A stretch of DNA of 64,000 bases, taken from positions 1,056,001 through 1,120,000 of the forward strand of contig CAVSDR010000003.1 in assembly GCA_963726745.1 (NCBI GenBank). The letters are read 5' to 3'. Below, piece after piece: positions 1 through 64,000 of the stretch. The DNA is from an uncultured Verrucomicrobiae bacterium. Lineage in GTDB: Bacteria > Verrucomicrobiota > Verrucomicrobiia > Chthoniobacterales > UBA10450. Within the stretch, counting starts at the first letter, position 1; each line of letters starts with the position of its first letter. A program made the position numbers and the translations under genes. Below the pieces are notes generated by a model. That model was not told the DNA's origin, ran no database searches, and saw only the letters and a list, made by a program, of their open reading frames with translations.

Positions 1-673
1 CGGCAATGCGCTGGCAAATTCCCATGACCACTTTCATGTCGTGCTCGACCAGCAGGACGGCGATCTCGAATTTCTTTTTGATGAAAACGATCAGCTCCAT
101 GAGCTCTTCCTTTTCCTTCGGGTTCATCCCCGCGGCCGGCTCGTCGAGCAGGAGGAGCTCCGGCTTGGTCGCGAGTGCGCGCACGATCTCGAGCCGGCGC
201 TGGTCGCCGTAGCTTAGGCTACCGCAGCGCACGGCGGAGAATTTCCCCAGCCGAAAAATCTCCAGGAGCTCGTGGACCTGGCGCGCGACCTCGGCTTCCT
301 CGCGGTAGAATGCCGGGATGCGCATGAGCGCGTGCGCCAGCCGATGCTTCAACCGGAGATTGAAGGCGGCGCGGACGTTGTCGAAAACCGAGAGCGTCGG
401 GAAAAGCCGGATGTTCTGAAAGGTGCGCGCAATCCCGCGGCCGGCGATCACGTTCGGCTTCAAGCCGGCGATCGGCCGACCTTCCAAGGTGATGCTGCCG
501 GAAGTGGGCCGGTAGACGCCGGTGATGATGTTGAAGATGGTCGTTTTGCCGGCGCCGTTCGGGCCGATGAGCCCGATGAGGTCGTTCTCGTCCACCTGCA
601 GGTCGAACTTCGAGACCGCCGTAAGACCGCCGAACTGCACGGTGCATTGCTTAAGTTCGAGAAGCAGCGCCAT
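1..673 (-). CDS. livG: Branched-chain amino acid ABC transporter ATP-binding protein (partial; runs off window start)
   Basis: Manual translation from ATG at 673: MALLLELKQCTVQFGGLTAV...GLIGPNGAGKTT (Walker A)...ARTFQNIRLF...LLLLDEPAAGMNP; follows livM. Not in the ORF track because it has no stop in the window. Confidence 0.93.
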   Translation of the reverse strand, partial: MALLLELKQCTVQFGGLTAVSKFDLQVDENDLIGLIGPNGAGKTTIFNIITGVYRPTSGSITLEGRPIAGLKPNVIAGRGIARTFQNIRLFPTLSVFDNVRAAFNLRLKHRLAHALMRIPAFYREEAEVARQVHELLEIFRLGKFSAVRCGSLSYGDQRRLEIVRALATKPELLLLDEPAAGMNPKEKEELMELIVFIKKKFEIAVLLVEHDMKVVMGICQRIA

Positions 674-676
674 GGT

Positions 677-1699
677 CTAGGAAGCGGAAAGCTGCGGTTT
701 CTTTTTCCGGTCGCGCGCCATGCGCGGGAGCGCGCCAAACAAGCCCTGCGGCCGCAGAAGCATGAGCGCAATCAAGACGAGCGAGAAAATGATCATGCGA
801 TTCGCGGCGATCCGGCGGACGATGTCCGGGAGCCACTCATAGCCCGCGACAAACCGGAGATACTCGAGCAAAACAGTCAGCAAGATGGCGGCAAAGGTGA
901 CGCCGGCGGTGCTGCCCATGCCGCCGAGGATGACCATGATCACAATCTGGATGGAGAGCTGAAAGTCGAAGCCGCTGGGATTGATGTAAGTCGTGGTGTG
1001 CGCGTAAAGCCCGCCCGCGACTCCAGCGAAGAACGCCCCCAGGACAAACGCCGTTACCTTGTAGCGCGTGGTATTGATCCCGATCGCTTCCGCGGCAATC
1101 TCGTCATCGCGCACGGTCAGGAAGCCGCGGCCGTAAGTCGAGTCGATCATGCTTACGACCACGTAGATCGTGATCGCCGCGACCGCGAAGGTCCAAAAGA
1201 GAGTGGTGTAACCGGCGATGCCGCTGTAACCGCGCGGGCCGCCGACGGCATCAGTGTTTTGGATTAGAACACGAATGATCTCGCCGAAACCGAGAGTAAC
1301 AATCGCAAGATAATCGCCCTTCAACCGCAGCGAAGGCACACCTACGATAAGTCCCGCGAGCGCGGCCGCGAGACCGCCGATCAGGAGGGCCGCGGCGAAG
1401 ACGACGAAGATGCTGAAGCTTCCTGAGCCACCGAGCAGCTGGAAAAGGCCGCCGCTTTTCTCGGTCGAAAAATAAGCCGCGGAATAGGCGCCGATGGCCA
1501 TGAAGCCGGCGTGACCTAACGAGAACTGGCCGGTGTAGCCATTGATCAGGTTAAGGCTGCTGGCGAGGGTAATGTTGATCCCGATGAAGAGCAGGACCTG
1601 GAGGTAGTAAGGATTAAACGAGCCGGCGAAACGCGAGGCTACTGCCGCCAGGATGAGCGCCGCGACCAGGGCGAGTTGTTTGAGATGCCGATGCTGCAT
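677..1699 (-). CDS. livM: Branched-chain amino acid ABC transporter permease
   Basis: Hydrophobic; SLNLINGYTGQFSLGHAGFMAIGAY, LRLKGDYLAIVTLGFGEI, RDDEIAAEAIGIN motifs. Confidence 0.93.
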   Translation of the reverse strand: MQHRHLKQLALVAALILAAVASRFAGSFNPYYLQVLLFIGINITLASSLNLINGYTGQFSLGHAGFMAIGAYSAAYFSTEKSGGLFQLLGGSGSFSIFVVFAAALLIGGLAAALAGLIVGVPSLRLKGDYLAIVTLGFGEIIRVLIQNTDAVGGPRGYSGIAGYTTLFWTFAVAAITIYVVVSMIDSTYGRGFLTVRDDEIAAEAIGINTTRYKVTAFVLGAFFAGVAGGLYAHTTTYINPSGFDFQLSIQIVIMVILGGMGSTAGVTFAAILLTVLLEYLRFVAGYEWLPDIVRRIAANRMIIFSLVLIALMLLRPQGLFGALPRMARDRKKKPQLSAS

Positions 1700-1717
1700 G
1701 GCGAACGATCTTGCCGG

Positions 1718-2626
1718 CTAAACTTTCTCCACCTGCATCTTGCCGAATAAACCCGCGGGCCGGAACAAGAGGATGATGATAAGAATCGCGAAAGCAATCG
1801 CGTCGCGGTAGGTCGAGTAGACTGAGCCGGCGACAAAGGTTTCCACGATTCCAAGAATCAACCCGCCCACCGCCGCGCCGGGAATGTTTCCGATGCCGCC
1901 GAGGACCGCGGCCACGAAGGCTTTGATACCTGGCAGGATGCCCATCAGCGGATCGATCGAGGGATAACTAATCGCGTAAAGAATGCCGGCCGCGCCCGCC
2001 AGCGCGCTGCCTAAAGCGAAGGTAAAGGAGATGACCGTGTCGATGTTTACTCCCATGAGCGCGGCAGCGGTGGCGTTATTCGAGAGCGCGCGCATCGCCA
2101 TACCCATCTTGGTGCGCTTGACCGTGTAGGTTAGTCCAACAAGGAGCAACAAAGTGACGGCAAACGCCGCAATCTGCGTGGTCGTGATCGTGAGCGCGCC
2201 GGTGTTTTCCAAGGCACGATCTTCGACCAACTCGGGAAAAGCCTTCGGATCGGCGCCAAAGATAAACTGCCCGGCGTATTCCAGGAACAGGGAGACGCCG
2301 ATGGCCGTGATCAGGACGGTTAATTTCGGCATTTTCCGGAGTGGGCGGTAAGCCAGGCGCTCGATGAGTACGCCGATGGTGGCGCAAATGGCCATGGTGG
2401 CGACGAGGACAACGCCCACGCCCACCGGCGCGAGCGAGCCGGTGAAATGTGGAAGGATGCGCGGAGTTAAGTAGTAACCGCTAAAAGCCCCCAGCATGAA
2501 AACATCGCCATGCGCAAAGTTAATAAACCGGAGCACGCCATAAACCATGGTGTAGCCCAGCGCGATCAAGGCATAGAAGGCGCCTAAGGAAAGGCCGTTG
2601 ATTAACTGCTGCCAGAACTGCATCAT
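1718..2626 (-). CDS. livH: Branched-chain amino acid ABC transporter permease
   Basis: QQLINGLSLGAFYALIALGYTMVYGVLRFINFAHG and KAFVAAVLGGIGNIPGA motifs. Confidence 0.94.
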   Translation of the reverse strand: MMQFWQQLINGLSLGAFYALIALGYTMVYGVLRFINFAHGDVFMLGAFSGYYLTPRILPHFTGSLAPVGVGVVLVATMAICATIGVLIERLAYRPLRKMPKLTVLITAIGVSLFLEYAGQFIFGADPKAFPELVEDRALENTGALTITTTQIAAFAVTLLLLVGLTYTVKRTKMGMAMRALSNNATAAALMGVNIDTVISFTFALGSALAGAAGILYAISYPSIDPLMGILPGIKAFVAAVLGGIGNIPGAAVGGLILGIVETFVAGSVYSTYRDAIAFAILIIILLFRPAGLFGKMQVEKV

Positions 2627-2650
2627 CCGCGGCCTGCTTTCTCGGGGAAC

Positions 2651-3787
2651 TTAAGGAGCAACCGTGGCCACGAATTCGTTGCCTTTGTTGTCGACCTTCA
2701 AAACCACCGCGGACTTGGTGGCGTTGCGCTTCTCGTCGATCGTGATCTTGCCGGTCACGCCGTCGAAGTCCTTGATGTTAGCCAGCGCATCGCGCAGCTT
2801 CGGGCCTTCGGTCGAAGCGGCGGCGTTCATCGCCTGCGCCAGGACCATCATTGCATCGTAGCCCAGCGGGGCCATCCCATCGGGCATGGCGCCGTATTTC
2901 GCCTGATAACGTTTCACGAAATCCTGCACCTTCGGGTTGGTATCCTTGGGCGAGAAGTGAGTCGAGAAGTAGCTCCCCTCGATCGCGCTCCCGCCGATCT
3001 CGCTCAGCTTGGGCGAATCCCAACCATCGCCGCCGAGCAACGGCACCTTGATGCCTAACGAGCGGGCCTGCTTCGCGATCAACCCGGCTTCGGTGTAGTA
3101 ACCAGGAACGAAGATCGCATCTGGTTGCGCGGCCTTGATCGAGGTGAGCTGCGCGCGGAAATCGCGATCCGTCCCGCCGCCACTGAAGGAACGCTCGACC
3201 ACGATTTTGCCGCCATGACTTTCGAAGTATTCCTTGAAGTATTTCGTCAGGCCAACGGAGTAATCATTTCGCACATCGGTCAGGATGGCGACCTTCTTGG
3301 CCTTTAAGTTATCGAGCGCGAACTTCGCCATCACCGTCCCTTGGAAAGGATCGATGAAGCAGACGCGGAAAATATAGTCGCCCACTTCGGTCACGCGGGC
3401 ATTGGTCGCGCCCGGCGAGACCATGGGCATCTTGGCTTCCTGGCAAATCGGCGCCGCCTCGAGCGAGCGGGAGCTGGCGATCTCGCCGATGACCGCGACC
3501 ACGCGATCGCTCGAGATGAGCTTCTTGACCGCGGCGGAAGGCTGGCCCGGCTTCGACTGATCGTCCTCGGTGATGATCTTGATTTGCCGGCCGCCGAGGA
3601 CGCCGCCCTTGCTGTTGATGTCGTCGAGCGCGAGCGCGACACCGTTGCTGGAGTTAATCCCGAAAGTCGCTTCGCTGCCGGTGAGCGAAGCGTATTGGCC
3701 GACCGGAATTTCCTGCGCGCCGAGCGGCAGCGCAGTCCAGATAAGGGCTCCGAGCGAAAGAATTGCGAGGCGGAGGGATGGCTTCAT
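2651..3787 (-). CDS. Branched-chain amino acid ABC transporter periplasmic substrate-binding protein (LivJ/LivK family)
   Basis: Signal peptide; SLTG...FG, EDDQSKP, YIFRVCFIDPFQG, GGDGWDS, GVTGKIT; heads the livHMG operon. Confidence 0.92.
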   Translation of the reverse strand: MKPSLRLAILSLGALIWTALPLGAQEIPVGQYASLTGSEATFGINSSNGVALALDDINSKGGVLGGRQIKIITEDDQSKPGQPSAAVKKLISSDRVVAVIGEIASSRSLEAAPICQEAKMPMVSPGATNARVTEVGDYIFRVCFIDPFQGTVMAKFALDNLKAKKVAILTDVRNDYSVGLTKYFKEYFESHGGKIVVERSFSGGGTDRDFRAQLTSIKAAQPDAIFVPGYYTEAGLIAKQARSLGIKVPLLGGDGWDSPKLSEIGGSAIEGSYFSTHFSPKDTNPKVQDFVKRYQAKYGAMPDGMAPLGYDAMMVLAQAMNAAASTEGPKLRDALANIKDFDGVTGKITIDEKRNATKSAVVLKVDNKGNEFVATVAP

Positions 3788-3900
3788 GGCAGAGCTTCTT
3801 TACTGTCTCCCTCTGGCGGGCGCAAGGAGTCACGCCGCCCGGCACGCCTCGGCGCGAACGAACCATTTCCGCGCGCGCGGCGTGATGCTATTCTCGGCGC

Positions 3901-4911
3901 GTGTTTATCCGCTCGCGGTTTTCCTTGGTGCGAAATTTCTACGTCGCACTCCTTCTCGGCACGCTCACCTCCGCCGCGCTCGCCGCTCCGGCGCGGAGCA
4001 AAGGGAAGCCGTCGCGCTTCGCCGCGGACGAAGCGAACGCGCCGCGCACCTTGCAATTCGAGGCGCTGCCGTTGGAGCGTAGCCGGCAGAATCACCTCCT
4101 GGTCCGCGCGACCATCAACGGCAAACCAGCGCTGCTTGGCGTGGACACCGGCGCGCCGGTGAGCGCGATCGCGCTCAGCCGCGTGCGCCACTTCGGCCTG
4201 ACGCCGGCGGTGGCGAAATCCGAGATTCCCACGCGCCTGCAGATCAATGGCGCGTTTGCCGGCGTCTCGATCGCGCGCACGCTCCGGCTAGGCGCGCTCA
4301 CCTTGGTGGACGAGCCGCTGGTGGCGGTGGACCTGAGCAGCTCCCAGCGGGCCGCCAGACTCATGCGCGAGCAGCCGATCGACGGCATCCTGGGCGCGGA
4401 CATTCTTTTCCCGACACATGCGGTGCTCGATTGCCGCGCGCAGATGTTGATCTTGAAGATCGATCCGCACACACCCGGGAGCGTCCCGGGGATGGATTAC
4501 CGCGGCTACAACAGCGTGCCGATGGAAGTGAGCCCGGGCTACAATCTCTACGTGAACGGCAGCTTCAACGGCCGGCGCGGCAAGCTCATGGTCGACACCG
4601 GCGCCTTCACCACTTTGTTCCACCAGCGCTTCGTCCATCGGATGCAGATTCCGTTGCGGAAAAGCCCATTTCAATCCGCCGGGGTGAACCTCAAGCAACG
4701 CGGCGTGCAACTGGCGACGATCTCGCGTTTCTCCGTCGGCTCGCTCAACCTGCGCGACAAGGAAGTGGGCGTGATCGACCTCGAAGGTCTCGTGCGCACT
4801 GGACTGCTCAACGGCGCCACGCCGGTCGCCGGCTTGCTCGGCTCGGAGACGCTCCGATTGCACTACGGCATCATCGATTTCGGCACGCGCACGCTTTACC
4901 TGAAGAAATAG
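3901..4911 (+). CDS. Secreted aspartyl protease with two retropepsin-like domains
   Basis: Signal-peptide-like N-terminus (true start may be GTG ~3928); two VDTGA catalytic motifs, each followed by a flap motif (GILGAD, GLLGSE). Confidence 0.82.
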   Translation: MFIRSRFSLVRNFYVALLLGTLTSAALAAPARSKGKPSRFAADEANAPRTLQFEALPLERSRQNHLLVRATINGKPALLGVDTGAPVSAIALSRVRHFGLTPAVAKSEIPTRLQINGAFAGVSIARTLRLGALTLVDEPLVAVDLSSSQRAARLMREQPIDGILGADILFPTHAVLDCRAQMLILKIDPHTPGSVPGMDYRGYNSVPMEVSPGYNLYVNGSFNGRRGKLMVDTGAFTTLFHQRFVHRMQIPLRKSPFQSAGVNLKQRGVQLATISRFSVGSLNLRDKEVGVIDLEGLVRTGLLNGATPVAGLLGSETLRLHYGIIDFGTRTLYLKK

Positions 4912-4920
4912 CCAGCAAGC

Positions 4921-5652
4921 TCAGCGGTGCCGACGCTCGCCTGGAAGCGGCGGTGGCGTGTTCTTTTTCAACGGCGTGGCCGCGTCGTCTTCGGGCGCGA
5001 ACTCGAACGACTCTTTGGCGATCGGCTGGTTCACCGTGATCTCGCGGTGCGTTTCCTCCATTCGGTAGCCGCTGTAGAGGGCCACGATTTTGCGGACCAG
5101 GTGATCGTCTCGCCCGATCCAGACATCGTAGGGATCGCTCTGCCAGACGCCATGAACTTGCTGGCAAAGGACGCCATCGATCGTCTCCTCGCCGACGATT
5201 GCAGCCTCGTCGAGTTGATGCAGCCGGCGCGGGCCACCATAGCTGCTCTCGAGGAGACTCGGGATGTGATAGGCGTAAGTGCCGAACATTTTCGAGCCGG
5301 CCAGCTGCACCTTCGCGCGAGATTTCACCGGCTGCGTGGTGCCCCAGGTGCGGATGCTGTCGCCATTCGCCCAGAGGACTTCACGCGTTGGTTTCTCGGT
5401 GCCGCCGCCCGGGGCCTTGGTCACAGCGTCGATCCGGAAAAGCGCCGGCCGTTGGAACCAAATGCGGTAATCTACCTGGGCGCCGGCGGCGCCGTCGGGA
5501 TTGGTGAAATGCGCCGTGCTCGTGTCGGTGTAGGACGAAAGGGCGGCGTAGGTTTGCTCCATCGTGCGCAGGAGCGCGGTCGCGGCCTCGTCGGCGCGGA
5601 TCCCGCGCGCGCTCAGGCAAAGGAGAAGGCAAAAGAGAATTGCGCGGCGCAT
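4921..5652 (-). CDS. Secreted LolA-like / lipoprotein-sorting-fold protein
   Basis: C-terminal part of the 937-aa track ORF; own start MRRAILFCLLLCLSARGIRA (signal peptide), MEQTYAALSSY, IWFQRPALFRID, VWIGRDDHLVRKI, NQPIAKESFEF. Confidence 0.65.
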   Translation of the reverse strand: MRRAILFCLLLCLSARGIRADEAATALLRTMEQTYAALSSYTDTSTAHFTNPDGAAGAQVDYRIWFQRPALFRIDAVTKAPGGGTEKPTREVLWANGDSIRTWGTTQPVKSRAKVQLAGSKMFGTYAYHIPSLLESSYGGPRRLHQLDEAAIVGEETIDGVLCQQVHGVWQSDPYDVWIGRDDHLVRKIVALYSGYRMEETHREITVNQPIAKESFEFAPEDDAATPLKKNTPPPLPGERRHR

Positions 5653-5708
5653 AGTCCCGCAACTGAACGCGCAAAGCGCTGGCTGTCGATGCGGAATTGC
5701 GCCGCAGC

Positions 5709-6297
5709 CTAACGAGCGGCGCGCTTCTTGACCCGGCGGCGGGCGGCGCTTTTTCGCGGCCGCCGGCTCGGTGCGCGCGCGCAGGCCCACTTGCATGTGC
5801 GGGAAGCCGATCACACGCAGAATCGCGTGATACTCGTGCCCGAGGCGGAAGAGATCGGGCAGCGGTAGGGTGCAAGCGACGGTGCGCTCCGCCCGCGGCG
5901 CGAGCTCAAAGGATTCCGGGGCCACGACCGCTTCCACGCGCACGGTTTCCTCGCCATCGTCGCGCACAAACTCGGAGAGCTCGAAGCGAATCGCCGCGGT
6001 CGCGCCGGTGGTGTTGGCCACGAGAAAGTTGTGCGTCTGCGCGCTCCCGATCGGACCTTCGAAGACGAGTTCCTGTGCCGCCGTGACTTCTGGCGGCGGG
6101 CCGCAGGGCGTCGCCTCCACGGTGAAGAGATTGCGGTAGAAACTCTGCGAAAGATGAAGCCCCACGTTCCAAACCTCGCGGTAATAGTTGAGGCTAAGCT
6201 GCGTCACTTTCTGGAAAGCGACCGGCGCTTCTGCGCGCCAGAATTCCGCATAGCGCTGCGGGAGCGAAGTGATCTCGGGAGGGGCGGACTCTTTCAT
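5709..6297 (-). CDS. Hypothetical protein D of uncharacterised operon (amphipathic helix, Ig-like domain, basic tail); apparent frameshift near 5735
   Basis: MKESAPPEITSLPQRYAEFW...FLVANTTGATAAIRFELSEF...HEYHAILRV; start is an ATGA overlap at 6294-6297; a one-base shift gives ...VKKRAAR then TAG at 5709-5711. Confidence 0.65.
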
Positions 6298-6965
6298 TTG
6301 GCTGCGCTTGCGGTCGTCGTTGGGGTTAGGGCGCACCGGCTGGAAGCAGGGCTCGGTGCATTGAAAATGCCGATACCAATCATCCGCGCGGATGCGTTGC
6401 GGGATCGCGCCCATCTCCAGCCGGCAACACGGCTCAGCTTCCGCGCTCACCTGCACCCGCAGGCAAAGGCAGCGCTCGTAAAGCCCGCGCACGAGAATCT
6501 CCGACTCGTAGGTTTCGCCTGCGCGCCACGTCTCGTCGGTGGAGAAAGAAACGCGCATCGATTGCGCTCCGCCGGCGGGAAGCGTCGCGCCTTTGGGCTC
6601 GACTTGCGGGCGCTGCTCGAGCGTTTCGCGGCAGGAGCGGAAAGGCGACGCCTCGAAGCCATATTGCACCCGCTCGTCGGCAGTGTTCCGCAGTTGAAAA
6701 TAGCCGACACGCTGGTCGCCCGGCGCCACCGTCCACTCGAGCGTGCAGGCGCAGCGCGGCGGGCAGGTGGTCTCGGGAATTTCGCAACCGCAACGCGCCG
6801 CCTCGACTGCGCCGGTGAAGAAACGGCTGTAGGCCTCGAACCAAGGCTGCAGCCCGCGCAGGGAAACGCGGAGCGCCTCGTTGTTCAGATCCGTGAGGCG
6901 CTGCACGAAATCGGGCGCGCCGGGAAGAACGCCGGGGCGCCGGCGCAGGATGGCTCTGGGTTCAT
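6294..6965 (-). CDS. Hypothetical Cys-rich protein C of uncharacterised operon; apparent frameshifts near 6922 and 6325
   Basis: ATG at 6965 overlaps the TGA of gene B; CGCEIPETTCPPRCAC, FQLRNT, CLCL, PCC, WYRHFQCTEPC; a shifted end gives ...PTTTASAAK then TGA overlapping the ATG of gene D. Confidence 0.65.
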
Positions 6966-7734
6966 AGGGTCTCCTTGGTGCCGGCTTTCTCGGTCGTGTA
7001 GATGTCGACCGTGAGCGTGGCGTTGTAGAGTTCGAGGAGCGCGCGGTAGTGGCGCGCCGGCTTGATGTCGTCGGGTAATTCAAAACGAGCGACCATCGCG
7101 CGGCGTTCGCCCGGCTGGAGGATGACGCGCTCGCGGTGCACCCGCAACGGGCCGACCTGCGCGCGGCCGACATCGTCGAGCACCCGCTCGAGACGCTGCT
7201 TGAGCTCCACGCCCACGTTTTTGCGCAGCCCTTCCTGGAAGCGCGGCAAAGAAGTCGAGCGAGTCGAGCAGCGGCGCTTCGCAGAGCGCGCCCAGCGGGA
7301 GCGGGACGTTGCCGGCATTCTCGGCGATGAACTCGCGCTCGAGCGTGCGTTTGCCGCCGGCCAGGAGCGTGACCGTGGTCGGCTCGATGCGGAAATCGAC
7401 CTGCTCGACCACGTGCGCCTCGACCGCCACGGTGCGGCCGCCCACGTCCATCTCCAATTCGTAAAGCCCGGGCGCGGTCCCGTCGCCTAACGAGAGCTCG
7501 AGCGGGACCAGCGCCTGTTCGCCCGGTTGCAGGCGCGCGCCCAGGTGCAACAAAGCGCCGTCTAATTTCTCCGCGCTCCTGGCCCCTTTCCGCGGGCGCA
7601 GGGAAACGCTCCGGAGCTTGAGCTTCTCGCGTGGAATCATTCCGCAGGTGGAGCTGGCCGCGGAGCGCCTGCGGCGGACCGGCGACGACCAGAGTGTCGC
7701 GACCGGTTTTAAGCGTGGGTGCGGGGGTGGCCAT
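6962..7734 (-). CDS. Hypothetical protein B of uncharacterised operon (two predicted Ig-like beta-sandwich domains); apparent frameshifts near 7633 and 7237
   Basis: Reconstructed from three track ORFs: MATPAPTLKT...LHLRNDS / REKLKL...APGLYELEMDVGG...FIAENAGNVPLPL / QEGLRK...FELPDDIKPARHYRALLELYNATLTVDIYT...KETL*. Confidence 0.65.
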
Positions 7735-7753
7735 CGGAACGCTCCATCTGCGA

Positions 7754-8146
7754 TCAGCGGCAAACCTCCGTTGCCCGCGGTTGATATTTCTCGTTGATCA
7801 CCTGGCTCTCCCCGCAGAGCGCGAGCTTCCAGATTTCCACGCCGAAAAGACAAAACGCGACCTGGTAATGCGCCGGCAAATGCACCCGCGTCTCGGGGAT
7901 TTCCTTGAGGGCGATGTTCAGGTTGCTGTTGGTGTCCACCCGCATGGTCGGCAATTCCTTCACCGAGATGTTCGAGTTGAAGGTCATCACCGGGACTTCC
8001 TTCACGCGCAGGACGACGTCCGGCACTTCCTTCACGTGGATGTTATCGAGGTCGCTATCGACCTGGATGGTGCTGCCGGGCAGGCCACCGAACTTGACCG
8101 TGTAATCCTTGGGAATGTTTACGCTGCCGCCGCCGCCTTTAGCCAT
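7754..8146 (-). CDS. Hypothetical protein A with four (V/L)KE(V/L/I)P repeats
   Basis: Intact 130-aa ORF with GC-rich third positions; VKEVP, VKEVP, VKELP, LKEIP repeats; C-terminal FCLFGVEIWKLALCGESQVINEKY...C. Confidence 0.8.
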   Translation of the reverse strand: MAKGGGGSVNIPKDYTVKFGGLPGSTIQVDSDLDNIHVKEVPDVVLRVKEVPVMTFNSNISVKELPTMRVDTNSNLNIALKEIPETRVHLPAHYQVAFCLFGVEIWKLALCGESQVINEKYQPRATEVCR

Positions 8147-8298
8147 GGGAAGGACCTGGGGTTGAAGCCGGCGGACTCGATGGGCTGCGCGTTGCCGCCG
8201 ATGCGGTCCAAGCTACAAATCCGGCGCCCCCGGCGGCAAGCGCATAATTCCAGCGCGCGGGGCGTTGCTTTTACCGCTCGTGCGCTGAAGGTCGCGCG

Positions 8299-9266
8299 AT
8301 GCCGCCGCCCGCCATCCGCCAAGCCTTCGTTCTCGGGGCCGGGCTGGGCCTGCGGCTCCGGCCGCTGACCGCGGATTTGCCGAAGCCGCTGGTGCCGATC
8401 TTCCAGAAGCCGCTGATCTCTTTTGCCTTCGACCATTTGATCGCGGCCGGCGTGGAGCGCTTTTGCGTGAACACGCACCATCAGCCGCAAGGTTTCGACG
8501 AAGCCTTCCCGGACGGGACCTACCGCGGGCGAGCGCTCCGGTTCCGGCACGAGCCGGTGCTGCTCGAGACGGGCGGCGGGATCGCGAATGTCGCGGACCT
8601 GCTGGGCGGCGAGCCGTTCCTGGTCTACAACGCCGACATTCTTTCCGACCTGCCGCTGGCGCCGCTCCTGGAGGAACACGCGCGCGCCGGGAACATGGTC
8701 ACGCTTGCGCTCCGCTCGCACGAAGGTCCGCGGCACGTGGCCTTCGATCGCGCCACCGGACGCGTGCTCGATATTCGCAATCTCGCAGGCACCGGCGCCG
8801 TCGACGAATTTATCTTCAGCGGCATCTACGTAGTGCAGCCGGAGTTTCTGCGCCTGCTCCAGCCCGGTGTGAAGCGGTCGGTCATCCCGACATTCATCGA
8901 AATGCTTCGCGGCGCCGGCCGCCTCGGCGGCGTCCTCCTCGACGAGGGTTCGTGGTGGGATGTGGGCACGCGCGCGGCCTATCTGGAATTGCATCGCGCA
9001 TTGCCCACGCTCGACTTCCCGCGCTACGGCGCGCCGGACGCAAACTGGCGGGCCGCGGTGCATCCCTCGGCGAAATTAGCCAGCGAGATCGAATTGCTGC
9101 GGGAGCACTGTCATCGGCGCGAGACGCAGAGGTCGGCGCCGGGGCGAAATTAGCCGACACCATCGTCTGGGCCGGGGCACAAATCGCTTCCCGCAGCGAC
9201 CTGCGTGGCTGTATCGTCCGCGCCCGCCAAACCGCCCAAGGAACCCTGCGTGACACCGACATCTAG
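8299..9266 (+). CDS. Nucleotidyltransferase family protein (MurU-like / sugar-1-phosphate nucleotidyltransferase); apparent frameshift near 9100-9125
   Basis: VLGAGLGLRLRPLTADLPKPLVPI, EPVLLETGGGI, VYNADI, WWDVGT; hexapeptide-like tail VGAGAKLADTIVWAGAQI is in another frame, ending at 9266. Confidence 0.85.
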
Positions 9267-10242
9267 CAGCCAAAAAACCGACCAGCTCCTGCGGCAAACG
9301 CGGCGGCATTTCCCGCTCATGGAGGCGGCCGAGGTGGAGATAACCCCGATCGAGAAAGGCGGGAGCGACCGGCGTTTTTATCGCGTGCGCACTGGCGGGG
9401 AGCAGTCGCTCATCCTGGTGAAATACCACCTCGAGCGCGGCGAGAACCGGCACTATGTGCAGATCGCGGAGTTTCTCGGGGCGCACGGAATTCGCGCGCC
9501 GAAAATCTATTTCCACGATGCCGCGGAAGGCTTGATCTGGATCGAGGATCTCGGTGCGAACGATCTCTGGACCTACCGCGGCGAGCCCTGGCCGGTGCGC
9601 CGGCAGCTCTACCAATCCGCCCTTGGCGAAGTCGCGAAATTGCATCGCCTTCCATTGACCGCAGCCGACCAATTGCGCCCGGATTTCCCGCAGGAATTCG
9701 ACGCCGCGCTTTACCACTGGGAGCAGCAATATTTCTTTGAGCATTGCCTGGGCCGGCGCTTCGGGCTGGACGAAACGGAGCGCGCGGAACTGGCCGCCTT
9801 GCCCGCGCTGGCCGCCATCGCCGAGCGGCTCGCGGCGCTTCCGCGCGTGCTGGTGCATCGCGATTTCCAATCGCAAAACCTCATCATCCGCGACGGCGAC
9901 GCCTGTTTGATCGACTTCCAAGGGATGCGTCCCGGCCTGGCGGAGTACGACCTGGCCTCGCTGCTCTACGATCCTTACGTCTCGTTAGGCGCGGAGGAGC
10001 GGGACGAGCTCTTCCGTTATTCCGGCACGCTGCATCCGGCCGACGAGGAAATCTTCCAGCTCTGCGCGATGCAGCGCTTGATGCAGGCGCTCGGCGCGTA
10101 TGGGAATCTGGGCCTGGTCAAGGGCAACCCCGCCTTTCTCGAGCACATCCCGCCGGCCCTGCGTTCGCTGCGGGCGGTCGTCGGCGAAATTGACGGCCTC
10201 GAGCCACTGCGGCTTGTGCTGGACGCTCTTCCCACCGAATAG
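9250..10242 (+). CDS. Aminoglycoside phosphotransferase family kinase (AmgK-like anomeric sugar kinase)
   Basis: GGSDRRFYR, EDLG, VHRDFQSQNL, IDFQG, YDLASLLYDPY, QRLMQALGAYG; paired with the MurU-like gene. Confidence 0.85.
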   Translation: MTPTSSSQKTDQLLRQTRRHFPLMEAAEVEITPIEKGGSDRRFYRVRTGGEQSLILVKYHLERGENRHYVQIAEFLGAHGIRAPKIYFHDAAEGLIWIEDLGANDLWTYRGEPWPVRRQLYQSALGEVAKLHRLPLTAADQLRPDFPQEFDAALYHWEQQYFFEHCLGRRFGLDETERAELAALPALAAIAERLAALPRVLVHRDFQSQNLIIRDGDACLIDFQGMRPGLAEYDLASLLYDPYVSLGAEERDELFRYSGTLHPADEEIFQLCAMQRLMQALGAYGNLGLVKGNPAFLEHIPPALRSLRAVVGEIDGLEPLRLVLDALPTE

Positions 10243-10288
10243 CCAGCGCTTTCTTCCGTCTGATCTCAGCGGACGGACAATCCCACAC

Positions 10289-10702
10289 ATGAAAAACCTG
10301 ACCCTTACGCTTTCGCTCACCCTGCTCGCTCTGGCTGGCGCCACGCCGCACGCCGCGGCTCAACGTTTCGACCGCCGGAGCGAAATCCCGGCGATCATTA
10401 ACGCCGGCCGCGAAGACCGGCAGGAACGCGGGGGCGATTGGCAGCGCCGCGCTCGTTTCGAGATTGTGCAACTCCAACGCGAAGTGCGGCAGGTCCGCCT
10501 TGAGATTGGCGATTCGCGCAATCGCAACCTCCGTGAGCGTTTCGGCCGGATCGTGCGCTCGGCCGATTATCTCGAAGCCGCCTACGAACGCGGACGCGTG
10601 CGCGGCTGGGAAGTGCGCCAACGTGCGGAAGCGCTCCGCAGCGAGCTCGACGGCATCCGCCGTGACTTGCGCGAACGCGGCCGCGGCCGGCGCGGACGTT
10701 AA
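10289..10702 (+). CDS. Hypothetical secreted Arg-rich helical protein
   Basis: MKNLTLTLSLTLLALAGATPHAAA signal peptide, then Arg/Glu-rich helical sequence. Confidence 0.7.
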   Translation: MKNLTLTLSLTLLALAGATPHAAAQRFDRRSEIPAIINAGREDRQERGGDWQRRARFEIVQLQREVRQVRLEIGDSRNRNLRERFGRIVRSADYLEAAYERGRVRGWEVRQRAEALRSELDGIRRDLRERGRGRRGR

Positions 10703-11313
10703 CGCACAAAGGGATTGCTCGCGCGCTCCCGGCCGATGGTGGTCGGTGGGCCGTGGCCGGCGAGGACGGTAAGGTCGTCGCCTAACGGGTAGAGCTTCGT
10801 GCGGATCCCGCGAAAGAGGAGATCGCCATCGCCGCCCGGCAGATCCCAGCGCCCCACGCCGCCGGCGAAAAGGACGTCGCCGCCGACGACTAATTGGTCT
10901 TCCCGCGAGACGAAGCAAAGGCTGCCGGGCGAATGGCCGGGCACTTCAAGCACTTCGAATGGCTTGTCGAGGAACTCGCGGCTCGACGTTTCTTCAATGA
11001 GGAAGTCGGGCTCAGCTGGCTCAATCTCCAAGGCAAAGCCGAATTTGCGGAAGAATTCCGGATCGGAAATCATCGGCGCGCAGTCCGCATGGCAGCCGAT
11101 CGGGCAACCAAAGCGCTGTTTAATTTTCGCCACGTCGGGCACGTGATCGAAGTGGCCGTGGGTCAGGAGCAGGAGCTTCGGGGCAAAGCCCTGCGCCTCC
11201 AGCCAGGCGCAGGCGCCGTCGGGCGCGTCGAAGAGGATGTCGCCCTCGGGCGCATGCAGGAGGTAGCAATTGGTCTCAAAGACTCCGCCGCAAAAGGTCT
11301 CGTAGTTGCTCAT
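10699..11313 (-). CDS. MBL-fold metallo-hydrolase (glyoxalase II / YcbL-like)
   Basis: ETNCY, THGHFDH, PGHSPGS, GDVLFAGGVGRWDLPGGD, GHGPPTTIGRE..NPF. Confidence 0.9.
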   Translation of the reverse strand: MSNYETFCGGVFETNCYLLHAPEGDILFDAPDGACAWLEAQGFAPKLLLLTHGHFDHVPDVAKIKQRFGCPIGCHADCAPMISDPEFFRKFGFALEIEPAEPDFLIEETSSREFLDKPFEVLEVPGHSPGSLCFVSREDQLVVGGDVLFAGGVGRWDLPGGDGDLLFRGIRTKLYPLGDDLTVLAGHGPPTTIGRERASNPFVR

Positions 11314-11468
11314 AAGTGGAGTTTCCCGTGCGGATCAGTTTTTCAGCAAAATGTTTTGAATCTTCCCAAGGGTCGGGTGTCTCAAGTGCTACACCCTTGG
11401 CGCCCGGCGCCATATGTTGCGCAGAATATTGAACTCTGCGACCATACGAACTCCGCATCTCTTACAGA

Positions 11469-13654
11469 ATGAAGCTCCCACTCCGTCGGTCGCTCGCTTT
11501 CGCCGCCCTCCTGCTCCCGCTGGTGGCCATCCCATCGCTCCAGGCGAGGTCCGATCTCGAGCAGGTCGAGGTTTCCGTCGGTCGTCTCCTCGAGGAAGGA
11601 CATTACACCCATCAACCGCTAAACGATGAGGTCTCGAAGAAATTCCTCAAGACTTACCTGGAGCTGCTCGATTTCAGCCACCTCTTTTTTACCCAGCAAG
11701 ATGTCGATGCGTTGACCGCGAAATACGGCACCTCGCTCGATGACGATATTCTCCTGGGAAACCTCAAGCCGGCCTACGAAATCTACGAGCTTTACCAGAA
11801 GCGCGTGGATGACCGCGTGGCCTGGGTGAAGGAGTCGCTCAAGAATCCGCCGAAGGAATTCAAGGGCGACGCAACGATTGAACTGAGCCGGCAAAAAGCG
11901 CCCTGGCCGAAAGATGCGGCGCCGACGCCGACGGGATTTGGACTGCGCGGATCAATAATGAGCTTCTCCAGGAGAAACTGAGCGAGCATCCGATCGAGCC
12001 CGGCCCGCAGTTGATCGCCCGCCGTTACGAGCGCCTCCAGCGCAACGTCCACGAGGAAGACCAACCGGAGCAGGTGAAGCTCTTCCTGGCGGCGCTCGCG
12101 CAAACCTACGACCCGCACTCGGAATACCTGAGCAAGGCCGACCTGAAGAACTTCAGCATTAACATGGGCCTCTCGCTGGTCGGCATCGGCGCGATGCTCC
12201 GCACGGAAGACGGCTACGCCAAGATCGAGAGCCTCGTTCCCGGCGGCCCGGCGCAGCGTCATGGTGGGATAAAAGTAGGCGACCGGATCACCGCAGTGGC
12301 GCAAGGCCCGGCGGACTTCGCCGATGTGCGTGACATGCGGCTGGACAAGGTCGTGGAAATGATTCGCGGCAAGAAAGGCACAAAAGTGCGCCTGCTCCTC
12401 ATTCCCTCGGATGCGGCCGATCCTTCGAAGCGCAAAACGATCGAGCTGGTGCGCGACGAAATTAAGCTGAAAGACCAGGAAGCGCGCGCGGACATCATCA
12501 TCAAGAAAGACCGCAACGGCGATCCGGTGAAGCTCGGCTGGATTACGCTCCCGTCGTTCTACGCCGACATGGAGCGCCACCAGAAGAGCACCACCAAGGA
12601 CGTGCTCGCGCTTTTGAATCGCCTCAAGAAAGAGAAGATCGGCGGCCTCGTGATCGATCTCCGGCGCAATGGCGGCGGCTCGCTCGAGGAAGCGATTTCG
12701 CTTACCGGCTTGTTCCTGAAGTCCGGCCCGATCGTCCAGACGAAAGGCTCCAACGGGAACATCGTCGTCTCGAGTGATCCCGATCCGGGCGTGGCCTACA
12801 CGGGTCCGTTGGTTGTCCTGACCAGCCGGCAAAGTGCCAGCGCGAGCGAAATTTTCGCCGCGGCGCTGCAGGATTACGGCCGCGCGCTCATCGTGGGCGA
12901 CAAGAACACCTTCGGCAAAGGGACCGTCCAGACCATCCTTGAGATCGGCCGTTTCACTTCGCTTTTAGGCAGCGCCTCGAAGGAAGACGGCGCGCTCAAG
13001 CTCACCATCCAAAAGTTCTACCGCGTCGCCGGCGGCTCCACGCAGCTCAACGGCGTCGCTTCCGATATCGTCCTGCCGTCGCTCACCGACCTCCCGGAGT
13101 TCGGCGAAGGCTCACTCAAAAACGCGCTCCCGTATGATGAAGTGCCGAAGGCGCGCTTCTCCATGTGGTCCGAGCCGCCGACAGTTTACCTCGATGAACT
13201 TAAGCGCCGCTCGAACGGTCGCATCCAGGAGAACCCGGAGTTTCATTACGTCATGGAAGACATGGAGCGGTTGCGGAAGAAGATCGATGAGAACCGCATC
13301 TCCTTGAACGAGGACCTTCGCCGCTCCGAGCTGAACGAAGACAAGGAGCGCAAGGAAGCGCGCTCAAAAGATCGTCTGGCGCGCGCGAACGATGACACCA
13401 AGACCTACCGGATCACGCTCGATAACGTCGACAAGCCGAACCTGCAGCTCGTGACCTTGCCGGCAAAAACCGCCGATGCCAAGAAGAGCACAACTGCCCC
13501 GGAAGTCGCAGACGACCCGGATAGCGAGCTCACTGGCAGCGACGGCAAAGACCCCGCGCTCGATCCGACGCGCGACGAGGCTTTGAACATCGTAGCCGAC
13601 ATCGTCGATCTCAGCGCCGGTCCGAAAACTGCGAGCGTGGCCCCGGCAAAGTAA
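11469..13654 (+). CDS. prc: Carboxy-terminal processing (tail-specific) protease, S41 family; apparent frameshift near 11920
   Basis: Two track ORFs join; YDPHSEY, PDZ (GIGAML...PGGPA), IDLRRNGGGSL, SASASEIFAAALQDYGR, TFGKGTVQ, KLTIQKFYR. Confidence 0.9.
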
Positions 13655-13708
13655 CTTTTGCTCGAGCAAGCTTCCCAAGCTCGCGGGATGTTGTTTAACT
13701 ACCGCGGC

Positions 13709-16537
13709 ATGAGGTGTCTGGTTCTACGCGGGGTGCAAGTGGCGCTGGCCCTGTTGCTTGTCGCGACTGCTCACGCGCAGCAGCCCGCGCCGCCGGAGGG
13801 TGGCGGGCTCCCGGAACTCTACGCCCAGGGCATGGCCGCGTTCCAAAACGGCGACTTTGCCGGCGCCGCGGGCCAACTCGAGGCGCTCATCGGCAAGGCG
13901 GAATTTTCCCCGCAACTGGAGCCGGTTTTTTTCACCATCGGCTCGGCCTGGTTCAACGCCGGAAACTACCCGAAGGCCATCGCCGCCTTCAACACCTACC
14001 GGCAAAAATTCCCCGCCGGCCCGCATAACGGCGACGCCATTTACGGGCTCGCGCAGGCCAATTTGCTGTCTAAAAACTTCGCCGAAGCCGCGCAGCTCTT
14101 CGCCGCCCTCGAAAGCGACCCAAAACTTCGCGAGCAAGCCCTCCTCGCCCAGGCGACCGCGCTCAAGGAAACCGGGAAAGTCGACCAGGCGATCGCCGCC
14201 CTCGAGAAACTAACCGCAGGTGAAATTCGCACCGCGCAGGGCGCGCGCGGCCTCATGCTCCTGGCCCAGACTTATGCGCAAAAAGGCGCGGCCGATAAGG
14301 CAGTCAAAACCCTCACCCGCCTGCATGCACAAGTGCGGCTGGTGGATAATTTGATTGAGCTCAACGGCATGACCATCGAGCTCGGCGACCAGCTCTTTAA
14401 GAAGAAAGAGTTCGTCGACGCGCTCGCGGCTTACCGCTCCGCTTACCCGCGCGAGCAGGTAATAAAAATGCAGCAGGAACGGATCGCCGCGATGACCCAG
14501 GCGATCGAGGATAACCGCAACGCCGCGCGCGCCGATCCCACGCAGGTCGCAAACCTGGGCACCGTGATCAACCAACTGAAGGCCGATATCACCCGCGCCC
14601 AGGAGTTACTCGCGGCCTTCGAGAAATTACCCGACATCACGCCAGCCATCTATATCCGGATGGCAAGTTCCTTCTACGAGACAGACAAGAAGTGGGAAGC
14701 TATCGTGGTCTACCAGGAATTGCTCGACCGCTACCCAAAGGCGCCGGAACGCGAAACCGCGCTTTTCGGCATCATCGTTTCCCTGGCCGAAGTGAACCAA
14801 GGCGAACGTGCGGTCGCGCGTTGCGAGGAATATCTGCGCGATTTCAAGACCGGACCGAACGCGGAAACGGTCGGCTATTTACTCGGTGCGGTCGCCCTGC
14901 AGGCAAACGATCCGCAAAAGGCCGAGACTTACTTCGGGCGTATGCTCGAGACGCAACCAAAAAGCAATTTCCGCGAGCAAATGCGCTACTTGTTAGGTAA
15001 CGCCAAGTTTATGGCCGGGAAGCACGAGGAAGCGATTGCGGAATATCAGAAGTATCTTAAGGAATACCCCAAAGGCCAGAACGTCGAAGACGTCACCTAC
15101 CGCATGGCCTTGACCTCGGTTTTCGCGGGGAAATACGAAGAGGGCATCCAGAAGCTTAACGATTACCTCAAGCAGTATCCGCAAGGCATTTTCGTGAGCG
15201 ACGCACGCTACCGTCTTGCTGTCTGTTACTACGCCGCCTCGCAATACGATCAGGTGATCAACGACTGCAAAGCCTGGGAGCGCGACTTCGAAAAGAACCA
15301 GCAACTTGGCGAAGTGCTCGCGCTCCTGGCCGACTCCTATGCCGCCACGGGCCGCGACCAGCTGGCGATCGACGAATACATTCGCTCCTACAAAAGCGCC
15401 ACCACCGACGAGGTGATGAACTACTCGCTTTTCGCCGCGAGCAAGCTCCTGCAAAAGCAGGGCGAGTGGAACCGGGTGAGCGACCTTTTCGCAGAGTTCA
15501 TCAAGGAGCGCCCGGATCATCCCACCGTGATCACCGCGCTTTACTGGATCGGAAAAGCCAAGGCGCGTGAGGGCCAGGTGGACGAAGCCAAGAAGATCAC
15601 CGCCGACACGATCAAGAAATACATCGGCAATCCGCAGCGCGAAGCAGTGGAGCTTCTCCTCACGCAACTGGCGCAGCTCTCGGTAAAGAAGAAGCCGGCG
15701 GTGGCGGAAGGCGAGACTACACCCGCGCCACCAGCGGTCGATCCCGGCGCGGAGCTCGAACAATTACTGGGCGACAGCGCGGGCGACACCTCGCCCACGA
15801 CCAAGGCGCGCATCCTTTTTGCCAAAGCCGAGTTGGCCCGTCTCCGCCGACAGCCTGCGGAGGAAGAGAAGAACATCGCCTTGATCGCGACGACCGCGAA
15901 GCCGGAAGAGTTAAGTCCGATACTCCTGGGACGCGCGGGAGATTATCTCGTCGGCAAAGGCAAACTCGACGAAGCCAAGCCATTCTTCGATCGGCTGATG
16001 GAGGAATACCCTAAAAGCGAGAACATCGACTTTGCCTACAATGGGCTGGGTGAAATCGCACTGCTGAAGAAGGATTACCCGAAAGCTTTGCGCTACTTTA
16101 CCGACGGAAGCGAAAAAGTGGTCGCGATCCAGAAGATGAAGGATCTAACCATCGGCAAAGCCAAGACGCTTCTGGCGATGGACCGGCTGGTGGAGGCGAA
16201 GAAAGTCTTCGAACAAATCGCTTCCGTGCGCGACTGGCGCGGCGAGGCCACGGCTTTCAGCGTTTACTCGTTAGGGGACATCGAAGCGCGCCAAGGTCAC
16301 TGGGCGGAGGCGAATGCTTACTTCCAGCGGGTTTTTGTCGGTTACCGGAAATACCTTCCCTGGGTCGCGAAAGCTTATCTAAGGAGCGCGGAGAGTTTCG
16401 AGAAACTGGGCAAGCCGCAGGAAGCAGCCAATACCTACCGCGAGCTGGTCCGTTTGTCGGAAGACAAGAAGGAGCTGCAAGGCTTTGCCGAGACTTTGGA
16501 AGCGCGGAAGAAACTGGAGGCCATGGGACAAGGATGA
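13709..16537 (+). CDS. Large secreted tetratricopeptide-repeat protein
   Basis: Signal peptide ending ATAHA; many TPR-like units (AIAAFNTYRQKFP, YQELLDRYP, YQKYLKEYP, YLKQYP). Confidence 0.85.
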   Translation: MRCLVLRGVQVALALLLVATAHAQQPAPPEGGGLPELYAQGMAAFQNGDFAGAAGQLEALIGKAEFSPQLEPVFFTIGSAWFNAGNYPKAIAAFNTYRQKFPAGPHNGDAIYGLAQANLLSKNFAEAAQLFAALESDPKLREQALLAQATALKETGKVDQAIAALEKLTAGEIRTAQGARGLMLLAQTYAQKGAADKAVKTLTRLHAQVRLVDNLIELNGMTIELGDQLFKKKEFVDALAAYRSAYPREQVIKMQQERIAAMTQAIEDNRNAARADPTQVANLGTVINQLKADITRAQELLAAFEKLPDITPAIYIRMASSFYETDKKWEAIVVYQELLDRYPKAPERETALFGIIVSLAEVNQGERAVARCEEYLRDFKTGPNAETVGYLLGAVALQANDPQKAETYFGRMLETQPKSNFREQMRYLLGNAKFMAGKHEEAIAEYQKYLKEYPKGQNVEDVTYRMALTSVFAGKYEEGIQKLNDYLKQYPQGIFVSDARYRLAVCYYAASQYDQVINDCKAWERDFEKNQQLGEVLALLADSYAATGRDQLAIDEYIRSYKSATTDEVMNYSLFAASKLLQKQGEWNRVSDLFAEFIKERPDHPTVITALYWIGKAKAREGQVDEAKKITADTIKKYIGNPQREAVELLLTQLAQLSVKKKPAVAEGETTPAPPAVDPGAELEQLLGDSAGDTSPTTKARILFAKAELARLRRQPAEEEKNIALIATTAKPEELSPILLGRAGDYLVGKGKLDEAKPFFDRLMEEYPKSENIDFAYNGLGEIALLKKDYPKALRYFTDGSEKVVAIQKMKDLTIGKAKTLLAMDRLVEAKKVFEQIASVRDWRGEATAFSVYSLGDIEARQGHWAEANAYFQRVFVGYRKYLPWVAKAYLRSAESFEKLGKPQEAANTYRELVRLSEDKKELQGFAETLEARKKLEAMGQG

Positions 16538-17343
16538 AGCGCGCTGCTTATTGTCTCCTGCTCCTTGGCCTAGCCGGAAGCGCACACGCGCAGACGATTT
16601 TGCTGAAGAACGGCCAGCGGATCGAAACCAAAGGGGTGCGGCGTGCGGGCGACTTGATCATGGGGAAGATCGAGGTCGCCGGTCGCGCGGGTGAAGTCGG
16701 CCAGCCGCTGAATGCGATCGCCAAGATCGAGTTTCCGGAGCCGAACGGGCTCACGGCCGCGGGTGAGTTCCTGGTGCAGGGACAGCCGGAGAAAGCGCTC
16801 GCGGAGGTCAATCCCGTGGTCGCCTTTTACGAACCTTTCCGCGACGTGCCCGGGAGTTGGTGGGCGCCGGCGGCGGTGATCAAAGTGTCGGCTCTGGCCG
16901 CGCTCGGCCGCGAAGGCGAAGCGGAAACGCTGGCGCAGCAGATCCAGAAAAGCTCGACCGACCCCGAGACCGCGCGCGCGGCCAGCCTGCGTATTGCCAA
17001 TTCCTTTGTGCGCAAACAGGAGTTCGAGAAAGCGCTGGCTATTTGCGAGACCGCGATCAAGGAAAGCGCGCGCGACGAGGTGCTGGCCGATGCCTGGGTG
17101 ACCAAGGGACAGATCCTGCTCGCGCAGCGCAACTGGGACGGCGCGCTCCTCGCCTTTCTCCACGTCCCCGTCTTTTACCAGGAGGAGAAACTCCTCATGC
17201 CGGCGGCCTTGCTCGGCAGCGCGCGGGCTTATCGGCGTCTCGACGACATCGACAGGGCCAAGAAATCGCTGCAAGATTTAATCAGCACCTTCCCAAAGTC
17301 GGCGGAAGCCGCCACCGCCAAGACCGAACTGGAAAAACTTTAG
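16534..17343 (+). CDS. Secreted TPR protein (CpoB/YbgF-like C-terminus)
   Basis: Signal peptide; TILLKNGQRI small beta domain; ALLAFLHVPVFY; LQDLISTFPKSAEA; ATGA overlap with upstream gene. Confidence 0.8.
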   Translation: MKRAAYCLLLLGLAGSAHAQTILLKNGQRIETKGVRRAGDLIMGKIEVAGRAGEVGQPLNAIAKIEFPEPNGLTAAGEFLVQGQPEKALAEVNPVVAFYEPFRDVPGSWWAPAAVIKVSALAALGREGEAETLAQQIQKSSTDPETARAASLRIANSFVRKQEFEKALAICETAIKESARDEVLADAWVTKGQILLAQRNWDGALLAFLHVPVFYQEEKLLMPAALLGSARAYRRLDDIDRAKKSLQDLISTFPKSAEAATAKTELEKL

Positions 17344-17365
17344 CCGACACCAACGCCACCGCCTT

Positions 17366-18226
17366 ATGACCAGAAAATCCTTATCCATCGCTGCGCTCGT
17401 CCTGTTGACTCCGTTTCTTGCGGTCCCGGCGACTTACGCGCAAGCCGCCTCACCGGCCGCGTCGCCCGCCGAAACGATTCACTCCAAGACCCTCTGGGAG
17501 CAGATCAAGGAAGGCGGCTGGGTCATGTTCCCCATCGGCCTTTGTTCAGTAGCCACGCTTTACTTGATCGGAGACGGCTTCCTGCGCACCTCCCGCAAGC
17601 GCGTTTCGCCGGAAGCGCACGAGCAAAGCGTGAAGTCGCTTTTCCGCCAAGGCGACTACGTGGGTGCCTTTAATTTCTGCAAAGAAAATCCCTCTCCGCT
17701 GACCAACGTCCTCCGCGTGGGCGTCGGCTTGCTCGGCGAAGGCAAGCAGGTGGCCGAGGAAGGCATGATGGGTGAGCTGGCGAAGGAGAATTCCCGCATG
17801 CAGACCTACATTAGCTACCTTTCCGTTATCGGTGTGACGACGCCGATGATCGGTCTCTTGGGCACGGTCACGGGCATGATCAAAGCGTTCGCTAAACTAG
17901 GATCGTCCGGCATTGGCGATCCCTCGGGTCTGTCTGCGGCTATCGGCGAGGTGCTGGTGGCGACGGCCTCCGGCCTGGTGATCGCGATCCCGGCCTTCGG
18001 CGCGTTCTACTTCCTGCGCAACCGCGCGGCCGCTTCGCTGCACCACATCCAGGACGTGATCAATAGCGCCTTCCGCAAGATGCCTTACGAGTCGCTCGCC
18101 GGGGTTCACTTGGGCGACGAAGAACTTTACGCGGCGATCCCGAACTGGCTGGTGCAACCCGCCGAGGGCGGCGGAACCACCGGCCGCATTCCCACTGGGA
18201 CAACGCAGCAGATTGCCGGCGCCTAG
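17366..18226 (+). CDS. MotA/TolQ/ExbB proton channel family protein
   Basis: GGWVMFPI, PMIGLLGTVTGMIKAF, IGEVLVATASGLVIAIPA. Confidence 0.92.
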   Translation: MTRKSLSIAALVLLTPFLAVPATYAQAASPAASPAETIHSKTLWEQIKEGGWVMFPIGLCSVATLYLIGDGFLRTSRKRVSPEAHEQSVKSLFRQGDYVGAFNFCKENPSPLTNVLRVGVGLLGEGKQVAEEGMMGELAKENSRMQTYISYLSVIGVTTPMIGLLGTVTGMIKAFAKLGSSGIGDPSGLSAAIGEVLVATASGLVIAIPAFGAFYFLRNRAAASLHHIQDVINSAFRKMPYESLAGVHLGDEELYAAIPNWLVQPAEGGGTTGRIPTGTTQQIAGA

Positions 18227-18244
18227 CCGGACGGGAAGCAATCC

Positions 18245-18706
18245 ATGGCTGGCGGCGGAGGAGGAACGGAGCAAGGCGAACCTGAATTCCAGGTCGCGCC
18301 GATGATCGACGTGTTGCTGGTTATCTTGGTCTTCTTTATGACCATTACCTCGACCCAAGTTTTGAAGGTCGACAAAACAATTAACCTACCGATCGCGAAG
18401 AATGCGCTGAAGAAGGATAACTCCCGCTCTGAGGCGATGGTCAACGTGCGTTGGCGGCCGAGCGACAAGAAGGCGGAATTTGTCTTTGATGACCGCGTCT
18501 ACAAAAGCGGCACGGAGCTGGTCGAACCTTTGAAGAACGCCAAGATCACAGGAGAGAAGAAAGTGTCTGCCGGGAGCAATCCTACTTTCCGCGCCGTCAT
18601 CCGCGGCGACCGCGAGGTGCCCGCGCTCTTCGTTTCGCAGGCGATGAATGCTTGTGCGGAAGCAGGGATTACCGACATCTCCTTCTCGGCGGTGAACAAG
18701 GACTAA
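18245..18706 (+). CDS. ExbD/TolR family protein
   Basis: APMIDVLLVILVFFM transmembrane segment with conserved Asp; VIRGDR...AGITDISF. Confidence 0.9.
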   Translation: MAGGGGGTEQGEPEFQVAPMIDVLLVILVFFMTITSTQVLKVDKTINLPIAKNALKKDNSRSEAMVNVRWRPSDKKAEFVFDDRVYKSGTELVEPLKNAKITGEKKVSAGSNPTFRAVIRGDREVPALFVSQAMNACAEAGITDISFSAVNKD

Positions 18707-18709
18707 GCA

Positions 18710-19153
18710 ATGCGCCTGGAACTTCATCAAAACGAAGGCAACGCCAGCTTCCAGATCGCGCCGATGATCGACGTCGTCTTCGTGATCATGCTCTTTTTCA
18801 TGGTCATGGCCGGCGCGGTCAAAGTGGAGAACGAGCTGAACACGCAGCTCCCCGGCACCGCCGAGACCTCGAGCTCGACCGACTTTGTCGACGAGCAAAT
18901 CATCACCATTTCCGACATTGGCGAGGTAAGCCTGAACGATGAGCCGTTTGACTCGAAGGACAGCAAGGACCTGCCGATGCTGAAAGGCACGCTCATGCGC
19001 CTGAAGCAGAACGCCGATGCCGCCAAGACGCCGGCCGTGGTCACGATCGTGAGCGACGAGCAGGCCAAGTATAGCCGCACGGTCGACGTGCTCGACGCGC
19101 TCGCGGTGGCGAAGATCGACAACGTCACCTTCACCGTCTCCGAGGAAGAATAA
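18710..19153 (+). CDS. ExbD/TolR family protein (second paralogue)
   Basis: APMIDVVFVIMLFFMV; IVSDEQAKYSRTVDVLD. Confidence 0.9.
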   Translation: MRLELHQNEGNASFQIAPMIDVVFVIMLFFMVMAGAVKVENELNTQLPGTAETSSSTDFVDEQIITISDIGEVSLNDEPFDSKDSKDLPMLKGTLMRLKQNADAAKTPAVVTIVSDEQAKYSRTVDVLDALAVAKIDNVTFTVSEEE

Positions 19154-19223
19154 GCGCCCTCAGCGGGTTGCATTTCCGCAACCGGGCGGGCGCAGCCTGC
19201 GGGTCACGCGCGAATCAGAGCGA

Positions 19224-20129
19224 ATGATTAGCGTAATCCTGAACCAGGCGGCGGGCAGCGTGGGCGAAGATTTAGCCGCCAAGGTGCGGCAGGAGTTTGC
19301 CGCCGCCGGGCTGGAGGTGGAGGTGCGGCACCCGGAGGAGGGAGAGGATTTGGTCTCGTTAGGCAAACGCGCCGCGCAGGGAAACGAAGACTTGGTTGTG
19401 GCTGGCGGGGGCGACGGGACAATCAGCGCCATCGCCGGCACCCTGGTCGATACCGGAAAAACGCTCGGGGTGCTGCCGCTGGGCACGCTGAATCACTTTG
19501 CGAAAGACCTCGGGATTCCGCTGGAGCTGCCCGCGGCGGTCGCGGCCATCGTGCACGGTCGCACCATGGAGGTGGACGTGGGCGAGGTCAGCGGGCGGGT
19601 CTTCATCAACAACAGCAGCCTCGGCCTTTACCCGCGCATCGTGGCCACGCGCGAGGCCCAGCAGGAGCGGCTGTCGCGCAGCAAGTGGACCGCCTTTGCC
19701 TGGTCGACGCTCCGGACCTTCCGGCGTTTCCCCTTCCTCCAGCTGCGCCTGACGGTGAATGGAAAACAACTCGTTAGGCGGACGGCGTTCCTCTTCGTGG
19801 GGAACAATGAATACGAAATCGACGGCTTCAATTTGGGCGCGCGCAGCTGCCTGGATGCCGGGAACCTGGGTCTTTACCTGACACCGCGAACTGGACGGCT
19901 GGGATTATTTCTCCTCGGCCTGCGGGCGCTGTTCGGCCGGGTCCGGCAGGCAAAGGATTTTGAAGCTTTCTGCGTCGATGAAGTGACGATTGAATCGCAT
20001 AAGCCGAAGCTGCTGGTCGCGACTGACGGTGAGGTGGGAATGATGGAGACGCCGCTCCGGTATCGCATTCGGCCGGGCGCCTTGCGGGTGAAAGTGCCGG
20101 CTAAAAACGACGCCCCGGCGGATAAATAA
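19224..20129 (+). CDS. Diacylglycerol kinase family lipid kinase
   Basis: VAGGGDGTI, LPLGTLNHFAKDLGIP, TDGE motifs. Confidence 0.9.
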   Translation: MISVILNQAAGSVGEDLAAKVRQEFAAAGLEVEVRHPEEGEDLVSLGKRAAQGNEDLVVAGGGDGTISAIAGTLVDTGKTLGVLPLGTLNHFAKDLGIPLELPAAVAAIVHGRTMEVDVGEVSGRVFINNSSLGLYPRIVATREAQQERLSRSKWTAFAWSTLRTFRRFPFLQLRLTVNGKQLVRRTAFLFVGNNEYEIDGFNLGARSCLDAGNLGLYLTPRTGRLGLFLLGLRALFGRVRQAKDFEAFCVDEVTIESHKPKLLVATDGEVGMMETPLRYRIRPGALRVKVPAKNDAPADK

Positions 20130-20959
20130 TGCGGCTGCTGGTTCACCTTTCCGACCTGCATTTTGGCCGGGTGAACCCGGAAATCCTCGAGCCGCTGGGG
20201 CATTTTGTGCGCAAGCTCCAGCCGGACCTGGTCGCGGTCTCGGGCGACCTTACCCAGCGCGCGCGCACGCACGAGTATCTCGCGGCCCGGGAATTCCTGG
20301 CCACGCTTCCGGGCCCGCAGATCGTCGTTCCCGGGAACCACGATGTGCCGCTGCACAATCCGTTTCGCCGCTTCTTTCGCGGGCTCACGCGCTACCAGCA
20401 TTACATCACCCGCGACTTGCAGCCGACCTTCATCGACGACGAGCTCGCGGTCGTGGGGGTAAACACCGCGCGCGCGTTCACCTGGAAAGACGGCCGGATC
20501 AATCGCCGCCAGCTCGCGCAATTACGCGCCACCCTGGAGACGGTCGGGCCGCGGCACACGCGCGTGCTGGTGACGCATCATCCCTTTGATCTCCCCGGCG
20601 GGGCGAGCGGGGAAGTGGTCGGCCGCTCGCGGCTCGCGATCAAAACGCTGGCTGATTGCCGGGTGGACCTGCTGCTCGCGGGGCACTTCCACATTGCCGA
20701 CATCGGTTACACCGCGAAGCGCTATAACGTCGAAGGTTATTCCGCGCTCATCGTTTCCTCCGGCACGAGCACGTCCACGCGCGGGCGCGGCCAGCCGAAT
20801 TCATTCAACCTCCTGCGGATCGAGCACCCGGCGGTCACGATTGAGCGTTACGTTTGGCCGCCGGCCGGCGGGGAGTTCACCCTCTTCTCGGTGGAGAACT
20901 TCCGGAAAGGCGACGCCGGCTGGCTACGCGTCCCAGACGGCGTATCCTCTCCGGAATGA
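20129..20959 (+). CDS. Metallophosphoesterase (CpdA/Icc-like)
   Basis: SDLHFG, SGDLTQRAR, PGNHD, THHP, GHFH motifs. Confidence 0.9.
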   Translation: MRLLVHLSDLHFGRVNPEILEPLGHFVRKLQPDLVAVSGDLTQRARTHEYLAAREFLATLPGPQIVVPGNHDVPLHNPFRRFFRGLTRYQHYITRDLQPTFIDDELAVVGVNTARAFTWKDGRINRRQLAQLRATLETVGPRHTRVLVTHHPFDLPGGASGEVVGRSRLAIKTLADCRVDLLLAGHFHIADIGYTAKRYNVEGYSALIVSSGTSTSTRGRGQPNSFNLLRIEHPAVTIERYVWPPAGGEFTLFSVENFRKGDAGWLRVPDGVSSPE

Positions 20960-21426
20960 AACTCTATTTCCTGCGCCATGGAAAAGCGGATTGGCCCGAC
21001 TGGACCGGGACCGATGACGAGCGGCCGCTGACGAAAAAGGGCCGCAAGGAAACGAAGCGCGTGGCGCGATTCCTTTGCCGACACGGCGAGGAGCCAGAGT
21101 TCATTCTCACCAGTCCGCTGCCACGCGCCCGGCAAACCGCGGAAGCCGCCGCGAAGAAACTTGGCGTGGAAGTGCGGGTGGAAGCGGCGCTCGAAAAGGG
21201 CTTCGATCTCGCGGCGTTGCGGCGCCTGCTCAAGCGCACCGAAGCAAAGACGATCATGCTCGTCGGGCACGAGCCGGACTTCAGCGGAGTGGTCGCGGAA
21301 TTGACCGGCGGCCGGGTGGAGCTGCGCAAAAGCAGTGTTGCCTGCGTGCTCCTGGGCGAGGCGAAAAGCGCCGGCGTGCTCGCCTGGTTGCTCCCACCGG
21401 CACTGACGAAGCGGCGGAAAGCTTAG
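20956..21426 (+). CDS. sixA: Phosphohistidine phosphatase, SixA family
   Basis: MKLYFLRHGKA, DDERPLT..G, TSPLPRARQTAE, LVGHEP. Confidence 0.85.
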   Translation: MKLYFLRHGKADWPDWTGTDDERPLTKKGRKETKRVARFLCRHGEEPEFILTSPLPRARQTAEAAAKKLGVEVRVEAALEKGFDLAALRRLLKRTEAKTIMLVGHEPDFSGVVAELTGGRVELRKSSVACVLLGEAKSAGVLAWLLPPALTKRRKA

Positions 21427-21471
21427 CCGGCGCGACTCGCGGGCGTTCGGCGGGTTAAAAGAACCAAAGGG

Positions 21472-23190
21472 ATGTTTTACGGGGTCACGTTTCGGTCGCC
21501 CAAGGGCAGTTCAGCGCTCGTTAGGCGAAAAGCTGTGCGCGCGCAGGAGTGCGTGCTGGCGGCGGCGATCTTCGGAGGCACGCTCCTGCTGAAGCTGTGG
21601 GCGGTTTATCACTACCGCTTCGATAGCGACGAGTCGCAGCATCTGCACGTCGCCTGGGCCTGGACGCACGGCTTGGTGCAATACCGCGACGCGTTCGATA
21701 ATCACATGCCGCTCTTCCATCTGCTGACCGCGCCGGTGCTCGCGCTCCTCGGCGAGCATGCGTCGGTGCCATTTTGGATGCGGCTTTTCATGCTCCCGCT
21801 CTACGGGATCAGCGCCTGGGCGATTTATCGCATCGGCACGATCACGTTTTCGCGCCGGGTTGGGATGTGGGCCGCAGTCGTGCTCGGCGGTTACGCGCCC
21901 TACTTCTTCTGCACCACGGAATTTCGCACCGATAACCTCTGGAATCCGCTTTGGCTGCTCTCCGTGCTCGTCTTGTTGCGCGGACCGATGGAAACGCGGC
22001 GGTCGCTCGCCGCGGGCGTGCTTCTCGGGCTTTGCTTTGCGGTGTCGATGAAGACAACGGTGATGCTGCTGGGATTGCTCCTGGCCCTGGGCTGCACGCT
22101 GTTTCTCCTGCGCGCCGAGTTGCCGGCTATTTCCTGGGGGCGGGTGGGGCGTTGCGCGGCTGCCTATGCGCTGGCCGCGGCGGCGATCCCAGGTTGCATC
22201 ATGCTCTACTTCGCCGCCATGGGCGTGTGGCCGGAGTTTCGCTACGGCGTCTTCGAGCACAACTTGATGCTGCATCGCTCGGCCGCGGCGACGTATCTGC
22301 GGATGCTGTTGCTCCCCATGGGGCTGCCAATCATCCTTCTGGCCGGGCGCCATTTCCTGGCCCGGCAGCCGAAGCGGGAGCGCGGTTTTGCGCGCACTTT
22401 CGTGCTTCTGCTCGCGCCTTGTTATTTCATCGTGCTGGTTAGTTTTTGGCGGCACGTCACGCGGCAGGACGATCTGCCGTTTCAGCCTTTCGCGGCTCTG
22501 CTCGCGGTGGTGGGCGTGCTCCATTTTGCGCGGAACTGGCGGCCGCTTCTGCTTGGGCGCTGGCTCCCGGCGCCGGCGTGTCTCGCGCTCGTGCTGGTGG
22601 CGCTCCTCGGGCCGCGTTTCGCCAGCTTAACCGGCGCGCGCACCGAGGTGGCCTTGGTGCGCGAAGTTCTCCAGCTGGCCGATCCGAGCGACTACGTGCT
22701 CGACGCCAAGGGCGAGACGATCTTTCGCCCGCGGCCTCTGTTCTGGGTGCTGGAGGGGATCACGATGGATCGCCTGCACAAGGGCCTGTTGGCGGACGAT
22801 CTCGCGGCGCGTTGCCTGTCCACGCGGACCTGTGTCGCGGTCGTGAGCGGACATTTGCCGGAGAACGACCGCGCTTTCCTGGATGCAAATTACATCGAAG
22901 TGCGACCGGCCTTGCGAGTCGCGGGGAAGGTCTTGCCGTCGACGAGCGGCCCGGACGGCAAGATCCCGTTCGAGGTTGCGATTCCGGCAAGCTACGAGTT
23001 GATCTCGCCGGACGAGAAAGTCACCGGGACGCTCGACGGCCTGCCTTACGAAGGTGCGCGGACGTTGAACCAAGGCTGGCACGATTTCCGGCCAGCGGTG
23101 GCCGGCGAGACCGTGGCGGTGATCTGGGCGCAGGCGGCGGACCGGAACTTCACTCCTTTCCACTCGCACCACGCGAAGGTGCACGGCTAA
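21472..23190 (+). CDS. Polytopic membrane glycosyltransferase (GT-C; ArnT/PMT-like)
   Basis: DSDESQHLH loop after TM1, YRDAFDNHMPL, EFRTD, many TM segments; start uncertain. Confidence 0.7.
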   Translation: MFYGVTFRSPKGSSALVRRKAVRAQECVLAAAIFGGTLLLKLWAVYHYRFDSDESQHLHVAWAWTHGLVQYRDAFDNHMPLFHLLTAPVLALLGEHASVPFWMRLFMLPLYGISAWAIYRIGTITFSRRVGMWAAVVLGGYAPYFFCTTEFRTDNLWNPLWLLSVLVLLRGPMETRRSLAAGVLLGLCFAVSMKTTVMLLGLLLALGCTLFLLRAELPAISWGRVGRCAAAYALAAAAIPGCIMLYFAAMGVWPEFRYGVFEHNLMLHRSAAATYLRMLLLPMGLPIILLAGRHFLARQPKRERGFARTFVLLLAPCYFIVLVSFWRHVTRQDDLPFQPFAALLAVVGVLHFARNWRPLLLGRWLPAPACLALVLVALLGPRFASLTGARTEVALVREVLQLADPSDYVLDAKGETIFRPRPLFWVLEGITMDRLHKGLLADDLAARCLSTRTCVAVVSGHLPENDRAFLDANYIEVRPALRVAGKVLPSTSGPDGKIPFEVAIPASYELISPDEKVTGTLDGLPYEGARTLNQGWHDFRPAVAGETVAVIWAQAADRNFTPFHSHHAKVHG

Positions 23191-23201
23191 CGAGTCGCTG
23201 G

Positions 23202-23549
23202 CTAATTCTCGGCCGGTGCGGTGAGCGCGGCGAGCTCGCCCGCGATCTTCTGCTGGCGCTCGTTCAAATCCTTCAGCCGAAGTTGCCAGCGATGCAGCTG
23301 GATGCTGTGCTGATTGATGTAGCTGGTGATTTCTGTGCGCTGCGACTCGTTCTCCTTCAGCTGGTGTTGTAACTCGGAGAGCTTCGCGGCATTCACCGCG
23401 GCGGCGGCAATCCCGGACGCGGGTACGGTGGTCGTCTTTCCACAGGTCTGACATTGCAGACTAATGCCCGCGGCTGCGGCGTCGACCACGTAGGAAGTGG
23501 CGCAGTGGGTGCAGGCAAAAACGATGTCGGGCGTGCTGGTTTCCATCAC
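23202..23549 (-). CDS. Hypothetical Zn-ribbon plus coiled-coil protein
   Basis: CTHC...CQTC pairs, then heptad-rich LSELQHQLKENESQRTEI...LKDLNERQQKI; start may be ATG at 23546. Confidence 0.75.
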   Translation of the reverse strand: MMETSTPDIVFACTHCATSYVVDAAAAGISLQCQTCGKTTTVPASGIAAAAVNAAKLSELQHQLKENESQRTEITSYINQHSIQLHRWQLRLKDLNERQQKIAGELAALTAPAEN

Positions 23550-23714
23550 GTCGTCTCTTTAGCAGGTGGTATACCGGAATGTCCTCTGGGAAAGGTCCTG
23601 CCACTAGAGAGATGCGACACAGCAGCGCATCGCAGGGAAATCCACTGCGCCACGATGTCCCGAAAGCCCGCAGCCACGTCGCGACACTCAAAAAAGTAAA
23701 CCGCTCTCCCGTAG

Positions 23715-25763
<2,049 letters not shown>

Positions 25764-25858
25764 GCAGCACTTTCAACCCATAAAATTTGCCGGCGCTCGC
25801 AGGGCTACCTGCCGGGCGCAGGCATTAACCAAAAGACAAGAAGGAGTAACTAAAACAC

Positions 25859-26152
25859 ATGGCAATTAACGTAAGACCGCTTGGAGATCGCGTGCTCGTG
25901 CAGCCGATCGAAGAGCAGGAAATGAAAAAAGGCGGGATCATCATTCCCGACACCGCAAAGGAAAAGCCACAGGAAGGCAAAGTTGTCGCCCTCGGCACCG
26001 GCAAGCTCGATGACAATGGGAAGAAGGTCGAGTTCACCGTGAAGAGCGGAGACAAGGTGCTGATCAGCAAATATGGCGGCACCGAAATCAAAGTGGACGG
26101 TGAGTCCTACTTGATCATGCGTGAGGACGACATCCTCGGCATCATTGGTTAA
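25859..26152 (+). CDS. groES: Co-chaperonin GroES
   Basis: [33 protein letters not shown]. Confidence 0.99.
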
Positions 26153-26184
26153 TCAGAACCTTTAACTAGAAAACCACACAATAA

Positions 26185-27846
<1,662 letters not shown>

Positions 27847-27880
27847 GTCCAGCGACCCAAAGCTAACCAAAGCAATCAAG

Positions 27881-27920
27881 AGCAGCCGGGTTCCGCAAGG
27901 GGCCCGGCTGTTTTGCTTTC
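27881..27920 (+). terminator. Intrinsic terminator after groEL
   Basis: agcagccgggttcc-GCAA-ggggcccggctgtt hairpin followed by a T-rich tract. Confidence 0.8.
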
Positions 27921-27994
27921 GCCGACGTTTAGCTCAAAGCGCGGTTGCGCGCTTGCGAGCTACGCTGTGGGGAAGGCAAAGGCGGAGGCTGCGG

Positions 27995-28252
27995 CTAAGC
28001 GGCCTGCTTCATCCCGGGGAGGACGCTTGGGAAGACGGCGATCGCGGCTTCCGGCTTTTCCACCGGCTCGGAGGTCAGCTTTCCTTCGATGATCTCGGTC
28101 AAGGCGATATCGGCCAAGCCCATTCCCGGCGGAGTGCTGACCAGCGGACGATGTCCCTGGTTTAACTGCCGCACGCGGCGCGAGACCACGTTAACTAGAA
28201 GTTCAGTCAGCGGGATCACTTGGGCGGCAGCGGCGACGAGGTGGGAATTCAT
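27995..28252 (-). CDS. rpoZ: RNA polymerase omega subunit
   Basis: LLVNVVSRRVRQLNQGHRPLV...DIALTEIIEGKL matches the omega pattern (R.RQL, .AL.EI..GK). Confidence 0.8.
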   Translation of the reverse strand: MNSHLVAAAAQVIPLTELLVNVVSRRVRQLNQGHRPLVSTPPGMGLADIALTEIIEGKLTSEPVEKPEAAIAVFPSVLPGMKQAA

Positions 28253-28414
28253 AAGGGAAGAGGAGTGGGAAGCTGCGGACTGGAAGAGAGGCACCGGCGC
28301 GCCCGCGAGGCGCGACCCGGCGATTCACCGCAGGGAAGCAGGCGGAGGTTCGCCCACTTTGAGGGAAAGACAACCGCTCACTGCGGATGGTCCCGCTGCG
28401 TTGGAAACTGTCGG

Positions 28415-28603
28415 CTAACGAAAGAAGAGCGAATAACCGACCGCGGCCAGGAGCCCTCCCGCCACGATGAGCCAGGGAAGGCCCCGGGCGTTGAAGCGCA
28501 GCCGGTTCGATCCATTGCCGAGCAACGCTGGCGCACAGTGCCGGCAGCGATGATCCACGATCGACAAGGCATAACCGCAGGCGGGACATTCTTCCAGAGG
28601 CAC
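28415..28603 (-). CDS. Small Zn-ribbon protein with C-terminal TM helix
   Basis: CPAC...CRHC plus LPWLIVAGGLLAAVGYSLFF. Confidence 0.6.
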   Translation of the reverse strand: MPLEECPACGYALSIVDHRCRHCAPALLGNGSNRLRFNARGLPWLIVAGGLLAAVGYSLFFR

Positions 28604-28708
28604 AACTCACCCATCGCAGGCTTTGGCGGCGACGCGAGGGAAGACATGCTGTCGCGGCGCGCGCAACTTCTTTGACTCCGCCGCAGCCTCTCGTCACTCT
28701 CCCTTTCC

Positions 28709-31905
<3,197 letters not shown>

Positions 31906-31989
31906 TTAAGCAGAACTTTATTTGGAGACCAAGAAGCCAGGAAGAGAATGCTGGCTAATGGCCGAGTGCTTTCACAGAGCCGCCGGCTC

Positions 31990-32694
31990 TTAGACAAAAA
32001 ACTCTTCGCCGCGCGGGCGGAGATCGAGCTCGAGCGTCCAGGCCGACGGATCCTGATGCGCCAGGAACCAGTAACTCTCCGCGATCTGCGCCGGATCAAG
32101 CCGCGGCTCCTTCGCCTCCGGCTCATCGCCGATGATGCCGTCGATGAGCACATGCGCGACGTGGATGCCTTGCGGCCAAAGTTCGCGCGCGAGCGCCTGC
32201 GTCAGGCCGCGCAGGGCAAACTTCGCACTGCTAAACGCGAGCCAGCCGCCGCCGCGCACGCTGGAGGTGGCGCCGGTGAAAAGGATCGCGCCCGTTTTTG
32301 CCTGCAACATGTCGGGCACGGTCGCCTGCGCGGCGACAAACGCCCCCAGCGCCGCGATGCGCCAGGATTGCTCGAAGTTTTCCGGCGTGGTCCCGAGGAG
32401 ACCGTCGCCGGAGGAATCGCTCGCGTTGTGGATCAAGAGATCGATTGGGCCAAGCGCGGTTCGGATCTGCTCGACCGCCAGCCGCACCTGCGCCGGATCG
32501 CTCACATCGGCGGCCACGCCGAAAGCTTCGCCACCGTCGTGCGAGAGCTCGCGCGCGAGCTCATCGATGAAGTCGCGGCTGCGCGCGACTAACCCAAGCT
32601 TGTAGCCGCCACGCGCGAAGCGGCGGGCCAGCGCCGCGCCGAGGCCAGGCCCGACTCCAGTGATCAAGGCGATGCGCGCAGGGGACGTGGTCAT
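31990..32694 (-). CDS. Short-chain dehydrogenase/reductase
   Basis: ITGVGPGLG, TGATSSVRG, FSSAKFALRGL, HVAHVLIDG, WTLELDLRP. Confidence 0.92.
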   Translation of the reverse strand: MTTSPARIALITGVGPGLGAALARRFARGGYKLGLVARSRDFIDELARELSHDGGEAFGVAADVSDPAQVRLAVEQIRTALGPIDLLIHNASDSSGDGLLGTTPENFEQSWRIAALGAFVAAQATVPDMLQAKTGAILFTGATSSVRGGGWLAFSSAKFALRGLTQALARELWPQGIHVAHVLIDGIIGDEPEAKEPRLDPAQIAESYWFLAHQDPSAWTLELDLRPRGEEFFV

Positions 32695-32703
32695 ACCGCA
32701 GCT

Positions 32704-34041
32704 TCACCCGCGCAGCGGCGGCTGGCGTGCACTTTTCGCGCGGTTCCAAAACGCCGCGCCCGCCCAGAGAAGCGCGAGCAGGAAAACGAAAGCGCACCAG
32801 CTCGCGCCGCTGACCGCGCGCCATTGCCGGAGCGCGGCGCGCCAGCCGAGGCTGCCGAGCGGAAAGGAAAGGCCGGCGAGCATGAGGAGCATGCCGCCCG
32901 CGAGCAGCCAGCGCTCGCGCCGCGCGGAGATGTGGAACAGCGCCAGCGCGACGGCGTAGACGATCACCAGCAAGATCATGTGCCGCGAGGTGGTTTGCGG
33001 GCTGAAGGCGAGCGCAAAAAAGATGAGTGTGGACCACTCAAGCGCCGCGAGTCCGCGCGCAGAAGTTGCCGGCAAATTCTCCGCCCGGGCGAAGAGCGGC
33101 AGCCCGCACCTGCGTGCGACCACCAGAAAAATAGCCAGCAAGATGACCAGGAGCGCGGCGGCGAGGGCCACGCCCACGGCATCGGAGAGCGCATGCGTGC
33201 GCGTATAGCGGAAGATCGCGGAGGTGAGCGAGATCGACCGCGCCCAGTCGACATGGAGGATTTGCGCGCCAGCCGACGCCGCCACCGGCAGGCCAAACAT
33301 CCGCCCCAGCCCGCCAAAGGCCGCGCCGAGATTTGCCCGCAGCGGCTGGACGCCGAGCTGGAGCGCCGGGAGCGCGAGGAAAAAAACGAAGGCGGCGCAG
33401 GAAGCCGCGGCTGCGCGATAACGCCGGGTCCAGAGGAAGTAAGGCACGGAGATGAGGCTCAGGTATTTGATGTTTGCCACCAGGCCGAGCGCGATTCCGG
33501 CAAGGCCGGGCCGCCGCTCCATCCAGCGCAAGCCGCAGACAAAACCGAGCAGCATCAGCCCGTCGGTTTGGCCAAGGGTGAACATCGCGTGCACCTTGTC
33601 GGCCACGAAAAGCAGCGCGAGCGCCGCCACCCGCCAAACCACCGTCGTCGACGCGCCCGGGAGGAAGCGCTCCTGCGCCTCGCGCGCGCCGAGATGGAGC
33701 GCGAGCCCCACGATCGCAGCATTGGCCACGGCCCAAACCATGCCCGCGATTGTCTCTGGCAGGAGTGCGAGCGGTTGGAAGAAAAAGGCCAGGAACGGCG
33801 GATAGATATAACGTCCGCCCGCAGCCGCGTAGAGATCGCGCCCTTCCACGAGCGCGCGCGCGGCTTGGTGGAAATAGGCAAAGTCCTCCGTCTCCCCGGT
33901 CCGCCCGATTTCGTAGATCGCGTGCCCCGCGAAGGCGAGGAGCGCGAGGATGACGAAAGCACGAGCGAGCTGGAAACGTTGGTCGAATTCCAAGGCGCGG
34001 CGCATCGCGCCCAAGAGAAAGGGGAAGCTTTCCGGCGTCAA
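32704..34041 (-). CDS. Glycosyltransferase family 87-like membrane protein
   Basis: DFAYFHQAARAL, YIYPPFLAF, LGQTD, ANIKY; many TM helices; start uncertain. Confidence 0.75.
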   Translation of the reverse strand: MTPESFPFLLGAMRRALEFDQRFQLARAFVILALLAFAGHAIYEIGRTGETEDFAYFHQAARALVEGRDLYAAAGGRYIYPPFLAFFFQPLALLPETIAGMVWAVANAAIVGLALHLGAREAQERFLPGASTTVVWRVAALALLFVADKVHAMFTLGQTDGLMLLGFVCGLRWMERRPGLAGIALGLVANIKYLSLISVPYFLWTRRYRAAAASCAAFVFFLALPALQLGVQPLRANLGAAFGGLGRMFGLPVAASAGAQILHVDWARSISLTSAIFRYTRTHALSDAVGVALAAALLVILLAIFLVVARRCGLPLFARAENLPATSARGLAALEWSTLIFFALAFSPQTTSRHMILLVIVYAVALALFHISARRERWLLAGGMLLMLAGLSFPLGSLGWRAALRQWRAVSGASWCAFVFLLALLWAGAAFWNRAKSARQPPLRG

Positions 34042-34145
34042 CCGGCGGGCACATTGACGCCCCGGCGGTTAGCCAGCAACTTGTGCCCTGGCCATGCAGT
34101 CGCATGCGCCCCTGCATTCAACCCCCGAAAAGGACCCCCATGCCC

Positions 34146-34517
34146 ATGAAACTGATCCTCCCATGCACCTTCCTCGCCGGCGCGGCCCTCGCGCTTACTG
34201 CCTGCGATAACAAAACTGCCGACTCTCTCAAGGCGAAGGCCGAGGAAGCCAAGCAAACCGTCCAAACCAAAACCACCGAGGCCAAGGAAGCAGCCGACAA
34301 GAAAATCGAGCAGGCCCGGGAGAAAGCGAAGGAAGCCGCGCCCGCGGCTGCAGCCGCATTCGACAAGATGGCCGAGACAGCGAAGGACGCCACGCACACC
34401 GCGGTCGAGAAAACCAAGGACGCGGCCGAGCACGCGGTCGAGAAGGTGAAGGACGCTGCGGACGGCGCGATGGGCACCGGCAGCACGCCTGGGCCGACGA
34501 CCACGCCCTCGCCGTAG
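34146..34517 (+). CDS. Small lipoprotein with Ala/Lys/Glu-rich 11-residue (LEA-like) repeats
   Basis: Lipobox LALTAC; repeats AKDATHTAVEK / TKDAAEHAVEK / VKDAA. Confidence 0.75.
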   Translation: MKLILPCTFLAGAALALTACDNKTADSLKAKAEEAKQTVQTKTTEAKEAADKKIEQAREKAKEAAPAAAAAFDKMAETAKDATHTAVEKTKDAAEHAVEKVKDAADGAMGTGSTPGPTTTPSP

Positions 34518-34719
34518 CTCTGCTCCGGCAGACGGTCGCTGCGCTCAAGCCTTTGTCCGGATGGTTCCCGGCAAAGGATGGCACATCGGCGCATCTTAGA
34601 TCACCGCCTGACCTGCTGGCGCTTAAGGAGAGTCTGCGCGGTGCCGCTCGGATCGCGCCCGCCTTGCGAAGCGAAACCCTTTGGTTCACTGGCATGGAAG
34701 ATGGTCATACCCCAGGCCA

Positions 34720-35304
34720 ATGAAAAAATTTGTCTTCTCCCTTGTTATCGCCACCACCCTGGCCCTGGCCCAGGCGCAAGCTGCGGTGGAATTCTTTAAC
34801 GTCACCTGGTCGGGCGCGACCAATGGCAACACGGCCAGCGCCTTCGCAATCATGGGGATTGATACCGCGGCGATCCCGAATGCAGGTTCTTATATTGAGC
34901 GCAACCAAATGCCCGCATGGCTCGACAGCGTGACGCTTACCATCACCGGAGCGACCACCGGGAATGGGACCTTTACCCTGGCGGATTTTGAAGGCATTTA
35001 CTGGAACACCAGCACTGGAGTATTGGATTTCAGCCAGGAGTTAGTGGGGCAAGTTGTCGGGGGGCAGCCTTGGGGTTTTGATGGCATCTCGTCCAATGGT
35101 GATTTCAATCTCTTTCCGGCAGCTGGTTCTTCGACCGCGCCGCGCGGTGTCGGTCCCTTTATGCTCGCAGCCGATGGGGGCGGGGGCGACGCCATGAGAC
35201 TGACTTCCTTTGCTCCTGTGCCCGAGCCACAGACCTATGCCTTGTTCGCCGCAGGCGTGGTCGCGGTCTTGCTCTTCCGTCGGCGGAAGGCCCAGAGCTG
35301 CTAG
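34720..35304 (+). CDS. PEP-CTERM sorting domain protein
   Basis: Signal peptide MKKFVFSLVIATTLALAQAQA; C-terminal VPEPQTYALFAAGVVAVLLFRRRK. Confidence 0.93.
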   Translation: MKKFVFSLVIATTLALAQAQAAVEFFNVTWSGATNGNTASAFAIMGIDTAAIPNAGSYIERNQMPAWLDSVTLTITGATTGNGTFTLADFEGIYWNTSTGVLDFSQELVGQVVGGQPWGFDGISSNGDFNLFPAAGSSTAPRGVGPFMLAADGGGGDAMRLTSFAPVPEPQTYALFAAGVVAVLLFRRRKAQSC

Positions 35305-35403
35305 ACCTTTCGAGGTTTCGCGGAGTCGACGGCGTCCGGTTCCCTCCGGACGCCGTTGTCGTTTTCGGGGCGACATCGGGCGGGAGCGCGCTGAAGTTGT
35401 CGG

Positions 35404-36174
35404 ATGTTCTTCCGCACGCAGGCCCTGGTTGTTGCCGTCTCTCTTGGGTTGGTGTTCTCCGCCGTGGCGCAACTCGAGCCCGCGCTCCAGGCACACGGCG
35501 GGCTCGCGAAGTGGCAGAGCTATGGCGGGGTCGAGTTCGACCTGAAGTGGACTTCCGCCCGCGGCACGAAACAGGATCACCAGCTCTTCGATCTGCACAC
35601 CCGCGATGGCTTGATCACGAGCGCCAAGTATTCGTTAGGGGCGCACCAGGGAAATGTCTGGGTGCAGCCGAATGCGGCCGCGCTCGGGGGCACGCCGCCA
35701 CGGTTCTACCTTTGGACGCCGTTCTACTTCTTCGGCATGCCGTTCGTCTTTGCCGATCCGGGCGCGATCCTGGAGCCGCTGGGTAAGAAGAGTTTCCAGG
35801 GTGCGGAATACAACGCGGTCAAAATCAGCTTCCGGAAAGGCACGGGCGACACGCCGGACGATTTCTACGTGGCTTACTTCGACGCGCAGAGCGGGCAGCT
35901 GAAATTAGCCAGCTACATCGTGACTTATCCGGCGCTGCGCAAAGGCAAGCCGGTCGAAGAACTGGAGCAGCACGCGATCGTCTTCCACGAGTGGCAGGAG
36001 GTGGACGGCCTGCGTGTGCCGAAGCTGGCGCCGTTCTATCTTTGGAAGGACGAGACCATCGAGGGCGAGCCGCTCGGCACGCTGGAGTTTTCGCAGGTGC
36101 ACTTCCTCCGGGAAGCGCCGGCAGCCGCGAAATTCGCCCCGCCGGAAGGCGCCGTTGCGTTGCCGCTCGAGTAG
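35404..36174 (+). CDS. Conserved hypothetical secreted protein (LolA-like fold possible)
   Basis: Signal peptide; ALQAHGGLAKW, YFFGMPFVFADPG, GTGDTPDDFY. Confidence 0.7.
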   Translation: MFFRTQALVVAVSLGLVFSAVAQLEPALQAHGGLAKWQSYGGVEFDLKWTSARGTKQDHQLFDLHTRDGLITSAKYSLGAHQGNVWVQPNAAALGGTPPRFYLWTPFYFFGMPFVFADPGAILEPLGKKSFQGAEYNAVKISFRKGTGDTPDDFYVAYFDAQSGQLKLASYIVTYPALRKGKPVEELEQHAIVFHEWQEVDGLRVPKLAPFYLWKDETIEGEPLGTLEFSQVHFLREAPAAAKFAPPEGAVALPLE

Positions 36175-36231
36175 CCGGCGACTGGATCTTTTTGCGTCCA
36201 AACGAGGCCCGCGAGCGGACCTCTTGCACAT

Positions 36232-36777
36232 ATGAAACGATACCTAACTATTCCCGCACTCGTCCTCGGTTTGAGCGCGGCCGTCGCCTTTGCCGCAGAG
36301 AACCCGAAGGTCGGCGGCGCCGAGATGTCTCCGCAAAAGAACATCGTCGAAAACGCCAGCAACTCGAAGGACCACACCACCCTCGTGGCCGCGGTCAAAG
36401 CCGCCGGTCTCGTCGAGACTCTCTCGGGCAAGGGACCTTTCACGGTCTTCGCGCCGACGAATGAGGCCTTCGAAAAACTGCCCGCTGGCACCGTGGACAC
36501 GCTGGTGAAACCAGAGAACAAGAAGAAGCTTACCGGCATTCTTACCTACCATGTCGTCCCGGGTAACGTGACCGCGGAGAAGCTCATGGCCGAGATCAAG
36601 GCTGGCAGCGGCAAGGCTGAACTCAAGACCGTCAACGGCGAGAAGCTGACCGCGATGATGGAAGGCAAGAACGTCGAATTGAAGGATGCCAAGGGTGGCA
36701 CTGCCAAGGTGACGATCGCCGACGTGAAGCAGAGTAATGGTGTGATCCACGTGATCGACACCGTTTTGATGCCGTAA
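36232..36777 (+). CDS. Fasciclin (FAS1) domain protein
   Basis: TLVAAVKAAGLVETL, FTVFAPTNEAF, ILTYHVV, NGVIHVIDTVLMP. Confidence 0.96.
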   Translation: MKRYLTIPALVLGLSAAVAFAAENPKVGGAEMSPQKNIVENASNSKDHTTLVAAVKAAGLVETLSGKGPFTVFAPTNEAFEKLPAGTVDTLVKPENKKKLTGILTYHVVPGNVTAEKLMAEIKAGSGKAELKTVNGEKLTAMMEGKNVELKDAKGGTAKVTIADVKQSNGVIHVIDTVLMP

Positions 36778-36852
36778 TTTCCGAAGTTGGTGGATGGGCA
36801 GGCGCGAGTGGGCACAGACACAGCCACTCGCGCCTTGCTTGTCGATTCTAGT

Positions 36853-36882
36853 GGGAGCCGCAAGCGCGTGGCTCCTTTTTTT
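36853..36882 (+). terminator. Intrinsic terminator after the fasciclin gene
   Basis: ggagccgc...gtggctcc stem followed by a T7 run. Confidence 0.7.
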
Positions 36883-36893
36883 GTGCCTGGCAG

Positions 36894-37466
36894 ATGATTG
36901 ATCCCTCGCAACAGCAGGCCGACCGCCTTTTGATGAGTCGGGTGGCTGCGGGAGACCAGGCGGCTTTCAGCGCGCTTTACGATCGTTTAAGCGGCCCGCT
37001 GTATTCGCTCGCCTACGAGATGCTGGGCGATGCGACCGAAGCGGAGGACGCGCTCCAGGAGGTGTCGCTGCAAATCTGGCGCCGCGCGCCAAGTTATGAT
37101 GCCGCGCGTAGTGCCGTCTTTACCTGGGCGGTTATGCTCACGCGCTCGAAAGCGATCGATCGCCTGCGCGCGCGCGGCCGGCGCCAGCGGATTGTGGCCG
37201 GCTCAATCGATGAGGAGAGCAGCACGCATCGCGAGCTTGCGTCCACCGAGGCGGATGCGGCGGACCACAGTGAGATCAAAGACGAAGCTTTGCGGGTGCG
37301 CTCGGCTCTGCGCACCCTTTCTGGCGAGCAGCGCCAGGCGATCGAGTTGGCTTTCTTCAGCGAAATGACCCATGCGGAAATCGCCGAGGAAAATGGCGAA
37401 CCACTGGGCACGGTAAAGGCGAGGATTCGCCGGGGATTGCTTCGTTTGCGGGATGGCTTGAAATGA
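36894..37466 (+). CDS. ECF sigma-70 factor (SigK-like)
   Basis: GDQAAFSALYD, AEDALQEV..QIW, RSKAIDRLR, PLGTVKARIRRGL. Confidence 0.92.
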   Translation: MIDPSQQQADRLLMSRVAAGDQAAFSALYDRLSGPLYSLAYEMLGDATEAEDALQEVSLQIWRRAPSYDAARSAVFTWAVMLTRSKAIDRLRARGRRQRIVAGSIDEESSTHRELASTEADAADHSEIKDEALRVRSALRTLSGEQRQAIELAFFSEMTHAEIAEENGEPLGTVKARIRRGLLRLRDGLK

Positions 37467-38237
37467 TTTCCGAGGAACAACAGGACCAGGCATCCCTCTA
37501 CGCGCTCGACTCGTTAGGCGCGGAGGAGCGGTCTGCCTTCGAGCAGGAGCTGGCGGGGAACGCCGAGCTCCAGACGCTCGTGCGCGAACTGCGGGAGAGC
37601 GTGGCCGCGCTGGCTTTCACGGTGCCGCCTCGGGTACCAGCACCAGCGCTGAAGGCGCGCATCCTGGCACAGCTCGCTGGGGAAAATCCGCGCGCGGAAA
37701 TCTCAAATGTCATCCGCCCGCCGGTGTCCGCGTTCCGCACTTGGATTCCATGGGCCATCGCTGCGGCGCTCCTAATTTTTTGCGGGCGGCTCGCGCTCGA
37801 GCGCGCGGCACTTAGGCAGCAACTGGATGCGGAACACGCCGCCCTGGCCGCGGCCACGCCGGCTCCGACGCCGGTGCCCGTGCCGGTTGCAACGCCGGCG
37901 CCGCCAGTGCTCGTCGCGCTCGCACCCGCGGAAGGTGGGCCAGCCAAAGCCCAGGCGGTGGTCGCCTGGAACCCGGCGCAGCAGACGGGCATTATTCGCA
38001 TCAGCCACATGCCCACGCCCGGTGTGGGTCACGACTACCAGCTTTGGGCCGTCGACGCGGCGCATAAGGATCCAATCAGCGCCGGGGTCGTGCGAGTAAA
38101 CGCCGACGGCACCGCGCAGGTGGAGTTTAAGCCGGTGCAAAGCGCGGCCGAGGTGAAGGCGTTTGCTATCAGCCTCGAGCGCGAGGGCGGTGCTCCTTCC
38201 AAAGAAGGCCCCATCCTGCTCGTCGGGTACTGCCTAG
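37463..38237 (+). CDS. Anti-sigma factor, RskA-like; apparent extra base near 38225
   Basis: YALDSL..EERSAFE, TM WAIAAALLIF, DYQLW, FAISLEREGG..P; removing one G gives ...ILLVGTA then TAG at 38235-38237. Confidence 0.85.
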
Positions 38238-38268
38238 GTTACCCTGCCTCGCTCCGGAGGCCTGCGAG

Positions 38269-38306
38269 TTCACCTGATTGTCACTTTGACGCCACTGCGG
38301 CGTCAC
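38269..38306 (+). promoter_or_regulatory. Pho-box array: four direct repeats at 11-bp spacing upstream of porin-pstS
   Basis: TTCAC (38269), GTCAC (38280), GCCAC (38291), GTCAC (38302); PhoB-family regulators bind 11-bp tandem TGTCA-like repeats. Confidence 0.8.
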
Positions 38307-38396
38307 AATGTGCTGCCAGTTTCGCTGAGAGAAACAACTGGGCGGCTCTGCTGCTCATCTCGCCGGCTAAACCTCCGGCGCCTCCAGGAGAAACCA

Positions 38397-39872
38397 ATGT
38401 TCAGCACCAAAATTCTTTTCGCCACGCTCGCTGTGAGCGTCTTGCTAGGAACGGTCGCCGCCCGAGCCCAGGACGCCGGCGCCTTGCTCGATCTGCTCGT
38501 TAAGAAACGCCTCATCACCGACCAGGAAGCGGAAGAAGTGCGCGGCGAACTCTCGAAAGAAGCCGCCGGCACTTCTGCCGGCAAATTGAAGCTTTCCTCG
38601 CCGATCACTGAAGTCGAAATCTACGGCGATGTCCGGACGCGCTACGAAATCCGCACCGCCGAGACGGGCACGCCGGACCTGATCAACCGCGCGGGCGACA
38701 ATACCCAGCGCAATCGCGCCCGCTACCGTCTGCGGCTCGGGATTCGCGGCACCCTGGCGGATGACTGGTTCTTTGGCCTGCGTCTGGAGACCAGCTCAAA
38801 CCCACGGTCGACTAACGTGACCATCGGCGACGATTCCGCCAATGGTCCTTACGCGAAGACCAACGACGGCGTGAACGTGGGCCAGGCCTACTTTGGCTAC
38901 AAAGGTTTCCGCGACGTCACCCTGACAGTTGGAAGAATGCCGAATCCGCTGATTACCACTTCGATGCTTTGGGATTCCGATATCAATCCCGAGGGCCTGG
39001 CGGAACAGTGGAAGCACACCTTCAATTTGAGCTATGGCGGCGGTGCCAGCGGAGCGACCTCCTATGATAAGGATGGCAAAGCCATGGCGGCAGTCGCCAG
39101 CGAGCCGCATAAGCTGTCGATCGATGTCTTCGCTAATTTCGGGCAGTTTGTTTACGACGATTCCAATCCAGAAAATCCGGTAGGCCCAGCCCCGCGGGGA
39201 GTCCCCAACACTGATGCCTACCTCTTAGCCTGGCAGTTGGGGGCGAAGGTCAACTTCACCAAGGAGGTTTACCTCCAGTTCGCCCCGACCTTGTATAATT
39301 ATACTGGCAACGGCGACACCTTTAACACTCACTTCTCCGGCGATCCTAGTTTCCGCCGGGTTCCCGGTGGGCCGATCATTTCGCTGAACCAAACAGGGAT
39401 CAACAGTCTGTTGGTTTTCGATGTCCCGGCAGAATTCGGCTTCAAAGTGGGAGACATCCCGGTGCGCTTCTTTGGCGATTTCGCGACCAATCTCGAGGGT
39501 GACGCGCGCGCCGCCGCGGCGGGCCATCCGAATAAGGGCGACCAGCGGTATGCCTACCAGCTCGGCGTGGGCCTGGGGAAGGTCAAGGCGAAGCGGGACT
39601 GGGCCATCCAGGGCTTCTACCAGCATGTCGACCAATATGCGCTCGATCCAAACCTGGTGGACTCGGATCTCTTCGACAGCCGGGTTAACATGGAAGGCTT
39701 CGCGGTTTCCGGCTCCTACGCGGTTAGCGACGCCGTCACCTTCACCTTAACTTATGGCTACGGCACCCAAGCCGATCGCGACCTTGGCACTGGCGGTGTC
39801 GGCGATGCCTTTAGCATCAACCCGCTAAGAAAGTACAACATCTTCCAAGCCGATCTCAGCGTTAAGTTTTAG
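38397..39872 (+). CDS. Putative outer-membrane porin
   Basis: Signal peptide; ALLDLLVKK..IT..EA; GDVRTRYE, RARYRLRLG, WDSDINPEG; ends FQADLSVKF (C-terminal Phe); SD AGGAG. Confidence 0.85.
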   Translation: MFSTKILFATLAVSVLLGTVAARAQDAGALLDLLVKKRLITDQEAEEVRGELSKEAAGTSAGKLKLSSPITEVEIYGDVRTRYEIRTAETGTPDLINRAGDNTQRNRARYRLRLGIRGTLADDWFFGLRLETSSNPRSTNVTIGDDSANGPYAKTNDGVNVGQAYFGYKGFRDVTLTVGRMPNPLITTSMLWDSDINPEGLAEQWKHTFNLSYGGGASGATSYDKDGKAMAAVASEPHKLSIDVFANFGQFVYDDSNPENPVGPAPRGVPNTDAYLLAWQLGAKVNFTKEVYLQFAPTLYNYTGNGDTFNTHFSGDPSFRRVPGGPIISLNQTGINSLLVFDVPAEFGFKVGDIPVRFFGDFATNLEGDARAAAAGHPNKGDQRYAYQLGVGLGKVKAKRDWAIQGFYQHVDQYALDPNLVDSDLFDSRVNMEGFAVSGSYAVSDAVTFTLTYGYGTQADRDLGTGGVGDAFSINPLRKYNIFQADLSVKF

Positions 39873-39912
39873 TCCCAGAGCACTCCAAGTAACCGAGAAA
39901 ATAAACTACCAT

Positions 39913-40725
39913 ATGAAATTAACATCCCTCGCACTCCTCGCTGGCCTGACGATGGCCGCAACCAGCGTCATGGCCGACCGTTTGGTCATTAAAGGTTCCG
40001 ATACCCTCGGCGCCAAGCTTGTCCCGCAACTGGCGGAACAGTTCAAGGCCCAAAACGCCAGCACCACCTTCGACATTGCCGCGGAAGGTTCCACTACCGG
40101 CATCGCCGCAATCATCGACGGGACCGCGCAGATTGGCATGGCCAGCCGCCGTGCGAAGCCGGCCGAGATCGCCGCGGCGACCGCGAAAGGGGTAAACATG
40201 AAGCCGACGATCGTGGCTTATGACGGCATCGCCGTCATCGTGAACGATAAGAATCCGCTGAAGGGCCTGACGAAGAAGCAGGTTGAATCGATCTTCACCG
40301 GCGATGTGACCGATTGGAGCGCAGTTGGCGGCACTCCCGGCAAGATCTCGATTTATACCCGCAACACTTCCTCGGGCACCTACTCCGACTTCAAGGAACT
40401 GGCGATGAAGAAGCGCGACTACGCCGGCACTTCGCAGAAGATGGCCGGGAACGAGCAAATCGCCTCGGAAGTAGGAAAGAATGCCAATGGCATTGGCTAC
40501 GTAGGATTGGCTTACGATAAAGCGCCGGGGGTGAAAGCGCTGCCTATTGACGGTAAAGCTCCGGCGGCCGCTTCAGTTCAGGATAAGTCCTATCCTTTTG
40601 CGCGCCCAACCTTCTATTACACCAATGGCGAGCCTGCGGGCGCGGCCAAGCAATTCGTCGACTTTACCCTCGGCGCGGAAGGTCAGAAGATTGTTTCGCA
40701 GGTTGGTTTTGTGCCGGTGAAGTAG
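39913..40725 (+). CDS. pstS: Phosphate ABC transporter substrate-binding protein
   Basis: KGSDT, GSTTGI, GMASR, VAYDGIAVIVN, RNTSSGT, YPFARP. Confidence 0.93.
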   Translation: MKLTSLALLAGLTMAATSVMADRLVIKGSDTLGAKLVPQLAEQFKAQNASTTFDIAAEGSTTGIAAIIDGTAQIGMASRRAKPAEIAAATAKGVNMKPTIVAYDGIAVIVNDKNPLKGLTKKQVESIFTGDVTDWSAVGGTPGKISIYTRNTSSGTYSDFKELAMKKRDYAGTSQKMAGNEQIASEVGKNANGIGYVGLAYDKAPGVKALPIDGKAPAAASVQDKSYPFARPTFYYTNGEPAGAAKQFVDFTLGAEGQKIVSQVGFVPVK

Positions 40726-40741
40726 CCTAGCTCAAACCTAA

Positions 40742-40787
40742 GTTACGGAAGCCCGCAGGAGTAATTCCCGCGGGCTTTTCCGTTAAC
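40742..40787 (+). terminator. Hairpin / terminator after pstS
   Basis: aagcccgcagga-GTAA-ttcccgcgggctt followed by T residues. Confidence 0.7.
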
Positions 40788-40823
40788 TTTTGACGAACGC
40801 GAGCCTTCCCGCTAAAAGCGGGG

Positions 40824-42275
40824 ATGCTTCACCGGGCCGTCGGCTTGTTCGTGCTGGTTGGGATGCTCGCGGCGCTGCCGCAACCGGGCGCCGCGGCCGA
40901 CGAGGGGGATCGCATTCGCGCACTCGAAAAAGCGGTGCAGCAACTTCAGCAACGTAACGCCGAGCTGGAACAGAAGGTCGAGCGGATGAACGCGAAGAGC
41001 AGCCCGTTCGCGCCCGTCTTCCCGCAAAGCGGAGACCAGGAAAGTGTCGCCTACTCCGGACAGCAAGTCGGTGGTTTTCAGCGCCCCGGAGGAGACCCCA
41101 CTCCCGGTCGACGTGCATCCGGGCGGCTCGGAATTCAAACTCACGCTCGGTGGTTATGTGCAGGCGAATTTCGAGACCGGCGACGTCTCCGCCTTTGAAG
41201 GCCGCTTCGGTGCGACCGCGCTGAAAGATCGTTTCCGGTTGCGCCGCGCGCGCCTCACGCTCCTGGGCGACTTCAAGGAAGACTTCGACTTCAAGGTCGA
41301 GGGCGACTTCGAGCAAAGCGACGCTGCGATCACGGCCCTGCGCACGGTCAACCTCGTCACCGGGGCGACAACGACTGTGACCAACTCCAACCGGGTCGAG
41401 TTTTCCGCGACCGACATTTTCGTGAACTGGCACCGCTTCGCGGAGATGAACGTGAAGCTCGGCCAGTACAAAGCGCCGTTTGGCTTGGAGAATCTCACGC
41501 CAGATACCCTGATCCTCACGATCGAACGCAGCCTGCCGACCGGTGCGGTCGTGCCGGAGCGCCAAATCGGCGTCATGCTCTGGGGCAAGCCGCTGGCGCA
41601 GCGTGCTTCCCGAACAGAAGGACCTGCTTGACCTATTACGCCGGGATCTACAACGGCAACGGCCGGAACTTCAACAACAACGACAACAATGAATTCATGT
41701 ATGTCGCGCGGCTCGAGCTCTTGCCGTGGAAAGGAAAGTTCCTGGGCCAGGAAGCTTCGCTGAAATTAGGCGGCGACTTCTTCTCCAGCCGGGACGACGC
41801 CGGCACCAACATCTCGCCCGGGCTGAACCTGCGCGTCAATGCCGATGGCTCGCTCAGCTCCTACGTGCTCACGACCGCAGCGGAGCGCACCAGCTACAGC
41901 CTCGATGCTTCGCTTAAGCTCGGGCCGTTTGATTTGATCGGGGAATACCTGCACGAAAACGTCGATGGCCGCCGGGTGAACAACGTCGCGCCGCTGGCGG
42001 ATTTCGCAGTGAGCGGTTGGTATCTCCAGGGCGCTTACTTCCTAATCCCAAAGAAACTCCAGGCCGTGGTGAAATGGGAATCGCTCGATCCCGGCCAGTT
42101 GCCGAATGACAGCCTGCATTCCCTGACCGGCGGCTTGAACTACTACATCCATGGAGACGGACTCAAGATTATGGCCGACTACGTGCACACCTGGTCGGAT
42201 TTCCGAGAAGCCAATCCGCGCTTCGGCGATGAGCAGTTTAACGAATTGCTCCTGCGGATGCAGGTGATGTTCTAG
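40824..42275 (+). CDS. Phosphate-selective porin (OprO/OprP-like); apparent frameshifts near 41030 and 41605
   Basis: Three track ORFs join: signal peptide and coiled coil; FRLRRARL, GQYKAPFGLE, ERSL, RQIGVML; Y.AGIYNGNG, GLNYY, ends RMQVMF. Confidence 0.8.
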
Positions 42276-42305
42276 GGCGCGGCAACCCCGCTGCGAGTCT
42301 GGCCG

Positions 42306-42734
42306 ATGAAACGCGTCCTCTTTCTTTGCGTGCATAACAGCGCGCGCAGTCGCATGGCCGAAGGGCTTTTGAATGCGCGCTGCGGCAAGCACTTCCAGGC
42401 CGAAAGCGCCGGGCTCGATCCGGGCAAGGGCGTGAACCCGCTGGCGGCGGAAGCGATGCGCGAGCTTGGGATCGACATCGCGTCGCAGCCGGCGCAGGGC
42501 GTGGACGCAGTGCTCCAGCGCGGGACGAAATTCGATTACGTCGTGACCGTGTGTCACGAGTCGGAAGCGGCTGGCTGCCCGGTTTTTCCCGGGAAAACGC
42601 AGCGGCTGCACTGGCCCTTCGAGGATCCCAGCTCCTTCACCGGCACCTGGGAGGAAAAGCTCGCGCGCACCCGCGAAGTGCGCGCGGCGATCGCGCAAAA
42701 GATCGAGTCCTGGTGCGCTGAAGTTGCCGGCTAA
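42306..42734 (+). CDS. arsC: Arsenate reductase, LMW-PTP (thioredoxin-coupled) family
   Basis: FLCVHNSARSRMAE P-loop, VTVC...CPVFPG, HWPFEDP. Confidence 0.85.
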   Translation: MKRVLFLCVHNSARSRMAEGLLNARCGKHFQAESAGLDPGKGVNPLAAEAMRELGIDIASQPAQGVDAVLQRGTKFDYVVTVCHESEAAGCPVFPGKTQRLHWPFEDPSSFTGTWEEKLARTREVRAAIAQKIESWCAEVAG

Positions 42735-43417
42735 TTCTCCGGCCGGAACGGCTGGTGCCGGATGTCTTCCGCGGCCGCGGCGTAGACGGCGTCTTCCGCG
42801 ATGTTCGTGGCGTGATCGCCCACGCGCTCGAGGTGGCGCGCGATGAACATGAGATTGAGATAACCGCGGAGCTGCTCGGGGTTTTCCGCCATCCGCTGGA
42901 TCAGACGTTTGCTCGCGGCGGCGTTGAGCTGGTCGAGCGTCTTGTCGCGCGCCTTCAGCTGCATCGCCTGCTCCACGTCTTCGCGGATGTAGGCGTCCAC
43001 GCTGTCGCGGAACATGCTCATGGCTTGTTCGCGCATCGGCACGACCAACTCGATTTCGTCGAGCACCGGATGCTGGTTCAATTTGCGCGCCTTGCGCGCG
43101 ATGTTGACCGCCTGGTCGGCCATGCGTTCGAGATTCGAGCTGAGCTTCATCGCCGAGACCACCCGGCGCAGGTCGGAGGCGACCGGCTGGAAACGGAGCA
43201 GGAGATCGACGCCATCTTTGTCCACCTGCTTCTCCAGTTGGTCGATCTCCTCGTCGTCGGCGATCGCGAGCACGCAGAGTTCGTCGTCGCGCTGGAGCAA
43301 ACCATCGAGCGCGTGATCAAGGCTGCGCTCGGTCAGGCTCGACATCGTGAGCACATTGTTGCGCAGCGAGCCGAGAGCTTCGTCGAAGGTTTTGAGAATG
43401 TGGTTTTGTGGCGTCAT
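42731..43417 (-). CDS. phoU: Phosphate signalling protein PhoU
   Basis: [41 protein letters not shown]. Confidence 0.95.
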
Positions 43418-44235
43418 CCGAATCTTCCGGTGATGTAGTCTTCCGTTTGGCGTTGCGCCGGATTGCTGAACATCTTGCGCGTGTCACTGAACTCGATCAG
43501 TCGCCCGAGGTAAAAGAAGGCGGTTTGGTCGGAAACGCGACCGGCCTGTTGCATGTTGTGGGTCACGATCACGATGGTGTATTGCGTTTTCAGGTGGCGA
43601 ATGAGTTCCTCCACTTTCGCGGTCGCGATTGGGTCGAGCGCGGAGCAGGGCTCGTCCATCAGGAGAATCTCCGGTTCCACCGCGAGCGCGCGCGCGATGC
43701 AAAGCCGCTGCTGCTGGCCGCCCGAGAGTCCGTAGCCGCTCATGTGCAACCGGTCCTTCACCTCGTCCCAAAGCGCAGCCGCGCGCAGGCTCTTCTCCAC
43801 GGCCTCGTCGATCGCGGCGCGTTTTTTAATTCCGGCGATGCGCAGGCCGTAGGCGATGTTGTCGTAGATCGATTTCGGGAAGGGATTCGATTTCTGGAAG
43901 ACCATCCCGACGTTCCGGCGCAGGTCGACCACGTCGATCCGGGGATCATTGATGTCGAGCCCGTCGATCCGAATGGAGCCCTCGGTAATGCGCGCACTTT
44001 CGACCAGATCGTTCATCCGGTTAAGGCAGCGGAGCAGCGTGGTCTTGCCGCAACCCGACGGCCCGATGAAAGCGGTCACCGCGCGCGCGGGGATAGCCAG
44101 CGAGATGTCGTGCAGCACGGCGTTCGTGCCGTAGGCAAAGCTGAGATGATCGATCTCAATCGAAGCCGCTGGCACCGATGCGGCGGCGGAGGGTGTGGGG
44201 GGCTCAAGCGCAGGCATGGTGGAAAGCGTTACCAT
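43414..44235 (-). CDS. pstB: Phosphate ABC transporter ATPase
   Basis: C-terminal part of the 1125-aa track [61 protein letters not shown]; start 44235 or 44217. Confidence 0.95.
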
Positions 44236-45254
44236 GATAGACGGGTGCGGCTGCGTTCGCGCAAGACCACGGACGCGAGCGCGATCAACATCACCAGGAG
44301 GAGGAAGACGAGCGCGGCGCCGTATTGCACCCGCTCGGTGTATTCGTTTTGCGGGATCTTCGAGCTGACGACGTAGATGTGATAAGGCAGCGCCATCACG
44401 CCCTGGAACACAAAGTCGGTCGCGCGCTGCACCTGCCAGGGCATCTCGTCGCGCATCGCGTAAGCCGCGGTGAACATGATCGGCGCGGTCTCGCCGGCGA
44501 CGCGCGCGATCCCGAGGATCGAGGAGGTGAGAATGCCGGGCAGCGCGTAAGGCAGGACGTTCTTGCGGATGGTTTGCCACTTGGTCGCGCCGAGCGCGAG
44601 TGAGCCTTCGCGCAACCCTTGGGGCACGGCGCGGAGCGACTCTTCGCTCGCGGTGATAATAGCCGGCAGGATCATGAGCCCGAGAGTGAACCAGCCAGAC
44701 AGCAGGGAGACGTTCCAGCCGAAGAAGATCACGAAAAGGCCAAAGCCGAAGAGCCCGAAGACGATCGAGGGCACGCCCGCGAGATTGAGAATGGCCACGC
44801 GGGTCAGGCGAATAAACGGCCCGCCGCCGCTGTATTCGCTCAGGAAAATCGCGGCGCTGATCCCGATGAAGAGCGCCAGCGTCATCGAGCCGAGAACGAG
44901 CAGCGCGGTGCCGACGATGCAAGGCCAGATGCCGCCGGCAGAATAGGCGACCGTTTGCGGCTCGACCGCGGCCGTTGGATGCGCTGCCTGCCACTCCCGG
45001 AAATCCTGGTCGCCTAACGAGAGCTTTTGGCCCTCGAAGTCGAACACGTAAAGCGTCTGCGGGCTTTCGCTGAGGAAAGCGAAGTTGATGAACGGAGCGT
45101 GCGTGGTGAAGAGCGTGCGGCTCCCCTTGATTCCGATGTCGAGAAAGATGTAGGCCGCGCAGGCGATCACGAAATAGGTCGCGAGCCGGAAGGCCCAGAA
45201 GGCGCTGCGCTCGAGGAGGCGGTTGCGGGAACCGTTGGCGGTGCGCGTCTTCAT
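44229..45254 (-). CDS. pstA: Phosphate ABC transporter permease
   Basis: [48 protein letters not shown]. Confidence 0.95.
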
Positions 45255-46782
45255 TTACCCAATGCTCATGCGGAAACGCGCGACCAGGCGCTGGGCCAGG
45301 TAATTGATCAGGAGCGTGATGAAAAAGAGGACCAGCCCGACCATGAAGAGCGCGCGGTAATGAATGCTCCCGCGCACCACCTCGCCCATCTCCTGCGCGA
45401 TGATCCCGGTCATGGTGTGGACCGGTTGGAAGAAAGCGCCCAGGCCTTCGGTGAAATCGGGAATCTCGATCCGGTTTCCCGCGCAGAGCAGCACCACCAT
45501 GGTCTCGCCGATGACGCGGCCGAGCCCGAGCAAAATAGCCGACACAATGCCGGAGAGCGAAGCGGGCACGAGCACGCGCGCGATCGTTTGCAGGCGATTG
45601 GCGCCGAGCGCATAGGAGGCTTCCTTGAAGCCGCGCGGGACGTTGCGGAGCGCGTCTTCCGAGAGGGTGAAGATCGTCGGCACGGCCATGAGCGCGAGCA
45701 GACAGCCGGCAGTGAAAACATTCAGCCGCTCGGCGATCGGGAAGAAATGGATCCAGCTGAGCCAGGAACTTTCCGAGGCGGTGCGGATCGCCTGGCCGAC
45801 GACGGCAATTCCAAAGAACCCGAGCACGACCGAAGGAATCGCGGAAATGAATTCGAGGTAGGGCTTGATCAGCTTCTTCTCGCTCGCGGAAGCGATCTCG
45901 CTCACGTAGATCGCCGCGGCCACGCCGAAGGGAACGGCGAGCACAAGCGCGACCACCGAGACCATGATCGAGCCGACAAAGAGCGGCGTGATCCCATACC
46001 AATCCTGCCAAAAGCTGGCCGTGATCCAATCGTGCCCGAACAGGAAAGTCGTGAGCGTGCGATACCAGACGACCGGTTGATCCACGTTCCAGGCTTCGAG
46101 TTGCGCGGTGGTCTGCGGCATCTCCGCGACGTAGCCGCGGGCCAGCTCCTGCCAGCGCACGAAAGCTTTTTGCGCCATCGCGTCGGCTAATCTCGGCGGC
46201 GCCGCGAGCAAGGCGGTGACTTGCTCGCCGATAGTCGTGGCCGCCGCGGCGTAGGCCGGAGTGCTTCCGCGCAATTGCTCGAGCATTGCGCGGGGCGGCG
46301 CGGGCCGGTCGGGGTTGGCGCCCAGCTGCGCTTTGGCTTCGCTCGCGAGGTCGCTCGCATCGGAGAGGACGCTTTGCAGCGGATCGGCCGTGTCGCTGAA
46401 GGCGCTGGCAAATTGATCGAAGGGCGCAAGGCCGGCGTTGATTTCTTCCAGGGGAACGCCGGCGCGCTGCCCGGCGCGGAGTTGTTTCAAACGGATTTGG
46501 TTGAGGCCGCGATTGAGCGCGACCTGCGCGTCGGCCTGCTTGCGGATGAGGTCCACGTATTCCTGCCCGCTCATGCGGTAGAGCCGGAGGTTGCGCAGGT
46601 TTTGCCCGAAAAAGCCGAAGCCTTCGCGGAAAAGGAAACAGCGTGATCAGCGCCAGGACGACGATGGCGACGAGCGCGTTGCTCCCGAAGAAATATTTGA
46701 TCCAACGATCGGCCGAGACGCGTTTGCGGTTGGCGCGCTGCTTCGCGGCAAAGCTTTCGGGGATGGCAGCGGCCGGATCCAT
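45255..46782 (-). CDS. pstC: Phosphate ABC transporter permease with extended periplasmic loop; apparent frameshift near 46632
   Basis: N-terminal TM ([10 protein letters not shown]) in one frame, the rest in the 439-aa [30 protein letters not shown]. Confidence 0.92.
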
Positions 46783-46829
46783 GGCCGGCAAATCTGCGCC
46801 TGCTCTCGACGCCGACCAACCGCTTTCGT

Positions 46830-46847
46830 GTGACGTTTTGGTGACAG
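46830..46847 (-). promoter_or_regulatory. Pho box upstream of pstCAB-phoU
   Basis: Minus strand CTGTCAC-CAAA-ACGTCAC: two GTCAC half-sites 11 bp apart. Confidence 0.8.
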
Positions 46848-46858
46848 AAACCCGCGCC

Positions 46859-48160
46859 TTACAGCCGCAGCAGCGGTGTCTCCGCGTCGGTGGAATCGGC
46901 GGGCGGCTGGATCGGTAAGAGGAGGCTGATCGTGGTTCCGTGGCCTGGTTCGCTCGCGGCTTCGACCTGACCCCCGTGGAGCTGCATGATGTGCTTCACG
47001 ATCGAAAGCCCCAGGCCGGTGCCGCCCAGTTGCCGGCTGCGCGCTTTGTCGGCCCGGTAAAAGCGCTCGAAAATCCGCGGGAGATCGCGCGCGGGAATGC
47101 CGGGGCCTTCATCGGAAACGGAGATCCGCACCGCCTCGCCGAGGCGTTCGGCGGCCAGGACGATCCCGCCTTCGGGCGGGGAATATTTCACGGCGTTATC
47201 CAGCAAGTTGTAGATCACTTCCTGGAGTCGGTGTTCGTCGGCCGAGATCGCCGGCAAGGCATCGGCCAGCTCCAGGCGGGCATGGAGCGACTTCGTGCCG
47301 AGGCGTTTTTCCCAGTCGCGCAGGATGCCCTGGAGGAAATTCGGCAGCTCCACTTCCGTGCGCTCGAGCCGTGCGCCGGGTGCTTCCAACTGCGCCAGGC
47401 TGAGGATGTCCTCGACCAGGAGCGTGAGCCGGTCGGCGTGCCGATCCATCACTTCGAGAATGCGCACCAGCTCCTCCCGTGGTTGCCCCGGATCGTCGAG
47501 CAACGTCTCGAGGTAACCGCGAAAAATCGAGAGCGGCGTGCGCAGCTCATGCGAAACATTGGCGACGAAATCCTTCCGCATCGCCTCGACCTGCCGCAGC
47601 TCGGTGACGTCGCGAAAGAGCACCACCGCGCCGGGTGCGCGCGCATCCGTCGCAAAGGTCACCGCAGTGACCTCGAGGTCGCGCCGCAGGCCGGCGCGCT
47701 GGAAAATGATCGCTTCGCCCAGCGCCTCGCCGGTCTCGAAGGCGCGAGCGACCGCCCGGTCGATGCGCGCATCGCGCACGGTCTCGAGCAAAGTGGTCCC
47801 AAGTTCCGCGGCCCCAAAGAGCTGGCTAAAGCGCGGATTGAACAGGTGGAGCCGGCGCTCCGGGTCGACCACCGCGACGCCATCGGGCAGGGCGTCGAGC
47901 ACCGCGCGCAAGCCCGCGCTGCCTTCGCTGGCGGTGCGCTCGAGTTCGCGCTGGCGGGTGGCAAATTCCTCCAGCGCCAGGCCGATGGCGTTGGTCCGCT
48001 CATTCGCGGTGGTGAGGAATTTGCGCGGGACCTGGCGGCGGACGATCGCGGTCACCAGCTCTTCGATTTCCTCCCACGGCTCAACCCAACGCCGCCAGAA
48101 GGCGTAAGCCAGAAAGGCGAAAGCGACGCCCGCGGCCAGGATGACGATCCAGGTGAGCAT
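46859..48160 (-). CDS. phoR: Sensor histidine kinase, PhoR-like
   Basis: [53 protein letters not shown]; phosphate-operon context. Confidence 0.9.
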
Positions 48161-48191
48161 TCGTTAGGCGCCGGGGCGGTGAAGTTGCTGG

Positions 48192-49226
48192 CTAAAACGC
48201 GGCCGCGGCCCGGGCGAGGACGTAGGCGATCAAACCAGTCGCCGGCAGGGTCAGGACCCAGGCCCAGACGATCCGCTCGACCACGCCCCATTTCACGCCG
48301 CTGAAACGTTTGACCGCGCCCACGCCCATGATCGAGGTGCTGATCACGTGCGTGGTCGAAAGCGGGATGCCATGCGAGCTGGCCACCTGGATGATGACCG
48401 CCGCGGTCGTCTCCGCCGCGAAGCCGTGGACCGGCTGCAGTTTCACCATCTGGTGGCCGAGGGTGCGGATGATGCGCCAGCCGCCGGCGGCCGTGCCCGC
48501 GGCCATGGTGATCGCGCAAAGGAAGATGACCCACTTCGGGATGACGAAAGTGGGCGTATCGAGAAAATGCAGCAGCGGCGGGAGCCCGGCGAAGGCGCCG
48601 CTGCCGGTAGCGGTGAAAAGCGCGAGGGTGATGATGCCCATGGTCTTCTGGGCGTCATTGGTGCCGTGGCTGTGCGCCATCCAGGCGGCGCTTACGAGCT
48701 GGAGCTTGCCGAAGATGGTGTTCACCAGATGCGGGGTGAACGGCCGCAGAATCAGGAGAAGCAAAAACATCAGCAACCCGCCGACGAGAAAGCCGACGAC
48801 CGGCGAAGTGATCATCGGCACGACCACTTTCGGGATCAGGCCGGTGCTCCATTTCAAGACCGACCAGTCGTTTTTGGCATAAGCCAGCGCGGCGCCGCAA
48901 AGCCCGCCGATGAGCGCGTGGCTCGAGCTCGAAGGGAGGCCGAGCAGCCAGGTGATGAGGTTCCAAACGATCGCGCCGGTGAGCGCGCAAAGGATCGCGC
49001 CCATCGTGATCACGTTCGTATCGACCATGCCTTTGCCGATGGTGGAAGCGACCGCGGTGCCCATGAGCGCGCCGGTTAAATTAAAGAAAGCCGCGAGCGC
49101 GATCGCCTGCCGCGGGGTGAGCACGCGGGTGGAGACAACCGTGGCGATGGCGTTGGCCGCATCGTGAAAGCCGTTGATGTACTCAAAGGCGATCGCCGCG
49201 AGGACGACGATGAAGAAGAGAAGCAT
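48192..49226 (-). CDS. pit: Inorganic phosphate transporter, PiT family
   Basis: NGFHDAANAIAT, GLPSSSSHALIG, HGTNDAQKTMG, GIPLSTTH. Confidence 0.94.
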   Translation of the reverse strand: MLLFFIVVLAAIAFEYINGFHDAANAIATVVSTRVLTPRQAIALAAFFNLTGALMGTAVASTIGKGMVDTNVITMGAILCALTGAIVWNLITWLLGLPSSSSHALIGGLCGAALAYAKNDWSVLKWSTGLIPKVVVPMITSPVVGFLVGGLLMFLLLLILRPFTPHLVNTIFGKLQLVSAAWMAHSHGTNDAQKTMGIITLALFTATGSGAFAGLPPLLHFLDTPTFVIPKWVIFLCAITMAAGTAAGGWRIIRTLGHQMVKLQPVHGFAAETTAAVIIQVASSHGIPLSTTHVISTSIMGVGAVKRFSGVKWGVVERIVWAWVLTLPATGLIAYVLARAAAAF

Positions 49227-49239
49227 GGCCGGGCCGGCT

Positions 49240-49878
49240 CTAGGAATACTTGAGCACGATCTGCAGGATGATGTTGCCGGCGTCGCGGCAGCGATCGATC
49301 ACCTTCTCGAGCATGTCGTAGATGTCGCGCAGAAAGATCACCTGCTTCGGCTCGTAATCGCCGTGGTAAAGCTCGCGGAGCAATTGCAGCTCGAGCTTGT
49401 CCGCCTGGCCCTCGATCGTCTGCAGGCGGTTGTTGCGCTCGCGCGCGGTCGCGGCATCGGTCCCGCGGCGGAGTTGCTTGACCATCGCGAGCACTTCCTC
49501 GGCGGCCTGGTCGAGCAGTTCGAGGTGGCGCTTGAAATCGATCTTCTCGAGCGCGGCCGGGGCGATGAGGACGTGCTCGCCGATTTTCTCGACCGTCTTC
49601 GGGATCTTGTAGAGCGCGGTCGCGAGCGCCTGGATGTCTTCGCGCTCCAGCGGAGTGATGAAGGTTTTGCAAAGCTGCTCGGTCAGCTCCTGCGTGATTT
49701 GCTTGTCCTTGCGCCGGCTGTCGACGAATTCCTCCAGGCTCTTGCCGGAGGCGTGATCCTGCAGCTGCCCGAGGAGCGCGATCAAGTGATGGACGCTGGT
49801 GTCGGCCTGCTGGGCGCTGGCCTCGAGGAGGTCGAAGAATTTCTGGTCGTGACCGAGAAGTTTGCGAATGGAGAACAT
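49240..49878 (-). CDS. Pit accessory protein (DUF47 family)
   Basis: KTFITPLEREDI, IEGQAD, LEKVIDRCRD; directly upstream of pit. Confidence 0.9.
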   Translation of the reverse strand: MFSIRKLLGHDQKFFDLLEASAQQADTSVHHLIALLGQLQDHASGKSLEEFVDSRRKDKQITQELTEQLCKTFITPLEREDIQALATALYKIPKTVEKIGEHVLIAPAALEKIDFKRHLELLDQAAEEVLAMVKQLRRGTDAATARERNNRLQTIEGQADKLELQLLRELYHGDYEPKQVIFLRDIYDMLEKVIDRCRDAGNIILQIVLKYS

Positions 49879-49916
49879 GGTGGCAGGTGGTGGGCGCGGA
49901 GCATCGTGCCTGTCGC

Positions 49917-50612
49917 TCAGCCTTCGCGCAAGCGGTAGCCGAAGCCACGCACGGTTTCGATCGCGCCCGCGGCTTTGCCCAGTTTTTTGCGCAGGCGGCG
50001 CACGTGGGTGTCGACCGTGCGGGTGTCGATCAGGGTTTCGTAGCCCCAGACTTCGTTCAATAACCGGTCGCGCCCCTGCACCCGCCCCCGGCGTTGCATG
50101 AGCATGCTCAGGAGCTTGAACTCCACGCTCGTGAGGCGCAGCGGCTTCCCATTGACCGAAACCGCGTGGCGCGCGGCATCGAGGGTGATCGCCCCGATCT
50201 GCAGCGGCTCCTCCGCGGCTTCGCCGTGGCCGCGGCGGAGGATGGCCTTGATCCGGAGGGCGATTTCCCGCGGGCTAAACGGCTTGGTCACGTAATCGTC
50301 CGCGCCAAATTCCAAGCCCACGATCCGGTCCACTTCCTCGGCTTTAGCCGTCAACATGATGATCGGGATGTGGCGGGTGGCGCCCTCGGTCTTGAGCGCG
50401 CGGCAGACTTCCAGGCCGGGCATCTTTGGCAGCATCAAGTCGAGGATGATCAACGCCGGAAGTTCCGCGCGCGCCTTGCGCAAACCTTCCGCCCCATCGG
50501 CGGCCGTGGCTACGGTATAGCCGCCGGTCTTGCGAAGGTTCAGCGCGAGCAAATCGACCACGTCCGGCTCGTCTTCGATGATCAGGATTCGATTGCCGGT
50601 GGCGGAGGTCAT
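49917..50612 (-). CDS. phoB: OmpR/PhoB family response regulator
   Basis: IIEDE, LDLMLP, GADDYVTKPFSPRE, RTVDTHVRRLRKKL, ETVRGFGY; context. Confidence 0.85.
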   Translation of the reverse strand: MTSATGNRILIIEDEPDVVDLLALNLRKTGGYTVATAADGAEGLRKARAELPALIILDLMLPKMPGLEVCRALKTEGATRHIPIIMLTAKAEEVDRIVGLEFGADDYVTKPFSPREIALRIKAILRRGHGEAAEEPLQIGAITLDAARHAVSVNGKPLRLTSVEFKLLSMLMQRRGRVQGRDRLLNEVWGYETLIDTRTVDTHVRRLRKKLGKAAGAIETVRGFGYRLREG

Positions 50613-50681
50613 GAGCTAGAGGAAAGCGTGCGTCGCGCGGCCACCATTGGGCCGTTCATCCGGCCTTCCTAGGAATATCTC

Positions 50682-51476
50682 ATGCGTCAATATCACGATC
50701 TTCTCCGGCTGGTGCTGACCGAGGGGCGGCCGCGCACCGATCGCACCGGCACCGGCACCCTTTCGCTTTTCGGGGCCCAGGCGCGCTTCGATCTCCGGGA
50801 GAATTTCCCCCTGCTCACGACCAAGAAGCTGCACCTGAAGTCGATCATCCACGAGCTTCTCTGGTTTCTCCGCGGCGAGACGAACGTCCGCTCGCTCCAG
50901 GCCGCCGGCGTCACCATCTGGGACGAGTGGGCCGATGCCGAGGGCGAGCTCGGCCGCGTCTACGGCGCGCAATGGACCGACTGGCGCGGCGCCGACGGCT
51001 CGCGCGTGAACCAAATAGACCGCGTGATCACGCAGATCCGGGAGAATCCCGACAGCCGCCGCCTGATCGTGAGCGCCTGGAATCCGGCCGAGCTCGAGAG
51101 CATGGCCTTGCCGCCGTGCCATCTCCTCTTCCAGTTCTATGTGCGTGACGGGGAATTAAGCTGCCAGATGTATCAAAGGAGCGCCGATCTCTTCCTCGGC
51201 GTCCCCTTCAACATCGCCTCCTACGCCCTGCTCACCCTCATGGTCGCGCAAGTCTGCGACCTGCGTCCGGGCGAGTTCATCCACACCTTCGGCGACCTTC
51301 ATCTCTACCAGAACCACCTCGCCCAAGCGCACGAGCAACTCGCCCGCGAACCACGTCCCCTCCCACGCATGCGCCTTAACCCCGAAGTCCGCGACATCCA
51401 CAGCTTCCGCTTCGAGGATTTCACTTTGGAGAACTACAATCCGCACCCGGCGATCAAGGCGCCGATCGCGGTTTGA
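50682..51476 (+). CDS. thyA: Thymidylate synthase
   Basis: [45 protein letters not shown]. Confidence 0.98.
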
Positions 51477-51521
51477 GGCTGATACAGAGGGCTCCCAGAC
51501 AACAGATGAGGTTCTTTCTCC

Positions 51522-52010
51522 ATGGACATCCGCCCGTTTCTCTTTGTTATCGGACTGCCGCTGTTTATCGCCCTTTCCCTACTGGTGGCGTGGGCGACCA
51601 GGAGAAAATTCAAGGCACGGCAGGTAGCCTTGTTCGCTACGCTGCTTTTCACGGGACTCTTCACCTTTTTCCTGACTGGCTTTGGCCCGTTAGTCGACCG
51701 GAAGGAGACGCGCGAATATCCGATGACGTGGCAGATTAATGCGATTCCTTCGACAGCAAGAAAGGAAGCGGAGGTCGTGTTGTCGTTTGTAGATTTCCCG
51801 GGATACGAAATCGGAGAGTTTTCAAATGAACTCGCTGCCTATCTCCGCCAAAGGGGCGAGCAGCCGGTGAAGGTCGTCTTCGAGGTGACCATCGACTACC
51901 GAAAGGTGCGAGGCTTCCACGCGATCGAGGTGGCGGGACTGCGCTCATGGCGATCGGAATGGGGCTACGCCGGAATGAATGGTGTCCCGACGAAGTCACC
52001 GTGGAACTGA
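51522..52010 (+). CDS. Hypothetical membrane protein
   Basis: Two N-terminal TM segments and a soluble domain; somewhat lower GC. Confidence 0.65.
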   Translation: MDIRPFLFVIGLPLFIALSLLVAWATRRKFKARQVALFATLLFTGLFTFFLTGFGPLVDRKETREYPMTWQINAIPSTARKEAEVVLSFVDFPGYEIGEFSNELAAYLRQRGEQPVKVVFEVTIDYRKVRGFHAIEVAGLRSWRSEWGYAGMNGVPTKSPWN

Positions 52011-52123
52011 CGACGACCGTGCTCGAGGTATAGTTGGGAAGCACCGGCTAGTTGCCTGCCGCCGCTGTCCCCTTCTCACCGAGCTTGGCTCGGTGGGCGA
52101 ATCCGGTTATCAAGCGGGTCGCG

Positions 52124-52624
52124 ATGCAAGCTTCCCCCAAGACTTCGGCCTGGCTCTTCCTGCTTACCTTCGCCCTGGTTTTCTATGGGATGGGGGCGGC
52201 TTCGGTGGAGAGTTTCGTGAACTATCCGACGTGGCCTTTGATCGGGGCGAAGGAGTTCCAGGCTTATCACCGGGTGCTGGGCCCGCTGATCGTGGCCTAC
52301 ATGGTTTTGCCGATGCTTCTGACCACGGTCATGACTGCGCTCCTGCTCTGGATTCGGCCGGCGGCGATTCCTCGGTGGATGATCTGGGTGGCGCTGGCGT
52401 TGCAGGTGGGCGTGTGGGTGTCCACCGGGGCGATTCAACTCCCGATCCAGGCTCAGCTCGGGACGGAAGGTTTGTCGCTGCCGTTGATCGAGCGGCTGCG
52501 GGTGACGAGTTTTTGGTTTCGCCGGGTGCCGCACACGGTGAATGCAGTCCTCTTCCTTTGGATGATGTGGTTGCTGCTGCGAGACACCGCGCCTCGCACG
52601 ACCGCGGGCAACGCCCAGGATTAA
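52124..52624 (+). CDS. Hypothetical four-TM membrane protein
   Basis: Four hydrophobic segments; VNYPTWPLIG..EFQAYH. Confidence 0.7.
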   Translation: MQASPKTSAWLFLLTFALVFYGMGAASVESFVNYPTWPLIGAKEFQAYHRVLGPLIVAYMVLPMLLTTVMTALLLWIRPAAIPRWMIWVALALQVGVWVSTGAIQLPIQAQLGTEGLSLPLIERLRVTSFWFRRVPHTVNAVLFLWMMWLLLRDTAPRTTAGNAQD

Positions 52625-52637
52625 ACCGGCGCGTGCC

Positions 52638-54462
52638 TTACGCGTAAACCAACAGATCGATCTCCTCCGGCAGGATGTCGGAGACGTCGCGGATAATGTT
52701 GCCGCGTAGGAGATTGATCACGGCGCTGCGGCCGGGGGCGCCGAGCAGCAAGCGGGAGGCGCCGAGGGTGGCGGCGATGTCGACGATGGTAACGGCGGCA
52801 GAGTCGCTCACGGCGTAGCAGAAGAGCGGCGGCTGGTCGCCGGCTTGCGCTTTGGCATATTCGAAGATGTCGCGGGCCTCGTCGTCACCCTGCCATTTCC
52901 GTTTGCGATCGTCCTCGGTGATGAAGCGCTGTTCGCGCACGAAGAGCAGGTAAAGCCGGCGCTTGCTTTCGCGGGCCTCGCGCAGGGCAAAGTCGAGCGT
53001 GCGCCCTTTCGAGCGGACGGCGCAGAGCATGACATCGCCTTCCCCGGCAAACGCGGCTACCTCGCCGGGCGCGGCGCCGGAGACCTGGAGCGGCAGCGTG
53101 CGCGGGAGAAGCTCGGCGCTCTCCTTGCGCGCGCGGCGTTCCTGCACCAGGCCGCGCAGGATCAGGCCGATGACCAACAAAGTGACGACAAAAATGCGCG
53201 CGTTCGGCTTGTCGATCAGGAGCGAGAGCTCGATCGCGGCCATGATGACAAAGGTGGCCAACATCAAGCCGCGCTCCCATGGCTTCATCTTCAGGGAGCG
53301 GTCGGTCGAGGTGGCGCCGAGATTGGCCGCAATCGCGCCGACCACGCCGACCGCGTAGAGATCGGCCAGGCCGGCCATATCCTTGACCAAGAGCACCAGC
53401 CCCACCGGGACGGCGGTGGCGAAGATCATCGCGAAATTCGGCACGCCCCACTTGTTCAGGTTCTGGAAGATCTTCGGCATCTCGCGGTCGCGCGCCATCA
53501 GGAACTGGATCGTGATCAAGCCGACCACGCTGGTGTTGACCGCCGAGAGGAGCAGAAACCCGAAGACGACGCTGATGATCAGGCCGAAGAGATGCCCGGC
53601 GTGCGGCCCGAGCGCGCCGCCGACGAAATTTTCGCCCATGTAGCGGAGCATGTAATCGCGCACGCCTTCCGCGCCGGGCGCGTCGACTTCGCGGCCGGTG
53701 ATGTGCAGGCCGCCGAGCGCATGCATCGCCAGGCCGAGGAGCGCGGTGAAGAAAACCACCTCGACCATGACCATCAAAAGCGCGGGCGTCGAGGTCCGGC
53801 TGACGGATGGCTGGGCATCGGTGCTGCCGGGGTTGAGCTTCATCACGCCCGTGGCGGTGGCGATCGCTTCCACGCCAGAGAGCGCGAGGACGATGCCGAC
53901 AAATCCGTTCCAGTTGGTGAAGAAGCCGCCTTCCAGCGGCCGGAGATTCGCGACTGCCGCCCCGAGATGCGGCACGCTAAAAATAGCCAGCAAGATGACG
54001 ACGATGACCGTCGGGATGGAGATGAGCACCGCGAGCCCGCCGGTGTGCTTTGGGCCGAGTAAATTCAGCAGCCCGATGCGCGAGGATCGCGAGCGCGGCG
54101 AACTTCTCCGGATGCGGCACGCCCAGGTAGGCAAAGGCGGAGAGCGCGCTGATTGCCGCCGTGACCAGGTAATCGGCGATGAGCAGGAAAGCGCCGACGA
54201 TGGAGATGATCTCCGAGCGTCCGCGCACGCTGGCGTAGACGCCGCCGCCGTCCGGATAAAGCCGGCAGATGACGACGTAGTTGAGGCCGACCAGCAGAGT
54301 CAGCGCGCACATTGCCGCGATCAGCCAGAAGGAAGCGTAACCGCCGACGGCGAAGGCCAGGCCGATGACGTAGGCTTTGCTCGTGCCCCAGTCGCCGTAG
54401 AGGATCCCGGCTGCGCGCGGGATGTCGACGTTGCGCGGTCGCTTGATGTTGGTTTCTAGCAC
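52638..54462 (-). CDS. APC-superfamily permease with C-terminal USP-like domain; apparent frameshift near 54080
   Basis: LYGDWGTSKAY, YPDGGGVY, ADYLVTAAIS, ALSGVEAIA, LYAVGVVG; USP-like tail (AATLGASRLLLG...LLRGNII). Confidence 0.85.
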
Positions 54463-54594
54463 AAACGCAAAGGTGAGGCGGCGCGACGCTCGGAGAGACG
54501 CCGCGCGAAGTCAATTCGCGGGCCCGGGCCCGCGCGGATGCCGCGGCAAGTGCGTGCAAATACGGCGCGCCTGTTTATCGTCCGCTTTCGTCCC

Positions 54595-55026
54595 ATGAAT
54601 ATCTCCCGCCTTCTCCTCGCGATCCTGGCCGGTTTCGCCTTCATTTTTGCCAGCGACTTCCTCGTGCACGGCCTTTGGCTGGCGGCCGATTACAAGGCGA
54701 GCGCATCGCTCTGGCGGCCGGAAGCGGAAATGCAACGCCGCATCGTGATCATGCTGGGCGGGCAACTTCTCTGCGCGCTCGCCTTCGTCTACATCTGGGC
54801 GAAGACCGGCTGGCGCCGGCGCAGCGTGCTCGACGGCTGCGCCTTCGGTTTCTGGATGGGTCTTTTCCAGCAGGTTTGGGTGATCGCGAATTACGTGGTC
54901 ATGCCCATGCCGCTGGTCCTGACGATCAAATGGTTCTTCGCCGGCCTGGCCCAGGCGATCCTCCTCGGCGCGCTCGCGGCGCTGATCTACAAGCCGCTCT
55001 CCCTCACGCAGCAACGCGGGACTTAA
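54595..55026 (+). CDS. Hypothetical membrane protein
   Basis: Four TM helices; DFLVHGLWL..DY...WRP. Confidence 0.7.
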   Translation: MNISRLLLAILAGFAFIFASDFLVHGLWLAADYKASASLWRPEAEMQRRIVIMLGGQLLCALAFVYIWAKTGWRRRSVLDGCAFGFWMGLFQQVWVIANYVVMPMPLVLTIKWFFAGLAQAILLGALAALIYKPLSLTQQRGT

Positions 55027-55036
55027 CTTCATCATC

Positions 55037-56468
55037 ATGCTTCGAAATTCCTTCCTCGCTCTCCTGCTCACGGTAGCCGCAGCCGGCGCGCAAACGCCCT
55101 CGCCGTCCCCCACCCCGGCGCTGCTTTCGCCGGCGACGCTCACGGAGTTAAAGCAGCTGCAACAAGCGGCGCTGGAGAGCGATTACGCCTGGAAACAGGT
55201 GGCGCATCTCGCGAACAACATCGGCCCGCGCCTGAGCGGATCCGCGCAGGCGGCGAAGGCGGTCGAGTATGTCGCCGCTGAGCTGAAGCGACTCGGGCTC
55301 GAGGTGCGCACCGAGAAAGTGATGGTGCCGCATTGGGTCCGCGGCGAGGAGACCGCGGCGCTGGTGGAATTTCCCGGCATGGCCGAGGGGACCACGCAAA
55401 AGCTCGTCCTCTGCGCGCTCGGCGGGAGCGTGGCCACGCCGCCGGAAGGGCTCACCGCGGAGGTCGTGGTGGTGAAGGATTTCGACGAGTTGAACTCGTT
55501 AGGCCGCGAGAAAATAGCCGGCAAGATCGTGGTCTTCGATCACGCTTTCGATGAAGCCATGGCCGCGCAGGGCCGCTCCGGCGAAGCCTACGGCCAGGCC
55601 GTGGTTTATCGCAGCGATGCCGCCAGCGCCTCGGCCCGTTTGGGCGCGGTCGCGGCCCTTATCCGCTCCGTGGGCGGTGCGGATTATCGCCTGCCGCACA
55701 CCGGCGCGATGCATTACGCCGAGGACGCGCCGAAAATTCCTGCGGGCGCGCTCGCCGCGGAGGACGCGATGTTGCTGTCTAATTTAGCGCCGCAGGGGAA
55801 GCTGCGGATGCACCTCACGCTCACGCCGCAAACGCTGCCGGACGTCGAGAGCTACAACGTCATCGGCGATCTCAAAGGGAGCGCGCATCCCGAGCAGGTG
55901 GTGATTGTTTCCGGGCACCTCGACTCGTGGGATCTCGGCACGGGTGCGATCGATGACGGCGCCGGCGTGGCCGTCTCCATGCAGGTGGCCAATCTGGTGA
56001 AGCAACTGAAGTTGCAGCCTAAACGCACCATCCGCGTGATCGCCTGGATGAACGAAGAGAACGGCCTGCGCGGCGGCAAAGGCTACGCGGAGGCGCATGC
56101 CGCAGAGTTGCCGAATCACGTCGGCGCGATCGAGACCGATGGCGGTGCGGACCACCCGGTAGGGATCAACGTGAAAGGCTCGGCGGAGTTGAAAGCGGCC
56201 CTCGCGCCGGTGGGGAAAATCCTCCAATCGCAGGGCGCCGGGATTCTCGACCGGGTCGAGCACGCGGGCGCGGACATCAGCCCGCTGCTGCCCACCGGCA
56301 TGCCGCAGTTCTCCCCGATCCAGGATGGCCGGCGTTACTTTCACTACCACCACACCGCAGCCGATACGCTGGATAAAATCGTCCCGCGCGAGCTTGCGGA
56401 AACGGCCTCGATCAACGCCGTCCTCGCCTACGCGCTTGGCGAATATGGAGGAGACGCCGCCGCGTTAA
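55037..56468 (+). CDS. M28 family peptidase (carboxypeptidase Q-like); apparent frameshift near 56440
   Basis: IGPRLSGS, SGHLDSWDLGTGAIDDGAG, NEENG, YHHTAADTLDK; shifted end ANMEETPPR then TAA at 56466-56468. Confidence 0.9.
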
Positions 56469-56555
56469 CGAGTGTCGCGAATTGCGACAGCGGTGTCATC
56501 GATCGCGACGCGGAAACGCTGCCAGCGTCCCGCCTTTCCCTGCGTAAAGCGGTGG

Positions 56556-56571
56556 AGGCACGGGCGTTGCT
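56556..56571 (+). promoter_or_regulatory. Candidate sigma54 promoter
   Basis: AGGCAC-GGGCG-TTGCT versus consensus TGGCAC-N5-TTGCW. Confidence 0.6.
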
Positions 56572-56583
56572 AAGGCGAAGCGC

Positions 56584-56682
56584 ATGTTCGCCCTCACCGC
56601 TTTTCTTTGCGCCGTTGGTTCCGTGGTCGTGAGTGTCTTCTTCGCCTGCCGCGACGAGGCCGGGCCGACCGGCCAGGTTTAG
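56584..56682 (+). CDS. Unannotated 32-aa hydrophobic small protein
   Basis: MFALTAFLCAVGSVVVSVFFACRDEAGPTGQV*; single TM, GC-rich third positions, directly behind the sigma54 motif. Confidence 0.5.
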   Translation: MFALTAFLCAVGSVVVSVFFACRDEAGPTGQV

Positions 56683-56740
56683 TTCGGGCCGCTCGCCGCT
56701 TTACGCTGTCGCGAGGTCGCGTAGGTTCGCCGTCCCACGC

Positions 56741-57787
56741 ATGGCGGTCACACAAGAACAGATCAAAGAAGCGCTCAAGGGGGTGAAGTATCCGGGCTTT
56801 AGCCGGGACATTGTCTCCTTCGGCCTGGTCAAGGGCATCCAAATCGACGGCGAGCAGGTGACGGTGCAACTGGCGCTGGCCACAAACGAGCCGGCAATTC
56901 CGCGCACGATCAAAGCGGAGGCCGAGACGTTGCTGCAAAATTTAGCCGGCATCACGAGCGCGAAGGTGCTGGTGGATATTCATGCGCCACCGGCCGGGGC
57001 CAGCGGCGCCGCCGGCGTCGGCGCGACGCGCATCGAAGGGATCAAGCACGTGATCGCAATCGCCAGCGGCAAGGGCGGTGTGGGCAAGTCGACCGTCGCG
57101 GCCAATCTCGCGGTCGCGCTCGAGCAGAGCGGCGCGCGCGTCGGCTTGTGTGATTGCGACATCTACGGGCCGAGCATTGGGATCATGTTCGGCACGCGCG
57201 AACGGCCGACCGCGACCGAGGAAAACCGGATCATTCCGCTGGAGCAATACGGCCTGAAGCTCATGTCGATGGGCTTCCTGCTCGACGACAGTTCGCCGGC
57301 TATTTTACGCGGGCCGATGGTCACGCGTTATACCCAGCAATTTCTCCGGCAGGTGGAATGGGGCGAGCTCGACTTCCTCGTTCTCGATCTCCCGCCGGGC
57401 ACCGGCGACATCCAGCTCACGATCGTGCAGACGGTCGCGCTCGCGGGCGCGATCATTGTGAGCACGCCGCAAGAAGTGGCTTTGATCGACGCGCGCAAAG
57501 CCACGGTGATGTTCGAAAAAGTGAATGTGCCCGTGCTCGGCTTCGTCGAGAACATGAGCTACTTCATCTCGCCCACGGATGGTTCGCGACACGACATTTT
57601 CGGCCTCGGCGGCGGCGAACGCGAAGCCAAACGCCTGCGCGTGCCGCTTCTCGGCCAAATCCCGATCGACGTCCGCACGCGCGAGGCGGGCGACCGCGGC
57701 ATGCCGATCACCGCGGAGGATGAACAGTCGCCCGTGGCCGCGGAATTCCGAAAGATCGCGCAGCACTTGCGGAGCACGCTCGGGTGA
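56741..57787 (+). CDS. mrp: Mrp/ApbC Fe-S cluster carrier ATPase
   Basis: N-terminal SRDIVSFGLV domain, ASGKGGVGKST, DIYGPS, RGPM, DLPPGTGDIQL, VENMSYF. Confidence 0.95.
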   Translation: MAVTQEQIKEALKGVKYPGFSRDIVSFGLVKGIQIDGEQVTVQLALATNEPAIPRTIKAEAETLLQNLAGITSAKVLVDIHAPPAGASGAAGVGATRIEGIKHVIAIASGKGGVGKSTVAANLAVALEQSGARVGLCDCDIYGPSIGIMFGTRERPTATEENRIIPLEQYGLKLMSMGFLLDDSSPAILRGPMVTRYTQQFLRQVEWGELDFLVLDLPPGTGDIQLTIVQTVALAGAIIVSTPQEVALIDARKATVMFEKVNVPVLGFVENMSYFISPTDGSRHDIFGLGGGEREAKRLRVPLLGQIPIDVRTREAGDRGMPITAEDEQSPVAAEFRKIAQHLRSTLG

Positions 57788-57861
57788 AGTGTCGAGGGAT
57801 GACGGCACAGGCGATGCTAAATGAGAGGAAGTCGGTTTTGTTTTGACCCCGATCTGACGCC

Positions 57862-58110
57862 ATGAGTAACAAAGGAGAAATGTCCCCCGCGGAAGCAGAG
57901 CCCACGCAGTTCGTGAAGAACTCCGTGCTCTACAAAGAATTTCTCGCGGAGCGCGAGGAGATCCTGAAGCACAAGTGGATCGAGAGCGAGAAAGCCGGCT
58001 CCGATATTGGCTTCGAGAAAGCGCTCCTCGACTGGATCGTGAAACATCGCTCCAGCTGGCGCGATAAACGCCAAAAAGATGGGAGGAAGCAGCCCGCCGA
58101 GAGCCGCTAA
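57862..58110 (+). CDS. Small conserved hypothetical protein (DUF4032-like)
   Basis: EILKHKWIESEKAGSDIGFEKALLDW. Confidence 0.7.
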   Translation: MSNKGEMSPAEAEPTQFVKNSVLYKEFLAEREEILKHKWIESEKAGSDIGFEKALLDWIVKHRSSWRDKRQKDGRKQPAESR

Positions 58111-58127
58111 GCCGCTTCCTTTCCTGT

Positions 58128-58162
58128 TTCCTTTAACGTGATCCTGCGAGGTCGCGAAGGAA
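58128..58162 (+). promoter_or_regulatory. PyrR-binding RNA hairpin overlapping the pyrR ribosome-binding site
   Basis: TTCCTTTAA-cgtg-ATCCTGCGAGGT-cgcg-AAGGAA resembles the PyrR site (CUUUAA bulge plus UCCNGNGAGG loop). Confidence 0.85.
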
Positions 58163-58166
58163 GAAC

Positions 58167-58731
58167 ATGTCCGAAAACACCCCACCTCTCTCCCCCGCCG
58201 GCACGCCCGTGCTCGACGCCGCCGCCATTCGCGGCGCGCTCCGCCGCCTGGCGCACGAGATCATCGAGCGCAATCCCGACCTCGCATCCGTGGTCCTCGC
58301 CGGCGTTCCTTCGCGCGGCGTGGAAGTGGCGCGGCGGCTGGCGGATTTCATCGAGGAATTTGCCGGCAAGTCTGGTCGAGACCGGCGTGCTCGACGTCTC
58401 GATGCATCGCGACGATGTCGGGCAACGCGCCGACCTCCCGATGGTCCAGGCGTCCCATCTGCCGGTGCCGCTCGACGGGCGCACGGTCATCATCGTGGAC
58501 GACGTTTTCTACACCGGGCGCACCGCGCGCGCCGCGATGGACGCGATCGGCGGCTTCGGCCGGCCGGCGCGCATCCAGCTCGCGGTCCTGGTCGATCGCG
58601 GGCATCGCGAGCTGCCGATCCGCGCAGATTATGTCGGCAAAAATTTGCCCACCGCCGCGGGCGAGCGGGTGCGCCTTCGCCTAACGAACGTCGACCAGGA
58701 ACCGGACGCGGTTTGGCTGTTGAAAGAATGA
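58167..58731 (+). CDS. pyrR: Pyrimidine operon regulator / UPRTase PyrR; apparent frameshift near 58370
   Basis: [11 protein letters not shown]...GVPSRG then [38 protein letters not shown]. Confidence 0.93.
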
Positions 58732-59660
58732 CGATGCGCTGGAACCGCAAAGACCTGCTCGGCATCCGCGAGCTCTCCGCGGAGGAGATCACTTTCGTGC
58801 TCGATACCGCCGATGCCTTCAAGCAAGTGGGCACGCGCGAGGTCAAGAAAGTGCCGGCGCTGCGCGGGAAGACGCTGGTTAATTTTTTCGTCGAGCCGAG
58901 CACGCGCACCCGCACTTCTTTCGAACTCGCGGCCACGCGCCTGAGCGCGGATGTGATCAACATCTCGGCCACGAGCAGCAGCCTAACGAAAGGTGAAACC
59001 CTCAAGGACACGGCCAAGGTGCTCGAGGCTTACCATGCGGATCTCATTGTCCTGCGGCACAGCTCCGCAGGCGCCGCGCAGTTTCTCGGTGAACGCCTGC
59101 GCTCGAGCGTGATCAACGCCGGCGATGGCGCGCACGAGCATCCCACACAGGCGCTGCTCGACCTTTACACCATCCGCGAACGCCGCGGCCGCATCGCGGG
59201 ATTACACGTCGCGATCGTGGGCGACATCCTCTTCAGCCGCGTGGCCCGTTCGAACATCTTCGCCCTGCTCAAGCTCGGCGCGCGCGTCACCCTGGTCGGC
59301 CCGAGCACGCTCGTGCCGCGCGTTTTCGAGCGCCTCGGCGTCACCGTCTCGCACTCGCTCGATGACATCCTGCCGACGGTCGATGTGATCAATCTCCTGC
59401 GCATTCAGCATGAGCGGCAGCGGAAGGAATACTTCCCCGGCCTGGGCGAATACATCCGGCTTTTTGGCCTAACGAAGCGTCGCGCGGAGCGTCTCCCGCC
59501 CGAGTGCTTGATCATGCATCCCGGCCCGATCAACCGCGGCGTGGAAATAGACAGCGACCTGGCCGATGGCGCGCAAAGCGTCATCCTCGACCAGGTGACC
59601 AATGGCCTGGCCGTGCGCATGGCCGTGCTCTATCTCTGCGGCGGCATTTCCACCCGATGA
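58728..59660 (+). CDS. pyrB: Aspartate carbamoyltransferase catalytic subunit
   Basis: [39 protein letters not shown]. Confidence 0.97.
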
Positions 59661-60925
59661 AAACTCTCCTGCGCAACGGCCGCATCATCGACCCGGCGAA
59701 CGGCCGGGATGAGATCGGCGACCTCCTGCTGGTCGATGGCAGGATCGGTGACGGCGATCCCGCGGGCGCGGAAGTGATCGAGGCCACGGGGCTGGTCGTC
59801 GCCCCGGGCTTGATCGACATCCATGTGCATTTCCGCGAGCCGGGCTTCGGCTGGAAGGAAACGATCGAATCCGGCGCGCGCGCGGCGGCGGCGGGCGGTT
59901 TCACCACCGTCGTCTGCATGCCGAACACCTCGCCTGTGGCCGACAGCCCGGCGACGATCGCGTGGATCAGGGATCGTGCCGCGGAGGTCGCATGCGTGAA
60001 TGTTTTGCCCTCCGGCGCGATCACGAAAAATCTCGCCGGCGAAGAGCTCGCACCGCTCGGCGCGCTCGCGCAGGCGGGGGTGGTCGCGCTCACGGATGAC
60101 GGCCATTGCGTGCAGAATAACGAGCTTATGCGCCGCGCGGTGGAGTATGCCCGCATGGTCGGCCTGCCGCTGCTGGATCATTGCCAGGATTACCAACTCG
60201 TCGGCGATGGGGTGGTGCATGAAGGCTATTGGAGCACGCTCCTGGGCCTGCCTGGCTGGCCGGCGGCAGGCGAGGAAATGATCGTCGCGCGCAACATCTT
60301 GCTGGCTGAACTCTGCGATCATCAGATCCATTGCCAGCACATCAGCGCCGCGGGAAGCGTGCGATTATTGCGCGAAGCGCGCGCCCGCGGGGTCAAGATC
60401 AGCGGCGAAGTTTGCCCGCACCATCTGGCGTTGACTGACGAAGCGATCCAGAACTTCGACACGAATTACAAAATGAATCCGCCGCTGCGGACGCGCGCGG
60501 ACATCGAGGCGCTGCTCGCGGGTTTGGCCGATGGCACGCTCGACATCCTCGCGAGCGACCATGCGCCGCACGCGAAATTTGAAAAGGAGCGCGAGTTCGA
60601 CCAGGCGCCCTTCGGCATTCTCGGCCTGGAGACGGAGCTGGGGCTTTTCCTCGACTTGCTGGTGCACAAAACCAGGACGCTCGAGCTGCCGCAAGTGATC
60701 GCCATGTTGACGGCTAATCCGGCGCGCCTTTTGAAATTAGCCAGCGGGACGTTAAGCCCCGGCGCGGTCGCCGATGTGACCCTGATCGATCCCGAGCTCG
60801 AGTGGACCGTGGACGCCGGGGAATCAGCCAGCCTCTCGTGCAACACGCCTTTCCACGGCTGGCAGCTCAAGGGCCGCGCGGTGCGCACGATCGTCGCCGG
60901 GAAGACGGTCTGGGAATTGCCCTAG
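59657..60925 (+). CDS. pyrC: Dihydroorotase
   Basis: [42 protein letters not shown]. Confidence 0.95.
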
Positions 60926-60947
60926 GCCGCGCGTGACCTTCGCGGGC

Positions 60948-61027
60948 AAAAAAAAGCGCGACCATCGCTGGTCGCGCTGCGGAAGCTAAGGAGATGTTAG
61001 TTTTAGTTGGTGACTCCCAGTTCGCAG
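60948..61027 (-). ncRNA. Candidate sigma54-dependent small RNA, copy 1
   Basis: CUGCGAACUGGGAGUCACCAACUAAAACUAACAUCUCCUUAGCUUCCGCAGCGCGACCA-GCGA-UGGUCGCGCUUUUUUUU; near-identical to copy 2; own promoter and terminator. Confidence 0.75.
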
Positions 61028-61037
61028 GTTCTTCTTT

Positions 61038-61053
61038 AGCAATGGCGGTGCCA
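61038..61053 (-). promoter_or_regulatory. Sigma54 -24/-12 promoter of sRNA copy 1
   Basis: Minus strand TGGCAC-CGCCA-TTGCT, a full consensus match. Confidence 0.85.
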
Positions 61054-61117
61054 CGGCCGCGGCTGCGGGAATCTTTTTCGATAAAACTGTCAACGCCCTC
61101 AGCTTCGATTCCTTGGT

Positions 61118-61297
61118 ATGGACTCAAGCAATAAAGACAAAGCCGAAGGCAAGTTCGACCAGGCCGCCGGCGCGGTGAAGCAGAAGGCCGGTGAGCTGAC
61201 CGGCAACAAGGAGCTCGAAGCCAAAGGCGCCGCGCAGAATGTGGCCGGCCACGTCGAGGAGAAGACGGGCGACGTGAAGAAAGTCTTCGGCAAATAA
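61118..61297 (+). CDS. CsbD family general stress protein
   Basis: 59 aa, below the track cut-off: MDSSNKDKAEGKFDQAAGAVKQKAGELTGNKELEAKGAAQNVAGHVEEKTGDVKKVFGK. Confidence 0.9.
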   Translation: MDSSNKDKAEGKFDQAAGAVKQKAGELTGNKELEAKGAAQNVAGHVEEKTGDVKKVFGK

Positions 61298-61309
61298 CCG
61301 ATAAAATAA

Positions 61310-61343
61310 GAAGCGCTGCGTCCCATCCGGAACGCAGCGCTTC
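61310..61343. terminator. Hairpin between convergent genes, likely bidirectional terminator
   Basis: gaagcgctgcgt...acgcagcgcttc inverted repeat. Confidence 0.7.
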
Positions 61344-61368
61344 GCTTCTCTAGCAGCGGAGCGTGGGT

Positions 61369-62613
61369 CTACTCCTCGCCGCCGTCGTCGTCGCTTCCAC
61401 CGTCATCGCCGCCGTCGTCACCGCCATCATCATCCCCACCCTCGTCGTCACTGCCGCCATCATCGTCGTCTTCGCCGTCTCCGTCGAAGTCCTGGCCGTC
61501 ATCGTCCGAATCGTCCTCCATGCTCTCCTCGTCCGCGCTGTCGTCTGATTCCACGGATTCATCGCTGTCCTCTTCGACCGCCACTTCTTCCTGCTCTTCC
61601 GCGCTCATTTCGAAGGATTCGGTCTCGGCAAAGCTTTCCTCCGCTTCCATTTCCTCGGTGCTGATCTCCTCGGAGATTTCGATGTCCTCGCTTACTTCGA
61701 GTTCCACCGCGGTTTCCGTTTCGCTCCACTCATAGCTTTCCTCGGTGGTGAACTCGGTGGAAGTCGACTCCCACTCGCTGGTGTAAGTGGAAACTTCGAT
61801 CCACTCGCTGCGGTCGGCGCTGTTGACGTAATAATCGTAGCCGTAAAGCATGCCCTCGATCTCATCGATGAGGTAAAGCGTGGAAGTAAGTGCCGCCACG
61901 GTGAAGGGCGCGTCCACGATCCGACGCGCATCGTGCTTCATTTTCTTGATGCCCTTCAGCAGCGCCTTGTCCTTGCCCGCTTTCTTTTCCATCTGGTCGA
62001 GCTTCGCGATCAGCGCCTTTTGCTGCGCCTTCAGCTTCTCAAACTCGGCTTTTTCCTTGGCGCTTAACTCGCCGCCTTTTTTCCGGCGCGCTGCTTCCTT
62101 CGAGTAATCCGTCCGCAGGACGGCGAGCGCGTGGCCCATCTTCTTGCTCGCCTCGACCACCTTCTTGTTCTTCGAATCGGTCAGCTCCCAGGCAATGGCC
62201 ATTTGCTTGTCCGCGGTGCGCGCGTCGCTGATCCCGAGGAAGAAATCGTTGCTCTTTGCCTCGAGGCCTTTTTGCGCGCGATCAATCGCCTTGGAAACCT
62301 TTTGCACCGACTTCCAGAACGGCTTGTTCTTCGCCGTTTTCGGATCGAGCCCCTGGTCGGCGCGGGCTTCTTTGATCATAAGAGCCAGCGCTTTGTTCGC
62401 CTTGGTCAGGAGTTCCCTGGCATTCGCTTTCTTGCCGCTGAGCTTCTTCTCCTTCTTCCCTTTCTTGTGCGTCTTTTTCGCTTCGCCGCTCTTGGCTTTC
62501 GCTTCGGCGGCCGCGCCGTGGGCGGTTAGGATAAGGCTGCGTTCCATTCCGAACCCGATGAGCACGGAGCACAGGGCGAGTCGGACCAATAAATTCGATT
62601 TTCGTTTGAGCAT
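61369..62613 (-). CDS. Hypothetical exported protein: Lys-rich helical N-half and long Asp/Glu-rich tail
   Basis: ATG at 62613; hydrophobic N-terminal segment; two similar helical blocks; tail ends in GGDD repeats. Confidence 0.8.
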   Translation of the reverse strand: MLKRKSNLLVRLALCSVLIGFGMERSLILTAHGAAAEAKAKSGEAKKTHKKGKKEKKLSGKKANARELLTKANKALALMIKEARADQGLDPKTAKNKPFWKSVQKVSKAIDRAQKGLEAKSNDFFLGISDARTADKQMAIAWELTDSKNKKVVEASKKMGHALAVLRTDYSKEAARRKKGGELSAKEKAEFEKLKAQQKALIAKLDQMEKKAGKDKALLKGIKKMKHDARRIVDAPFTVAALTSTLYLIDEIEGMLYGYDYYVNSADRSEWIEVSTYTSEWESTSTEFTTEESYEWSETETAVELEVSEDIEISEEISTEEMEAEESFAETESFEMSAEEQEEVAVEEDSDESVESDDSADEESMEDDSDDDGQDFDGDGEDDDDGGSDDEGGDDDGGDDGGDDGGSDDDGGEE

Positions 62614-62678
62614 GCGCGGCCCACCGTAGCAGACGGGACGCGGTTTACTGCATAATTCGCCGGGCGATGCTCCCGGGC

Positions 62679-62759
62679 AAAAAATAAGCGCGACCATCAC
62701 TGGTCGCGCTGCGGAAGCTAAGGAGATAAGTTAGATAGTTGGTGACTCCCAGTTCGCAG
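62679..62759 (-). ncRNA. Candidate sigma54-dependent small RNA, copy 2
   Basis: CUGCGAACUGGGAGUCACCAACUAUCUAACUUAUCUCCUUAGCUUCCGCAGCGCGACCA-GUGA-UGGUCGCGCUUAUUUUUU. Confidence 0.75.
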
Positions 62760-62769
62760 CTCTTCTTAT

Positions 62770-62785
62770 AGCAGCCACGGTGCCA
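62770..62785 (-). promoter_or_regulatory. Sigma54 -24/-12 promoter of sRNA copy 2
   Basis: Minus strand TGGCAC-CGTGG-CTGCT; same 12-nt distance to the conserved RNA start as in copy 1. Confidence 0.8.
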
Positions 62786-62809
62786 CGGCTTCCGAACCGC
62801 GAGAAAAAA

Positions 62810-64000
62810 CTACGTCTTGCCGGCAAAACTTTCCCACTCGGCGGTCACGCGTTCGAGTTCGGCCGCCACCCCGAGAAGCTCGCGGTTTAACTCCATCGCG
62901 TTTCCTCCGGCGTCGTAGGTTTCCGGCTTTTCCAACTGGGCGGTTAGTTCTTTCTGCCGGCCCTCCAGGGAAAGGATATGCATCTCGAGCTCGCGCGCTT
63001 TTTGTTCGTGCTCGCGCCTGGCTTTCGCTTCGGCCTTGCGCTGCTCGGCCTCGGCCCGGCGCAGTTGTTTCACTTCGCGCAGGCTCAGGTTTTCCGTCGA
63101 AGCGCTCGCCGCGGGTGCTTTCGGCGCGGTCGTCGGTTGCGCATTGCTCAAGGTCGTTCCGCTGGTCAGCGCGGCGCGCGCGGAAGTGGCGCGGGATTTA
63201 TCGAGGTAATAATCGTAGTCGCCCGCGTAGGGCGTGAGCTGGCCGGCGCTGATGTGCAGGACGCTCTTCGCGACGGCGCGGATGAAATAAACGTCGTGGC
63301 TGATGAAAATGAGCGTGCCTTCGTATTGCGCGAGCGCGCCGACGAGGGCGTCGATGCTGCCGATGTCGAGGTGCGTCGTCGGCTCGTCCATCAAGAGGAG
63401 GTTCGGCGGATCCAGCAGCAACTTCACCAGGGCGAGGCGCGTCTTTTCGCCGCCGCTGAGGACGGCGGTCGTTTTGAAAACGTCGTCTCCGCGGAAAAGG
63501 AAGGAGCCGAGGACGGTGCGCGCGGTTTGTTCCGAGACCGGGTTCGGCATGTCGCGCGCGGTGTCGAGCACGGTCATCATCGGCTGCAGCATCTCCACGC
63601 GGTGCTGCGCGAAGTAGCCGATCTTGACGTTGTGCCCGGGCTCGCGCGTCCCGCTTTGCACCGGGAGAACGCCGGCGAGGAGCTTGAGCAAAGTCGATTT
63701 GCCGGCGCCATTCGGGCCGACGAGGACGGTGCGCTGTCCGCGTTCAGCCTCGAAGTCTAACGACTCGTAAACCACGTGCTCGCCGTAGGCGTGGCGCACG
63801 TTCTCGAGCTTGATCACGCGATGCCCGCTGCGCGGCGGCTGCGGGAAGTGAAAGTGAACCGTCTTCTCGCGCGAGACCGGCGCCTCGATCTTCTCCATCC
63901 GGTCGATTTGCTTCAGTTTGCTTTGCGCCTGCGACGCTTTGCTTGCCTTCGCGCGGAACCGATCGGCGAAGGCCTGGAGCGATTGGATTTCCTTCTGCTG
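62810..64000 (-). CDS. ABC-F family ATPase (5' part outside window)
   Basis: DRFRAKASKASQAQSKLKQI linker, GPNGAGKSTLLK, LSGGEKTRL, MDEPTTHLD, ISHD; C-terminal coiled coil. Confidence 0.93.
   Translation of the reverse strand, partial: QQKEIQSLQAFADRFRAKASKASQAQSKLKQIDRMEKIEAPVSREKTVHFHFPQPPRSGHRVIKLENVRHAYGEHVVYESLDFEAERGQRTVLVGPNGAGKSTLLKLLAGVLPVQSGTREPGHNVKIGYFAQHRVEMLQPMMTVLDTARDMPNPVSEQTARTVLGSFLFRGDDVFKTTAVLSGGEKTRLALVKLLLDPPNLLLMDEPTTHLDIGSIDALVGALAQYEGTLIFISHDVYFIRAVAKSVLHISAGQLTPYAGDYDYYLDKSRATSARAALTSGTTLSNAQPTTAPKAPAASASTENLSLREVKQLRRAEAEQRKAEAKARREHEQKARELEMHILSLEGRQKELTAQLEKPETYDAGGNAMELNRELLGVAAELERVTAEWESFAGKT

Follow-up and report, generated by a model that had tools for sequence, protein, structure and literature searches.

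According to a recent preprint, sequence-specific uptake tags are described only for two families of mucosal bacteria (bioRxiv 2025.10.24.684340). The USS of the Pasteurellaceae and the DUS of the Neisseriaceae are reported to have a non-palindromic core of 9-10 bases with weaker flanks, to be present on both strands in copy numbers from hundreds into the thousands, to lie within genes at a cost to the protein, to be born by point changes, to be thin in newly acquired DNA but evenly spread, and to be family-restricted with dialects (PMC7811141; bioRxiv 2025.10.24.684340). USS in particular, born by point mutation and thin in new DNA, are reported to be evenly spread under drive (PMC7811141). 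The two motifs described here, M1 and M2, are like USS and DUS in these respects. They differ in their unrelated sequence, in their occurrence in another phylum without inverted-repeat terminators, in the presence of two independent motifs in a single genome and in a spacing scale of 300-400 bp; in addition, M1 appears little reduced in conserved genes and is identical to an integron crossover end. No reader resembling ComP or ComN emerged from the candidates compared here.

Other dispersed words also invite comparison. Like HIP1, M1 is hyper-abundant, short, present in all frames, kept at orthologous positions and variable among lineages (PMC5861425); unlike HIP1, it is non-palindromic and shows neither an evident methylase site nor periodicity. 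M1 and M2 resemble Chi, KOPS and AIMS as short asymmetric words that pile up inside genes, but those words are replichore-polarised and M1 and M2 are not. The match to integron att sites involves the attI/attC end for M1 and the CRGM motif of attG hotspots for M2, although the dispersed sites lack a hairpin or partner box, number thousands within intact genes, show no dependence on intI and, in M1, need GC where att sites accept AT.

The 9-mer of the window and its genome-wide form

The window, which is the whole stretch of 64,000 nucleotides analysed, contains 13 exact copies of the 9-mer CTCGTTAGG, each at the coordinate and on the strand reported in the initial annotation, compared with 0.24 expected and a maximum of 2 among 100 shuffles. 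The nine one-mismatch variants named earlier (10781, 14989, 23186, 31653, 35631, 48160, 58680, 58982 and 59468) are all present, and four more lie at 18083, 36198, 38496 and 50128; with up to one mismatch, 26 matches are found (9.5 expected).

The nine Ser-Leu-Gly and two Leu-Val-Arg frames proposed for the copies agree with the ORF list and the gene calls. Sites in the Ser-Leu-Gly frame lie at 1515..1523 (minus strand, livM-like gene), 3054..3062 (minus, branched-chain amino acid binding protein gene), 5708..5716 (minus), 9981..9989 (plus), 16267..16275 (plus, TPR protein gene), 19355..19363 (plus, lipid kinase gene), 45013..45021 (minus, phosphate ABC transporter gene) and 55495..55503 (plus), and a lipid kinase gene also carries a Leu-Val-Arg site at 19770..19778 (plus). 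Further sites are located close to the start of ORF 21472-23190 (21517..21525, plus), in an anti-sigma factor ORF (37510..37518, plus), in two minus-strand ORFs that leave the frame ambiguous (7486..7494, minus) and antisense in a peptidase gene, in a frame of the Pro-Asn-Glu type (29903..29911, minus). The variant at 23186..23194 (minus), with C at +4, adjoins an M2 site, and its reverse strand carries the stop codon of the gene ending at 23190. Three variants with T at -4 (58680, 58982 and 59468, spanning 58680..59476, minus) are antisense in the pyrR/pyrB region.

The window 9-mer, with 960 copies in the genome, proves to be offset by one base from the strongest word, TCGTTAGGC, which occurs 1,312 times (631 and 681 per strand); the 9-mer belongs to the core of a longer motif, M1, of the form W-S-S-a-c-TCGTTAG-G-C. 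As had been proposed, the signal is genome-wide and acts at the DNA level: TCGTTAGGC is in approximately 90-fold excess in genes over a null of shuffled synonymous codons, and the M1 excess extends over four frames, both strands and the regions between genes. The bias toward the coding strand is real in the window (12 of 13, with 7486 ambiguous and 29903 antisense) but is local to it (P = 0.015 for at least 12 of 13 at 0.61) and does not hold as a genome-wide orientation, since long genes contain CTCGTTAGG 442 times in sense and 282 times in antisense, and TCGTTAGGC 513 and 442 times.

The word does force rare codons, as TCG-TTA-GGC encodes 443 of the 750 Ser-Leu-Gly tripeptides. A codon-pair preference or a peptide motif could be thought to underlie the word, given that this is the commonest single frame (443 of 955 genic copies) and that approximately 500 stop codons fall inside a motif. 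However, 512 of the 955 genic copies lie in other frames or on the opposite strand, where no TTA codon is read, which removes codon-pair bias as an explanation; codon pairs predict 161 rather than 443 copies of the Ser-Leu-Gly triple, and the word is as dense between genes (0.66 per kb) as inside them (0.55 per kb). The Pro-Asn-Glu frame is also enriched (244 observed, 95 expected). A sequencing or assembly artefact, the remaining form of this explanation, is excluded because the excess recurs in other assemblies, 143 of 147 genomes of the family (Chthoniobacterales, near Ca. Udaeobacter) having more copies of M1 than of the reversed control, and because the word is shared at orthologous positions. 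For short reads, three soil runs were consulted, with no RNA run among the data sets listed, and none of the 24 pieces listed overlaps a site of the window. Codon usage, peptide and artefact together thus have next to no chance of being the right account, and the description of the signal as lineage-specific is borne out.

Neither motif is polarised on the replichores (821/783 for the G-rich strand of M1 and 661/636 for M2), in contrast to a separate KOPS-like word of the same genome (111/35), and a Chi- or KOPS-like polarity is not supported. M1 is not a palindrome, and the comparison with HIP1 or with an evident methylase site is not supported in this respect. Inverted-repeat terminators or REP-like hairpins are not formed by the sites, and opposite-strand pairs closer than 100 bp occur at 0.24-0.32 of expectation.

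The second motif

The initial annotation missed a second motif, the family-wide range and the integron match. M2 spans 16 bases (W-TTAG-c-CRRC-RM-N-WTS), has approximately 1,800 sites in the genome, is nearly private to the species of the window and shares TTAG-N-C with M1. A two-component matrix model assigns 2,184 M1-class and 1,795 M2-class sites to the genome, and 25 and 36, respectively, to the window (1515..63764). A single long motif was rejected, as the two-component model fits better, extra components yield no third motif and the taxonomic ranges of M1 and M2 differ.

In the window, M2 sites are read in the TTA-Leu frame at 9075..9090 (plus, a strong site), 35904..35919 (plus), 41765..41780 (plus), 46176..46191 (minus) and 56941..56956 (plus). 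Others supply the TAG stop of a gene: 9149..9164 (plus, gene 8299-9153), 23191..23206 (minus, gene 23202-23546, adjoining the M1 variant), 42720..42735 (minus, gene 42731-43417, the top score in the window) and 48181..48196 (minus, gene 48192-49226). Antisense sites are found at 14059..14074, 20090..20105 and 55768..55783 (all minus), and two more lie at 7551..7566 (minus, strong) and 38356..38371 (minus). The spectrum of M2 positions has a single peak near 1.5 kb, with a power of 8.0 against noise of approximately 4.6.

Origin and spacing of the sites

A comparison of orthologues reveals that the sites arise in register by substitution, with changes of amino acids, and that the orthologues carry no insertion scars at these sites. 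Amino-acid identity is 0.62 at motif codons and 0.71-0.73 in the flanks. Where a permissive tripeptide is shared, 30 of the 38 places that carry the word here also carry it in the relative G072, compared with 15 of the 121 places that lack it here; the odds ratios for conservation at orthologous positions are 26 and 15, both of which may be inflated by flank context. Low-GC islands are thin in M1 (2.0 vs 7.6 per 10 kb), and the motif-poorest stretches carry O-antigen-type and defence genes. Across identity classes of 699 genes, M1 ranges from 0.49 to 0.69 per kb and appears hardly lower in conserved genes, and M2 is least dense (0.32) in the top class. The 16S gene, a single gene in which approximately 2 sites are expected, has none.

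M1 and M2 each avoid themselves within about 300-400 bp, along a ramp that rises from 0.23 to approximately 1 by 300-450 bp and crosses gene borders, and they do not avoid each other. A toy model with a saturating benefit reproduces the ramp with segments of 300-400 bp, not of 2 or 7 kb, and the ramp is compatible with any benefit that saturates per segment. Self-avoidance is weak in G072 and G061 and is not seen in the small samples of G083 and G115, nor for the word of G044.

These features suggest that M1 and M2 act as tags resembling uptake sequences and that each spread through a channel of its own, by transformation biased toward short fragments bearing the word, a reading to which we assign a probability of roughly 0.5; among the four options of the initial annotation, putative uptake fits best. 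A sequence-preferring step of transformation would let word-bearing kin DNA enter or recombine more often, and because of this advantage word-creating alleles would replace word-less ones (molecular drive), as far as protein function allows. One site may nearly suffice per segment of approximately 300-400 bp, and the relevant fragments or conversion tracts would therefore be short; the tracts of H. influenzae, which average 6.9 kb (PMC7811141), are far longer. M1 would represent an old, family-wide channel with lineage dialects, and M2 a second, independent and recently gained one. If true, this would be a third case of uptake tags, in an abundant uncultured soil family, with kin-biased gene exchange in soil; the 300-fold range of density, the young second motif and the length scale of the spacing would offer a direct test of molecular drive, and the words could help DNA delivery to, or binning of, these organisms.

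Distribution among relatives and possible chromosome-level functions

In 219 other Verrucomicrobiota, M1 occurs in at most 18 copies each. Within the family it shows lineage dialects, and its density varies approximately 300-fold, from 4 to 1,355 per Mb, and more than 15-fold inside one genus. M2 is carried weakly by G015 and G011, and G044 and G068 have a word of their own, CAAGATCGACAA. Phage mimicry was considered and set aside in tests of low power: a PF03237 terminase is absent from 151 family genomes, and the 43 viral loci that contain the word in a 14-base form include none that is motif-rich or clearly from the family. Literature searches retrieved nothing on the motif under uptake sequences or overrepresented motifs in Verrucomicrobia, and for the exact 9-mer the matches listed are all unrelated by title.

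The retention of sites at orthologous places, their near-indifference to protein constraint, and their unpolarised, self-avoiding arrangement would also be expected if an abundant chromosome-organising or repair-helping protein, with two paralogues for M1 and M2, bound them under selection for near-even coverage, as proposed for HIP1, for which conservation in every frame and a link to chromosome-level function are reported (PMC5861425). However, the genome shows no gradient or exclusion zone at the origin or terminus, the spectrum of M1 is within noise, and helical phasing is absent. Given the spread of densities and a second set of approximately 1,800 sites that arose in one species, an essential structural role is hard to fit, and we regard this explanation as unlikely. 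If the reader is cytoplasmic after all, it would belong to an unknown chromosome-binding system able to rewrite thousands of codons.

A further possibility is a mismatch-repair ratchet, directed by methylation or by the motif, that turns near-matches into the word, with a nearby site restoring correct repair and so leaving the hole of 300-400 bp. MmeI-family and BREX methylase sites are asymmetric with a penultimate A, as is TCGTTAG, and MutL is present; a similar proposal has been made for HIP1 (cited in PMC5861425). Nevertheless, the sole family-conserved methylase found, a 263-residue beta-class enzyme, also occurs in the motif-free G059, type I-like methylases are patchy, and in five genomes neither PF02384 nor PF01555 methylases track the motif. 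The graded flanks, the dialects and the 16 bases of M2 are unlike methylase sites, and the long retention of sites fits poorly. One-off neighbours of the core number 348 against 378; their depletion looks suggestive by eye but is not significant when set against controls, and without one accepted variant their ratio of 0.66 is within the control range (5th percentile 0.48). The ratchet is judged improbable.

Match to integron recombination sites

M1 was initially not recognised from any described system, but it agrees letter for letter with the TCG/TTAGGC crossover end of the attI/attC sites of the family's integrons. The 16-site attC array and the three attI-like sites of the window's genome end in TCG/TTAG-R-Y, as do most of the family attI sites read (approximately 24 beside intI). 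An A at -8 is nearly invariant in attI, and M1 prefers A or T there in every frame and between genes. The attC ends of family f19 are mostly ACGTTAGGC, and TCG is therefore lineage-typical. Positions 6-9 of M2 read C-R-G-C, and CRGM is reported as a validated attG hotspot motif (bioRxiv 2022.09.11.507474). In Vibrio, transformation is reported to supply the recombination of cassettes (PMC12614218). The words may be read by an integron integrase or by a helper factor, M1 as the attI/attC core and M2 as an attG-hotspot-like arm, and may have spread through the action of the integrase on the chromosome itself or on DNA entering the cell.

Several observations argue against such an origin. The window's genome, which is 94.7% complete, contains XerC and XerD but no intI; intI is likewise absent from the high-density G024, G071, G083, G084 and G104, yet it is found in the motif-free G059 and in 9 of 12 outgroup genomes, and M1 density differs little with its presence (p 0.053). 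At +4/+5 the att ends take AT no less readily than GC, but the AT-type TCGTTAGAT has only 7 copies, a number that matches the 7 attC in the array that end in AT, compared with 1,312 of TCGTTAGGC (GC) and 240 of TCGTTAGCC (CC). In the att ends TT is kept at -6/-5 and the dialects of M1 are not mirrored, M2 has A or T rather than G at -1, the orthologues are free of insertion scars, and the outgroup G028 has TCG-type attC with no genome-wide excess; a filter applied to ten further outgroup loci recovered no attI or attC ends. M1 as mere copies of att ends was rejected. GC/AT use, dialects and integrase presence argue against the integrase as reader, and the integrase explanation appears quite unlikely. 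The arms of XerC/XerD dif sites were likewise rejected: the arms of a candidate at the skew maximum, identified from the dif consensus, do not resemble M1 or M2. In the motif-free G059, the Xer segment used for comparison is nearly identical.

Uptake by itself leaves the att-end match unexplained. One speculative and somewhat doubtful extension is that a third independent uptake-signal system exists in this dominant soil family, that its first receptor was tuned to the cassette crossover end as a cassette-harvesting signal, and that the word was then written by drive; later receptors (for M2, and for CAAGATCGACAA in G044 and G068) would have been gained by single lineages, each adding its own layer, which would result in private species DNA barcodes. 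If the integron-end match is causal, it would provide an origin for uptake signals.

Competence machinery and candidate readers

The window's genome encodes ComEC, DprA, PilT and ComZ-like pilins, which are equally present in motif-free relatives; ComEC is found in 42 of 44 genomes, motif-free ones included, and DprA and PilT in all five tested, including the motif-free G059 and G027. The occurrence of ComEC, HhH_3, DprA, PilT and MutL does not distinguish motif-rich genomes from those that lack the motif; these candidates were rejected, and no reader protein emerged from the comparison. The nuclease-HhH (ComEA-like) gene of the genome ends ahead of its HhH part.

Two tip-pilin clusters are present in the genome, and the best structural match of one folded tip-pilin is Thermus ComZ (E 2.5e-7, with a TM of only 0.26). 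Neither the ComZ-like pilin nor a further minor pilin tracks the motif, and both were rejected as M1 readers; they are patchy and occur in G059. M1 density falls as ComZ-like copies rise (rho -0.44, 64 genomes), a trend that dilution of the bias by an unselective route would predict; for the 28 genomes added to the set it is weak (rho -0.30, p 0.12), as it is among genus means (p 0.15).

Abundance and structure of the motifs

The window (C3:1,056,001-1,120,000) carries ordinary housekeeping genes and lies in a genome (G000) of 3.41 Mb in 7 contigs, 94.7% complete, with about 64% GC. The DnaK of this genome shares 87-91% identity with Chthoniobacterales records, one of which is titled Ca. Udaeobacter, and from these sequences the genome probably belongs to the Udaeobacter family. 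All 13 exact copies of the 9-mer listed in the initial annotation are found at their positions (0.24 expected), and its nine one-mismatch variants are also present. The genome-wide excess is confirmed against an order-4 Markov model, with 960 copies of CTCGTTAGG (43 expected) and 1,312 of TCGTTAGGC (84 expected), and it persists under shuffling of synonymous codons (955 genic TCGTTAGGC observed, about 10-18 shuffled). Codon-pair preference fails as an account: 512 of the 955 genic copies contain no TTA codon, and TCG-type Ser-Leu-Gly occurs 443 times against a codon-pair expectation of 161. The probability that codon bias or an artefact explains the motifs is practically negligible.

When the 6,288 TTAG sites of the genome are fitted, flanks included, with a mixture model, two motifs separate: M1 (W-S-S-a-c-TCGTTAG-G-C; about 2,184 sites) and M2 (a-a-W-TTAG-c-C-R-R-C-R-M-N-W-T-S; about 1,795 sites). 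The flank preferences of both are kept in every frame and between genes. In 2,732 long genes from our own gene caller, 443 of the 750 Ser-Leu-Gly tripeptides are encoded through TCGTTAGGC; this tripeptide is inflated (750 vs 454), as is Pro-Asn-Glu (244 vs 95 expected), and genome-wide about 500 of 3,058 stop codons lie inside a motif. The coding-strand preference noted earlier (12 of 13 copies) is true within the window but is a local excess (p 0.015), genic TCGTTAGGC being 513 sense and 442 antisense across the genome. At 4921-7853 and 43414-46791 of the window, long ORFs overlap and gene calls are split, which suggests some assembly frameshifts there, and likewise in dprA and two pilin genes elsewhere.

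Arrangement on the chromosome

Neither motif is polarised by replichore (M1, 821/783; M2, 661/636), whereas a KOPS-like word of this genome is (111/35). Motif density stays level between origin and terminus, is as high between genes as within them, and is nearly flat over protein-conservation classes (699 genes with orthologues). Low-GC stretches, where O-antigen-type and defence genes are located (85 of 200 listed proteins scanned), are poor in M1 (2.0 vs 7.6 per 10 kb) and M2 (2.7 vs 5.7 per 10 kb), and the genome contains no inverted motif pairs. M1 and M2 are neither HIP1, Chi nor KOPS; that a chromosome-binding protein under selection keeps the sites is unlikely.

Below 100 bp, M1-M1 pairs reach about 0.3 of the expected frequency; they rise to 1 by 300-450 bp, and M2-M2 pairs follow a similar ramp, with avoidance in both orientations and over gene borders. 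M1-M2 pairs, at 1.1-1.3 of expectation, show no cross-avoidance, and the ramp is absent for four control 7-mers. In samples of 60-300 kb each, the same-motif hole is weakly repeated in two relatives, G072 (0.68, 0.81) and G061 (0.53, 0.48), but not in G083 (1.66, 0.72) or G115 (0.85, 0.89). Self-avoidance without cross-avoidance would follow if M1 and M2 acted as two additive channels. A toy model with hand-set parameters, where a single site brings almost the full benefit to its segment, reproduces the ramp with segments of 300-400 bp but not with 150, 2,000 or 7,000 bp. No periodicity is found for M1, and M2 spacing has a single peak near 1.5 kb without explanation.

Taken as a whole, the analysis favors biased transformation with molecular drive as the best fit for both motifs, with a probability of roughly 0.5. 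Descriptions of uptake sequences exist for Pasteurellaceae and Neisseriaceae (bioRxiv 2025.10.24.684340), and USS are reported to originate through point mutation, to be sparse in new DNA and to reach an even spread with no fitness benefit needed (PMC7811141). M1 and M2 would work in a similar way, but the terminator feature of DUS and USS fails here; on this comparison they appear to resemble DUS/USS yet cannot be filed as one. Four points misfit transformation: there are no terminator pairs, there is little loss in conserved genes, the length scale is much shorter than the tracts of H. influenzae, and no reader was found. For soil populations including a verrucomicrobium, the relevant portions of one study report recombination and ComEC operons, and nothing family-specific (PMC7305173). 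No prior description of the motifs was found in the literature searched, which was thin on subscription journals; the signal is real, family-wide and unexplained.

A dif-like site at C2:305,114 sits at the maximum of GC skew, the point at which KOPS-like words change strand, and the replication origin lies near C3:991,000, about 65 kb ahead of the window. The 16S gene (C6:176,800-179,300) is followed by tRNA-Ala, tRNA-Ile and then apparently non-rRNA sequence, and the 23S gene seems unlinked to it. A tRNA-SeC is called on C5.

Occurrence in relatives and history of the sites

The presence of the word in related genomes was surveyed in an even draw of family genomes, 147 in number once three unpublished genomes and this genome were set aside. 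TCGTTAGGC is more frequent than its reversed control in 143 of them (all except G059, G068, G073 and G163), at a median of 96 and a maximum of 1,355 per Mb, while 16 genomes from other families of the order hold 1-19 copies and none of 219 additional Verrucomicrobiota exceeds 18. The flanks of M1 vary in dialect: this genus uses A at -8 together with A-C at -5/-4, and G083 and G055 leave -4 free and tolerate TCGTCAGGC. Copies of the strict M2 pattern number 854 in this genome, 53 in G015 and 47 in G011; each of the remaining 31 genomes of the genus has 0-20, a result independent of the three unpublished genomes among the 33 counted.

In orthologue alignments, motif sites stand in register with non-motif sequence, and amino-acid identity is 0.62 in motif codons vs 0.71-0.73 in the flanks, which indicates that the sites arose by substitution and that the proteins changed. 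A repair ratchet writing the motifs is very unlikely. Four-fold sites are merely 44-54% identical between orthologues. Among positions at which both genomes retain a permissive tripeptide, G072 carries M1 at 30 of the 38 that have it here and at 15 of the 121 that lack it, and ten other genomes pooled carry it at 41 of 89 vs 19 of 362, contrasts that common flanking residues may raise. Hardly any M2 sites are shared; M1 is thus an old, maintained motif and M2 a young one.

A third dispersed word, CAAGATCGACAA, is carried by G044 and G068 at densities as high as about 1,000 per Mb. Its form CAAGATCGACAA(T) occurs about 1,000 times per Mb in G044 (L153-L157) and 300 times per Mb in G068 (L105-L112); it has CGACAA in common with a form of M2, and 100 kb of sequence gives no clear sign of self-avoidance. 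G061 (L123-L127), G052 (L148-L152) and G002 (L238-L247) contain a repeated element, probably a REP-like palindrome, that includes TGTCATCCCGAG and GAGATCCCTC; its words are not among the top words of this genome. The single terminase family tried, PF03237, is present in 0 of 151 family genomes, hinting at few prophages.

Correspondence with integron att sites

In an outgroup genome the word is clustered in 500 bp steps, and the clusters are attC ends. G000 carries a 16-attC array behind attI on the minus strand with no integrase gene (C6:736,000-745,400), attI-like sites with cassettes at C4:149,400-151,100 and C3:632,300-633,300, and a decayed cluster at C4:24,500-25,500. The ends of the array, of additional attC and of three attI-like sites all read TCG|TTAG-R-Y, and so do those of most family attI sites examined; the A at -8 in attI falls on the A/T of M1. 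Additionally, M2 positions 6-9 are C-R-G-C, the motif validated for attG hotspots (bioRxiv 2022.09.11.507474). In family f19, most ends of a related attC type read ACGTTAGGC.

The match is too exact to dismiss, and the odds that it is causal are about even; a receptor may have been tuned to cassette ends, att ends may have been pulled toward an existing signal, or a host factor may be shared. An integrase-linked process behind the motifs is nevertheless quite unlikely. The integrase gene intI is absent from G000 and five other dense genomes (absences are soft, since integrons often break assemblies), yet it is present in the motif-free relative G059 and 9 of 12 outgroup genomes. Of 68 family genomes, 47 carry intI, and its presence is little tied to M1 density. 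Moreover, att ends take AT freely, yet TCGTTAGAT occurs only 7 times genome-wide, equal to the AT-ending attC of the array; M1 dialects are not mirrored in att ends, and orthologues contain no insertion scars.

Candidate reader proteins

Several candidates for the M1 reader were rejected from their distribution. ComEC is present in 42 of 44 genomes, and DprA, PilT, MutL and an HhH hit each in 5 of 5, with and without the motif; a conserved beta-class methylase also occurs in G059. The only tyrosine recombinases of G000 are XerC and XerD, and the dif candidate is unlike M1 and M2. The nuclease-HhH gene of G000 (C4:17,230-17,874) stops ahead of the HhH part. Across the order (L164, L165, L166, L168), the ComEA-like HhH domain is joined to the end of a conserved domain that looks like a thermonuclease.

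Two paralogous three-gene tip-pilin clusters (L272:4423-6934 and C6:623,578-626,133), one of them near dprA, each end in a PilX/DUF7305 protein. A tip pilin from one cluster, modelled at pLDDT 82, has Thermus ComZ as its best structural match (E 2.5e-7, TM 0.26), and this model suggests that DUF7305 may mark ComZ-like competence pilins. ComZ is a DNA-binding competence pilin from an organism without uptake specificity (PMC6561018). As an M1 reader the ComZ-like pilin was rejected: 37 of 63 family genomes and 2 of 14 from outgroups carry it, G059 among the carriers, and many dense genomes lack it. More copies accompany lower M1 density (rho -0.44, 64 genomes; first 36, rho -0.50; 28 added, rho -0.30, p 0.12), with p 0.15 on genus means and rho -0.58 within this genus. 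That an unselective ComZ-like route dilutes a selective one is a lead.

The beta-class DNA methyltransferase (L180:1435-2223), an orphan, has about 70% identity across four family genomes, and the most avoided palindromic 4-mers of this genome are GTAC and CTAG.

Follow-up and report, generated by a model that had tools for sequence, protein, structure and literature searches.

The window, by which we mean the whole 64-kb stretch of DNA analyzed, carries two nearly identical units on its minus strand, each made up of a sigma-54 (-24/-12) promoter, a hairpin and an intrinsic terminator (Table 1), in agreement with the initial annotation of the locus. Read along that strand, the order is an ABC-F ATPase gene, copy 2, a gene of 414 amino acids, a csbD-like gene on the opposite strand, copy 1 and the end of pyrC, likewise on the opposite strand. 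A convergent csbD accompanies the RNA in many relatives, and the 414-aa gene, for which neither Pfam nor NCBIfam gave a match, adjoins it in a few. The usual order in the genus is ABC-F, RNA and convergent csbD, with ABC-F upstream of most copies in the genus. Copy 2 therefore occupies the position commonest in the genus, and copy 1 probably arose by local duplication. The units had been correctly described as multicopy, but not as a pair: the host genome carries three, the third being a diverged copy with a perfect promoter of its own on contig C2 (G000:C2:245182-245296).

Table 1. Predicted features of the two RNA units and their neighbors, in window coordinates
Feature	Position	Strand	Basis or remark
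Sigma-54 -24/-12 promoter, copy 1	61038..61053	-	10/10 consensus positions; putative function, from fixed-distance conservation in relatives
Predicted small RNA of about 80 nt, copy 1	60948..61027	-	90.8 bits with model R1 (copy 1 is an R1 seed); fold
5' bulged hairpin, copy 1: outer helix, pyrimidine bulge on 3' arm, inner helix	60979..61025	-	
Unpaired A/C/U-rich loop of 20 nt, copy 1	60994..61013	-	Unpaired probability at least 0.9 at 20/20 positions
Intrinsic terminator, copy 1: 10-bp hairpin (60978-60955) and U tract	60948..60978	-	Covariation
Sigma-54 -24/-12 promoter, copy 2	62770..62785	-	10/10 site; 25 nt beyond ABC-F stop codon
Small RNA copy 2	62679..62759	-	86.1 bits with R1 (copy 2 is an R1 seed); synteny
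Unpaired loop of 20 nt, copy 2	62726..62745	-	Unpaired probability at least 0.9
Intrinsic terminator, copy 2: 10-bp hairpin (62710-62687) and U tract	62679..62710	-	
csbD-like gene, 59 aa	61118..61297	+	PF05532, E 4e-15; neighbor
414-aa gene with acidic tail, between the copies	61369..62613	-	Neighbor
ABC-F ATPase gene, 3' part	62810..64000	-	Upstream neighbor

The predicted transcription starts (61027 and 62759) each lie 12 nt downstream of the C of the -12 element. Within the RNA, the two copies differ only in the large loop, one base of the terminator tetraloop and the U tract, as had been noted. The further claim that their identity begins exactly at the transcription start did not hold, since both also share 5 nt ahead of the -24 box, 7 nt in the interval from the -12 element to the start and 5 nt past the U tract. 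The minus strand folds with z = -3.6 and -3.8 in the two units (0/200 shuffles equally stable), and the plus strand with -1.9 and -2.6. Two bases at the junction of the 5' helix and the terminator helix are contested by both helices. The 3.4-Mb host genome (G000) contains 19 instances of the strict sigma-54 promoter motif, 3 of which precede this RNA.

Range, promoter and fold of the RNA family

Relatives were searched with two covariance models, R1, built from 24 RNA sequences with the promoter excluded, and R2, which includes the promoter. R1 matched 88 of 150 genomes of the host's family, in 25 of 36 genera and with one to four matches per genome, and R2 matched 89 of 150; by a hand count in which a few of the extra matches are weak, 33 of 90 positive genomes hold two to four. 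Under R2 both presence (g44, 13/13; g34, 12/13; g1, 12/14) and absence (g27, 0/13; g4, 0/5) track genera, and g25 is low at 3/13. Genome tallies take in four positive genomes flagged as unpublished (G001, G035, G063, G182), and locus and synteny comparisons take in loci of G001, G008, G030 and G035. All of these genomes were left out of the alignments, both models and the counts of promoter, loop, structure and context, and the conclusions therefore do not depend on them. Complete copies, each with a perfect promoter, also occur in two sister families of the same order (4/16 genomes of f8 and 1/6 of f5). In class and phylum samples of 150 genomes, matches outside the family were weak (at most 38 bits), and the weak matches outside the order that were inspected, nine in one set and 2 of 7 in another, proved to be bare terminators. 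A stricter pattern drew 81 stretches from metagenomes, 80 of which were scanned to yield 75 model matches, and phages, plasmids and viral contigs held no match to the RNA. Four subfamilies of 78-93 nt are alike in fold.

The promoter was assessed on 137 model matches, comprising 24 seeds, 9 weak out-of-family matches and 104 non-seed family matches. Of the 104 non-seed family matches (3 of them first found via a promoter-containing BLAST), 97 have a sigma-54 site with a score of at least 9 out of 10 lying 9-16 nt upstream, and 92 of these 97 sites fall 10-13 nt from model position 1. No such site was present in 542 control windows or in the 9 out-of-family matches. The promoter is retained behind both co-directional (68) and divergent (51) upstream genes, and 37 of the 68 co-directional genes end within 60 nt of it. 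The sigma factor gene itself, rpoN, is present in the host genome and in 145 of 151 genomes.

Alignment of 67 non-redundant sequences without structure left 92.1% of cells paired and yielded 65 double changes versus 15.6 in shuffles, a value that 0/500 shuffles reach, although relatedness among these 67 sequences inflates the count. By parsimony on a tree, a U-A/C-G pair of the 5' helix underwent approximately 8 coupled changes, and two terminator pairs underwent 16 and 9. In the covariation ranking, the top three positions are terminator pairs and the 5' pair stands 16th, under several subfamily artefacts. Pairing between the 5' and 3' arms was recovered in 104/104 sequences tested. In a per-sequence search maximizing pairing, 103 of 118 distinct sequences had a bulge of 1-2 nt in the 3' arm, and the pair flanking this bulge switches between A-U (61), C-G (30) and G-C (17). 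With default settings on 24 sequences, RNAalifold recovered the terminator only, a result of register shifts in the 5' helix; both hairpins were recovered once ribosum scoring was used, on 118 sequences and on each of the four subfamilies. Together, covariation and folding support an RNA in which a bulged hairpin holds out a single-stranded, G-poor, A/C/U-rich loop. The GNRA loop of the terminator, thought at first to be maintained by selection on the RNA, is kept in both copies of the window with one base changed, but the CA-GNRA-UG cap is missing from 35 of 118 copies, which weakens that argument. The same cap, which may be a generic feature of terminators, occurs in 6 of 13 non-member matches, a sample biased by the model, but in only 1 of 20 strict terminators of the host genome.

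The observation that no reading frame is shared was borne out: an AUG ORF of at least 7 codons is present in 5 of 118 copies, and a small peptide gene was rejected. Judged by conservation, the units very probably are free-standing genes for a non-coding RNA of 80-93 nt, transcribed by sigma-54 polymerase and intrinsically terminated. The covariance search across relatives sustains the original proposal of a real, selected, multicopy gene family with a sigma-54 promoter and without an Rfam match, and what it delineates is a previously uncatalogued family of predicted sigma-54-promoted small RNAs in the Chthoniobacterales.

The loop, mRNA leaders and RNA-binding proteins

Across 104 loops, the single strand is 16-39 nt long and consists of A (42%), C (26%), U (25%) and G (8%). 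No column-wise conserved run extends past its first 3 nt; a short word at the stem-loop junction is common to copies, and the loop is better conserved inside subfamilies, type B especially. The word CU[AUG]A is found two or more times in 47% of loops versus 7% of shuffles, a count in which kin are not independent. In the host genome, 4-mers of the loop are enriched just upstream of start codons (0.29 log2, against 0.03 for their reverse complements). Shuffled loops score the same enrichment (0.30), and the likeness between loop and leaders is therefore one of base composition. The most pronounced G-free stretches ahead of start codons in this genome resemble the loop itself; as leaders are G-poor and of the same sense as the loop, pairing between the two is not possible. 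Of 1089 genes, 10.2% have a Shine-Dalgarno-like word upstream, versus 8.5% of control windows, with start codons self-called, and the tail of the host 16S rRNA is intact despite this scarcity. One source gives a value of 10 for Spartobacteria, read here as the percentage of genes with a Shine-Dalgarno sequence (PMC10783764).

Hfq was found in 0/151 genomes of the family, and genes for CsrA, RapZ, cold-shock and TROVE proteins were not detected in the host genome, which is 94.7% complete. RRM proteins are encoded in 151/151 family genomes, with three RRM genes in the host, and occur just as widely in genera that lack the RNA; because rpoN and RRM genes are both near-universal, their co-occurrence with the RNA is uninformative. 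KhpA/B are present in the host genome and are reported to be global RNA binders where Hfq is absent (10.64898/2026.10.12.757534). Many type B copies have a PadR-like winged-helix gene nearby, which was also considered as a partner but was set aside because it also occurs in genera without the RNA and has the fold of DNA-binding regulators.

Comparison with known RNAs

Twin small RNAs under sigma-54 control are a known pattern, and it is the RNA family itself that is new to Rfam. The Rfam search called for at the outset returned no Rfam 15 family at gathering threshold: the 64-kb window gave 0 matches, and the best score in 8 relative loci was 27.1 bits versus a threshold of 43. The highest scores went to MmgR/SuhB (RF00519), ncS025, ncS54 and the Betaproteobacteria toxic sRNA, which are of similar length with a GC-rich terminator and whose scores (18-27 bits versus thresholds of 41-50) are terminator-driven. 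MmgR carries an anti-Shine-Dalgarno motif in its loop and needs Hfq (PMC7143759). That motif is unpaired in MmgR/SuhB, unlike here, where CUCCUU occurs in 6 of 118 copies and lies on the paired arm, as does a looser anti-Shine-Dalgarno word in 46 of 118. In a host that scarcely uses Shine-Dalgarno sites, the anti-Shine-Dalgarno mechanism suggested initially was abandoned.

Closer parallels come from sigma-54-driven and multicopy RNAs. In Pseudomonas, CrcZ and CrcY depend on RpoN, exist in at least two copies and imitate mRNA sites with unpaired A-rich regions; CrcZ, a binder of Hfq, carries a CbrB site and five such regions (PMC9730152). The present RNA resembles them in its RpoN-type promoter, multiple copies and proposed control logic, but differs in that Hfq was found in 0/151 genomes and that neither a conserved activator site nor an Rfam match was found. 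Its one unpaired A/C-rich loop, with short words repeated in roughly half of the copies, may correspond to the A-rich motifs of CrcZ. Pxr of Myxococcus and Cystobacter likewise combines a sigma-54 promoter, tandem paralogs, an Hfq-less host and a lineage-restricted range, but it has three stem-loops, is processed and adjoins its activator gene nla19 (PMC5568312). The RNA described here has two hairpins and no Rfam match, and no activator gene was seen beside it among the 32 neighbor representatives scanned, drawn from 50 clusters with at least two members. GlmY of Enterobacteriaceae, a sigma-54-driven and Hfq-independent protein decoy, needs RapZ, GlmZ and GlrK/GlrR (PMC4152352); it shares with our RNA the promoter type and the decoy function proposed here, whereas RapZ was not found in the host genome and no Rfam match links the two. 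FopS, which acts with RbpB in Bacteroides, is multicopy, short and terminator-ended in a host with RRM proteins, as here, but is transcribed with a housekeeping sigma factor and pairs near start codons through a single-stranded 5' seed that precedes a lone terminator (PMC11697453). The present RNA instead has a base-paired 5' end, a loop of the same sense as leaders and a promoter of the sigma-54 type.

The Qrr RNAs of Vibrio are under sigma-54 control and act by Hfq-dependent pairing via a conserved seed. They too are multicopy (Qrr1-5; PMC3730234), but neither Hfq nor a family-wide seed exists here. Because Hfq occurs in 0/151 genomes, the analogies to Qrr and CrcZ drawn in the initial annotation carry over to the control logic and not to the mechanism. 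CsrB and RsmZ rely on host CsrA and on repeated GGA loops, whereas CsrA was not found in this genome (94.7% complete) and the single GGA lies within a stem. Bacterial Y RNAs go with a Ro60/TROVE protein in the host, which was not found in the host genome either. 6S RNA (approximately 185 nt, with a central bubble and in single copy) is encoded elsewhere in the host (C4:179365-179546). In the literature we found no regulatory small RNA of Chthoniobacterales or Verrucomicrobia, and motif lists in the supplements of structured-RNA screens could hold the family; the available text of a sigma-54 regulon survey contains no small RNA terms (PMC12316311).

Candidate mechanisms and activation

We tentatively propose, at somewhat less than even confidence, that the RNA acts in trans as a sigma-54-driven decoy or ligand for an RNA-binding protein of A/C-rich leaders. 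A conserved bulged stem together with a variable single strand of fixed composition suggests recognition by protein. When the sigma-54 activator fires, one to four gene copies would produce the RNA, whose loop would imitate A/C-rich stretches ahead of start codons in a Shine-Dalgarno-scarce host. The RNA could then draw an RRM protein, a KH protein or ribosomal protein S1 off such leaders, and this withdrawal might alter translation or decay of the leader-bearing mRNAs, in either direction. The control logic would be that of CrcZ and GlmY with other components. Of the two mechanisms originally offered, titration of an RNA-binding protein is thus the likelier, with a set of candidate partners rather than a specific protein. 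One loop of 20 nt would be a small sponge next to the five A-rich regions of CrcZ, loop conservation at the subfamily level fits a seed as well, and the likeness of the loop to leaders is of base composition only. A more specific version, in which titration of a leader-reading factor (S1, RRM or KH) re-tunes many exported proteins at once, seems unlikely.

The main rival, which we consider less probable than the decoy, is an Hfq-independent, sigma-54-driven small RNA whose loop pairs with G/U-rich mRNA stretches, for example near the start of coding sequences for membrane or secreted proteins, with targets that differ by subfamily. Trans-acting small RNAs of comparable size mostly act by pairing, and the subfamily-level conservation of the loop and the common word at its junction with the stem fit such a role. 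Multicopy pairing RNAs are also described in hosts lacking Hfq (FopS, PMC11697453; CJnc230, PMC11187230). Against pairing, the loop alignment has no family-wide seed and G-poor leaders are unable to pair with the loop. The suggestion that the loop is a seed has so far gained no support from target prediction: the best loop duplex over 3137 start regions (-19.5 kcal/mol) falls within the range of 10 shuffles (-16.7 to -22.0), although scans of one genome with self-called start codons and windows of -60 to +30 may miss real targets. A site in the csbD leader complementary to the 3' arm of the RNA is present in the host genome only, of 17 loci. If the loop instead trapped a G/U-rich small RNA that represses A/C-rich leaders, much as RNAs of the FopS type repress start regions, it would be expected to share the composition of those leaders, as it does. 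Yet none of 446 terminator-linked intergenic regions supplied a partner pairing better with the loop than with shuffled loops, the sole candidate, a G/U-rich 3' UTR, is not retained in 27 other loci, and we regard such a sponge as quite improbable.

Only slightly less improbable is a cis element, which would serve the upstream gene as a terminator or 3' UTR structure, or would be antisense to a convergent gene. At 91 of 115 loci the closest gene downstream is convergent, often within 100 nt, and the closeness of 37 of the 68 co-directional upstream genes to the promoter, noted above, agrees with this reading. These downstream neighbors, however, belong to 50 different families (30 convergent, 20 co-directional), and the convergence bias therefore largely reflects a few inherited loci; moreover, the promoter is retained at the 51 loci with a divergent upstream gene, and entire units of promoter, RNA and terminator are duplicated. 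A riboswitch or leader was rejected, as the downstream gene is co-directional in just 24 of 115 loci and these genes come from 20 unrelated families. Type B copies in many unrelated contexts and the existence of tandem or near-tandem duplicates would suit a MITE- or REP-like mobile repeat, or an integration landmark without RNA function, but we judge this extremely improbable. Genomes hold one to four matches, the promoter and U tract are strand-specific, synteny is conserved across genera and the RNA was not matched in phages, plasmids or viral contigs. Target-site duplications, named beforehand as the mark of such elements, were looked for and are absent (mean longest flank repeat of 4.40 versus 4.36 in random pairs; 119 loci), which together with the low copy number and conserved promoter bears out the initial view that this is not a mobile repeat.

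The Chthoniobacterales include very abundant soil bacteria. In such a host, which lacks the customary RNA chaperones and makes little use of Shine-Dalgarno sites, the usual routes of small RNA action are mostly closed, and it is here that a defined, covarying RNA family with a known type of promoter is found. With the 80-nt RNA as bait, the protein responsible for riboregulation in Verrucomicrobia could be sought directly.

The host genome encodes six full sigma-54 activators. Within 200 nt upstream of the RNA, no word, palindrome or Gibbs motif is shared beyond an inherited small ORF, and a Gibbs motif considered as an enhancer proved to be the start of that ORF. In the more specific decoy version judged unlikely above, the 110-bp cassette of promoter, RNA and terminator would function in unrelated contexts without a nearby enhancer, so that its activator may act from solution.

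A conserved 60-aa gene and other sigma-54 sites

A gene for a 60-aa protein (locus L455), present in 143 of the 151 genomes of the family, is a conserved core member of the sigma-54 regulon and as yet has no name. Its sigma-54 site is perfect at all 28 loci read (30 were fetched, from which 2 unpublished ones were excluded), and the protein has no Pfam match above threshold. Three short units ending in hairpin terminators also lie 3' of sigma-54 sites; one is a copy of the RNA whose 3' half has been replaced, and the other two are possible sigma-54 small RNAs unrelated to it. Across the host genome, genes resembling pilins and exported proteins, named by eye, have sigma-54-like sites upstream. 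One of the host's sigma-54 activators resembles PrsR. A cold-shock-domain protein was not found in this genome, which is 94.7% complete.

Coordinates of the features considered (window, host genome G000 by contig, or locus)
Feature	Location	Strand	Remark
60-aa gene (L455)	G000:C2:358466-358648	-	
Hairpin-terminator unit	L366:1500-1632	+	
Hairpin-terminator unit	L371:1527-1631	-	
Hairpin-terminator unit	G000:C3:212871-212959	-	
Winged-helix gene	L088:869-1192	-	
Winged-helix gene	G000:C2:186165-186482		
Winged-helix gene	G000:C3:581030-581350		
Lys/Gln-rich ORF	L109:1296-1430	+	also at 8 other loci
csbD upstream region	window 61075-61117		also csbD loci of relatives
414-aa gene	window 61369-62613	-	predicted exported
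PyrR-binding-site match	window 58126-58191	+	27.5 bits (threshold 54)

Genes near RNA copies in relatives

An unnamed verrucomicrobial winged-helix family, found in 145/151 genomes as two paralog classes, gave a structure model (pLDDT 90) that is PadR-like in structure comparison (best Z 11.7, rmsd 2.6 over 95 residues). By hand count, about 19 genomes have a member of one class no more than 7 kb from a copy of the RNA, a closeness that probably reflects old synteny. At 9 of the 33 loci of the type B subfamily, an ORF of 44-45 aa rich in Lys and Gln directly precedes the RNA; it matched nothing in Pfam or NCBIfam.

Neighboring genes in the window

Most csbD genes of relatives are preceded, as read by eye, by a CAC-rich box, a gap of ~16 nt, and a box resembling GCGTAT/CGAATC, the motif ending a few bases 5' of the start codon. 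This two-part motif may be an ECF-type promoter that would yield a near-leaderless mRNA. The 414-aa protein encoded between the two RNA copies is basic in its N-terminal half, ends in a long tail of Asp, Glu and Gly, and had no match in Pfam or NCBIfam. Farther away, the weak, below-threshold PyrR-binding-site match sits 5' of pyrR-pyrB-pyrC, in which pyrR (near 58167-58731) is apparently split between two frames.
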